The position numbers were made by a program, and so were the translations under genes. Below the pieces are notes generated by a model. The model worked only from the letters and a program-made list of their open reading frames with translations. It searched no databases and was not told the DNA's origin. From Balanoglossus misakiensis (Eukaryota > Animalia > Hemichordata): a stretch of 64,000 nt of DNA. Positions 1 to 64,000 of this stretch are shown here, one piece after another. The first letter of the stretch is position 1. Each line of letters opens with the position of its first letter. The DNA is taken from assembly GCA_040954595.2 (NCBI GenBank), contig CM082590.2, forward strand, positions 186,001-250,000, written 5' to 3'.

Positions 1-99
1 CTCCCAAATAAACAACTATACAAACACACGTTAATCCGAATCCCCGGTCTTTCTGTCTTTACTTTAATACAAGAGTATTTGATATTTTGATATCAACAG

Positions 100-1448
100 A
101 TACCAACCACCACAGCTGGCGATTTCCAACCTGTACTGGAAGGGCTGGTTGCTTTTACTTGTTGTTTCAGCATTTAACCCGGCAAACATTGGTAAGTTTC
201 AACTATGGACTCACATTCAATCAAATTCAATGTTCATTGCTAAGACATCATTCTGTAGATAGTGTCGCATCTTGTTTTCAAAATCACAGAAATGATTTGA
301 TTTCTCTCTTTCAGGCCACAAAGCATGGGAGGAGTATCCGATGTTGAAGTGTATGATGGAAATGTGTATGACAAAGTGAGTGCCTTATTATGTATATGGA
401 ACTTTGAGGGTGTCAGGGATTGTACTCAAAGAACTTGACTTAGAATTCAGTATAAATACATGTAGACGTGTCCCTGTCTGTATACAGACAAGACTTCACT
501 TGTCATATCATTTGCATTTATCCCTTTATTGATTTAGCTTGCCAAAATGGAGAAACAAGATATCTTGGAGTTTGAAAGTCATTTGGCAGCAGCCTCCACT
601 CATATGCATATTGATGAGAGCACTAGTTTGTTGCTGGCTCAGTTAACAGGAATGGATCCACAGTAAGTTTGACTTTTTATTCAGTCAACATGCGCCCAGA
701 TAAACGATTTCACGTCTAGAAATTGGAACCTAGCACATCATAAGACCTAATTCTGTATTCTGTGGATTTTTGGACTACAGCTGGAAATTCTTGAGCGATC
801 GCAATCTGAACATACTGAAAAGCGTACAATCCGTTGGCTATACAATTTTAACGCTGTACTGCAGTAGTGGGCCGATGATGTGATTTTAATCTACGAGTTT
901 CAAGTCTTGTGAAATAATGTGGCCTCACATATCTATAACCCAACAAAATTGCATCTGATTTTGATATTACATGACGCTCTGTTGAGATAGTCCACTGATT
1001 CAGCACATTCTCAAAAATAGTTCTGGGCACACAGTGAAAATCTGTTTCTGTATTTTCACCAGTGAAAATACAAGCTCATATCTTCACCGTTAGAACAATA
1101 GCACAGTGGCAAATGCAGGCGTTGCATGTATGATAAATTGACAGTCTTAGGACCATCAAAAGAGCATTTATGCACAGGGACTGTTTTGAAAGCAATGGTT
1201 CAAACAGACTTTAAAAATAAGTACCAACACATGAACACAGCTGGAATATACTGGGTCTCCAAACCCCCATTGTGGCAACCGGAATGTCTGATACCTGTCC
1301 TTGATTTCTTCCTCACAGTGGTGTTGCAAGAAGACTGCCCTCACAGGTCATGGAACAGTTGAAGAATCTCAACCAAACCTTGAAGATCGGTCATTTGCTG
1401 TGCAGAAGCTGAGGACCAGACTTCCTCCTGGATGTCATCCAACGTCAG
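100..1448 (+). pseudogene. INTS1: INTS1 four-exon fragment, unit 1 (exons 100-191, 315-375, 538-662, 1319-1448)
   Basis: AG/GT-bounded exons translate to YQPPQLAISNLYWKGWLLLLVVSAFNPANIG / HKAWEEYPMLKCMMEMCMT / LAKMEKQDILEFESHLAAASTHMHIDESTSLLLAQLTGMDP / GVARRLPSQVMEQLKNLNQTLKIGHLLCRS*GPDFLLDVIQRQ. These match recalled human INTS1 YQPPNLAISTLYWKAW..AWEEYPTLKMLMEM..EKQEILAFEGHLAAAST..LGHLLCRSRNPDFLLHIIQRQ. There is a TGA at 1410-1412 and one intervening exon is absent. Confidence 0.92.
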
Positions 1449-1505
1449 GTAAAAATGTCAGCTTACAGCTGTTGAAAGCCAAAGACTCAAATTGAGCATT
1501 GTGGC

Positions 1506-1826
1506 TTTTTAGGTCCCATTGGGACCTTATAGGATTGGTTGCATCTGTATCTATCTATGTATGGATGTATGTCTGTCCGTCCGTCCACATCAAAAACGTG
1601 AAAACCACTGTGCATATCACCTCAATATTTTTATTTTGAGTCAACTGACCAATATTCAAATGTTGACAGAAATATTTTCCGATTACCAACTTCCTGAGAT
1701 AGAAAATCACTCAAGTTTACAGACGTACATAATAAACGATATGCAGCCTTTAAATCCTATCATTCGGTATTTTGAGAAATTACAAAATAAAAGTTGATCC
1801 AACAATTTTAGAATGGGTGCAATATC
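1506..1826 (+). mobile_element. Truncated HINE/DINE-1-like (Helentron-associated) element remnant, present in every unit
   Basis: A T-run is followed by the palindrome AGGTCCCA-T-TGGGACCT (1511-1527) and a TATC/TATG/GTCC microsatellite (about 1545-1586). This is the usual 5' layout of these elements. No 3' end was found and the right boundary is approximate. Confidence 0.5.
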
Positions 1827-2103
1827 GTGTCTACAAACATTACGTCCAATCCAAATGTTCAGCAAATTTTGCATTTGACACATTCAAAATAGTGGACTGC
1901 CTTTGCTTCCTTCCATATTTTATGCACAGCGTATAATCAGACTTTAGTTTTGTCCTGTCTTTTCACCCATTATTTGTTCTCTTTTCCTGATCTCCGACAG
2001 AGACTATGGTTGCCACCATCTTGTCCGTTGTTAGGACAGCATACTGCCTTATGGCACTGACTATATACAATTATTGTAACCATAGTCTCTGGTTTGGCAC
2101 ATG
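1827..2103 (+). repeat. Truncated, diverged second copy of the MITE at 2750-3072 (every unit)
   Basis: Colinear similarity to 2787-3050, e.g. tacaaacatt..tccaatcca, gtggactgcctt.gcttccttccata, ccatcttgtc.gttgttaggacagca, agtctctggtt.ggcacatg. It stops inside the right TIR. Confidence 0.8.
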
Positions 2104-2271
2104 GTAAATTTTATCAAAATTATTGCTGCGGGCCCTACATTTCCTTTGCAAAAGAATTAAAACTGCATTGTATAGCAAACGAAAATTCTGTAACTTCCCA
2201 AATCCTGATCTCAGGGTTTCAACATTTCTTGGAATTTCTTGAGTTTGTAAAATTTGCTGGAAAGTACTTGA

Positions 2272-2328
2272 TTGTCCTACAAAATTGAAATTTGTCCTAC
2301 AAAATTGAAATTTATCCTACAAAATTGA
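2272..2328 (+). repeat. 20-bp minisatellite, about 3 copies (2 copies in the last unit)
   Basis: ttgtcctacaaaattgaaat repeated about three times. The terminal unit (about 61342-61378) has one fewer copy. Confidence 0.9.
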
Positions 2329-2749
2329 TTTACCACCTGTGCTGTCTTAAAATGTCACTTGTCATAGAAAGCTTTATCAATTACTTCTGGAGAACAGCAT
2401 TGCTGATTTTAAAAACTTGAAAACTGGTGAGAAAATTCTTGTAAACTTCTGGAATTTTATGTTTGTGAACTACTGGTATGTAACTACAATAACAGGTTTC
2501 TTTCCTTGGGATCAGCTCACTCCATAACAATATGTTTTTGTTTTGTTTTTTTACATCAGAAACTGATGTCTTACAGACTTTCCATGAACAGGTTTCTGTC
2601 ATTCAAAGAGTTTCTGTTTGGTGGCTGCACACCATAGTACCAACAATGTTTAAAGTCAACACCAGCGACTACGTACGCAGGTAACAATTCAAGTTTGAGT
2701 TCAAAGCACTTGGAAAACATGGTTTGGTTGTACGTTGGTGAAGTTTCAA

Positions 2750-3072
2750 AGGCCGAGGATTGTCTTATGCACATGTGCCTAATTTTGTGTATACAAACAT
2801 TGCATCCAATCCATATGTTCTTCAAATTTTGCATTCAAAATGTGGACTGCCTTCGCTTCCTTCCATAATTCATGCACACCGTACAAGTAGACTTAAGTTT
2901 TGTCCCTTCTTTTCACCCAATTTGCTGTCTTTTCCCGATCTCTGACATAGAATATGTCGCCGCCATCTTGTCTGTTGTTAGGACAGCACACTGCCTTGTG
3001 GCATTGACTGTGTACATTTTTTGTAATCAGAGTCTCTGGTTCGGCACATGTGCATTAGATGATTGTCGCCCT
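2750..3072. mobile_element. Old Kolobok-like MITE, 323 bp (every full unit)
   Basis: Imperfect TIRs of about 30 bp: AGGCCGAGGATTGTCTTATGCACATGTGCC versus the reverse complement AGGGCGACAATCATCTAATGCACATGTGCC. Flanks are TCAA and TTAA. A TTAA TSD with AGG..CCT termini fits Kolobok. Confidence 0.6.
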
Positions 3073-3550
3073 TTAAACCCCGGTGAGGGGTATAAAAGAC
3101 CCCCCAAATCAGTGGCGAACCTTAATGCCATTTGACTGACAACAGACAACACCAACGATCTTGGCTCTATGAAAATCGGCCCAAACAGGTCCAAGCATAA
3201 AGAATTACACCACACAACGACAGAAGTTGGCTTTATAAACACACACAGCATAAAGTTATCGACGAAAAATACACGAGCTTTTGAAACAACGATGATTTTG
3301 GGAGAAATCTGGTTTCAGTGCTTTTCAGAAGCGTCCCTGGGAAACAATAACCACGCCATTCAAACAGCTGTCAATCGCATAGAGGTGTAAAGTGTTCAAT
3401 TATTTTCTATGTACATGAGATCAATTACACAGTCATTATGCACGACGACCACTCCCAAATAAACAACTATACAAACACACGTTAATCCGAATCCCCGGTC
3501 TTTCTGTCTTTACTTTAATACAAGAGTATTTGATATTTTGATATCAACAG

Positions 3551-4899
3551 ATACCAACCACCACAGCTGGCGATTTCCAACCTGTACTGGAAGGGCTGGT
3601 TGCTTTTACTTGTTGTTTCAGCATTTAACCCGGCAAACATTGGTAAGTTTCAACTATGGACTCACATTCAATCAAATTCAATGTTCATTGCTAAGACATC
3701 ATTCTGTAGATAGTGTCACATCTTGTTTTCAAAATCACAGAAATGATTTGATTTCTCTCTTTCAGGCCACAAAGCATGGGAGGAGTATCCGATGTTGAAG
3801 TGTATGATGGAAATGTGTATGACAAAGTGAGTGCCTTATTATGTATATGGAACTTTGAGGGTGTCAGGGATTGTACTCAAAGAACTTGACTTAGAATTCA
3901 GTATAAATACATGTAGACGTGTCCCTGTCTGTATACAGACAAGACTTCACTTGTCATATCATTTGCATTTATCCCTTTATTGATTTAGCTTGCCAAAATG
4001 GAGAAACAAGATATCTTGGAGTTTGAAAGTCATTTGGCAGCAGCCTCCACTCATATGCATATTGATGAGAGCACTAGTTTGTTGCTGGCTCAGTTAACAG
4101 GAATGGATCCACAGTAAGTTTGACTTTTTATTCAGTCAACATGCGCCCAGATAAACGATTTCACGTCTAGAAATTGGAACCTAGCACATCATAAGACCTA
4201 ATTCTGTATTCTGTGGATTTTTGGACTACAGCTGGAAATTCTTGAGCGATCGCAATCTGAACATACTGAAAAGCGTACAATCCGTTGGCTATACAATTTT
4301 AACGCTGTACTGCAGTAGTGGGCCGATGATGTGATTTTAATCTACGAGTTTCAAGTCTTGTGAAATAATGTGGCCTCACATATCTATAACCCAACAAAAT
4401 TGCATCTGATTTTGATATTACATGACGCTCTGTTGAGATAGTCCACTGATTCAGCACATTCTCAAAAATAGTTCTGGGCACACAGTGAAAATCTGTTTCT
4501 GTATTTTCACCAGTGAAAATACAAGCTCATATCTTCACCGTTAGAACAATAGCACAGTGGCAAATGCAGGCGTTGCATGTATGATAAATTGACAGTCTTA
4601 GGACCATCAAAAGAGCATTTATGCACAGGGACTGTTTTGAAAGCAATGGTTCAAACAGACTTTAAAAATAAGTACCAACACATGAACACAGCTGGAATAT
4701 ACTGGGTCTCCAAACCCCCATTGTGGCAACCGGAATGTCTGATACCTGTCCTTGATTTCTTCCTCACAGTGGTGTTGCAAGAAGACTGCCCTCACAGGTC
4801 ATGGAACAGTTGAAGAATCTCAACCAAACCTTGAAGATCGGTCATTTGCTGTGCAGAAGCTGAGGACCAGACTTCCTCCTGGATGTCATCCAACGTCAG
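3551..4899 (+). pseudogene. INTS1: INTS1 four-exon fragment, unit 2
   Basis: Same exons, splice sites and TGA as unit 1. Confidence 0.9.
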
Positions 4900-7001
4900 G
4901 TAAAAATGTCAGCTTACAGCTGTTGAAAGCCAAAGACTCAAATTGAGCATTGTGGCTTTTTAGGTCCCATTGGGACCTTATAGGATTGGTTGCATCTGTA
5001 TCTATCTATGTATGGATGTATGTCTGTCCGTCCGTCCACATCAAAAACGTGAAAACCACTGTGCATATCACCTCAATATTTTTATTTTGAGTCAACTGAC
5101 CAATATTCAAATGTTGACAGAAATATTTTCCGATTACCAACTTCCTGAGATAGAAAATCACTCAAGTTTACAGACGTACATAATAAACGATATGCAGCCT
5201 TTAAATCCTATCATTCGGTATTTTGAGAAATTACAAAATAAAAGTTGATCCAACAATTTTAGAATGGGTGCAATATCGTGTCTACAAACATTACGTCCAA
5301 TCCAAATGTTCAGCAAATTTTGCATTTGACACATTCAAAATAGTGGACTGCCTTTGCTTCCTTCCATATTTTATGCACAGCGTATAATCAGACTTTAGTT
5401 TTGTCCTGTCTTTTCACCCATTATTTGTTCTCTTTTCCTGATCTCCGACAGAGACTATGGTTGCCACCATCTTGTCCGTTGTTAGGACAGCATACTGCCT
5501 TATGGCACTGACTATATACAATTATTGTAACCATAGTCTCTGGTTTGGCACATGGTAAATTTTATCAAAATTATTGCTGCGGGCCCTACATTTCCTTTGC
5601 AAAAGAATTAAAACTGCATTGTATAGCAAACGAAAATTCTGTAACTTCCCAAATCCTGATCTCAGGGTTTCAACATTTCTTGGAATTTCTTGAGTTTGTA
5701 AAATTTGCTGGAAAGTACTTGATTGTCCTACAAAATTGAAATTTGTCCTACAAAATTGAAATTTATCCTACAAAATTGATTTACCACCTGTGCTGTCTTA
5801 AAATGTCACTTGTCATAGAAAGCTTTATCAATTACTTCTGGAGAACAGCATTGCTGATTTTAAAAACTTGAAAACTGGTGAGAAAATTCTTGTAAACTTC
5901 TGGAATTTTATGTTTGTGAACTACTGGTATGTAACTACAATAACAGGTTTCTTTCCTTGGGATCAGCTCACTCCATAACAATATGTTTTTGTTTTGTTTT
6001 TTTACATCAGAAACTGAAGTCTTACAGACTTTCCATGAACAGGTTTCTGTCATTCAAAGAGTTTCTGTTTGGTGGCTGCACACCATAGTACCAACAATGT
6101 TTAAAGTCAACACCAGCGACTACGTACGCAGGTAACAATTCAAGTTTGAGTTCAAAGCACTTGGAAAACATGGTTTGGTTGTACGTTGGTGAAGTTTCAA
6201 AGGCCGAGGATTGTCTTATGCACATGTGCCTAATTTCGTGTATACAAACATTGCATCCAATCCATATGTTCTTCAAATTTTGCATTCAAAATGTGGACTG
6301 CCTTCGCTTCCTTCCATAATTCATGCACACCGTACAAGTAGACTTAAGTTTTGTCCCTTCTTTTCACCCAATTTGCTGTCTTTTCCCGATCTCTGACATA
6401 GAATATGTCGCCGCCATCTTGTCTGTTGTTAGGACAGCACACTGCCTTGTGGCATTGACTGTGTACATTTTTTGTAATCAGAGTCTCTGGTTCGGCACAT
6501 GTGCATTAGATGATTGTCGCCCTTTAAACCCCGGTGAGGGGTATAAAAGACCCCCCAAATCAGTGGCGAACCTTAATGCCATTTGACTGACAACAGACAA
6601 CACCAACGATCTTGGCTCTATGAAAATCGGCCCAAACAGGTCCAAGCATAAAGAATTACACCACACAACGACAGAAGTTGGCTTTATAAACACACACAGC
6701 ATAAAGTTATCGACGAAAAATACACGAGCTTTTGAAACAACGATGATTTTGGGAGAAATCTGGTTTCAGTGCTTTTCAGAAGCGTCCCTGGGAAACAATA
6801 ACCACGCCATTCAAACAGCTGTCAATCGCATAGAGGTGTAAAGTGTTCAATTATTTTCTATGTACATGAGATCAATTACACAGTCATTATGCACGACGAC
6901 CACTCCCAAATAAACAACTATACAAACACACGTTAATCCGAATCCCCGGTCTTTCTGTCTTTACTTTAATACAAGAGTATTTGATATTTTGATATCAACA
7001 G

Positions 7002-8350
7002 ATACCAACCACCACAGCTGGCGATTTCCAACCTGTACTGGAAGGGCTGGTTGCTTTTACTTGTTGTTTCAGCATTTAACCCGGCAAACATTGGTAAGTT
7101 TCAACTATGGACTCACATTCAATCAAATTCAATGTTCATTGCTAAGACATCATTCTGTAGATAGTGTCACATCTTGTTTTCAAAATCACAGAAATGATTT
7201 GATTTCTCTCTTTCAGGCCACAAAGCATGGGAGGAGTATCCGATGTTGAAGTGTATGATGGAAATGTGTATGACAAAGTGAGTGCCTTATTATGTATATG
7301 GAACTTTGAGGGTGTCAGGGATTGTACTCAAAGAACTTGACTTAGAATTCAGTATAAATACATGTAGACGTGTCCCTGTCTGTATACAGACAAGACTTCA
7401 CTTGTCATATCATTTGCATTTATCCCTTTATTGATTTAGCTTGCCAAAATGGAGAAACAAGATATCTTGGAGTTTGAAAGTCATTTGGCAGCAGCCTCCA
7501 CTCACATGCATATTGATGAGAGCACTAGTTTGTTGCTGGCTCAGTTAACAGGAATGGATCCACAGTAAGTTTGACTTTTTATTCAGTCAACATGCGCCCA
7601 GATAAACGATTTCACGTCTAGAAATTGGAACCTAGCACATCATAAGACCTAATTCTGTATTCTGTGGATTTTTGGACTACAGCTGGAAATTCTTGAGCGA
7701 TCGCAATCTGAACATACTGAAAAGCGTACAATCCGTTGGCTATACAATTTTAACGCTGTACTGCAGTAGTGGGCCGATGATGTGATTTTAATCTACGAGT
7801 TTCAAGTCTTGTGAAATAATGTGGCCTCACATATCTATAACCCAACAAAATTGCATCTGATTTTGATATTACATGACGCTCTGTTGAGATAGTCCACTGA
7901 TTCAGCACATTCTCAAAAATAGTTCTGGGCACACAGTGAAAATCTGTTTCTGTATTTTCACCAGTGAAAATACAAGCTCATATCTTCACCGTTAGAACAA
8001 TAGCACAGTGGCAAATGCAGGCGTTGCATGTATGATAAATTGACAGTCTTAGGACCATCAAAAGAGCATTTATGCACAGGGACTGTTTTGAAAGCAATGG
8101 TTCAAACAGACTTTAAAAATAAGTACCAACACATGAACACAGCTGGAATATACTGGGTTTCCAAACCCCCATTGTGGCAACCGGAATGTCTGATACCTGT
8201 CCTTGATTTCTTCCTCACAGTGGTGTTGCAAGAAGACTGCCCTCACAGGTCATGGAACAGTTGAAGAATCTCAACCAAACCTTGAAGATCGGTCATTTGC
8301 TGTGCAGAAGCTGAGGACCAGACTTCCTCCTGGATGTCATCCAACGTCAG
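7002..8350 (+). pseudogene. INTS1: INTS1 four-exon fragment, unit 3
   Basis: Same exons, splice sites and TGA as unit 1. Confidence 0.9.
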
Positions 8351-10454
8351 GTAAAAATGTCAGCTTACAGCTGTTGAAAGCCAAAGACTCAAATTGAGCA
8401 TTCTGGCTTTTTAGGTCCCATTGGGACCTTATAGGATTGGTTGCATCTGTATCTATCTATGTATGGATGTATGTCTGTCCGTCCGTCCACATCAAAAACG
8501 TGAAAACCACTGTGCATATCACCTCAATATTTTTATTTTGAGTAAACTGACCAATATTCAAATGTTGACAGAAATATTTTCCGATTACCAACTTCCTGAG
8601 ATAGAAAATCACTCAAGTTTACAGACGTACATAATAAACGATATGCAGCCTTTAAATCCTATCATTCGGTATTTTGAGAAATTACAAAATAAAAGTTGAT
8701 CCAACAATTTTAGAATGGGTGCAATATCGTGTCTACAAACATTACGTCCAATCCAAATGTTCAGCAAATTTTGCATTTGACACATTCAAAATAGTGGACT
8801 GCCTTTGCTTCCTTCCATATTTTATGCACAGCGTATAATCAGACTTTAGTTTTGTCCTGTCTTTTCACCCATTATTTGTTCTCTTTTCCTGATCTCCGAC
8901 AGAGACTATGGTTGCCACCATCTTGTCCGTTGTTAGGACAGCATACTGCCTTATGGCACTGACTATATACAATTATTGTAACCATAGTCTCTGGTTTGGC
9001 ACATGGTAAATTTTATCAAAATTATTGCTGCGGGCCCTACATTTCCTTTGCAAAAGAATTAAAACTGCATTGTATAGCAAACGAAAATTCTGTAACTTCC
9101 CAAATCCTGATCTCAGGGTTTCAACATTTCTTGGAATTTCTTGAGTTTGTAAAATTTGCTGGAAAGTACTTGATTGTCCTACAAAATTGAAATTTGTCCT
9201 ACAAAATTGAAATTTATCCTACAAAATTGATTTACCACCTGTGCTGTCTTAAAATGTCACTTGTCATAGAAAGCTTTATCAATTACTTCTGGAGAACAGC
9301 ATTGCTGATTTTAAAAACTTGAAAACTGGTGAGAAAATTCTTGTAAACTTCTGGAATTTTATGTTTGTGAACTACTGGTATGTAACTACAATAACAGGTT
9401 TCTTTCCTTGGGATCAGCTCACTCCATAACAATATGTTTTTGTTTTGTTTTTTTACATCAGAAACTGAAGTCTTACAGACTTTCCATGAACAGGTTTCTG
9501 TCATTCAAAGAGTTTCTGTTTGGTGGCTGCACACCATAGTACCAACAATGTTTAAAGTCAACACCAGCGACTACGTACGCAGGTAACAATTCAAGTTTGA
9601 GTTCAAAGCACTTGGAAAACATGGTTTGGTTGTACGTTGGTGAAGTTTCAAAGGCCGAGGATTGTCTTATGCACATGTGCCTAATTTCGTGTATACAAAC
9701 ATTGCATCCAATCCATATGTTCTTCAAATTTTGCATTCAAAATGTGGACTGCCTTCGCTTCCTTCCATAATTCATGCACACCGTACAAGTAGACTTAAGT
9801 TTTGTCCCTTCTTTTCACCCAATTTGCTGTCTTTTCCCGATCTCTGACATAGAATATGTCGCCGCCATCTTGTCTGTTGTTAGGACAGCACACTGCCTTG
9901 TGGCATTGACTGTGTACATTTTTTGTAATCAGAGTCTCTGGTTCGGCACATGTGCATTAGATGATTGTCGCCCTTTAAACCCCGGTGAGGGGTATAAAAG
10001 ACCCCCCAAATCAGTGGCGAACCTTAATGCCATTTGACTGACAACAGACAACACCAACGATCTTGGCTCTATGAAAATCGGCCCAAACAGGTCCAAGCAT
10101 AAAGAATTACACCACACAACGACAGAAGTTGGCTTTATAAACACACACACAGCATAAAGTTATCGACGAAAAATACACGAGCTTTTGAAACAACGATGAT
10201 TTTGGGAGAAATCTGGTTTCAGTGCTTTTCAGAAGCGTCCCTGGGAAACAATAACCACGCCATTCAAACAGCTGTCAATCGCATAGAGGTGTAAAGTGTT
10301 CAATTATTTTCTATGTACATGAGATCAATTACACAGTCATTATGCACGACGACCACTCCCAAATAAACAACTATACAAACACACGTTAATCCGAATCCCC
10401 GGTCTTTCTGTCTTTACTTTAATACAAGAGTATTTGATATTTTGATATCAACAG

Positions 10455-11803
10455 ATACCAACCACCACAGCTGGCGATTTCCAACCTGTACTGGAAGGGC
10501 TGGTTGCTTTTACTTGTTGTTTCAGCATTTAACCCGGCAAACATTGGTAAGTTTCAACTATGGACTCACATTCAATCAAATTCAATGTTCATTGCTAAGA
10601 CATCATTCTGTAGATAGTGTCACATCTTGTTTTCAAAATCACAGAAATGATTTGATTTCTCTCTTTCAGGCCACAAAGTATGGGAGGAGTATCCGATGTT
10701 GAAGTGTATGATGGAAATGTGTATGACAAAGTGAGTGCCTTATTATGTATATGGAACTTTGAGGGTGTCAGGGATTGTACTCAAAGAACTTGACTTAGAA
10801 TTCAGTATAAATACATGTAGACGTGTCCCTGTCTGTATACAGACAAGACTTCACTTGTCATATCATTTGCATTTATCCCTTTATTGATTTAGCTTGCCAA
10901 AATGGAGAAACAAGATATCTTGGAGTTTGAAAGTCATTTGGCAGCAGCCTCCACTCATATGCATATTGATGAGAGCACTAGTTTGTTGCTGGCTCAGTTA
11001 ACAGGAATGGATCCACAGTAAGTTTGACTTTTTATTCAGTCAACATGCGCCCAGATAAACGATTTCACGTCTAGAAATTGGAACCTAGCACATCATAAGA
11101 CCTAATTCTGTATTCTGTGGATTTTTGGACTACAGCTGGAAATTCTTGAGCGATCGCAATCTGAACATACTGAAAAGCGTACAATCCGTTGGCTATACAA
11201 TTTTAACGCTGTACTGCAGTAGTGGGCCGATGATGTGATTTTAATCTACGAGTTTCAAGTCTTGTGAAATAATGTGGCCTCACATATCTATAACCCAACA
11301 AAATTGCATCTGATTTTGATATTACATGACGCTCTGTTGAGATAGTCCACTGATTCAGCACATTCTCAAAAATAGTTCTGGGCACACAGTGAAAAACTGT
11401 TTCTATATTTTCACCAGTGAAAATACAAGCTCATATCTTCACCGTTAGAACAATAGCACAGTGGCAAATGCAGGCGTTGCATGTATGATAAATTGACAGT
11501 CTTAGGACCATCAAAAGAGCATTTATGCACAGGGACTGTTTTGAAAGCAATGGTTCAAACAGACTTTAAAAATAAGTACCAACACATGAACACAGCTGGA
11601 ATATACTGGGTTTCCAAACCCCCATTGTGGCAACCGGAATGTCTGATACCTGTCCTTGATTTCTTCCTCACAGTGGTGTTGCAAGAAGACTGCCCTCACA
11701 GGTCATGGAACAGTTGAAGAATCTCAACCAAACCTTGAAGATCGGTCATTTGCTGTGCAGAAGCTGAGGACCAGACTTCCTCCTGGATGTCATCCAACGT
11801 CAG
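10455..11803 (+). pseudogene. INTS1: INTS1 four-exon fragment, unit 4
   Basis: Same exons, splice sites and TGA as unit 1. Confidence 0.9.
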
Positions 11804-13905
11804 GTAAAAATGTCAGCTTACAGCTGTTGAAAGCCAAAGACTCAAATTGAGCATTGTGGCTTTTTAGGTCCCATTGGGACCTTATAGGATTGGTTGCATC
11901 TGTATCTATCTATGTATGGATGTATGTCTGTCCGTCCGTCCACATCAAAAACGTGAAAACCACTGTGCATATCACCTCAATATTTTTATTTTGAGTCAAC
12001 TGACCAATATTCAAATGTTGACAGAAATATTTTCCGATTACCAACTTCCTGAGATAGAAAATCACTCAAGTTTACAGACGTACATAATAAACGATATGCA
12101 GCCTTTAAATCCTATCATTCGGTATTTTGAGAAATTACAAAATAAAAGTTGATCCAACAATTTTAGAATGGGTGCAATATCGTGTCTACAAACATTACGT
12201 CCAATCCAAATGTTCAGCAAATTTTGCATTTGACACATTCAAAATAGTGGACTGCCTTTGCTTCCTTCCATATTTTATGCACAGCGTATAATCAGACTTT
12301 AGTTTTGTCCTGTCTTTTCACCCATTATTTGTTCTCTTTTCCTGATCTCCGACAGAGACTATGGTTGCCACCATCTTGTCCGTTGTTAGGACAGCATACT
12401 GCCTTATGGCACTGACTATATACAATTATTGTAACCATAGTCTCTGGTTTGGCACATGGTAAATTTTATCAAAATTATTGCTGCGGGCCCTACATTTCCT
12501 TTGCAAAAGAATTAAAACTGCATTGTATAGCAAACGAAAATTCTGTAACTTCCCAAATCCTGATCTCAGGGTTTCAACATTTCTTGGAATTTCTTGAGTT
12601 TGTAAAATTTGCTGGAAAGTACTTGATTGTCCTACAAAATTGAAATTTGTCCTACAAAATTGAAATTTATCCTACAAAATTGATTTACCACCTGTGCTGT
12701 CTTAAAATGTCACTTGTCATAGAAAGCTTTATCAATTACTTCTGGAGAACAGCATTGCTGATTTTAAAAACTTGAAAACTGGTGAGAAAATTCTTGTAAA
12801 CTTCTGGAATTTTATGTTTGTGAACTACTGGTATGTAACTACAATAACAGGTTTCTTTCCTTGGGATCAGCTCACTCCATAACAATATGTTTTTGTTTTG
12901 TTTTTTTACATCAGAAACTGAAGTCTTACAGACTTTCCATGAACAGGTTTCTGTCATTCAAAGAGTTTCTGTTTGGTGGCTGCACACCATAGTACCAACA
13001 ATGTTTAAAGTCAACACCAGCGACTACGTACGCAGGTAACAATTCAAGTTTGAGTTCAAAGCACTTGGAAAACATGGTTTGGTTGTACGTTGGTGAAGTT
13101 TCAAAGGCCGAGGATTGTCTTATGCACATGTGCCTAATTTCGTGTATACAAACATTGCATCCAATCCATATGTTCTTCAAATTTTGCATTCAAAATGTGG
13201 ACTGCCTTCGCTTCCTTCCATAATTCATGCACACCGTACAAGTAGACTTAAGTTTTGTCCCTTCTTTTCACCCAATTTGCTGTCTTTTCCCGATCTCTGA
13301 CATAGAATATGTCGCCGCCATCTTGTCTGTTGTTAGGACAGCACACTGCCTTGTGGCATTGACTGTGTACATTTTTTGTAATCAGAGTCTCTGGTTCGGC
13401 ACATGTGCATTAGATGATTGTCGCCCTTTAAACCCCGGTGAGGGGTATAAAAGACCCCCCAAATCAGTGGCGAACCTTAATGCCATTTGACTGACAACAG
13501 ACAACACCAACGATCTTGGCTCTATGAAAATCGGCCCAAACAGGTCCAAGCATAAAGAATTACACCACACAACGACAGAAGTTGGCTTTATAAACACACA
13601 CAGCATAAAGTTATCGACGAAAAATACACGAGCTTTTGAAACAACGATGATTTTGGGAGAAATCTGGTTTCAGTGCTTTTCAGAAGCGTCCCTGGGAAAC
13701 AATAACCACGCCATTCAAACAGCTGTCAATCGCATAGAGGTGTAAAGTGTTCAATTATTTTCTATGTACATGAGATCAATTACACAGTCATTATGCACGA
13801 CGACCACTCCCAAATAAACAACTATACAAACACACGTTAATCCGAATCCCCGGTCTTTCTGTCTTTACTTTAATACAAGAGTATTTGATATTTTGATATC
13901 AACAG

Positions 13906-15254
13906 ATACCAACCACCACAGCTGGCGATTTCCAACCTGTACTGGAAGGGCTGGTTGCTTTTACTTGTTGTTTCAGCATTTAACCCGGCAAACATTGGTA
14001 AGTTTCAACTATGGACTCACATTCAATCAAATTCAATGTTCATTGCTAAGACATCATTCTGTAGATAGTGTCACATCTTGTTTTCAAAATCACAGAAATG
14101 ATTTGATTTCTCTCTTTCAGGCCACAAAGCATGGGAGGAGTATCCGATGTTGAAGTGTATGATGGAAATGTGTATGACAAAGTGAGTGCCTTATTATGTA
14201 TATGGAACTTTGAGGGTGTCAGGGATTGTACTCAAAGAACTTGACTTAGAATTCAGTATAAATACATGTAGACGTGTCCCTGTCTGTATACAGACAAGAC
14301 TTCACTTGTCATATCATTTGCATTTATCCCTTTATTGATTTAGCTTGCCAAAATGGAGAAACAAGATATCTTGGAGTTTGAAAGTCATTTGGCAGCAGCC
14401 TCCACTCATATGCATATTGATGAGAGCACTAGTTTGTTGCTGGCTCAGTTAACAGGAATGGATCCACAGTAAGTTTGACTTTTTATTCAGTCAACATGCG
14501 CCCAGATAAACGATTTCACGTCTAGAAATTGGAACCTAGCACATCATAAGACCTAATTCTGTATTCTGTGGATTTTTGGACTACAGCTGGAAATTCTTGA
14601 GCGATCGCAATCTGAACATACTGAAAAGCGTACAATCCGTTGGCTATACAATTTTAACGCTGTACTGCAGTAGTGGGCCGATGATGTGATTTTAATCTAC
14701 GAGTTTCAAGTCTTGTGAAATAATGTGGCCTCACATATCTATAACCCAACAAAATTGCATCTGATTTTGATATTACATGACGCTCTGTTGAGATAGTCCA
14801 CTGATTCAGCACATTCTCAAAAATAGTTCTGGGCACACAGTGAAAATCTGTTTCTGTATTTTCACCAGTGAAAATACAAGCTCATATCTTCACCGTTAGA
14901 ACAATAGCACAGTGGCAAATGCAGGCGTTGCATGTATGATAAATTGACAGTCTTAGGACCATCAAAAGAGCATTTATGCACAGGGACTGTTTTGAAAGCA
15001 ATGGTTCAAACAGACTTTAAAAATAAGTACCAACACATGAACACAGCTGGAATATACTGGGTTTTCAAACCCCCATTGTGGCAACCGGAATGTCTGATAC
15101 CTGTCCTTGATTTCTTCCTCACAGTGGTGTTGCAAGAAGACTGCCCTCACAGGTCATGGAACAGTTGAAGAATCTCAACCAAACCTTGAAGATCGGTCAT
15201 TTGCTGTGCAGAAGCTGAGGACCAGACTTCCTCCTGGATGTCATCCAACGTCAG
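13906..15254 (+). pseudogene. INTS1: INTS1 four-exon fragment, unit 5
   Basis: Same exons, splice sites and TGA as unit 1. Confidence 0.9.
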
Positions 15255-17356
15255 GTAAAAATGTCAGCTTACAGCTGTTGAAAGCCAAAGACTCAAATTG
15301 AGCATTGTGGCTTTTTAGGTCCCATTGGGACCTTATAGGATTGGTTGCATCTGTATCTATCTATGTATGGATGTATGTCTGTCCGTCCGTCCACATCAAA
15401 AACGTGAAAACCACTGTGCATATCACCTCAATATTTTTATTTTGAGTCCACTGACCAATATTCAAATGTTGACAGAAATATTTTCCGATTACCAACTTCC
15501 TGAGATAGAAAATCACTCAAGTTTACAGACGTACATAATAAACGATATGCAGCCTTTAAATCCTATCATTCGGTATTTTGAGAAATTACAAAATAAAAGT
15601 TGATCCAACAATTTTAGAATGGGTGCAATATCGTGTGTACAAACATTACGTCCAATCCAAATGTTCAGCAAATTTTGCATTTGACACATTCAAAATAGTG
15701 GACTGCCTTTGCTTCCTTCCATATTTTATGCACAGCGTATAATCAGACTTTAGTTTTGTCCTGTCTTTTCACCCATTATTTGTTCTCTTTTCCTGATCTC
15801 CGACAGAGACTATGGTTGCCACCATCTTGTCCGTTGTTAGGACAGCATACTGCCTTATGGCACTGACTATATACAATTATTGTAACCATAGTCTCTGGTT
15901 TGGCACATGGTAAATTTTATCAAAATTATTGCTGCGGGCCCTACATTTCCTTTGCAAAAGAATTAAAACTGCATTGTATAGCAAACGAAAATTCTGTAAC
16001 TTCCCAAATCCTGATCTCAGGGTTTCAACATTTCTTGGAATTTCTTGAGTTTGTAAAATTTGCTGGAAAGTACTTGATTGTCCTACAAAATTGAAATTTG
16101 TCCTACAAAATTGAAATTTATCCTACAAAATTGATTTACCACCTGTGCTGTCTTAAAATGTCACTTGTCATAGAAAGCTTTATCAATTACTTCTGGAGAA
16201 CAGCATTGCTGATTTTAAAAACTTGAAAACTGGTGAGAAAATTCTTGTAAACTTCTGGAATTTTATGTTTGTGAACTACTGGTATGTAACTACAATAACA
16301 GGTTTCTTTCCTTGGGATCAGCTCACTCCATAACAATATGTTTTTGTTTTGTTTTTTTACATCAGAAACTGAAGTCTTACAGACTTTCCATGAACAGGTT
16401 TCTGTCATTCAAAGAGTTTCTGTTTGGTGGCTGCACACCATAGTACCAACAATGTTTAAAGTCAACACCAGCGACTACGTACGCAGGTAACAATTCAAGT
16501 TTGAGTTCAAAGCACTTGGAAAACATGGTTTGGTTGTACGTTGGTGAAGTTTCAAAGGCCGAGGATTGTCTTATGCACATGTGCCTAATTTTGTGTATAC
16601 AAACATTGCATCCAATCCATATGTTCTTCAAATTTTGCATTCAAAATGTGGACTGCCTTCGCTTCCTTCCATAATTCATGCACACCGTGCAAGTAGACTT
16701 AAGTTTTGTCCCTTCTTTTCACCCAATTTGCTGTCTTTTCCCGATCTCTGACATAGAATATGTCGCCGCCATCTTGTCTGTTGTTAGGACAGCACACTGC
16801 CTTGTGGCATTGACTGTGTACATTTTTTGTAATCAGAGTCTCTGGTTCGGCACATGTGCATTAGATGATTGTCGCCCTTTAAACCCCGGTGAGGGGTATA
16901 AAAGACCCCCCAAATCAGTGGCGAACCTTAATGCCATTTGACTGACAACAGACAACACCAACGATCTTGGCTCTATGAAAATCGGCCCAAACAGGTCCAA
17001 GCATAAAGAATTACACCACACAACGACAGAAGTTGGCTTTATAAACACACACAGCATAAAGTTATCGACGAAAAATACACGAGCTTTTGAAACAACGATG
17101 ATTTTGGGAGAAATCTGGTTTCAGTGCTTTTCAGAAGCGTCCCTGGGAAACAATAACCACGCCATTCAAACAGCTGTCAATCGCATAGAGGTGTAAAGTG
17201 TTCAATTATTTTCTATGTACATGAGATCAATTACACAGTCATTATGCACGACGACCACTCCCAAATAAACAACTATACAAACACACGTTAATCCGAATCC
17301 CCGGTCTTTCTGTCTTTACTTTAATACAAGAGTATTTGATATTTTGATATCAACAG

Positions 17357-18705
17357 ATACCAACCACCACAGCTGGCGATTTCCAACCTGTACTGGAAGG
17401 GCTGGTTGCTTTTACTTGTTGTTTCAGCATTTAACCCGGCAAACATTGGTAAGTTTCAACTATGGACTCACATTCAATCAAATTCAATGTTCATTGCTAA
17501 GACATCATTCTGTAGATAGTGTCACATCTTGTTTTCAAAATCACAGAAATGATTTGATTTCTCTCTTTCAGGCCACAAAGCATGGGAGGAGTATCCGATG
17601 TTGAAGTGTATGATGGAAATGTGTATGACAAAGTGAGTGCCTTATTATGTATATGGAACTTTGAGGGTGTCAGGGATTGTACTCAAAGAACTTGACTTAG
17701 AATTCAGTATAAATACATGTAGACGTGTCCCTGTCTGTATACAGACAAGACTTCACTTGTCATATCATTTGCATTTATCCCTTTATTGATTTAGCTTGCC
17801 AAAATGGAGAAACAAGATATCTTGGAGTTTGAAAGTCATTTGGCAGCAGCCTCCACTCATATGCATATTGATGAGAGCACTAGTTTGTTGCTGGATCAGT
17901 TAACAGGAATGGATCCACAGTAAGTTTGACTTTTTATTCAGTCAACATGCGCCCAGATAAACGATTTCACGTCTAGAAATTGGAACCTAGCACATCATAA
18001 GACCTAATTCTGTATTCTGTGGATTTTTGGACTACAGCTGGAAATTCTTGAGCGATCGCAATCTGAACATACTGAAAAGCGTACAATCCGTTGGCTATAC
18101 AATTTTAACGCTGTACTGCAGTAGTGGGCCGATGATGTGATTTTAATCTACGAGTTTCAAGTCTTGTGAAATAATGTGGCCTCACATATCTATAACCCAA
18201 CAAAATTGCATCTGATTTTGATATTACATGACGCTCTGTTGAGATAGTCCACTGATTCAGCACATTCTCAAAAATAGTTCTGGGCACACAGTGAAAATCT
18301 GTTTCTGTATTTTCACCAGTGAAAATACAAGCTCATATCTTCACCGTTAGAACAATAGCACAGTGGCAAATGCAGGCGTTGCATGTATGATAAATTGACA
18401 GTCTTAGGACCATCAAAAGAGCATTTATGCACAGGGACTGTTTTGAAAGCAATGGTTCAAACAGACTTTAAAAATAAGTACCAACACATGAACACAGCTG
18501 GAATATACTGGGTTTTCAAACCCCCATTGTGGCAACCGGAATGTCTGATACCTGTCCTTGATTTCTTCCTCACAGTGGTGTTGCAAGAAGACTGCCCTCA
18601 CAGGTCATGGAACAGTTGAAGAATCTCAACCAAACCTTGAAGATCGGTCATTTGCTGTGCAGAAGCTGAGGACCAGACTTCCTCCTGGATGTCATCCAAC
18701 GTCAG
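17357..18705 (+). pseudogene. INTS1: INTS1 four-exon fragment, unit 6
   Basis: Same exons, splice sites and TGA as unit 1. Confidence 0.9.
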
Positions 18706-20807
18706 GTAAAAATGTCAGCTTACAGCTGTTGAAAGCCAAAGACTCAAATTGAGCATTGTGGCTTTTTAGGTCCCATTGGGACCTTATAGGATTGGTTGCA
18801 TCTGTATCTATCTATGTATGGATGTATGTCTGTCCGTCCGTCCACATCAAAAACGTGAAAACCACTGTGCATATCACCTCAATATTTTTATTTTGAGTCA
18901 ACTGACCAATATTCAAATGTTGACAGAAATATTTTCCGATTACCAACTTCCTGAGATAGAAAATCACTCAAGTTTACAGACGTACATAATAAACGATATG
19001 CAGCCTTTAAATCCTATCATTCGGTATTTTGAGAAATTACAAAATAAAAGTTGATCCAACAATTTTAGAATGGGTGCAATATCGTGTGTACAAACATTAC
19101 GTCCAATCCAAATGTTCAGCAAATTTTGCATTTGACACATTCAAAATAGTGGACTGCCTTTGCTTCCTTCCATATTTTATGCACAGCGTATAATCAGACT
19201 TTAGTTTTGTCCTGTCTTTTCACCCATTATTTGTTCTCTTTTCCTGATCTCCGACAGAGACTATGGTTGCCACCATCTTGTCCGTTGTTAGGACAGCATA
19301 CTGCCTTATGGCACTGACTATATACAATTATTGTAACCATAGTCTCTGGTTTGGCACATGGTAAATTTTATCAAAATTATTGCTGCGGGCCCTACATTTC
19401 CTTTGCAAAAGAATTAAAACTGCATTGTATAGCAAACGAAAATTCTGTAACTTCCCAAATCCTGATCTCAGGGTTTCAACATTTCTTGGAATTTCTTGAG
19501 TTTGTAAAATTTGCTGGAAAGTACTTGATTGTCCTACAAAATTGAAATTTGTCCTACAAAATTGAAATTTATCCTACAAAATTGATTTACCACCTGTGCT
19601 GTCTTAAAATGTCACTTGTCATAGAAAGCTTTATCAATTACTTCTGGAGAACAGCATTGCTGATTTTAAAAACTTGAAAACTGGTGAGAAAATTCTTGTA
19701 AACTTCTGGAATTTTATGTTTGTGAACTACTGGTATGTAACTACAATAACAGGTTTCTTTCCTTGGGATCAGCTCACTCCATAACAATATGTTTTTGTTT
19801 TGTTTTTTTACATCAGAAACTGAAGTCTTACAGACTTTCCATGAACAGGTTTCTGTCATTCAAAGAGTTTCTGTTTGGTGGCTGCACACCATAGTACCAA
19901 CAATGTTTAAAGTCAACACCAGCGACTACGTACGCAGGTAACAATTCAAGTTTGAGTTCAAAGCACTTGGAAAACATGGTTTGGTTGTACGTTGGTGAAG
20001 TTTCAAAGGCCGAGGATTGTCTTATGCACATGTGCCTAATTTCGTGTATACAAACATTGCATCCAATCCATATGTTCTTCAAATTTTGCATTCAAAATGT
20101 GGACTGCCTTCGCTTCCTTCCATAATTCATGCACACCGTACAAGTAGACTTAAGTTTTGTCCCTTCTTTTCACCCAATTTGCTGTCTTTTCCCGATCTCT
20201 GACATAGAATATGTCGCCGCCATCTTGTCTGTTGTTAGGACAGCACACTGCCTTGTGGCATTGACTGTGTACATTTTTTGTAATCAGAGTCTCTGGTTCG
20301 GCACATGTGCATTAGATGATTGTCGCCCTTTAAACCCCGGTGAGGGGTATAAAAGACCCCCCAAATCAGTGGCGAACCTTAATGCCATTTGACTGACAAC
20401 AGACAACACCAACGATCTTGGCTCTATGAAAATCGGCCCAAACAGGTCCAAGCATAAAGAATTACACCACACAACGACAGAAGTTGGCTTTATAAACACA
20501 CACAGCATAAAGTTATCGACGAAAAATACACGAGCTTTTGAAACAACGATGATTTTGGGAGAAATCTGGTTTCAGTGCTTTTCAGAAGCGTCCCTGGGAA
20601 ACAATAACCACGCCATTCAAACAGCTGTCAATCGCATAGAGGTGTAAAGTGTTCAATTATTTTCTATGTACATGAGATCAATTACACAGTCATTATGCAC
20701 GACGACCACTCCCAAATAAACAACTATACAAACACACGTTAATCCGAATCCCCGGTCTTTCTGTCTTTACTTTAATACAAGAGTATTTGATATTTTGATA
20801 TCAACAG

Positions 20808-23417
20808 ATACCAACCACCACAGCTGGCGATTTCCAACCTGTACTGGAAGGGCTGGTTGCTTTTACTTGTTGTTTCAGCATTTAACCCGGCAAACATTGG
20901 TAAGTTTCAACTATGGACTCACATTCAATCAAATTCAATGTTCATTGCTAAGACATCATTCTGTAGATAGTGTCACATCTTGTTTTCAAAATCACAGAAA
21001 TGATTTGATTTCTCTCTTTCAGGCCACAAAGCATGGGAGGAGTATCCGATGTTGAAGTGTATGATGGAAATGTGTATGACAAAGTGAGTGCCTTATTATG
21101 TATATGGAACTTTGAGGGTGTCAGGGATTGTACTCAAAGAACTTGACTTAGAATTCAGTATAAATACATGTAGACGTGTCCCTGTCTGTATACAGACAAG
21201 ACTTCACTTGTCATATCATTTGCATTTACCACGGAATTCTTTTTACCAGCACCAAACGGCAAACTGGCAACATCGTATTTCTTTCATGCCAGCAACGCGT
21301 TATCTCTAAAATTGTAACAACGTCACAATGTACTAGACAAAGAGGCGTCCCCCCATCCCAATTGCGCAGTTGAAGTACGTGCGTGTTGAGAGAGAGACGT
21401 GAACAGAAAGGGGTAGGAGACTGACTTGAACACGGACGACGAGAGTTGTTTAGCGTGTCGAACGCTGCTCTACGAAGCTCGTAGTTACCTACTGACCGGG
21501 ACATTTGCGCTTGAACGGACTGGGTTCCTCCCGATTGCCGCACGCCGGCGGGTATGAAAGTGTAGGCTAAGACGTCGATCCACCGGCCGGCTGCACTGTT
21601 CCCAACATTACCAGCTCCACGCCACTTTGAGCTGCACCGCGGTCGGATATCCCACCCCGGCTGCCGGACAGCATATGAAGGTGTCTGAGGCCTTTTCTAG
21701 TCAAAACTTTGGGGTTTTCGGAATGGGAAATAGCGGAACAAGAACATGGATATATACTAAATCATGAACGCCAAACAAACACGTTGAAAAAGCCAGATCT
21801 GAAAAATTCATGTGGCGTCCACCGCTGGGCGCATTGACGCGTCAACGTTTTTTTTCAAACAACGTAACCTGTCATGATTGCTGCCACAAACAACAAGTTC
21901 GTGCGTAGGTCGAGAAAGTTCTCAAGCGGCCGGGTGATCGCGGCAAGGTTAGCGGCGGCCTCGCACGCCCGAATTTGCCACAAAACTATCAGTCCACACA
22001 GCAATGCCGTTCAAACTCTTCCGTCGTATTTATTTCAACACAAATTCAGAATACAACACGGCAGTTTGGTACGTCGTCTCTATCCTACACTGCTAATTCT
22101 CATCTCAATCTCTAAAAAAGTTCAACAGACGGGATACACTGCAACCCGCGGCACTAGGAACAGCAAAATTCACGTCTCTGCTTCACAGGAATCTACCGAC
22201 CTGAAGTGGGAGGAACCCAGTCCGTTCAAGTACAAATGTCCCGGTAAGAAGGTAACTACGAGCTTCCTAGAGCAGCGTTCGAGTCGACACGTCTCTCTCA
22301 ACACGCACGTACTTCAACTGCTCAATAGGGATGGGGGGGGGGGGGCGCCTCTTTGTCTACTAAATTGTGACGTTGTTACAATTTTAGAGATAACGTGTCG
22401 GGCCCCCTCAAAGAAAGCCGGTGGCCCCCTCAAAGAAAGCCGGTGTTGCTAGTTTGGCATTTGTTGCTAGTATTCTGAATATCGTAGTATCCCTTTATTG
22501 ATTTAGCTTGCCAAAATGGAGAAACAAGATATCTTGGAGTTTGAAAGTCATTTGGCAGCAGCCTCCACTCATATGCATATTGATGAGAGCACTAGTTTGT
22601 TGCTGGCTCAGTTAACAGGAATGGATCCACAGTAAGTTTGACTTTTTATTCAGTCAACATGCGCCCAGATAAACGATTTCACGTCTAGAAATTGGAACCT
22701 AGCACATCATAAGACCTAATTCTGTATTCTGTGGATTTTTGGACTACAGCTGGAAATTCTTGAGCGATCGCAATCTGAACATACTGAAAAGCGTACAATC
22801 CGTTGGCTATACAATTTTAACGCTGTACTGCAGTAGTGGGCCGATGATGTGATTTTAATCTACGAGTTTCAAGTCTTGTGAAATAATGTGGCCTCACATA
22901 TCTATAACCCAACAAAATTGCATCTGATTTTGATATTACATGACGCTCTGTTGAGATAGTCCACTGATTCAGCACATTCTCAAAAATAGTTCTGGGCACA
23001 CAGTGAAAAACTGTTTCTATATTTTCACCAGTGAAAATACAAGCTCATATCTTCACCGTTAGAACAATAGCACAGTGGCAAATGCAGGCGTTGCATGTAT
23101 GATAAATTGACAGTCTTAGGACCATCAAAAGAGCATTTATGCACAGGGACTGTTTTGAAAGCAATGGTTCAAACAGACTTTAAAAATAAGTACCAACACA
23201 TGAACACAGCTGGAATATACTGGGTTTCCAAACCCCCATTGTGGCAACCGGAATGTCTGATACCTGTCCTTGATTTCTTCCTCACAGTGGTGTTGCAAGA
23301 AGACTGCCCTCACAGGTCATGGAACAGTTGAAGAATCTCAACCAAACCTTGAAGATCGGTCATTTGCTGTGCAGAAGCTGAGGACCAGACTTCCTCCTGG
23401 ATGTCATCCAACGTCAG
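20808..23417 (+). pseudogene. INTS1: INTS1 four-exon fragment, unit 7 (transposon in second intron)
   Basis: Same exons. A 1261-bp insertion lies just upstream of the third exon's acceptor. Confidence 0.9.
21229..22487. mobile_element. Non-autonomous DNA transposon, 1259 bp, TA TSD, long imperfect inverted ends
   Basis: The empty site CATTTATCCC becomes CATTTA|CCACGG...CGTAG|TATCCC. Termini are CCACGGAATTCTTTTACCAGCACCAAACGGCAAACTGGCAACA versus reverse complement CTACGATATTCAGAATACTAGCAACAAATGCCAAACTAGCAACA. A subterminal inverted repeat runs about 21295-21532 / 22208-22398. No transposase is recognisable. Confidence 0.9.
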
Positions 23418-25519
23418 GTAAAAATGTCAGCTTACAGCTGTTGAAAGCCAAAGACTCAAATTGAGCATTGTGGCTTTTTAGGTCCCATTGGGACCTTATA
23501 GGATTGGTTGCATCTGTATCTATCTATGTATGGATGTATGTCTGTCCGTCCGTCCACATCAAAAACGTGAAAACCACTGTGCATATCACCTCAATATTTT
23601 TATTTTGAGTCAACTGACCAATATTCAAATGTTGACAGAAATATTTTCCGATTACCAACTTCCTGAGATAGAAAATCACTCAAGTTTACAGACGTACATA
23701 ATAAACGATATGCAGCCTTTAAATCCTATCATTCGGTATTTTGAGAAATTACAAAATAAAAGTTGATCCAACAATTTTAGAATGGGTGCAATATCGTGTC
23801 TACAAACATTACGTCCAATCCAAATGTTCAGCAAATTTTGCATTTGACACATTCAAAATAGTGGACTGCCTTTGCTTCCTTCCATATTTTATGCACAGCG
23901 TATAATCAGACTTTAGTTTTGTCCTGTCTTTTCACCCATTATTTGTTCTCTTTTCCTGATCTCCGACAGAGACTATGGTTGCCACCATCTTGTCCGTTGT
24001 TAGGACAGCATACTGCCTTATGGCACTGACTATATACAATTATTGTAACCATAGTCTCTGGTTTGGCACATGGTAAATTTTATCAAAATTATTGCTGCGG
24101 GCCCTACATTTCCTTTGCAAAAGAATTAAAACTGCATTGTATAGCAAACGAAAATTCTGTAACTTCCCAAATCCTGATCTCAGGGTTTCAACATTTCTTG
24201 GAATTTCTTGAGTTTGTAAAATTTGCTGGAAAGTACTTGATTGTCCTACAAAATTGAAATTTGTCCTACAAAATTGAAATTTATCCTACAAAATTGATTT
24301 ACCACCTGTGCTGTCTTAAAATGTCACTTGTCATAGAAAGCTTTTTCAATTACTTCTGGAGAACAGCATTGCTGATTTTAAAAACTTGAAAACTGGTGAG
24401 AAAATTCTTGTAAACTTCTGGAATTTTATGTTTGTGAACTACTGGTATGTAACTACAATAACAGGTTTCTTTCCTTGGGATCAGCTCACTCCATAACAAT
24501 ATGTTTTTGTTTTGTTTTTTTACATCAGAAACTGAAGTCTTACAGACTTTCCATGAACAGGTTTCTGTCATTCAAAGAGTTTCTGTTTGGTGGCTGCACA
24601 CCATAGTACCAACAATGTTTAAAGTCAACACCAGCGACTACGTACGCAGGTAACAATTCAAGTTTGAGTTCAAAGCACTTGGAAAACATGGTTTGGTTGT
24701 ACGTTGGTGAAGTTTCAAAGGCCGAGGATTGTCTTATGCACATGTGCCTAATTTCGTGTATACAAACATTGCATCCAATCCATATGTTCTTCAAATTTTG
24801 CATTCAAAATGTGGACTGCCTTCGCTTCCTTCCATAATTCATGCACACCGTACAAGTAGACTTAAGTTTTGTCCCTTCTTTTCACCTAATTTGCTGTCTT
24901 TTCCCGATCTCTGACATAGAATATGTCGCCGCCATCTTGTCTGTTGTTAGGACAGCACACTGCCTTGTGGCATTGACTGTGTACATTTTTTGTAATCAGA
25001 GTCTCTGGTTCGGCACATGTGCATTAGATGATTGTCGCCCTTTAAACCCCGGTGAGGGGTATAAAAGACCCCCCAAATCAGTGGCGAACCTTAATGCCAT
25101 TTGACTGACAACAGACAACACCAACGATCTTGGCTCTATGAAAATCGGCCCAAACAGGTCCAAGCATAAAGAATTACACCACACAACGACAGAAGTTGGC
25201 TTTATAAACACACACAGCATAAAGTTATCGACGAAAAATACACAAGCTTTTGAAACAACGATGATTTTGGGAGAAATCTGGTTTCAGTGCTTTTCAGAAG
25301 CGTCCCTGGGAAACAATAACCACGCCATTCAAACAGCTGTCAATCGCATAGAGGTGTAAAGTGTTCAATTATTTTCTATGTACATGAGATCAATTACACA
25401 GTCATTATGCACGACGACCACTCCCAAATAAACAACTATACAAACACACGTTAATCCGAATCCCCGGTCTTTCTGTCTTTACTTTAATACAAGAGTATTT
25501 GATATTTTGATATCAACAG

Positions 25520-26868
25520 ATACCAACCACCACAGCTGGCGATTTCCAACCTGTACTGGAAGGGCTGGTTGCTTTTACTTGTTGTTTCAGCATTTAACCC
25601 GGCAAACATTGGTAAGTTTCAACTATGGACTCACATTCAATCAAATTCAATGTTCATTGCTAAGACATCATTCTGTAGATAGTGTCACATCTTGTTTTCA
25701 AAATCACAGAAATGATTTGATTTCTCTCTTTCAGGCCACAAAGCATGGGAGGAGTATCCGATGTTGAAGTGTATGATGGAAATGTGTATGACAAAGTGAG
25801 TGCCTTATTATGTATATGGAACTTTGAGGGTGTCAGGGATTGTACTCAAAGAACTTGACTTAGAATTCAGTATAAATACATGTAGACGTGTCCCTGTCTG
25901 TATACAGACAAGACTTCACTTGTCATATCATTTGCATTTATCCCTTTATTGATTTAGCTTGCCAAAATGGAGAAACAAGATATCTTGGAGTTTGAAAGTC
26001 ATTTGGCAGCAGCCTCCACTCATATGCATATTGATGAGAGCACTAGTTTGTTGCTGGCTCAGTTAACAGGAATGGATCCACAGTAAGTTTGACTTTTTAT
26101 TCAGTCAACATGCGCCCAGATAAACGATTTCACGTCTAGAAATTGGAACCTAGCACATCATAAGACCTAATTCTGTATTCTGTGGATTTTTGGACTACAG
26201 CTGGAAATTCTTGAGCGATCGCAATCTGAACATACTGAAAAGCGTACAATCCGTTGGCTATACAATTTTAACGCTGTACTGCAGTAGTGGGCCGATGATG
26301 TGATTTTAATCTACGAGTTTCAAGTCTTGTGAAATAATGTGGCCTCACATATCTATAACCCAACAAAATTGCATCTGATTTTGATATTACATGACGCTCT
26401 GTTGAGATAGTCCACTGATTCAGCACATTCTCAAAAATAGTTCTGGGCACACAGTGAAAATCTGTTTCTGTATTTTCACCAGTGAAAATACAAGCTCATA
26501 TCTTCACCATTAGAACAATAGCACAGTGGCAAATGCAGGCGTTGCATGTATGATAAATTGACAGTCTTAGGACCATCAAAAGAGCATTTATGCACAGGGA
26601 CTGTTTTGAAAGCAATGGTTCAAACAGACTTTAAAAATAAGTACCAACACATGAACACAGCTGGAATATACTGGGTTTTCAAACCCCCATTGTGGCAACC
26701 CGAATGTCTGATACCTGTCCTTGATTTCTTCCTCACAGTGGTGTTGCAAGAAGACTGCCCTCACAGGTCATGGAACAGTTGAAGAATCTCAACCAAACCT
26801 TGAAGATCGGTCATTTGCTGTGCAGAAGCTGAGGACCAGACTTCCTCCTGGATGTCATCCAACGTCAG
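25520..26868 (+). pseudogene. INTS1: INTS1 four-exon fragment, unit 8
   Basis: Same exons, splice sites and TGA as unit 1. Confidence 0.9.
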
Positions 26869-27257
26869 GTAAAAATGTCAGCTTACAGCTGTTGAAAGCC
26901 AAAGACTCAAATTGAGCATTGTGGCTTTTTAGGTCCCATTGGGACCTTATAGGATTGGTTGCATCTGTATCTATCTATGTATGGATGTATGTCTGTCCGT
27001 CCGTCCACATCAAAAACGTGAAAACCACTGTGCATATCACCTCAATATTTTTATTTTGAGTCAACTGACCAATATTCAAATGTTGACAGAAATATTTTCC
27101 GATTACCAACTTCCTGAGATAGAAAATCACTCAAGTTTACAGACGTACATAATAAACGATATGCAGCCTTTAAATCCTATCATTCGGTATTTTGAGAAAT
27201 TACAAAATAAAAGTTGATCCAACAATTTTAAAATGGGTGCAATATCGTGTGTACAAA

Positions 27258-28520
27258 CCCTTACGAAAAAATAAGGCTTCTGGCGAACAGTTGTGGTAAA
27301 CTTACCGCAACTTTGCAGCACATATACCGCAACTGTTTGCGGCGCACGCGCGGCTAATGCATATTTTCGCATGCAAATGAGCTGTTGCGGCGAACAGTTG
27401 CGGTAAACATACCGCAACTTTGTGCGTTTGCGGCGTATATGCCGCAAATTATGACCTCTTGTTAATACATGTAATTAATCCCTACTGTGGCCCCTTCTTA
27501 GCTACCAGCCACCCGTGAAAAGAATTGCCAATCTATCCACACTGTTCTGAAGTTTGCATACTTCACAGTACAATGTACATGTATCTTGGTTCAGCAAATC
27601 TTAATTCTCATGTGAATTTGGTGTGTCATATTCATACATGTACTTCCCATAAGGAGAGTTATCCTAAGTATATTCAATAGGCTTAGACAAAACATCCTTT
27701 CTTTGTTAAATTGTGACCCTCATTGTTTATTTCAACAGCAGGCATTATTTTATAGTTATCTCAAGTGATTCAACTACCACAGAAACCAACAAAATTTAGA
27801 AAACTCACCCAGCTGTGTACATGTCATTGCAATGTTCTTGTCTCAAGTGTCCTCTTACTGGTATAAATTGTCTTGGATCAACACCAGAGTTTTTCTTTTG
27901 CAGACACTTTTCCATTTAGTCTGACTTTTAGTACAAGATTATGACATCATCCTCAGGAATTGTTCAAACTACTGACCTCTGGTAATGCACAAATATCGCT
28001 ACCACAGTATTCAAGTGAAGCTGCTTCCAGCTGTATGGATTGGTGACATCAAATTCATGGTTTTTGATGGGCACAGTGACTACAGTGTAACCTTACACAA
28101 TCAAAATGTCCGCCTAAATGAAACCAGCCTCATTCTCGTTTCTGCACATGTCACCAAAAAGTAATTATAACCAGCTGCATATTCAAACTCTGTTTACTAG
28201 AACGTTCTGGCATATATACCGCAACCGTGCCGCAACAGACTCCACTGATCACCAGATAATATCAAACTCCCTGTTTACTTTACTTTTGCGGCATATGCGC
28301 CGCAAAAGGCTCCACTGATCACCAGTAGTACAAGACACTCTTTGTTTACTTAAATGTTGCGGCATACGTGCCGCAAAAGTCTTGACTGATCGCCAGAAGT
28401 GTGCCGGTACTGGCGATCATCGGCGATTAGTCGCCACAAAGTTGCGGTCAGAAATTTGCGTGCCGCACATGTGCCGCAACTTCGCCGCATGTTTGCCGCA
28501 AGAAAACAACTTCGTAAGGG
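27258..28520. mobile_element. Non-autonomous EnSpm/CACTA (CMC)-like element, 1263 bp
   Basis: TIR CCCTTACGAA...TTCGTAAGGG with a 2-bp AA TSD relative to the empty site gtacaaacattac. Many CCGCAA/TTGCGG subterminal motifs sit at both ends around an AT-rich non-coding interior. Confidence 0.85.
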
Positions 28521-31500
28521 AACATTACGTCCAATCCAAATGTTCAGCAAATTTTGCATTTGACACATTCAAAATAGTGGACTGCCTTTGCTTCCTTCCA
28601 TATTTTATGCACAGCGTATAATCAGACTTTAGTTTTGTCCTGTCTTTTCACCCATTATTTGTTCTCTTTTCCTGATCTCCGACAGAGACTATGGTTGCCA
28701 CCATCTTGTCCGTTGTTAGGACAGCATACTGCCTTATGGCACTGACTATATACAATTATTGTAACCATAGTCTCTGGTTTGGCACATGGTAAATTTTATC
28801 AAAATTATTGCTGCGGGCCCTACATTTCCTTTGCAAAAGAATTAAAACTGCATTGTATAGCAAACGAAAATTCTGTAACTTCCCAAATCCTGATCTCAGG
28901 GTTTCAACATTTCTTGGAATTTCTTGAGTTTGTAAAATTTGCTGGAAAGTACTTGATTGTCCTACAAAATTGAAATTTGTCCTACAAAATTGAAATTTAT
29001 CCTACAAAATTGATTTACCACCTGTGCTGTCTTAAAATGTCACTTGTCATAGAAAGCTTTATCAATTACTTCTGGAGAACAGCATTGCTGATTTTAAAAA
29101 CTTGAAAACTGGTGAGAAAATTCTTGTAAACTTCTGGAATTTTATGTTTGTGAACTACTGGTATGTAACTACAATAACAGGTTTCTTTCCTTGGGATCAG
29201 CTCACTCCATAACAATATGTTTTTGTTTTGTTTTTTTACATCAGAAACTGAAGTCTTACAGACTTTCCATGAACAGGTTTCTGTCATTCAAAGAGTTTCT
29301 GTTTGGTGGCTGCACACCATAGTACCAACAATGTTTAAAGTCAACACCAGCGACTACGTACGCAGGTAACAATTCAAGTTTGAGTTCAAAGCACTTGGAA
29401 AACATGGTTTGGTTGTACGTTGGTGAAGTTTCAAAGGCCGAGGATTGTCTTATGCACATGTGCCTAATTTCGTGTATACAAACATTGCATCCAATCCATA
29501 TGTTCTTCAAATTTTGCATTCAAAATGTGGACTGCCTTCGCTTCCTTCCATAATTCATGCACACCGTACAAGTAGACTTAAGTTTTGTCCCTTCTTTTCA
29601 CCCAATTTGCTGTCTTTTCCCGATCTCTGACATAGAATATGTCGCCGCCATCTTGTCTGTTGTTAGGACAGCACACTGCCTTGTGGCATTGACTGTGTAC
29701 ATTTTTTGTAATCAGAGTCTCTGGTTCGGCACATGTGCATTAGATGATTGTCGCCCTTTAAACCCCGGTGAGGGGTATAAAAGACCCCCCAAATCAGTGG
29801 CGAACCTTAATGCCATTTGACTGACAACAGACAACACCAACGATCTTGGCTCTATGAAAATCGGCCCAAACAGGTCCAAGCATAAAGAATTACACCACAC
29901 AACGACAGAAGTTGGCTTTATAAACACACACAGCATAAAGTTATCGACGAAAAATACACGAGCTTTTGAAACAACGATGATTTTGGGAGAAATCTGGTTT
30001 CAGTGCTTTTCAGAAGCGTCCCTGGGAAACAATAACCACGCCATTCAAACAGCTGTCAATCGCATAGAGGTGTAAAGTGTTCAATTATTTTCTATGTACA
30101 TGAGATCAATTACACAGTCATTATGCACGACGACCACTCCCAAATAAACAACTATACAAACACACGTTAATCCGAATCCCCGGTCTTTCTGTCTTTACTT
30201 TAATACAAGAGTATTTGATATTTTGATATCAACAGATACCAACCACCACAGCTGGCGATTTCCAACCTGTACTGGAAGGGCTGGTTGCTTTTACTTGTTG
30301 TTTCAGCATTTAACCCGGCAAACATTGGTAAGTTTCAACTATGGACTCACATTCAATCAAATTCAATGTTCATTGCTAAGACATCATTCTGTAGATAGTG
30401 TCACATCTTGTTTTCAAAATCACAGAAATGATTTGATTTCTCTCTTTCAGGCCACAAAGCATGGGAGGAGTATCCGATGTTGAAGTGTATGATGGAAATG
30501 TGTATGACAAAGTGAGTGCCTTATTATGTATATGGAACTTTGAGGGTGTCAGGGATTGTACTCAAAGAACTTGACTTAGAATTCAGTATAAATACATGTA
30601 GACGTGTCCCTGTCTGTATACAGACAAGACTTCACTTGTCATATCATTTGCATTTATCCCTTTATTGATTTAGCTTGCCAAAATGGAGAAACAAGATATC
30701 TTGGAGTTTGAAAGTCATTTGGCAGCAGCCTCCACTCATATGCATATTGATGAGAGCACTAGTTTGTTGCTGGCTCAGTTAACAGGAATGGATCCACAGT
30801 AAGTTTGACTTTTTATTCAGTCAACATGCGCCCAGATAAACGATTTCACGTCTAGAAATTGGAACCTAGCACATCATAAGACCTAATTCTGTATTCTGTG
30901 GATTTTTGGACTACAGCTGGAAATTCTTGAGCGATCGCAATCTGAACATACTGAAAAGCGTACAATCCGTTGGCTATACAATTTTAACGCTGTACTGCAG
31001 TAGTGGGCCGATGATGTGATTTTAATCTACGAGTTTCAAGTCTTGTGAAATAATGTGGCCTCACATATCTATAACCCAACAAAATTGCATCTGATTTTGA
31101 TATTACATGACGCTCTGTTGAGATAGTCCACTGATTCAGCACATTCTCAAAAATAGTTCTGGGCACACAGTGAAAATCTGTTTCTGTATTTTCACCAGTG
31201 AAAATACAAGCTCATATCTTCACCGTTAGAACAATAGCACAGTGGCAAATGCAGGCGTTGCATGTATGATAAATTGACCGTCTTAGGACCATCAAAAGAG
31301 CATTTACACTGAAAATCGTCGCACCTGCAACGACCCATCGACTGAGCCGTTGATTTTATTTATCGACGCACTCGATTGTTATCAGGCTGACTGAATGGGC
31401 ATGTAACAGAATTTGCAACATTGTTGTGTTGAAGCAGACGCAGAGTCTCGGATTACATTACAGAGTGAATATACGACCGAGACACTTGATGAAATCAAAA

Positions 31501-31588
31501 GTTCAAACTTTGTAATGAATAAAGAACACGGTAAAAGTTGTGCGTGTTTTTTCCATTATTTTAAATGAAAGACATACTAGTATATTCA

Positions 31589-31903
31589 TCATGCATGATT
31601 CACTAAGAAACATTTATTCCACTGAAACACACCAAGCGATCGAAAGATAAAATACAAAGGACATGAGTAGAGGTCAGTCAGACGTTTGTGAGTTCCGCTG
31701 ACCCGATTCTTGAACTTCGAAAAGTCATCTTCCGTGAAAAACTTCAGCGAAGTCGTTGAAATGAAGTCCTGCTCTTCAAAATCGGATCGATACTTCAGTA
31801 GAGTTGGGCTTATGGAAACCAGAAATCTCTCGACCGTTGACATGTTACTTGGAGACTTTGATTCCATGTTTATCATAGACAGATATTTACTGATGTCTTC
31901 CAC
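31589..31903 (-). CDS. SAM (sterile alpha motif)-like ORF inside the transposon, probably 3'-truncated, reads into the left TIR
   Basis: VERFLVSISPTLLKYRSDFEEQDFISTTSLKFFTEDDFSKFKNRVSGTHKRL fits the SAM pattern V..(W/F)L.SI..L..Y...F.E..I....L..LTEEDL......GH+K.I. The tail (YFIFRSLGVFQWNKCFLVNHA) is encoded by the TIR. Confidence 0.6.
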   Translation of the reverse strand: MEDISKYLSMINMESKSPSNMSTVERFLVSISPTLLKYRSDFEEQDFISTTSLKFFTEDDFSKFKNRVSGTHKRLTDLYSCPLYFIFRSLGVFQWNKCFLVNHA

Positions 31904-32214
31904 ACACGCACGTGTCTCACGCAGTGAAACTGTCGGGCGGAAGGATCAACAAATTAGGGGGGGGGTCGTGTATGAACTCAGAACGAGAACAAAACTTTTC
32001 CACATCACAATCAATTTTGTAAAACGTTACCTGTCAAAAATATTCCAATTATACAATTTAATGTCATCTTAATTACCAATGTACTCAGTATGGTTATTTT
32101 TAATGGAAGTTTGAGCAAAGTCATCAAAATGTAAGTTGGTATGTTCCGGCCTAACCAATAGGGAACATTCCCGCCTTGTCCACAACCTTATATTTGATTA
32201 ATATCGTAAGAAAT

Positions 32215-32691
32215 ATGGAAGTGAGCCGGAGCGGACGCTCGTTTTCTCGCGGAAAACCACTCTCAAGTGACTTGCGTTCATTGATCAGAAATGAAATGGT
32301 GACACTCGGAGCAAATCAGAGGACCGGGTATTTTCCAGTTGGTTGTTTGAAAAAAGTAGCGGACAGGTTCAGAGTGAACAAATCGACAGTGAGTCGGTTT
32401 TGGAAACACTACTGTGAAACCGGTGAAATCGATCCACCCACTCCTCGTGGATCAACCCAGCAGAGCAAGCTCACCGATCCTGATCTGGAATTTATCGAGA
32501 TGTTGAAAAGGGAAAGACCTTCCATTACGTACCAGGAAATAGTGGACCAACTGATGCAATACGGCACGGTTAACTCGGTCAGCGTTAGTACCGTGGGTAG
32601 AGCTGTTCGTAATGAACTAACTGGCGGTCCGTGGACATTTACCAGAATGTCTGTCATCAATCAACATCGTTTGACCGAAGAGTGCGAATGA
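32215..32691 (+). CDS. Paired (Pax)-domain-like DNA-binding protein; truncated Tc1/mariner-type transposase N-terminus with no DDE domain
   Basis: First ATG at 32215. VSRSGRSFSRGKPLS, RVNKSTVSRFWKHYCETGEIDP, KRERPSITYQEIVDQL and VSVSTVGRAVRN align in order with the paired-box motifs [53 protein letters not shown] and PSVSSINRIIRN. Confidence 0.85.
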   Translation: MEVSRSGRSFSRGKPLSSDLRSLIRNEMVTLGANQRTGYFPVGCLKKVADRFRVNKSTVSRFWKHYCETGEIDPPTPRGSTQQSKLTDPDLEFIEMLKRERPSITYQEIVDQLMQYGTVNSVSVSTVGRAVRNELTGGPWTFTRMSVINQHRLTEECE

Positions 32692-32828
32692 TCACCCCAA
32701 ACGATACGCACGGGTATTATGCTGCAACTGGTTATATACAAGTACCGCAACTTTGAGTTTTCACCCATGTCGAGTTTTGATCAAACGGACAACTTCAATG
32801 TTAGAATCTACCGGAGTCTTGCATCACC

Positions 32829-32888
32829 TAACCCTGCGTACAGGTCTGTGTGTAACGCCGGGAACACACAGACCTGTACGCTGGGTTA
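32829..32888. mobile_element. 60-bp hairpin mini-element with 9-bp TSD nested in the transposon (copy 1)
   Basis: TGCATCACC|TAACCCTGCGTACAGGTCTGTGTGT-aacgccggga-ACACACAGACCTGTACGCTGGGTTA|TGCATCACC. The stem is 25 bp with one mismatch. Confidence 0.75.
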
Positions 32889-35637
32889 TGCATCACCATG
32901 TGCTGTGTATTTTATCTTTCGATCGCTTGGTGTGTTTCAGTGGAATAAATGTTTCTTAGTGAATCATGCATGATGAATATACTAGTATGTCTTTCATTTA
33001 AAATAATGGAAAAAACACGCACAACTTTTACCGTGTTCTTTATTCATTACAAAGTTTGAACTTTTGATTTCATCAAGTGTCTCGGTCGTATATTCACTCT
33101 GTATTGTAATCCGAGACTCTGCGTCTGCTTCAACACAACAATGTTGCAAATTCTGTTACATGCCCATTCAGTCAGCCTGATAACAATCGAGTGCGTCGAT
33201 AAATAAAATCAACGGCTCAGTCGATGGGTCGTTGCAGGTGCGACGATTTTCAGTGTATGCACAGGGACTGTTTTGAAAGCAATGGTTCAAACAGACTTTA
33301 AAAATAAGTACCAACACATGAACACAGCTGGAATATACTGGGTTTCCAAACCCCCATTGTGGCAACCGGAATGTCTGATACCTGTCCTTGATTTCTTCCT
33401 CACAGTGGTGTTGCAAGAAGACTGCCCTCACAGGTCATGGAACAGTTGAAGAATCTCAACCAAACCTTGAAGATCGGTCATTTGCTGTGCAGAAGCTGAG
33501 GACCAGACTTCCTCCTGGATGTCATCCAACGTCAGGTAAAAATGTCAGCTTACAGCTGTTGAAAGCCAAAGACTCAAATTGAGCATTGTGGCTTTTTAGG
33601 TCCCATTGGGACCTTATAGGATTGGTTGCATCTGTATCTATCTATGTATGGATGTATGTCTGTCCGTCCGTCCACATCAAAAACGTGAAAACCACTGTGC
33701 ATATCACCTCAATATTTTTATTTTGAGTCAACTGACCAATATTCAAATGTTGACAGAAATATTTTCCGATTACCAACTTCCTGAGATAGAAAATCACTCA
33801 AGTTTACAGACGTACATAATAAACGATATGCAGCCTTTAAATCCTATCATTCGGTATTTTGAGAAATTACAAAATAAAAGTTGATCCAACAATTTTAGAA
33901 TGGGTGCAATATCGTGTGTACAAACATTACGTCCAATCCAAATGTTCAGCAAATTTTGCATTTGACACATTCAAAATAGTGGACTGCCTTTGCTTCCTTC
34001 CATATTTTATGCACAGCGTATAATCAGACTTTAGTTTTGTCCTGTCTTTTCACCCATTATTTGTTCTCTTTTCCTGATCTCCGACAGAGACTATGGTTGC
34101 CACCATCTTGTCCGTTGTTAGGACAGCATACTGCCTTATGGCACTGACTATATACAATTATTGTAACCATAGTCTCTGGTTTGGCACATGGTAAATTTTA
34201 TCAAAATTATTGCTGCGGGCCCTACATTTCCTTTGCAAAAGAATTAAAACTGCATTGTATAGCAAACGAAAATTCTGTAACTTCCCAAATCCTGATCTCA
34301 GGGTTTCAACATTTCTTGGAATTTCTTGAGTTTGTAAAATTTGCTGGAAAGTACTTGATTGTCCTACAAAATTGAAATTTGTCCTACAAAATTGAAATTT
34401 ATCCTACAAAATTGATTTACCACCTGTGCTGTCTTAAAATGTCACTTGTCATAGAAAGCTTTATCAATTACTTCTGGAGAACAGCATTGCTGATTTTAAA
34501 AACTTGAAAACTGGTGAGAAAATTCTTGTAAACTTCTGGAATTTTATGTTTGTGAACTACTGGTATGTAACTACAATAACAGGTTTCTTTCCTTGGGATC
34601 AGCTCACTCCATAACAATATGTTTTTGTTTTGTTTTTTTACATCAGAAACTGAAGTCTTACAGACTTTCCATGAACAGGTTTCTGTCATTCAAAGAGTTT
34701 CTGTTTGGTGGCTGCACACCATAGTACCAACAATGTTTAAAGTCAACACCAGCGACTACGTACGCAGGTAACAATTCAAGTTTGAGTTCAAAGCACTTGG
34801 AAAACATGGTTTGGTTGTACGTTGGTGAAGTTTCAAAGGCCGAGGATTGTCTTATGCACATGTGCCTAATTTCGTGTATACAAACATTGCATCCAATCCA
34901 TATGTTCTTCAAATTTTGCATTCAAAATGTGGACTGCCTTCGCTTCCTTCCATAATTCATGCACACCGTACAAGTAGACTTAAGTTTTGTCCCTTCTTTT
35001 CACCCAATTTGCTGTCTTTTCCCGATCTCTGACATAGAATATGTCGCCGCCATCTTGTCTGTTGTTAGGACAGCACACTGCCTTGTGGCATTGACTGTGT
35101 ACATTTTTTGTAATCAGAGTCTCTGGTTCGGCACATGTGCATTAGATGATTGTCGCCCTTTAAACCCCGGTGAGGGGTATAAAAGACCCCCCAAATCAGT
35201 GGCGAACCTTAATGCCATTTGACTGACAACAGACAACACCAACGATCTTGGCTCTATGAAAATCGGCCCAAACAGGTCCAAGCATAAAGAATTACACCAC
35301 ACAACGACAGAAGTTGGCTTTATAAACACACACAGCATAAAGTTATCGACGAAAAATACACGAGCTTTTGAAACAACGATGATTTTGGGAGAAATCTGGT
35401 TTCAGTGCTTTTCAGAAGCGTCCCTGGGAAACAATAACCACGCCATTCAAACAGCTGTCAATCGCATAGAGGTGTAAAGTGTTCAATTATTTTCTATGTA
35501 CATGAGATCAATTACACAGTCATTATGCACGACGACCACTCCCAAATAAACAACTATACAAACACACGTTAATCCGAATCCCCGGTCTTTCTGTCTTTAC
35601 TTTAATACAAGAGTATTTGATATTTTGATATCAACAG

Positions 35638-36986
35638 ATACCAACCACCACAGCTGGCGATTTCCAACCTGTACTGGAAGGGCTGGTTGCTTTTACTTGT
35701 TGTTTCAGCATTTAACCCGGCAAACATTGGTAAGTTTCAACTATGGACTCACATTCAATCAAATTCAATGTTCATTGCTAAGACATCATTCTGTAGATAG
35801 TGTCACATCTTGTTTTCAAAATCACAGAAATGATTTGATTTCTCTCTTTCAGGCCACAAAGCATGGGAGGAGTATCCGATGTTGAAGTGTATGATGGAAA
35901 TGTGTATGACAAAGTGAGTGCCTTATTATGTATATGGAACTTTGAGGGTGTCAGGGATTGTACTCAAAGAACTTGACTTAGAATTCAGTATAAATACATG
36001 TAGACGTGTCCCTGTCTGTATACAGACAAGACTTCACTTGTCATATCATTTGCATTTATCCCTTTATTGATTTAGCTTGCCAAAATGGAGAAACAAGATA
36101 TCTTGGAGTTTGAAAGTCATTTGGCAGCAGCCTCCACTCATATGCATATTGATGAGAGCACTAGTTTGTTGCTGGCTCAGTTAACAGGAATGGATCCACA
36201 GTAAGTTTGACTTTTTATTCAGTCAACATGCGCCCAGATAAACGATTTCACGTCTAGAAATTGGAACCTAGCACATCATAAGACCTAATTCTGTATTCTG
36301 TGGATTTTTGGACTACAGCTGGAAATTCTTGAGCGATCGCAATCTGAACATACTGAAAAGCGTACAATCCGTTGGCTATACAATTTTAACGCTGTACTGC
36401 AGTAGTGGGCCGATGATGTGATTTTAATCTACGAGTTTCAAGTCTTGTGAAATAATGTGGCCTCACATATCTATAACCCAACAAAATTGCATCTGATTTT
36501 GATATTACATGACGCTCTGTTGAGATAGTCCACTGATTCAGCACATTCTCAAAAATAGTTCTGGGCACACAGTGAAAATCTGTTTCTGTATTTTCACCAG
36601 TGAAAATACAAGCTCATATCTTCACCGTTAGAACAATAGCACAGTGGCAAATGCAGGCGTTGCATGTATGATAAATTGACAGTCTTAGGACCATCAAAAG
36701 AGCATTTATGCACAGGGACTGTTTTGAAAGCAATGGTTCAAACAGACTTTAAAAATAAGTACCAACACATGAACACAGCTGGAATATACTGGGTTTCCAA
36801 ACCCCCATTGTGGCAACCGGAATGTCTGATACCTGTCCTTGATTTCTTCCTCACAGTGGTGTTGCAAGAAGACTGCCCTCACAGGTCATGGAACAGTTGA
36901 AGAATCTCAACCAAACCTTGAAGATCGGTCATTTGCTGTGCAGAAGCTGAGGACCAGACTTCCTCCTGGATGTCATCCAACGTCAG
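35638..36986 (+). pseudogene. INTS1: INTS1 four-exon fragment, unit 10
   Basis: Same exons, splice sites and TGA as unit 1. Confidence 0.9.
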
Positions 36987-39900
36987 GTAAAAATGTCAGC
37001 TTACAGCTGTTGAAAGCCAAAGACTCAAATTGAGCATTGTGGCTTTTTAGGTCCCATTGGGACCTTATAGGATTGGTTGCATCTGTATCTATCTATGTAT
37101 GGATGTATGTCTGTCCGTCCGTCCACATCAAAAACGTGAAAACCACTGTGCATATCACCTCAATATTTTTATTTTGAGTCAACTGACCAATATTCAAATG
37201 TTGACAGAAATATTTTCCGATTACCAACTTCCTGAGATAGAAAATCACTCAAGTTTACAGACGTACATAATAAACGATATGCAGCCTTTAAATCCTATCA
37301 TTCGGTATTTTGAGAAATTACAAAATAAAAGTTGATCCAACAATTTTAGAATGGGTGCAATATCGTGTCTACAAACATTACGTCCAATCCAAATGTTCAG
37401 CAAATTTTGCATTTGACACATTCAAAATAGTGGACTGCCTTTGCTTCCTTCCATATTTTATGCACAGCGTATAATCAGACTTTAGTTTTGTCCTGTCTTT
37501 TCACCCATTATTTGTTCTCTTTTCCTGATCTCCGACAGAGACTATGGTTGCCACCATCTTGTCCGTTGTTAGGACAGCATACTGCCTTATGGCACTGACT
37601 ATATACAATTATTGTAACCATAGTCTCTGGTTTGGCACATGGTAAATTTTATCAAAATTATTGCTGCGGGCCCTACATTTCCTTTGCAAAAGAATTAAAA
37701 CTGCATTGTATAGCAAACGAAAATTCTGTAACTTCCCAAATCCTGATCTCAGGGTTTCAACATTTCTTGGAATTTCTTGAGTTTGTAAAATTTGCTGGAA
37801 AGTACTTGATTGTCCTACAAAATTGAAATTTGTCCTACAAAATTGAAATTTATCCTACAAAATTGATTTACCACCTGTGCTGTCTTAAAATGTCACTTGT
37901 CATAGAAAGCTTTATCAATTACTTCTGGAGAACAGCATTGCTGATTTTAAAAACTTGAAAACTGGTGAGAAAATTCTTGTAAACTTCTGGAATTTTATGT
38001 TTGTGAACTACTGGTATGTAACTACAATAACAGGTTTCTTTCCTTGGGATCAGCTCACTCCATAACAATATGTTTTTGTTTTGTTTTTTTACATCAGAAA
38101 CTGAAGTCTTACAGACTTTCCATGAACAGGTTTCTGTCATTCAAAGAGTTTCTGTTTGGTGGCTGCACACCATAGTACCAACAATGTTTAAAGTCAACAC
38201 CAGCGACTACGTACGCAGGTAACAATTCAAGTTTGAGTTCAAAGCACTTGGAAAACATGGTTTGGTTGTACGTTGGTGAAGTTTCAAAGGCCGAGGATTG
38301 TCTTATGCACATGTGCCTAATTTCGTGTATACAAACATTGCATCCAATCCATATGTTCTTCAAATTTTGCATTCAAAATGTGGACTGCCTTCGCTTCCTT
38401 CCATAATTCATGCACACCGTACAAGTAGACTTAAGTTTTGTCCCTTCTTTTCACCCAATTTGCTGTCTTTTCCCGATCTCTGACATAGAATATGTCGCCG
38501 CCATCTTGTCTGTTGTTAGGACAGCACACTGCCTTGTGGCATTGACTGTGTACATTTTTTGTAATCAGAGTCTCTGGTTCGGCACATGTGCATTAGATGA
38601 TTGTCGCCCTTTAAACCCCGGTGAGGGGTATAAAAGACCCCCCAAATCAGTGGCGAACCTTAATGCCATTTGACTGACAACAGACAACACCAACGATCTT
38701 GGCTCTATGAAAATCGGCCCAAACAGGTCCAAGCATAAAGAATTACACCACACAACGACAGAAGTTGGCTTTATAAACACACACAGCATAAAGTTATCGA
38801 CGAAAAATACACGAGCTTTTGAAACAACGATGATTTTGGGAGAAATCTGGTTTCAGTGCTTTTCAGAAGCGTCCCTGGGAAACAATAACCACGCCATTCA
38901 AACAGCTGTCAATCGCATAGAGGTGTAAAGTGTTCAATTATTTTCTATGTACATGAGATCAATTACACAGTCATTATGCACGACGACCACTCCCAAATAA
39001 ACAACTATACAAACACACGTTAATCCGAATCCCCGGTCTTTCTGTCTTTACTTTAATACAAGAGTATTTGATATTTTGATATCAACAGATACCAACCACC
39101 ACAGCTGGCGATTTCCAACCTGTACTGGAAGGGCTGGTTGCTTTTACTTGTTGTTTCAGCATTTAACCCGGCAAACATTGGTAAGTTTCAACTATGGACT
39201 CACATTCAATCAAATTCAATGTTCATTGCTAAGACATCATTCTGTAGATAGTGTCACATCTTGTTTTCAAAATCACAGAAATGATTTGATTTCTCTCTTT
39301 CAGGCCACAAAGCATGGGAGGAGTATCCGATGTTGAAGTGTATGATGGAAATGTGTATGACAAAGTGAGTGCCTTATTATGTATATGGAACTTTGAGGGT
39401 GTCAGGGATTGTACTCAAAGAACTTGACTTAGAATTCAGTATAAATACATGTAGACGTGTCCCTGTCTGTATACAGACAAGACTTCACTTGTCATATCAT
39501 TTGCATTTATCCCTTTATTGATTTAGCTTGCCAAAATGGAGAAACAAGATATCTTGGAGTTTGAAAGTCATTTGGCAGCAGCCTCCACTCATATGCATAT
39601 TGATGAGAGCACTAGTTTGTTGCTGGCTCAGTTAACAGGAATGGATCCACAGTAAGTTTGACTTTTTATTCAGTCAACATGCGCCCAGATAAACGATTTC
39701 ACGTCTAGAAATTGGAACCTAGCACATCATAAGACCTAATTCTGTATTCTGTGGATTTTTGGACTACAGCTGGAAATTCTTGAGCGATCGCAATCTGAAC
39801 ATACTGAAAAGCGTACAATCCGTTGGCTATACAATTTTAACGCTGTACTGCAGTAGTGGGCCGATGATGTGATTTTAATCTACGAGTTTCAAGTCTTGTG

Positions 39901-40441
39901 AAATAATGTGGCCTCACATATCTATAACCCAACAAAATTGCATCTGATTTTGATATTACATGACGCTCTGTTGAGATAGTCCACTGATTCAGCACATTCT
40001 CAAAAATAGTTCTGGGCACACAGTGAAAATCTGTTTCTGTATTTTCACCAGTGAAAATACAAGCTCATATCTTCACCGTTAGAACAATAGCACAGTGGCA
40101 AATGCAGGCGTTGCATGTATGATAAATTGACCGTCTTAGGACCATCAAAAGAGCATTTACACTGAAAATCGTCGCACCTGCAACGACCCATCGACTGAGC
40201 CGTTGATTTTATTTATCGACGCACTCGATTGTTATCAGGCTGACTGAATGGGCATGTAACAGAATTTGCAACATTGTTGTGTTGAAGCAGACGCAGAGTC
40301 TCGGATTACATTACAGAGTGAATATACGACCGAGACACTTGATGAAATCAAAAGTTCAAACTTTGTAATGAATAAAGAACACGGTAAAAGTTGTGCGTGT
40401 TTTTTCCATTATTTTAAATGAAAGACATACTAGTATATTCA

Positions 40442-40756
40442 TCATGCATGATTCACTAAGAAACATTTATTCCACTGAAACACACCAAGCGATCGAAAGA
40501 TAAAATACAAAGGACATGAGTAGAGGTCAGTCAGACGTTTGTGAGTTCCGCTGACCCGATTCTTGAACTTCGAAAAGTCATCTTCCGTGAAAAACTTCAG
40601 CGAAGTCGTTGAAATGAAGTCCTGCTCTTCAAAATCGGATCGATACTTCAGTAGAGTTGGGCTTATGGAAACCAGAAATCTCTCGACCGTTGACATGTTA
40701 CTTGGAGACTTTGATTCCATGTTTATCATAGACAGATATTTACTGATGTCTTCCAC
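40442..40756 (-). CDS. SAM-like ORF inside the transposon, copy 2
   Basis: Translation identical to 31589..31903. Confidence 0.6.
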   Translation of the reverse strand: MEDISKYLSMINMESKSPSNMSTVERFLVSISPTLLKYRSDFEEQDFISTTSLKFFTEDDFSKFKNRVSGTHKRLTDLYSCPLYFIFRSLGVFQWNKCFLVNHA

Positions 40757-41066
40757 ACACGCACGTGTCTCACGCAGTGAAACTGTCGGGCGGAAGGATC
40801 AACAAATTAGGGGGGGGTCGTGTATGAACTCAGAACGAGAACAAAACTTTTCCACATCACAATCAATTTTGTAAAACGTTACCTGTCAAAAATATTCCAA
40901 TTATACAATTTAATGTCATCTTAATTACCAATGTACTCAGTATGGTTATTTTTAATGGAAGTTTGAGCAAAGTCATCAAAATGTAAGTTGGTATGTTCCG
41001 GCCTAACCAATAGGGAACATTCCCGCCTTGTCCACAACCTTATATTTGATTAATATCGTAAGAAAT

Positions 41067-41543
41067 ATGGAAGTGAGCCGGAGCGGACGCTCGTTTTCTC
41101 GCGGAAAACCACTCTCAAGTGACTTGCGTTCATTGATCAGAAATGAAATGGTGACACTCGGAGCAAATCAGAGGACCGGGTATTTTCCAGTTGGTTGTTT
41201 GAAAAAAGTAGCGGACAGGTTCAGAGTGAACAAATCGACAGTGAGTCGGTTTTGGAAACACTACTGTGAAACCGGTGAAATCGATCCACCCACTCCTCGT
41301 GGATCAACCCAGCAGAGCAAGCTCACCGATCCTGATCTGGAATTTATCGAGATGTTGAAAAGGGAAAGACCTTCCATTACGTACCAGGAAATAGTGGACC
41401 AACTGATGCAATACGGCACGGTTAACTCGGTCAGCGTTAGTACCGTGGGTAGAGCTGTTCGTAATGAACTAACTGGCGGTCCGTGGACATTTACCAGAAT
41501 GTCTGTCATCAATCAACATCGTTTGACCGAAGAGTGCGAATGA
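41067..41543 (+). CDS. Paired (Pax)-domain-like truncated transposase, copy 2
   Basis: Translation identical to 32215..32691; ATG at 41067. Confidence 0.85.
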   Translation: MEVSRSGRSFSRGKPLSSDLRSLIRNEMVTLGANQRTGYFPVGCLKKVADRFRVNKSTVSRFWKHYCETGEIDPPTPRGSTQQSKLTDPDLEFIEMLKRERPSITYQEIVDQLMQYGTVNSVSVSTVGRAVRNELTGGPWTFTRMSVINQHRLTEECE

Positions 41544-41680
41544 TCACCCCAAACGATACGCACGGGTATTATGCTGCAACTGGTTATATACAAGTACCGC
41601 AACTTTGAGTTTTCACCCATGTCGAGTTTTGATCAAACGGACAACTTCAATGTTAGAATCTACCGGAGTCTTGCATCACC

Positions 41681-41740
41681 TAACCCTGCGTACAGGTCTG
41701 TGTGTAACGCCGGGAACACACAGACCTGTACGCTGGGTTA
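41681..41740. mobile_element. 60-bp hairpin mini-element with 9-bp TSD (copy 2)
   Basis: Same as 32829..32888, flanked by TGCATCACC direct repeats. Confidence 0.75.
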
Positions 41741-44489
41741 TGCATCACCATGTGCTGTGTATTTTTTCTTTCGATCGCTTGGTGTGTTTCAGTGGAATAA
41801 ATGTTTCTTAGTGAATCATGCATGATGAATATACTAGTATGTCTTTCATTTAAAATAATGGAAAAAACACGCACAACTTTTACCGTGTTCTTTATTCATT
41901 ACAAAGTTTGAACTTTTGATTTCATCAAGTGTCTCGGTCGTATATTCACTCTGTAATGTAATCCGAGACTCTGCGTCTGCTTCAACACAACAATGTTGCA
42001 AATTCTGTTACATGCCCATTCAGTCAGCCTGATAACAATCGAGTGCGTCGATAAATAAAATCAACGGCTCAGTCGATGGGTCGTTGCAGGTGCGACGATT
42101 TTCAGTGTATGCACAGGGACTGTTTTGAAAGCAATGGTTCAAACAGACTTTAAAAATAAGTACCAACACATGAACACAGCTGGAATATACTGGGTTTCCA
42201 AACCCCCATTGTGGCAACCGGAATGTCTGATACCTGTCCTTGATTTCTTCCTCACAGTGGTGTTGCAAGAAGACTGCCCTCACAGGTCATGGAACAGTTG
42301 AAGAATCTCAACCAAACCTTGAAGATCGGTCATTTGCTGTGCAGAAGCTGAGGACCAGACTTCCTCCTGGATGTCATCCAACGTCAGGTAAAAATGTCAG
42401 CTTACAGCTGTTGAAAGCCAAAGACTCAAATTGAGCATTGTGGCTTTTTAGGTCCCATTGGGACCTTATAGGATTGGTTGCATCTGTATCTATCTATGTA
42501 TGGATGTATGTCTGTCCGTCCGTCCACATCAAAAACGTGAAAACCACTGTGCATATCACCTCAATATTTTTATTTTGAGTCAACTGACCAATATTCAAAT
42601 GTTGACAGAAATATTTTCCGATTACCAACTTCCTGAGATAGAAAATCACTCAAGTTTACAGACGTACATAATAAATGATATGCAGCCTTTAAATCCTATC
42701 ATTCGGTATTTTGAGAAATTACAAAATAAAAGTTGATCCAACAATTTTAGAATGGGTGCAATATCGTGTGTACAAACATTACGTCCAATCCAAATGTTCA
42801 GCAAATTTTGCATTTGACACATTCAAAATAGTGGACTGCCTTTGCTTCCTTCCATATTTTATGCACAGCGTATAATCAGACTTTAGTTTTGTCCTGTCTT
42901 TTCACCCATTATTTGTTCTCTTTTCCTGATCTCCGACAGAGACTATGGTTGCCACCATCTTGTCCGTTGTTAGGACAGCATACTGCCTTATGGCACTGAC
43001 TATATACAATTATTGTAACCATAGTCTCTGGTTTGGCACATGGTAAATTTTATCAAAATTATTGCTGCGGGCCCTACATTTCCTTTGCAAAAGAATTAAA
43101 ACTGCATTGTATAGCAAACGAAAATTCTGTAACTTCCCAAATCCTGATCTCAGGGTTTCAACATTTCTTGGAATTTCTTGAGTTTGTAAAATTTGCTGGA
43201 AAGTACTTGATTGTCCTACAAAATTGAAATTTGTCCTACAAAATTGAAATTTATCCTACAAAATTGATTTACCACCTGTGCTGTCTTAAAATGTCACTTG
43301 TCATAGAAAGCTTTATCAATTACTTCTGGAGAACAGCATTGCTGATTTTAAAAACTTGAAAACTGGTGAGAAAATTCTTGTAAACTTCTGGAATTTTATG
43401 TTTGTGAACTACTGGTATGTAACTACAATAACAGGTTTCTTTCCTTGGGATCAGCTCACTCCATAACAATATGTTTTTGTTTTGTTTTTTTACATCAGAA
43501 ACTGAAGTCTTACAGACTTTCCATGAACAGGTTTCTGTCATTCAAAGAGTTTCTGTTTGGTGGCTGCACACCATAGTACCAACAATGTTTAAAGTCAACA
43601 CCAGCGACTACGTACGCAGGTAACAATTCAAGTTTGAGTTCAAAGCACTTGGAAAACATGGTTTGGTTGTACGTTGGTGAAGTTTCAAAGGCCGAGGATT
43701 GTCTTATGCACATGTGCCTAATTTCGTGTATACAAACATTGCATCCAATCCATATGTTCTTCAAATTTTGCATTCAAAATGTGGACTGCCTTCGCTTCCT
43801 TCCATAATTCATGCACACCGTACAAGTAGACTTAAGTTTTGTCCCTTCTTTTCACCCAATTTGCTGTCTTTTCCCGATCTCTGACATAGAATATGTCGCC
43901 GCCATCTTGTCTGTTGTTAGGACAGCACACTGCCTTGTGGCATTGACTGTGTACATTTTTTGTAATCAGAGTCTCTGGTTCGGCACATGTGCATTAGATG
44001 ATTGTCGCCCTTTAAACCCCGGTGAGGGGTATAAAAGACCCCCCAAATCAGTGGCGAACCTTAATGCCATTTGACTGACAACAGACAACACCAACGATCT
44101 AGGCTCTATGAAAATCGGCCCAAACAGGTCCAAGCATAAAGAATTACACCACACAACGACAGAAGTTGGCTTTATACACACACACAGCATAAAGTTATCG
44201 ACGAAAAATACACGAGCTTTTGAAACAACGATGATTTTGGGAGAAATCTGGTTTCAGTGCTTTTCAGAAGCGTCCCTGGGAAACAATAACCACGCCATTC
44301 AAACAGCTGTCAATCGCATAGAGGTGTAAAGTGTTCAATTATTTTCTATGTACATGAGATCAATTACACAGTCATTATGCACGACGACCACTCCCAAATA
44401 AACAACTATACAAACACACGTTAATCCGAATCCCCGGTCTTTCTGTCTTTACTTTAATACAAGAGTATTTGATATTTTGATATCAACAG

Positions 44490-45838
44490 ATACCAACCAC
44501 CACAGCTGGCGATTTCCAACCTGTACTGGAAGGGCTGGTTGCTTTTACTTGTTGTTTCAGCATTTAACCCGGCAAACATTGGTAAGTTTCAACTATGGAC
44601 TCACATTCAATCAAATTCAATGTTCATTGCTAAGACATCATTCTGTAGATAGTGTCACATCTTGTTTTCAAAATCACAGAAATGATTTGATTTCTCTCTT
44701 TCAGGCCACAAAGCATGGGAGGAGTATCCGATGTTGAAGTGTATGATGGAAATGTGTATGACAAAGTGAGTGCCTTATTATGTATATGGAACTTTGAGGG
44801 TGTCAGGGATTGTACTCAAAGAACTTGACTTAGAATTCAGTATAAATACATGTAGACGTGTCCCTGTCTGTATACAGACAAGACTTCACTTGTCATATCA
44901 TTTGCATTTATCCCTTTATTGATTTAGCTTGCCAAAATGGAGAAACAAGATATCTTGGAGTTTGAAAGTCATTTGGCAGCAGCCTCCACTCATATGCATA
45001 TTGATGAGAGCACTAGTTTGTTGCTGGCTCAGTTAACAGGAATGGATCCACAGTAAGTTTGACTTTTTATTCAGTCAACATGCGCCCAGATAAACGATTT
45101 CACGTCTAGAAATTGGAACCTAGCACATCATAAGACCTAATTCTGTATTCTGTGGATTTTTGGACTACAGCTGGAAATTCTTGAGCGATCGCAATCTGAA
45201 CATACTGAAAAGCGTACAATCCGTTGGCTATACAATTTTAACGCTGTACTGCAGTAGTGGGCCGATGATGTGATTTTAATCTACGAGTTTCAAGTCTTGT
45301 GAAATAATGTGGCCTCACATATCTATAACCCAACAAAATTGCATCTGATTTTGATATTACATGACGCTCTGTTGAGATAGTCCACTGATTCAGCACATTC
45401 TCAAAAATAGTTCTGGGCACACAGTGAAAATCTGTTTCTGTATTTTCACCAGTGAAAATACAAGCTCATATCTTCACCGTTAGAACAATAGCACAGTGGC
45501 AAATGCAGGCGTTGCATGTATGATAAATTGACAGTCTTAGGACCATCAAAAGAGCATTTATGCACAGGGACTGTTTAGAAAGCAATGGTTCAAACAGACT
45601 TTAAAAATCAGTACCAACACATGAACACAGCTGGAATATACTGGGTTTTCAAACCCCCATTGTGGCAACCGGAATGTCTGATACCTGTCCTTGATTTCTT
45701 CCTCACAGTGGTGTTGCAAGAAGACTGCCCTCACATGTCATGGAACAGTTGAAGAATCTCAACCAAACCTTGAAGATCGGTCATTTGCTGTGCAGAAGCT
45801 GAGGACCAGACTTCCTCCTGGATGTCATCCAACGTCAG
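44490..45838 (+). pseudogene. INTS1: INTS1 four-exon fragment, unit 12
   Basis: Same exons, splice sites and TGA as unit 1. Confidence 0.9.
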
Positions 45839-47940
45839 GTAAAAATGTCAGCTTACAGCTGTTGAAAGCCAAAGACTCAAATTGAGCATTGTGGCTTTTT
45901 AGGTCCCATTGGGACCTTATAGGATTGGTTGCATCTGTATCTATCTATGTATGGATGTATGTCTGTCCGTCCGTCCACATCAAAAACGTGAAAACCACTG
46001 TGCATATCACCTCAATATTTTTATTTTGAGTCAACTGACCAATATTCAAATGTTGACAGAAATATTTTCCGATTACCAACTTCCTGAGATAGAAAATCAC
46101 TCAAGTTTACAGACGTACATAATAAACGATATGCAGCCTTTAAATCCTATCATTCGGTATTTTGAGAAATTACAAAATAAAAGTTGATCCAACAATTTTA
46201 GAATGGGTGCAATATCGTGTGTACAAACATTACGTCCAATCCAAATGTTCAGCAAATTTTGAATTTGACACATTCAAAATAGTGGACTGCCTTTGCTTCC
46301 TTCCATATTTTATGCACAGCGTATAATCAGACTTTAGTTTTGTCCTGTCTTTTCACCCATTATTTGTTCTCTTTTCCTGATCTCCGACAGAGACTATGGT
46401 TGCCACCATCTTGTCCGTTGTTAGGACAGCATACTGCCTTATGGCACTGACTATATACAATTATTGTAACCATAGTCTCTGGTTTGGCACATGGTAAATT
46501 TTATCAAAATTATTGCTGCGGGCCCTACATTTCCTTTGCAAAAGAATTAAAACTGCATTGTATAGCAAACGAAAATTCTGTAACTTCCCAAATCCTGATC
46601 TCAGGGTTTCAACATTTCTTGGAATTTCTTGAGTTTGTAAAATTTGCTGGAAAGTACTTGATTGTCCTACAAAATTGAAATTTGTCCTACAAAATTGAAA
46701 TTTATCCTACAAAATTGATTTACCACCTGTGCTGTCTTAAAATGTCACTTGTCATAGAAAGCTTTATCAATTACTTCTGGAGAACAGCATTGCTGATTTT
46801 AAAAACTTGAAAACTGGTGAGAAAATTCTTGTAAACTTCTGGAATTTTATGTTTGTGAACTACTGGTATGTAACTACAATAACAGGTTTCTTTCCTTGGG
46901 ATCAGCTCACTCCATAACAATATGTTTTTGTTTTGTTTTTTTACATCAGAAACTGAAGTCTTACAGACTTTCCATGAACAGGTTTCTGTCATTCAAAGAG
47001 TTTCTGTTTGGTGGCTGCACACCATAGTACCAACAATGTTTAAAGTCAACACCAGCGACTACGTACGCAGGTAACAATTCAAGTTTGAGTTCAAAGCACT
47101 TGGAAAACATGGTTTGGTTGTACGTTGGTGAAGTTTCAAAGGCCGAGGATTGTCTTATGCACATGTGCCTAATTTCGTGTATACAAACATTGCATCCAAT
47201 CCATATGTTCTTCAAATTTTGCATTCAAAATGTGGACTGCCTTCGCTTCCTTCCATAATTCATGCACACCGTACAATTAGACTTAAGTTTTGTCCCTTCT
47301 TTTCACCCAATTTGCTGTCTTTTCCCGATCTCTGACATAGAATATGTCGCCGCCATCTTGTCTGTTGTTAGGACAGCACACTGCCTTGTGGCATTGACTG
47401 TGTACATTTTTTGTAATCAGAGTCTCTGGTTCGGCACATGTGCATTAGATGATTGTCGCCCTTTAAACCCCGGTGAGGGGTATAAAAGACCCCCCAAATC
47501 AGTGGCGAACCTTAATGCCATTTGACTGACAACAGACAACACCAACGATCTTGGCTCTATGAAAATCGGCCCAAACAGGTCCAAGCATAAAGAATTACAC
47601 CACACAACGACAGAAGTTGGCTTTATAAACACACACAGCATAAAGTTATCGACGAAAAATACACGAGCTTTTGAAACAACGATGATTTTGGGAAAAATCT
47701 GGTTTCAGTGCTTTTCAGAAGCGTCCCTGGGAAACAATAACCACGCCATTCAAACAGCTGTCAATCGCATAGAGGTGTAAAGTGTTCAATTATTTTCTAT
47801 GTACATGAGATCAATTACACAGTCATTATGCACGACGACCACTCCCAAATAAACAACTATACAAACACACGTTAATCCGAATCCCCGGTCTTTCTGTCTT
47901 TACTTTAATACAAGAGTATTTGATATTTTGATATCAACAG

Positions 47941-49289
47941 ATACCAACCACCACAGCTGGCGATTTCCAACCTGTACTGGAAGGGCTGGTTGCTTTTACT
48001 TGTTGTTTCAGCATTTAACCCGGCAAACATTGGTAAGTTTCAACTATGGACTCACATTCAATCAAATTCAATGTTCATTGCTAAGACATCATTCTGTAGA
48101 TAGTGTCACATCTTGTTTTCAAAATCACAGAAATGATTTGATTTCTCTCTTTCAGGCCACAAAGCATGGGAGGAGTATCCTATGTTGAAGTGTATGATGG
48201 AAATGTGTATGACAAAGTGAGTGCCTTATTATGTATATGGAACTTTGAGGGTGTCAGGGATTGTACTCAAAGAACTTGACTTAGAATTCAGTATAAATAC
48301 ATGTAGACGTGTCCCTGTCTGTATACAGACAAGACTTCACTTGTCATATCATTTGCATTTATCCCTTTATTGATTTAGCTTGCCAAAATGGAGAAACAAG
48401 ATATCTTGGAGTTTGAAAGTCATTTGGCAGCAGCCTCCACTCATATGCATATTGATGAGAGCACTAGTTTGTTGCTGGCTCAGTTAACAGGAATGGATCC
48501 ACAGTAAGTTTGACTTTTTATTCAGTCAACATGCGCCCAGATAAACGATTTCACGTCTAGAAATTGGAACCTAGCACATCATAAGACCTAATTCTGTATT
48601 CTGTGGATTTTTGGACTACAGCTGGAAATTCTTGAGCGATCGCAATCTGAACATACTGAAAAGCGTACAATCCGTTGGCTATACAATTTTAACGCTGTAC
48701 TGCAGTAGTGGGCCGATGATGTGATTTTAATCTACGAGTTTCAAGTCTTGTGAAATAATGTGGCCTCACATATCTATAACCCAACAAAATTGCATCTGAT
48801 TTTGATATTACATGACGCTCTGTTGAGATAGTCCACTGATTCAGCACATTCTCAAAAATAGTTCTGGGCACACAGTGAAAATCTGTTTCTGTATTTTCAC
48901 CAGTGAAAATACAAGCTCATATCTTCACCGTTAGAACAATAGCACAGTGGCAAATGCAGGCGTTGCATGTATGATAAATTGACAGTCTTAGGACCATCAA
49001 AAGAGCATTTATGCACAGGGACTGTTTTGAAAGCAATGGTTCAAACAGACTTTAAAAATAAGTACCAACACATGAACACAGCTGGAATATACTGGGTTTT
49101 CAAACCCCCATTGTGGCAACCGGAATGTCTGATACCTGTCCTTGATTTCTTCCTCACAGTGGTGTTGCAAGAAGACTGCCCTCACAGGTCATGGAACAGT
49201 TGAAGAATCTCAACCAAACCTTGAAGATCGGTCATTTGCTGTGCAGAAGCTGAGGACCAGACTTCCTCCTGGATGTCATCCAACGTCAG
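47941..49289 (+). pseudogene. INTS1: INTS1 four-exon fragment, unit 13
   Basis: Same exons, splice sites and TGA as unit 1. Confidence 0.9.
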
Positions 49290-51391
49290 GTAAAAATGTC
49301 AGCTTACAGCTGTTGAAAGCCAAAGACTCAAATTGAGCATTGTGGCTTTTTAGGTCCCATTGGGACCTTATAGGATTGGTTGCATCTGTATCTATCTATG
49401 TATGGATGTATGTCTGTCCGTCCGTCCACATCAAAAACGTGAAAACCACTGTGCATATTACCTCAATATTTTTATTTTGAGTCCACTGACCAATATTCAA
49501 ATGTTGACAGAAATATTTTCCGATTACCAACTTCCTGAGATAGAAAATCACTCAAGTTTACAGACGTACATAATAAACGATATGCAGCCTTTAAATCCTA
49601 TCATTCGGTATTTTGAGAAATTACAAAATAAAAGTTGATCCAACAATTTTAGAATGGGTGCAATATCGTGTGTACAAACATTACGTCCAATCCAAATGTT
49701 CAGCAAATTTTGCATTTGACACATTCAAAATAGTGGACTGCCTTTGCTTCCTTCCATATTTTATGCACAGCGTATAATCAGACTTTAGTTTTGTCCTGTC
49801 TTTTCACCCATTATTTGTTCTCTTTTCCTGATCTCCGACAGAGACTATGGTTGCCACCATCTTGTCCGTTGTTAGGACAGCATACTGCCTTATGGCACTG
49901 ACTATATACAATTATTGTAACCATAGTCTCTGGTTTGGCACATGGTAAATTTTATCAAAATTATTGCTGCGGGCCCTACATTTCCTTTGCAAAAGAATTA
50001 AAACTGCATTGTATAGCAAACGAAAATTCTGTAACTTCCCAAATCCTGATCTCAGGGTTTCAACATTTCTTGGAATTTCTTGAGTTTGTAAAATTTGCTG
50101 GAAAGTACTTGATTGTCCTACAAAATTGAAATTTGTCCTACAAAATTGAAATTTATCCTACAAAATTGATTTACCACCTGTGCTGTCTTAAAATGTCACT
50201 TGTCATAGAAAGCTTTATCAATTACTTCTGGAGAACAGCATTGCTGATTTTAAAAACTTGAAAACTGGTGAGAAAATTCTTGTAAACTTCTGGAATTTTA
50301 TGTTTGTGAACTACTGGTATGTAACTACAATAACAGGTTTCTTTCCTTGGGATCAGCTCACTCCATAACAATATGTTTTTGTTTTGTTTTTTTACATCAG
50401 AAACTGAAGTCTTACAGACTTTCCATGAACAGGTTTCTGTCATTCAAAGAGTTTCTGTTTGGTGGCTGCACACCATAGTACCAAGAATGTTTAAAGTCAA
50501 CACCAGCGACTACGTACGCAGGTAACAATTCAAGTTTGAGTTCAAAGCACTTGGAAAACATGGTTTGGTTGTACGTTGGTGAAGTTTCAAAGGCCGAGGA
50601 TTGTCTTATGCACATGTGCCTAATTTCGTGTATACAAACATTGCATCCAATCCATATGTTCTTCAAATTTTGCATTCAAAATGTGGACTGCCTTCGCTTC
50701 CTTCCATAATTCATGCACACCGTACAAGTAGACTTAAGTTTTGTCCCTTCTTTTCACCCAATTTGCTGTCTTTTCCCGATCTCTGACATAGAATATGTCG
50801 CCGCCATCTTGTCTGTTGTTAGGACAGCACACTGCCTTGTGGCATTGACTGTGTACATTTTTTGTAATCAGAGTCTCTGGTTCGGCACATGTGCATTAGA
50901 TGATTGTCGCCCTTTAAACCCCGGTGAGGGGTATAAAAGACCCCCCAAATCAGTGGCGAACCTTAATGCCATTTGACTGACAACAGACAACACCAACGAT
51001 CTTGGCTCTATGAAAATCGGCCCAAACAGGTCCAAGCATAAAGAATTACACCACACAACGACAGAAGTTGGCTTTATAAACACACACAGCATAAAGTTAT
51101 CGACAAAAAATACACGAGCTTTTGAAACAACGATGATTTTGGGAGAAATCTGGTTTCAGTGCTTTTCAGAAGCGTCCCTGGGAAACAATAACCACGCCAT
51201 TCAAACAGCTGTCAATCGCATAGAGGTGTAAAGTGTTCAATTATTTTCTATGTACATGAGATCAATTACACAGTCATTATGCACGACGACCACTCCCAAA
51301 TAAACAACTATACAAACACACGTTAATCCGAATCCCCGGTCTTTCTGTCTTTACTTTAATACAAGAGTATTTGATATTTTGATATCAACAG

Positions 51392-52740
51392 ATACCAACC
51401 ACCACAGCTGGCGATTTCCAACCTGTACTGGAAGGGCTGGTTGCTTTTACTTGTTGTTTCAGCATTTAACCCGGCAAACATTGGTAAGTTTCAACTATGG
51501 ACTCACATTCAATCAAATTCAATGTTCATTGCTAAGACATCATTCTGTAGATAGTGTCACATCTTGTTTTCAAAATCACAGAAATGATTTGATTTCTCTC
51601 TTTCAGGCCACAAAGCATGGGAGGAGTATCCGATGTTGAAGTGTATGATGGAAATGTGTATGACAAAGTGAGTGCCTTATTATGTATATGGAACTTTGAG
51701 GGTGTCAGGGATTGTACTCAAAGAACTTGACTTAGAATTCAGTATAAATACATGTAGACGTGTCCCTGTCTGTATACAGACAAGACTTCACTTGTCATAT
51801 CATTTGCATTTATCCCTTTATTGATTTAGCTTGCCAAAATGGAGAAACAAGATATCTTGGAGTTTGAAAGTCATTTGGCAGCAGCCTCCACTCATATGCA
51901 TATTGATGAGAGCACTAGTTTGTTGCTGGCTCAGTTAACAGGAATGGATCCACAGTAAGTTTGACTTTTTATTCAGTCAACATGCGCCCAGATAAACGAT
52001 TTCACGTCTAGAAATTGGAACCTAGCACATCATAAGACCTAATTCTGTATTCTGTGGATTTTTGGACTACAGCTGGAAATTCTTGAGCGATCGCAATCTG
52101 AACATACTGAAAAGCGTACAATCCGTTGGCTATACAATTTTAACGCTGTACTGCAGTAGTGGGCCGATGATGTGATTTTAATCTACGAGTTTCAAGTCTT
52201 GTGAAATAATGTGGCCTCACATATCTATAACCCAACAAAATTGCATCTGATTTTGATATTACATGACGCTCTGTTGAGATAGTCCACTGATTCAGCACAT
52301 TCTCAAAAATAGTTCTGGGCACACAGTGAAAATCTGTTTCTGTATTTTCACCAGTGAAAATACAAGCTCATATCTTCACCGTTAGAACAATAGCACAGTG
52401 GCAAATGCAGGCGTTGCATGTATGATAAATTGACAGTCTTAGGACCATCAAAAGAGCATTTATGCACAGGGACTGTTTTGAAAGCAATGGTTCAAACAGA
52501 CTTTAAAAATAAGTACCAACACATGAACACAGCTGGAATATACTGGGTTTTCAAACCCCCATTGTGGCAACCGGAATGTCTGATACCTGTCCTTGATTTC
52601 TTCCTCACAGTGGTGTTGCAAGAAGACTGCCCTCACAGGTCATGGAACAGTTGAAGAATCTCAACCAAACCTTGAAGATCGGTCATTTGCTGTGCAGAAG
52701 CTGAGGACCAGACTTCCTCCTGGATGTCATCCAACGTCAG
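51392..52740 (+). pseudogene. INTS1: INTS1 four-exon fragment, unit 14
   Basis: Same exons, splice sites and TGA as unit 1. Confidence 0.9.
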
Positions 52741-54705
52741 GTAAAAATGTCAGCTTACAGCTGTTGAAAGCCAAAGACTCAAATTGAGCATTGTGGCTTT
52801 TTAGGTCCCATTGGGACCTTATAGGATTGGTTGCATCTGTATCTATCTATGTATGGATGTATGTCTGTCCGTCCGTCCACATCAAAAACGTGAAAACCAC
52901 TGTGCATATCACCTCAATATTTTTATTTTGAGTCAACTGACCAATATTCAAATGTTGACAGAAATATTTTCCGATTACCAACTTCCTGAGATAGAAAATC
53001 ACTCAAGTTTACAGACGTACATAATAAACGATATGCAGCCTTTAAATCCTATCATTCGGTATTTTGAGAAATTACAAAATAAAAGTTGATCCAACAATTT
53101 TAGAATGGGTGCAATATCGTGTGTACAAACATTACGTCCAATCCAAATGTTCAGCAAATTTTGCATTTGACACATTCAAAATAGTGGACTGCCTTTGCTT
53201 CCTTCCATATTTTATGCACAGCGTATAATCAGACTTTAGTTTTGTCCTGTCTTTTCACCCATTATTTGTTCTCTTTTCCTGATCTCCGACAGAGACTATG
53301 GTTGCCACCATCTTGTCCGTTGTTAGGACAGCATACTGCCTTATGGCACTGACTATATACAATTATTGTAACCATAGTCTCTGGTTTGGCACATGGTAAA
53401 TTTTATCAAAATTATTGCTGCGGGCCCTACATTTCCTTTGCAAAAGAATTAAAACTGCATTGTATAGCAAACGAAAATTCTGTAACTTCCCAAATCCTGA
53501 TCTCAGGGTTTCAACATTTCTTGGAATTTCTTGAGTTTGTAAAATTTGCTGGAAAGTACTTGATTGTCCTACAAAATTGAAATTTGTCCTACAAAATTGA
53601 AATTTATCCTACAAAATTGATTTACCACCTGTGCTGTCTTAAAATGTCACTTGTCATAGAAAGCTTTATCAATTACTTCTGGAGAACAGCATTGCTGATT
53701 TTAAAAACTTGAAAACTGGTGAGAAAATTCTTGTAAACTTCTGGAATTTTATGTTTGTGAACTACTGGTATGTAACTACAATAACAGGTTTCTTTCCTTG
53801 GGATCAGCTCACTCCATAACAATATGTTTTTGTTTTGTTTTTTTACATCAGAAACTGAAGTCTTACAGACTTTCCATGAACAGGTTTCTGTCATTCAAAG
53901 AGTTTCTGTTTGGTGGCTGCACACCATAGTACCAACAATGTTTAAAGTCAACACCAGCGACTACGTACGCAGGTAACAATTCAAGTTTGAGTTCAAAGCA
54001 CTTGGAAAACATGGTTTGGTTGTACGTTGGTGAAGTTTCAAAGGCCGAGGATTGTCTTATGCACATGTGCCTAATTTCGTGTATACAAACATTGCATCCA
54101 ATCCATATGTTCTTCAAATTTTGCATTCAAAATGTGGACTGCCTTCGCTTCCTTCCATAATTCATGCACACCGTACAAGTAGACTTAAGTTTTGTCCCTT
54201 CTTTTCACCCAATTTGCTGTCTTTTCCCGATCTCTGACATAGAATATGTCGCCGCCATCTTGTCTGTTGTTAGGACAGCACACTGCCTTGTGGCATTGAC
54301 TGTGTACATTTTTTGTAATCAGAGTCTCTGGTTCGGCACATGTGCATTAGATGATTGTCGCCCTTTAAACCCCGGTGAGGGGTATAAAAGACCCCCCAAA
54401 TCAGTGGCGAACCTTAATGCCATTTGACTGACAACAGACAACACCAACGATCTTGGCTCTATGAAAATCGGCCCAAACAGGTCCAAGCATAAAGAATTAC
54501 ACCACACAACGACAGAAGTTGGCTTTATAAACACACACAGCATAAAGTTATCGACGAAAAATACACGAGCTTTTGAAACAACGATGATTTTGGGAGAAAT
54601 CTGGTTTCAGTGCTTTTCAGAAGCGTCCCTGGGAAACAATAACCACGCCATTCAAACAGCTGTCAATCGCATAGAGGTGTAAAGTGTTCAATTATTTTCT
54701 ATGTA

Positions 54706-55579
54706 CAGTGAAACCTGGCAAAACCGACCTCACCTCGGACCACACATTCTGGTCGGTTTTCACAGTGGGTCGGTTTACTCAGAGTGGGCGTGGCTTCCTC
54801 CTCCCCATGAACCCTTTGACCCCGATCTCATACACACAGTGCACAGCAGACACACGCACGATATGTACACGTTGTACATTCATGTATATTTCAAATAAAA
54901 GGTAATTAAAAAACTTCTGTACAGTGTAATTTCTGAAAATTGTTGAAAATAAAAAAGTAAATTCAAGTTCGTTCGCGTGCTGAGTGGGTAAACAGGAAGA
55001 CGTACACGGTATTGTTACGATCGCATCAGCAGAATGTCGGGCAATTGATTTCCTGGAAACTACTGATAAGTTGTCGTAAACATCATCCAGTCTATTTTTT
55101 CTTCATAAAATTGTCGAGAGATGATTGTTTTAGGAAACATCGCTTCTGCAGTACTGTTTGATGCCGCCCTTGTCAACACTGCGTGGCCGCACTGTTGGTT
55201 GTACACTGTATTGTTTACAAAAAGAGATTCACACCTCGCCACCGGGAAGGCTTATCAGTAAATTGCTAACGAAGTGTTGACAAACCGTCGCTTTGACTAT
55301 TGTTGGGAAGACAGGAAAACCAAAATTAGCACATCGTTGCGGTAATTTTTGATCAAAGACATGATTTCAACCTTTACAATAAAGTGATCGGTCGGTCTAT
55401 TCAGGTTGAATTTGAGGGGTGGGACCGACCAACACGGTCGGTGTTCGAAGTAGACAGTGGTCGGTATTCAGAGTGACTTTTACCATTGGCGTCAATGGGA
55501 AATTTTCGGGACTAAACAGATCGGTCGATTTTCACAGGAAGTCGGTTTACCCAGGGGTCGGTTTTGCCAGGTTTCACTG
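54706..55579. mobile_element. pogo/Tigger-like MITE, 874 bp
   Basis: TA TSD at the empty site atgTAcatg. Perfect 24-bp TIR CAGTGAAACCTGGCAAAACCGACC and repeated subterminal GGTCGG motifs. No transposase ORF. Confidence 0.9.
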
Positions 55580-55718
55580 TACATGAGATCAATTACACAG
55601 TCATTATGCACGACGACCACTCCCAAATAAACAACTATACAAACACACGTTAATCCGAATCCCCGGTCTTTCTGTCTTTACTTTAATACAAGAGTATTTG
55701 ATATTTTGATATCAACAG

Positions 55719-57067
55719 ATACCAACCACCACAGCTGGCGATTTCCAACCTGTACTGGAAGGGCTGGTTGCTTTTACTTGTTGTTTCAGCATTAAACCCG
55801 GCAAACATTGGTAAGTTTCAACTATGGACTCACATTCAATCAAATTCAATGTTCATTGCTAAGACATCATTCTGTAGATAGTGTCACATCTTGTTTTCAA
55901 AATCACAGAAATGATTTGATTTCTCTCTTTCAGGCCACAAAGCATGGGAGGAGTATCCGATGTTGAAGTGTATGATGGAAATGTGTATGACAAAGTGAGT
56001 GCCTTATTATGTATATGGAACTTTGAGGGTGTCAGGGATTGTACTCAAAGAACTTGACTTAGAATTCAGTATAAATACATGTAGACGTGTCCCTGTCTGT
56101 ATACAGACAAGACTTCACTTGTCATATCATTTGCATTTATCCCTTTATTGATTTAGCTTGCCAAAATGGAGAAACAAGATATCTTGGAGTTTGAAAGTCA
56201 TTTGGCAGCAGCCTCCACTCATATGCATATTGATGAGAGCACTAGTTTGTTGCTGGCTCAGTTAACAGGAATGGATCCACAGTAAGTTTGACTTTTAATT
56301 CAGTCAACATGCGCCCAGATAAACGATTTCACGTCTAGAAATTGGAACCTAGCACATCATAAGACCTAATTCTGTATTCTGTGGATTTTTGGACTACAGC
56401 TGGAAATTCTTGAGCGATCGCAATCTGAACATACTGAAAAGCGTACAATCCGTTGGCTATACAATTTTAACGCTGTACTGCAGTAGTGGGCCGATGATGT
56501 GATTTTAATCTACGAGTTTCAAGTCTTGTGAAATAATGTGGCCTCACATATCTATAACCCAACAAAATTGCATCTGATTTTGATATTACATGACGCTCTG
56601 TTGAGATAGTCCACTGATTCAGCACATTCTCAAAAATAGTTCTGGGCACACAGTGAAAATCTGTTTCTGTATTTTCACCAGTGAAAATACAAGCTCATAT
56701 CTTCACCGTTAGAACAATAGCACAGTGGCAAATGCAGGCGTTGCATGTATGATAAATTGACAGTCTTAGGACCATCAAAAGAGCATTTATGCACAGGGAC
56801 TGTTTTGAAAGCAATGGTTCAAACAGACTTTAAAAATAAGTACCAACACATGAACACAGCTGGAATATACTGGGTTTTCAAACCCCCATTGTGGCAACCG
56901 GAATGTCTGATACCTGTCCTTGATTTCTTCCTCACAGTGGTGTTGCAAGAAGACTGCCCTCACAGGTCATGGAACAGTTGAAGAATCTCAACCAAACCTT
57001 GCAGATCGGTCATTTGCTGTGCAGAAGCTGAGGACCAGACTTCCTCCTGGATGTCATCCAACGTCAG
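55719..57067 (+). pseudogene. INTS1: INTS1 four-exon fragment, unit 15
   Basis: Same exons and TGA. A TTT>TTA change in the first exon is shared with unit 16. Confidence 0.9.
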
Positions 57068-59169
57068 GTAAAAATGTCAGCTTACAGCTGTTGAAAGCCA
57101 AAGACTCAAATTGAGCATTGTGGCTTTTTAGGTCCCATTGGGACCTTATAGGATTGGTTGCATCTGTATCTATCTATGTATGGATGTATGTCTGTCCGTC
57201 CGTCCACATCAAAAACGTGAAAACCACTGTGCATATCACCTCAATATTTTTATTTTGAGTCAACTGACCAATATTCAAATGTTGACAGAAATATTTTCCG
57301 ATTACCAACTTCCTGAGATAGAAAATCACTCAAGTTTACAGACGTACATAATAAACGATATGCAGCCTTTAAATCCTATCATTCGGTATTTTGAGAAATT
57401 ACAAAATAAAAGTTGATCCAACAATTTTAGAATGGGTGCAATATCGTGTGTACAAACATTACGTCCAATCCAAATGTTCAGCAAATTTTGCATTTGACAC
57501 ATTCAAAATAGTGGACTGCCTTTGCTTCCTTCCATATTTTATGCACAGCGTATAATCAGACTTTAGTTTTGTCCTGTCTTTTCACCCATTATTTGTTCTC
57601 TTTTCCTGATCTCCGACAGAGACTATGGTTGCCACCATCTTGTCCGTTGTTAGGACAGCATACTGCCTTATGGCACTGACTATATACAATTATTGTAACC
57701 ATAGTCTCTGGTTTGGCACATGGTAAATTTTATCAAAATTATTGCTGCGGGCCCTACATTTCCTTTGCAAAAGAATTAAAACTGCATTGTATAGCAAACG
57801 AAAATTCTGTAACTTCCCAAATCCTGATCTCAGGGTTTCAACATTTCTTGGAATTTCTTGAGTTTGTAAAATTTGCTGGAAAGTACTTGATTGTCCTACA
57901 AAATTGAAATTTGTCCTACAAAATTGAAATTTATCCTACAAAATTGATTTACCACCTGTGCTGTCTTAAAATGTCACTTGTCATAGAAAGCTTTATCAAT
58001 TACTTCTGGAGAACAGCTTTGCTGATTTTAAAAACTTGAAAACTGGTGAGAAAATTCTTGTAAACTTCTGGAATTTTATGTTTGTGAACTACTGGTATGT
58101 AACTACAATAACAGGTTTCTTTCCTTGGGATCAGCTCACTCCATAACAATATGTTTTTGTTTTGTTTTTTTACATCAGAAACTGAAGTCTTACAGACTTT
58201 CCATGAACAGGTTTCTGTCATTCAAAGAGTTTCTGTTTGGTGGCTGCACACCATAGTACCAAGAATGTTTAAAGTCAACACCAGCGACTACGTACGCAGG
58301 TAACAATTCAAGTTTGAGTTCAAAGCACTTGGAAAACATGGTTTGGTTGTACGTTGGTGAAGTTTCAAAGGCCGAGGATTGTCTTATGCACATGTGCCTA
58401 ATTTCGTGTATACAAACATTGCATCCAATCCATATGTTCTTCAAATTTTGCATTCAAAATGTGGACTGCCTTCGCTTCCTTCCATAATTCATGCACACCG
58501 TACAAGTAGACTTAAGTTTTGTCCCTTCTTTTCACCCAATTTGCTGTCTTTTCCCGATCTCTGACATAGAATATGTCGCCGCCATCTTGTCTGTTGTTAG
58601 GACAGCACACTGCCTTGTGGCATTGACTGTGTACATTTTTTGTAATCAGAGTCTCTGGTTCGGCACATGTGCATTAGATGATTGTCGCCCTTTAAACCCC
58701 GGTGAGGGGTATAAAAGACCCCCCAAATCAGTGGCGAACCTTAATGCCATTTGACTGACAACAGACAACACCAACGATCTTGGCTCTATGAAAATCGGCC
58801 CAAACAGGTCCAAGCATAAAGAATTACACCACACAACGACAGAAGTTGGCTTTATAAACACACACAGCATAAAGTTATCGACGAAAAATACACGAGCTTT
58901 TGAAACAACGATGATTTTGGGAGAAATCTGGTTTCAGTGCTTTTCAGAAGCGTCCCTGGGAAACAATAACCACGCCATTCAAACAGCTGTCAATCGCATA
59001 GAGGTGTAAAGTGTTCAATTATTTTCTATGTACATGAGATCAATTACACAGTCATTATGCACGACGACCACTCCCAAATAAACAACTATACAAACACACG
59101 TTAATCCGAATCCCCGGTCTTTCTGTCTTTACTTTAATACAAGAGTATTTGATATTTTGATATCAACAG

Positions 59170-60518
59170 ATACCAACCACCACAGCTGGCGATTTCCAAC
59201 CTGTACTGGAAGGGCTGGTTGCTTTTACTTGTTGTTTCAGCATTAAACCCGGCAAACATTGGTAAGTTTCAACTATGGACTCACATTCAATCAAATTCAA
59301 TGTTCATTGCTAAGACATCATTCTGTAGATAGTGTCACATCTTGTTTTCAAAATCACAGAAATGATTTGATTTCTCTCTTTCAGGCCACAAAGCATGGGA
59401 GGAGTATCCGATGTTAAAGTGTATGATGGAAATGTGTATGACAAAGTGAGTGCCTTATTATGTATATGGAACTTTGAGGGTGTCAGGGATTGTACTCAAA
59501 GAACTTGACTTAGAATTCAGTATAAATACATGTAGACGTGTCCCTGTCTGTATACAGACAAGACTTCACTTGTCATATCATTTGCATTTATCCCTTTATT
59601 GATTTAGCTTGCCAAAATGGAGAAACAAGATATCTTGGAGTTTGAAAGTCATTTGGCAGCAGCCTCCACTCATATGCATATTGATGAGAGCACTAGTTTG
59701 TTGCTGGCTCAGTTAACAGGAATGGATCCACAGTAAGTTTGACTTTTTATTCAGTCAACATGCGCCCAGATAAACGATTTCACGTCTAGAAATTGGAACC
59801 TAGCACATCATAAGACCTAATTCTGTATTCTGTGGATTTTTGGACTACAGCTGGAAATTCTTGAGCGATCGCAATCTGAACATACTGAAAAGCGTACAAT
59901 CCGTTGGCTATACAATTTTAACGCTGTACTGCAGTAGTGGGCCGATGATGTGATTTTAATCTACGAGTTTCAAGTCTTGTGAAATAATGTGGCCTCACAT
60001 ATCTATAACCCAACAAAATTGCATCTGATTTTGATATTACATGACGCTCTGTTGAGATAGTCCACTGATTCAGCACATTCTCAAAAATAGTTCTGGGCAC
60101 ACAGTGAAAATCTGTTTCTGTATTTTCACCAGTGAAAATACAAGCTCATATCTTCACCGTTAGAACAATAGCACAGTGGCAAATGCAGGCGTTGCATGTA
60201 TGATAAATTGACAGTCTTAGGACCATCAAAAGAGCATTTATGCACAGGGACTGTTTTGAAAGCAATGGTTCAAACAGACTTTAAAAATAAGTACCAACAC
60301 ATGAACACAGCTGGAATATACTGGGTTTTCAAACCCCCATTGTGGCAACCGGAATGTCTGATACCTGTCCTTGATTTCTTCCTCACAGTGGTGTTGCAAG
60401 AAGACTGCCCTCACAGGTCATGGAACAGTTGAAGAATCTCAACCAAACCTTGAAGATCGGTCATTTGCTGTGCAGAAGCTGAGGACCAGACTTCCTCCTG
60501 GATGTCATCCAACGTCAG
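59170..60518 (+). pseudogene. INTS1: INTS1 four-exon fragment, unit 16 (terminal partial unit)
   Basis: All four exons are present and the TGA is retained. Confidence 0.9.
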
Positions 60519-61675
60519 GTAAAAATGTCAGCTTACAGCTGTTGAAAGCCAAAGACTCAAATTGAGCATTGTGGCTTTTTAGGTCCCATTGGGACCTTAT
60601 AGGATTGGTTGCATCTGTATCTATCTATGTATGGATGTATGTCTGTCCGTCCGTCCACATCAAAAACGTGAAAACCACTGTGCATATCACCTCAATATTT
60701 TTATTTTGAGTCAACTGACCAATATTCAAATGTTGACAGAAATATTTTCCGATTACCAACTTCCTGAGATAGAAAATCACTCAAGTTTACAGACGTACAT
60801 AATAAACGATATGCAGCCTTTAAATCCTATCATTCGGTATTTTGAGAAATTGCAAAATAAAAGTTGATCCAACAATTTTAGAATGGGTGCAATATCGTGT
60901 GTACAAACATTACGTCCAATCCAAATGTTCAGCAAATTTTGCATTTGACACATTCAAAAAAGTGGACTGCCTTTGCTTCCTTCCATATTTTATGCACAGC
61001 GTATAATCAGACTTTAGTTTTGTCCTGTCTTTTCACCCATTATTTGTTCTCTTTTCCTGATCTCCGACAGAGACTATGGTTGCCACCATCTTGTCCGTTG
61101 TTAGGACAGCATACTGCCTTATGGCACTGACTATATACAATTATTGTAACCATAGTCTCTGGTTTGGCACATGGTAAATTTTATCAAAATTATTGCTGCG
61201 GGCCCTACATTTCCTTTGCAAAAGAATTAAAACTGCATTGTATAGCAAACGAAAATTCTGTAACTTCCCAAATCCTGATCTTAGGGTTTCAACATTTCTT
61301 GGAATTTCTTGAGTTTGTAAAATTTGCTGGAAAGTACTTGATTGTCCTACAAAATTGAAATTTGTCCTACAAAATTGATTTACCACCTGTGCTGTCTTAA
61401 AATGTCACTTGTCATAGAAAGCTTTATCAATTACTTCTGGAGAACAGCATTGCTGATTTTAAAAACTTGAAAACTGGTGAGAAAATTCTTGTAAACTTCT
61501 GATATTTTATGTTTGTGAACTACTGGTATGTAACTACAATAACATGTTTGTATCCTTGGGATCAGCTCACTCCATAACAATATGTTTTTGTTTTGTTTTT
61601 TACATCAGAAACTGAAGTCTTACAGACTTTCCATAAACAGGTTTCTGTCATTCAAAGAGATTCCGTTTGGTGGCT

Positions 61676-62164
61676 TCTCGCATAAACATCGAAAATGGGT
61701 CTTAACGCAAGCAATCAGGTAGATTTTAGCTCAAATTGCTAGCGACTGGAGTACTCGAGGCCAGTGACGAAGATCGAAGCACGTTTTGAGTTCGAAATCG
61801 GCAGTTTTTGGTAAGGAGACCCTTCCGATACAAATCCGCGAAGTTTCGCCAGTTTTGTTTATGGAGCTTTGCAGGGCTGTGGGTGGAGGGCTCGCGGTAA
61901 CAACACAGCCCAGCCACGCAGAGCTAGCTCCGACGCTGATTTTATTTTTAGTGCCCAAAACGTACAAGTTGCAACATTTTGAGTTGCAAAGTCGCATGCA
62001 AATACACTTTTATTTACGTAGATCAGGTCGTGTCCGGCCGTTGCTGTAGCGAGGTCAGTTCAAAGCAAGCGCTCAGAGAGCGCTCAGAGTGCGTCACTGA
62101 TGACTCTATACAAAATGTAAAAATGTGCGTCAAATGACGCAAAAACAGTCTGGCGGCAACACTG
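61676..62164. mobile_element. Possible one-ended remnant of a DNA transposon (hAT-like terminus) abutting the array end
   Basis: CpG-rich block ending in GGCGGCAACACTG, the reverse complement of CAGTGTTGCC, a common hAT-type terminus. No partner TIR or TSD is visible. Confidence 0.3.
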
Positions 62165-62354
62165 CATTTTGTCTATGCATGTTTGTGCTTCTGTCATTGC
62201 TAGTTCCAGCATCTACTACGTACAGAATGTTGAAGTAATTAGGGTGTAAAATGGTTTTCATGTTACATGCTAATTATTGATTAATAGCATGATTTTCCTG
62301 GTAAGTTGGCCAACCGAGACTGACTTCTAGAGAACCATGTGATTATTACCACAG

Positions 62355-62459
62355 GCTTGCCAGATGGAAACAGAGCCACTCACCATCAGTGCGTACATCA
62401 TGTTCCTCTCCAAATATTCTTCGACCAATCAGCTTCATGAAATGGCCGACCTTGCATTG
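62355..62459 (+). CDS. INTS1: INTS1 exon (single copy, open frame)
   Basis: acag|...|gtaaga, 105 nt: ACQMETEPLTISAYIMFLSKYSSTNQLHEMADLAL versus recalled human AIHMETDPQTISAYLIYLSQH...SDLAL. Confidence 0.88.
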
Positions 62460-62880
62460 GTAAGATGATGATTTGTGTATTTCCAGTATGAGTCGTGGAG
62501 ACCTCTGGTAGAAACAAATAAAGACATATGATTGTGAAACATACATACAGGTTCTGGGTGAGGGCTACACACAAATAGTATTAGAACAAAAACAGTTGAA
62601 AATGCAAAAGTCTGTGATCTATATATCAAACAGTATTTTCATTGGAGTATGTGCAAAAAAAAAGAGTAAGTTTATATAGAAAGTTCTAAGCATGAACCAA
62701 GTGATTTTTATTTGAATATGCTTCAATTTTCCTTTTGCATGCATAATTTTTGTGTCATTTCTACCTTAGCACAAATGATGGTGGTTGGTTTGCAGCTCAC
62801 AAATGATTATGTGTGTTGTTATTGTTGTTGTTTTGACAAACATATTTGATTTTACTTCACTGCTACCTTTCTGATTCTAG

Positions 62881-63042
62881 GATTTAGCTCAGTTGATTGT
62901 AGAAAGGCCCACCATACTCAGCTCCATGCTGTGCAGAGACACCAGTGCCGACCAGACCAACACTACACTGACATCCATGTTACATATATTCTACAATTAC
63001 TTTAAGAAAGCCACACAGCCCCATGCGGAATCTTACTCATGG
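62881..63042 (+). CDS. INTS1: INTS1 exon (single copy, open frame)
   Basis: ttctag|...|gtgagt, 162 nt: DLAQLIVERPTILSSML...HAESYSW versus recalled human DVARLVVERSTIMSHL...EVYSW. In phase with both neighbours. Confidence 0.88.
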
Positions 63043-63759
63043 GTGAGTGTCAATCAATTACTTCCAGAGCAGGTCTTCAAATCTCGTTCAACTTCTAGTT
63101 CATTGTCTTGCAAATTGTTCATGGTTCACATTTGTTGCCATGCAGTGTTTTATAAAAGTGACATGAAAAGGTAAAAAAATATATAATAATCTGTCTGTTA
63201 GCAGTTTCTCTGTCATTCTTTCATTGTGTCACTACATGTACAAAAGTTGAGACGAAAACCAGTTTTATTCTGTCGTGCCACCCACAGTCGGATTTCGTGA
63301 TATTGTCAGATTTCATGATAAAACAAGAAAAAAAAAACATTTAATAAGAGTTACATGTATAACCACTGTAACAGTAGTAAGTTTTTATTGCTGACCACTA
63401 TATGAAGCAGCAACATAATTGAGCTCAGCATGGAGATCTCAGAATGGCAGAAAAGTCAATTTTTGTAGCCAATTGAATTTCAAATTTATTCTGTGCCGAC
63501 TTTCAGCTTAATCAAGTATGACCTTAATATGGCTTCAATGTTTTCCCAAATTTTAATATAGAATGCTCCACTGTCCAGTGTTCATCCCCATTCAATGTAT
63601 ACATTGTATAGATCCAACCATACTATTGAAAATAATTGGACTGGACCAAAATATGCGGGTGAAATGTTAAAGTTCAACATACCTAATGACCAGTCGCAGA
63701 CATATTATTAGTTGTATTTTTGGTGTAACTGATAGTGAAATGGCCATCTTCTCCCACAG

Positions 63760-63871
63760 TCTGACACTGAAGACCAAGTGTTCATCCAATGGCAGAGTGG
63801 TGAAGTGGCCACCATGCATATCTTAGTGGTACACGCTATGGTCATTCTGCTAACCTTTGGAAAACCTCCAC
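63760..63871 (+). CDS. INTS1: INTS1 exon (single copy, open frame)
   Basis: cccacag|...|gtatgt, 112 nt: SDTEDQVFIQWQSGEVATMHILVVHAMVILLTFGKPP versus recalled human SESQDQVFLRWSSGETATMHILVVHAMVILLTLGPP. Confidence 0.92.
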
Positions 63872-64000
63872 GTATGTATGCAAATGGTTTTTAAGCCTTA
63901 AATGGTTCGTTGCTGCTACTTTGAGCTGCGACTTGATTGTATTTCATTAGAATTGACAGTTTGTTGACTTTTCTTCCAGCTGTCACACAATGAACAATTT

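What the first reader, a model, noticed from the sequence alone, without database searches (positions are those of the whole stretch)
1..63871. A macrosatellite built from INTS1 exons, directly upstream of intact INTS1 exons
Seen: at least 16 tandem copies of four spliceable INTS1-like exons, followed within 700 bp of the array end by three single-copy, open, in-phase INTS1 exons on the same strand. Known: INTS1 is a large scaffold subunit of Integrator (snRNA 3' processing, Pol II promoter-proximal termination) and is normally single copy. Inference: either a >60-kb array of the gene's own pseudo-exons sits inside an intron of the live gene, or a duplicated INTS1 pseudogene seeded a satellite. 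A gene-derived macrosatellite at its parent locus is unusual in either case, and ORF finders do not see it.
Basis: partly seen in the sequence, partly recalled or inferred. Interest (0 to 1): 0.82.

Follow-up and report, generated by a model that had tools for sequence, protein, structure and literature searches.

The report
Satellite grown from dead INTS1 exons
In a likely acorn-worm genome, a 3.45-kb piece of DNA holding five exons of the essential gene INTS1, one with a stop codon in every copy, is repeated head to tail at least 16 times; it is most likely a dead duplicate of the gene that grew into a satellite, not an array inside the working gene.

Summary
The array is real: 16 head-to-tail units of 3,451 bp, 99.8% identical, from the left edge to 61675, interrupted by five DNA-transposon insertions. 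Each unit has five INTS1 exons, not four. All splice sites are intact, but exon D has a TGA in 16 of 16 copies, coding blocks are missing and the joins are out of frame. The three downstream exons are open and in phase. Two of them are not single-copy in the genome: read contigs show high-depth paralogues, with a 4-bp frameshift in G, and the only spliced contig found comes from those paralogues. Best reading (0.78): an unprocessed, deletion-riddled duplicate of mid-INTS1 amplified by unequal exchange. The live-intron model (0.12) is not excluded, because no genome was held and no INTS1 mRNA was seen. It would require skipping 80 intact decoy exons in an essential gene. Gene-derived macrosatellites are a known kind; this scan noted similar cases for other genes (TRAPPC9, TCR), none for INTS1.

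The parts
1..61675 (+). Tandem array (macrosatellite) of a 3,451-bp unit, 16 units in the window, open at the left edge
   Evidence: mean 7.1 differences between 9 plain units, 99.8% identity; head-to-tail joint 61675->58246 also in contigs of runs X1 and X4
35627..39077 (+). One plain unit (unit 10), order A-B-C-D-E
58179..58299 (+). Pseudo-exon E, last full copy (P. flava 511-549, human about 573-609); 15 full copies; D527V at a column invariant in 25 of 25 outgroups
59170..59261 (+). Pseudo-exon A, last copy (P. flava 662-691, human 723-752); 16 copies
59385..59445 (+). Pseudo-exon B, last copy (P. flava 693-711); 16 copies; ends in phase 2
59608..59732 (+). Pseudo-exon C, last copy (P. flava 738-778, human 799-838); 16 copies; starts in phase 0, so out of frame with B
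60389..60518 (+). Pseudo-exon D, last copy (P. flava 780-822); in-frame TGA at 60480-60482 in place of an Arg invariant in 25 of 25 outgroups; stop in 16 of 16 copies
61609..61675 (+). Truncated terminal copy of exon E; keeps ancestral K519 and D527 that the array copies have lost; the array ends inside it
61676..62354 (+). Junction spacer: dispersed repeat (about 61700-62085), then low-copy intron sequence before F; no Pfam hit in six frames
62355..62459 (+). INTS1 exon F (P. flava 1009-1043; PF22929 84-118), open; high-depth paralogues exist
62881..63042 (+). INTS1 exon G (P. flava 1044-1097; PF22929 119-174), open here; the high-depth paralogue has a 4-bp insertion behind 62963
63760..63871 (+). 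INTS1 exon H (P. flava 1098-1134, human 1144-1179), open, low depth; Q1101E at a column invariant in 25 of 25 outgroups
21229..22487 (.). Insertion in unit 7, TA duplication, imperfect terminal inverted repeats (non-autonomous DNA transposon)
27258..28520 (.). Insertion in unit 8, CCC...GGG ends, 2-bp duplication
31307..33255 (+). Tc1/mariner-like element in unit 9: 359-bp terminal inverted repeats, TA duplication, paired-box/HTH_32 reading frame
40160..42107 (+). Same element at the same site in unit 11 (99.8% identical): one insertion copied with its unit
54706..55579 (.). Insertion in unit 14, terminal inverted repeats, TA duplication (MITE-like)

Best explanation
The window holds a homogeneous macrosatellite whose unit is five INTS1 exons with their introns, and the whole stretch, the three exons after it included, is likely a dead segmental duplicate of the middle of INTS1, with the working gene predicted to lie elsewhere. 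Shown: unit, copy number, lesions, missing coding blocks, transposon insertions, high-depth F/G paralogues. Inferred order of events: (1) The middle of INTS1 was duplicated as DNA, with introns kept. (2) The copy lost the exons for P. flava residues about 550-661 and 712-737 and gained the TGA. (3) The E-to-D segment duplicated in tandem, possibly by exchange between two copies of a 280-bp dispersed repeat that flank exon E in the unit. (4) Unequal exchange and conversion expanded and homogenised it, copying even a transposon insertion from unit 9 to unit 11. (5) A further deletion joined the middle of the last exon E to the intron before F. It encodes no protein and is most likely neutral; other pieces of the same gene (F-G, G) were amplified separately, and one family is spliced into a frameshifted RNA.
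For: TGA in 16 of 16 D copies; first stop after 126 codons in the INTS1 frame; spliced unit 529 nt. Within-array exon variants are 7 non-synonymous to 3 synonymous: pN/pS 0.61, P=0.44 against neutrality, P=0.007 against omega 0.1. Exon order follows the protein (E<A<B<C<D, then F<G<H) with gaps of about 111, 25 and 186 residues, and about 476 from the truncated E to F: serial deletion in one decaying copy. All 80 acceptors and 79 donors in the array are canonical, so a live pre-mRNA would carry 80 unweakened, frame-breaking decoys. INTS1 loss is lethal in mouse and zebrafish (PMC12714693, passages). Mid-INTS1 has been duplicated in this genome regardless of this locus: run X1 depth is 1458 on the F intron and 3529-3663 on G, against 198 on the neighbouring unique contig. 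That 198 is itself 3 to 9 times the 23-74 of the small residual contigs and about 3-4 times the 50-65 of most listed dispersed-repeat contigs, which hints at more than one locus with this F flank. The ancestral allele at 61635 has the same residual depth, 197. The window's G has Phe1084 where the paralogue (63003 T>G), P. flava and Glandiceps all have Leu, a change private to this copy. The spliced F-G contig carries the paralogue's letters, not the window's.
Against: F, G and H have no stop, frameshift or broken splice site. Protein-level rate tests do not separate them from a live gene: window-private against P. flava-private changes are 6 to 5 in F-H and 8 to 6 in the array. The test has no power, since even the dead array exons pass it. 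An intact INTS1 elsewhere was not shown (no genome held). Contig depth is not a copy number, and the single-copy baseline of X1 was not measured; if 198 is the single-copy level, F's flank occurs once. H and its flank are low-depth (346 in the last bin).
Confidence: 0.78

Rival explanations
1. Live-intron model: an intragenic tandem duplication decayed and expanded, so the working INTS1 pre-mRNA runs through more than 61 kb of its own pseudo-exons and splices from an exon left of the array directly to F at 62355.
For: F, G and H are open, in phase and contiguous on PF22929. H and the F flank are low-depth. The unique contig 61866-62369 has no differences and no second allele laid at 62086-62277. 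Partial exon duplicates beside functional genes and very long introns are known on Drosophila Y chromosomes (PMC8794474 and 10.1101/363101, passages).
Against: 80 decoy exons keep canonical, unweakened sites and break the frame, and nothing seen here explains how they would be skipped. F and G are not single-copy. The only spliced contig comes from a frameshifted paralogue. The window's G has a private L1084F and H a Q1101E at an invariant column (weak, since P. flava has changes of that kind too).
Confidence: 0.12
2. Broken allele of the only INTS1 locus: the assembled haplotype carries the array and is a null, while the other haplotype of this animal has a normal gene.
For: If depth 198 is the two-haplotype level, the array depth of 1640-1700 equals about 17 units in all, close to the 16 seen on this one haplotype.
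Against: The array would then have to end within about one unit of the window's left edge. Fixed lesions, four independent transposon insertions and a 1.5% diverged edge unit imply long persistence, which is unlikely for a recessive-lethal allele. Small residual contigs at depth 23-74 suggest a lower baseline.
Confidence: 0.06
3. Transposon capture: a Helitron or Pack-type element picked up INTS1 fragments, and the array and the F-G/G families are its copies.
For: Several INTS1 fragments are amplified separately and the introns of the unit are rich in dispersed repeats (depth up to 97,000 in X1). Capture with loss of intervening exons is typical of such elements (recalled, not tested).
Against: No Pfam transposase or helicase hit in six frames of a unit or of the junction spacer (0 of 12 translations). 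A crude scan for a Helitron 3' end found only one 6-bp-stem candidate among 25 CTRRT sites in the unit and one among 22 in the flank. No terminal repeats bound the unit.
Confidence: 0.04

Closest known systems
INTS1 (Integrator complex subunit 1; P. flava XP_070581337.1, human PDB 7CUN chain A; Pfam PF22929), the parent gene
   Same: All 8 exons align in protein order, 151 of 172 residues identical for the last array set and 112 of 126 for F-H against P. flava; introns kept.
   Different: Only residues 511-549, 662-711, 738-822 and 1009-1134 of 2125 are present in the window; fixed stop, frame breaks, 16-fold tandem repetition.
Human composite macrosatellites/megasatellites with captured exons (Hoyt et al. 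preprint 10.1101/2021.07.12.451456, passages)
   Same: Kilobase unit made of transposon pieces, simple repeats and exonic sequence, tandemly arrayed, near 100% identity within an array, attributed to unequal crossing over.
   Different: There the units with protein-coding annotation are discussed as gene-family copies; here the unit is an internal, disabled five-exon fragment of a single-copy housekeeping gene, still joined in order to further exons of that gene.
Drosophila PCKR, Su(Ste) and SCLR repeats (10.1101/363101 and PMC8794474, passages)
   Same: Tandem, homogenised, pseudogenised copies of a single-copy parent gene, with transposons among them.
   Different: Those are sex-chromosome copies of a short testis gene, and Su(Ste) makes piRNAs against Stellate; no small-RNA role or sex linkage was tested here, and the unit is a gene fragment.
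Partial exon duplicates of Drosophila Y-linked kl-2 and ORY (PMC8794474, passages)
   Same: Subsets of exons duplicated several times next to other exons of the same gene; some are transcribed.
   Different: There they lie mostly at the periphery of a functional copy; a regular 16-unit array with intact sites inside the transcribed path is not described in the passages read.

Membership tests
Composite macrosatellite | Kilobase unit in a head-to-tail array | tested here: met
   3,451-bp unit, 16 copies; joint seen in read contigs
Composite macrosatellite | Unit built of several repeat types, with or without captured exons | tested here: met
   dispersed-repeat blocks at very high depth, 20-bp tandem repeat, 280-bp repeat twice per unit, five exons
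Composite macrosatellite | Concerted evolution / unequal exchange | tested here: met
   99.8% identity, variants shared by non-adjacent units, one insertion in units 9 and 11, diverged edge unit
Unprocessed (duplicated) pseudogene | Introns retained | tested here: met
   GT-AG introns between exons
Unprocessed (duplicated) pseudogene | Disabling lesions in the array exons | tested here: met
   TGA in 16 of 16 copies, missing coding blocks, phase clash
Unprocessed (duplicated) pseudogene | Disabling lesions or relaxed selection in F, G, H | tested here: inconclusive
   no lesion; 6 window-private against 5 P. flava-private changes in 126 sites
Unprocessed (duplicated) pseudogene | Intact parent locus elsewhere in the genome | not testable with these tools
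   no genome held; depth only hints at it
Live INTS1 gene with a giant repeat-filled intron | Downstream exons are the genome's only copy | tested here: not met
   F and G have high-depth paralogues; H is low-depth and undecided
Live INTS1 gene with a giant repeat-filled intron | mRNA splices across the array into 62355 and on to H | tested here: inconclusive
   the only spliced contig is from the frameshifted paralogue; no contig lies on H or on exons A-E in that small run
Live INTS1 gene with a giant repeat-filled intron | Intact exon series left of the array | not testable with these tools
   outside the window; no genome held
Su(Ste)-type small-RNA silencer array | Produces piRNA/siRNA against the parent gene | not testable with these tools
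   no small-RNA run of this organism listed
Helitron/Pack-element capture | Element termini or transposase around the captured exons | tested here: not met
   (crude tests)

The most novel reading that the evidence does not exclude
The array sits inside an intron of the working INTS1 gene. An essential gene would then be transcribed through more than 61 kb holding 80 of its own exons with intact splice sites and would skip them all, while separate amplified INTS1 fragments make a spliced, frameshifted RNA. This would be a natural, countable test bed for how the spliceosome ignores strong decoy exons, and possibly a repeat-length control of Integrator dosage.
Probability: 0.12. Interest if true: 0.75.

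Novelty: new member of a known kind. Interest (0 to 1): 0.3.

Why it matters
On the best reading it is a clean, young record of a macrosatellite being born from a housekeeping gene. The ancestral edge copy, the fixed lesions, the transposon insertions and their copying between units are all readable. It also shows that mid-INTS1 has seeded at least two or three separate repeat families in this genome, one of them spliced into RNA. In practice it will mislead INTS1 annotation and read mapping in this species. It becomes important only if the array proves to lie inside the live gene, or if the derived RNAs act on INTS1; neither is shown.

Tried and rejected
Whole-genome count of INTS1 loci: no genome held. 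RNA: no RNA holder listed. Two of the 18 listed RNA runs under the label 'organism B' were laid (X7, X11) and gave 0 and 1 reads, so they are no test. In X5 no contig lies on H or on exons A-E; the run is small (28 Mb), so this lack of cover is not used as evidence. X4 holds the same array consensus at depth 4-5 under another study and label, but may be carry-over of the same DNA, so it is not counted as independent. A homologue search with exon G alone found none of 14 candidates; the search with H worked. Conserved-column and relative-rate tests could not tell live from dead exons; the terminal-E rows were read in the wrong frame through my coordinate error and were redone. An Rfam scan of 51381-64000 gave one chance match (E 0.4), so no snRNA or other known RNA is in the unit. 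An exact DNA search with 33 bases of exon G in metagenome contigs gave 0 hits. Assembly artefact was rejected: units carry private variants and four different insertions with target-site duplications, and read contigs show the tandem joint at about 8 times flank depth. A repeat protein made from the array was rejected: the longest stop-free run in a virtually spliced concatemer is 182 codons. Literature: 7 searches. The search for INTS1 + pseudogene + tandem repeat gave 5 papers, none on such an array by title and abstract start; the library lacks most subscription journals, and no supplements were read.
Full report
Observation. Self-comparison gives a dominant period of 3,451 bp from the left edge to 61675. 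Cutting at exon A gives 16 units: ten of 3,451-3,453 bp, five lengthened by insertions and a truncated last one. Nine plain units differ by 7.1 bases on average (99.8% identity). Read-derived contigs of run X1 show the head-to-tail joint and a depth of 1640-1700 on the unit against 198 on the unique contig next to it, so the array is not an assembly loop.

Identity. Five of five exons searched against PDB sequences match human INTS1: E 573-609, A 723-752, C 799-838, D 841-869 (up to the stop) and H 1144-1179. F, G and H tile Pfam PF22929 without a gap; the four array exons given to Pfam had no hit. The best of 91 library hits for H is Ptychodera flava INTS1, and all eight exons align to it at 77-97% identity. 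The animal is therefore likely an acorn worm. tblastn of that protein finds no other INTS1 piece in the window.

Anatomy of the unit. Exon D has TGA at an Arg that is invariant in 25 of 25 outgroups, in 16 of 16 copies. B ends in phase 2 and C starts in phase 0; the spliced unit is 529 nt, and the INTS1 frame stops after 126 codons. Variants among copies are 7 non-synonymous and 3 synonymous, as expected without selection (P=0.44) and not for omega 0.1 (P=0.007). The array cannot encode a repeat protein.

History written in the array. Four independent DNA-transposon insertions with target-site duplications interrupt five units. One, a Tc1/mariner-like element with 359-bp inverted repeats and a paired-box/HTH frame, sits at the same site in units 9 and 11, so it was copied with its unit. 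Variants are shared by non-adjacent units. The last 820 bp differ from unit 10 at 12 substitutions and 2 indels, and the terminal half-exon E keeps K519 and D527 as in P. flava, where the array copies read E and V. The edge is thus the un-homogenised, ancestral-like copy. The array stops inside this exon and passes through 680 bp to F, skipping about 476 residues. Two copies of a 280-bp dispersed repeat flank exon E in each unit; exchange between such copies could have made the first tandem joint (inference, untested).

The downstream exons. F, G and H are open and in phase. They are single in the window, but F and G are not single in the genome. In X1 the F intron lies at depth 1458 with three small indels and an 85-bp skip; G lies at 3663 with a 4-bp insertion behind 62963 and 63003 T>G; and the intron after G lies at 3529 and leaves the window sequence at 63632, before H. 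These are 7, 18 and 18 times the flank depth. X4 has a 2,985-bp contig with the same frameshifted G. Run X5 (28 Mb; library not on record; judged RNA because it lacks the array's intronic DNA and has a spliced joint) holds one 971-nt contig that joins F to G by removing exactly the GT-AG intron. It carries the 4-bp insertion, 62934 C>T and 63003 T>G, has 89 nt before F that lie on no part of the unit, and has 609 nt after G that are not H. So a frameshifted INTS1 fragment family is likely transcribed and spliced, and that transcript is not from this copy. A processed DNA copy is not excluded.

Live or dead? Against the live-intron model: 80 intact, frame-breaking decoys in a gene whose loss is lethal in mouse and zebrafish (PMC12714693, passages); the pattern of serial deletions in colinear order; and independent duplication of mid-INTS1 in this genome. 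There is also a private L1084F in this G, where the paralogue and two hemichordates have Leu. Finally, the flank depth of 198, equal to that of the ancestral E allele (197), lies well above the 23-74 of small residual contigs, which hints at more than one locus. For the live-intron model: no lesion in 379 coding bases, low depth on H, and rate tests that show no excess change (6 against 5; but the dead array gives 8 against 6, so the test is blind). Depth is not a copy number and its baseline was not measured. No genome was held. I put the pseudogene reading at 0.78, live intron at 0.12, a null allele of the only locus at 0.06 and transposon capture at 0.04 (searches found no element ends or transposase).

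Comparison with what is known. Kilobase composite arrays that capture exons and evolve by unequal crossing over are described in the human T2T genome (10.1101/2021.07.12.451456, passages). Tandem pseudogene arrays from a single parent gene (PCKR, Su(Ste), SCLR) and partial exon duplicates beside kl-2 are described in Drosophila (10.1101/363101 and PMC8794474, passages). It meets the tested features of a composite macrosatellite, and the array meets those of an unprocessed pseudogene. A search for INTS1 with pseudogene and tandem repeat listed 5 papers, none on such an array by title and abstract start; a hemichordate repeat search listed 12, none on it. Earlier notes of this scan record the same kind for TRAPPC9 and a TCR segment (unchecked) and nothing at this place, for this sequence, or on an INTS1 array.

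Verdict. Real, correctly identified, a new member of a known kind; interest 0.30. The unusual points are the parent (a single-copy essential gene), the readable birth record, and the further INTS1-derived families, one of them spliced. The surprising reading, an array inside the live gene, remains possible at about 0.12 and is settled by one whole-assembly search.

Noticed in passing
window 62340-63632: A second and probably third INTS1-derived high-copy family (F+G and G-only) exist elsewhere in the genome, at depth equal to or twice the array's, with a 4-bp frameshift in G; a 2,985-bp contig in run X4 may be the unit of another array.
   Followed up: partly
window 62353-63042: A 971-nt contig in run X5 splices F to G and carries the frameshift: a likely transcribed INTS1 pseudogene RNA with unknown first 89 and last 609 nt.
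   Followed up: partly
window 31307-33255 and 40160-42107: Young Tc1/mariner-like element with 359-bp inverted repeats (99% identical) and a 178-codon paired-box/HTH frame; no catalytic domain hit in the three + frames scanned.
   Followed up: partly
window 27258-28520: 1.26-kb element with CCC...GGG ends, a 2-bp duplication and an internal 71-bp tandem repeat; resembles animal CACTA/EnSpm-type ends (recalled, not tested).
   Followed up: no
window 60852-61675: Edge unit escapes homogenisation (12 substitutions, 2 indels) and keeps ancestral residues; it has two copies of the 20-bp repeat where the other units have three.
   Followed up: yes
window 61676-62200: CpG-rich patch (observed/expected 1.1 against 0.5 in the unit) right at the array end, within a dispersed repeat.
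   Followed up: no
window 58400-58669 and 60891-61173: Two 82%-identical copies of a very abundant 280-bp dispersed repeat flank exon E in every unit; candidate site of the founding unequal exchange.
   Followed up: partly
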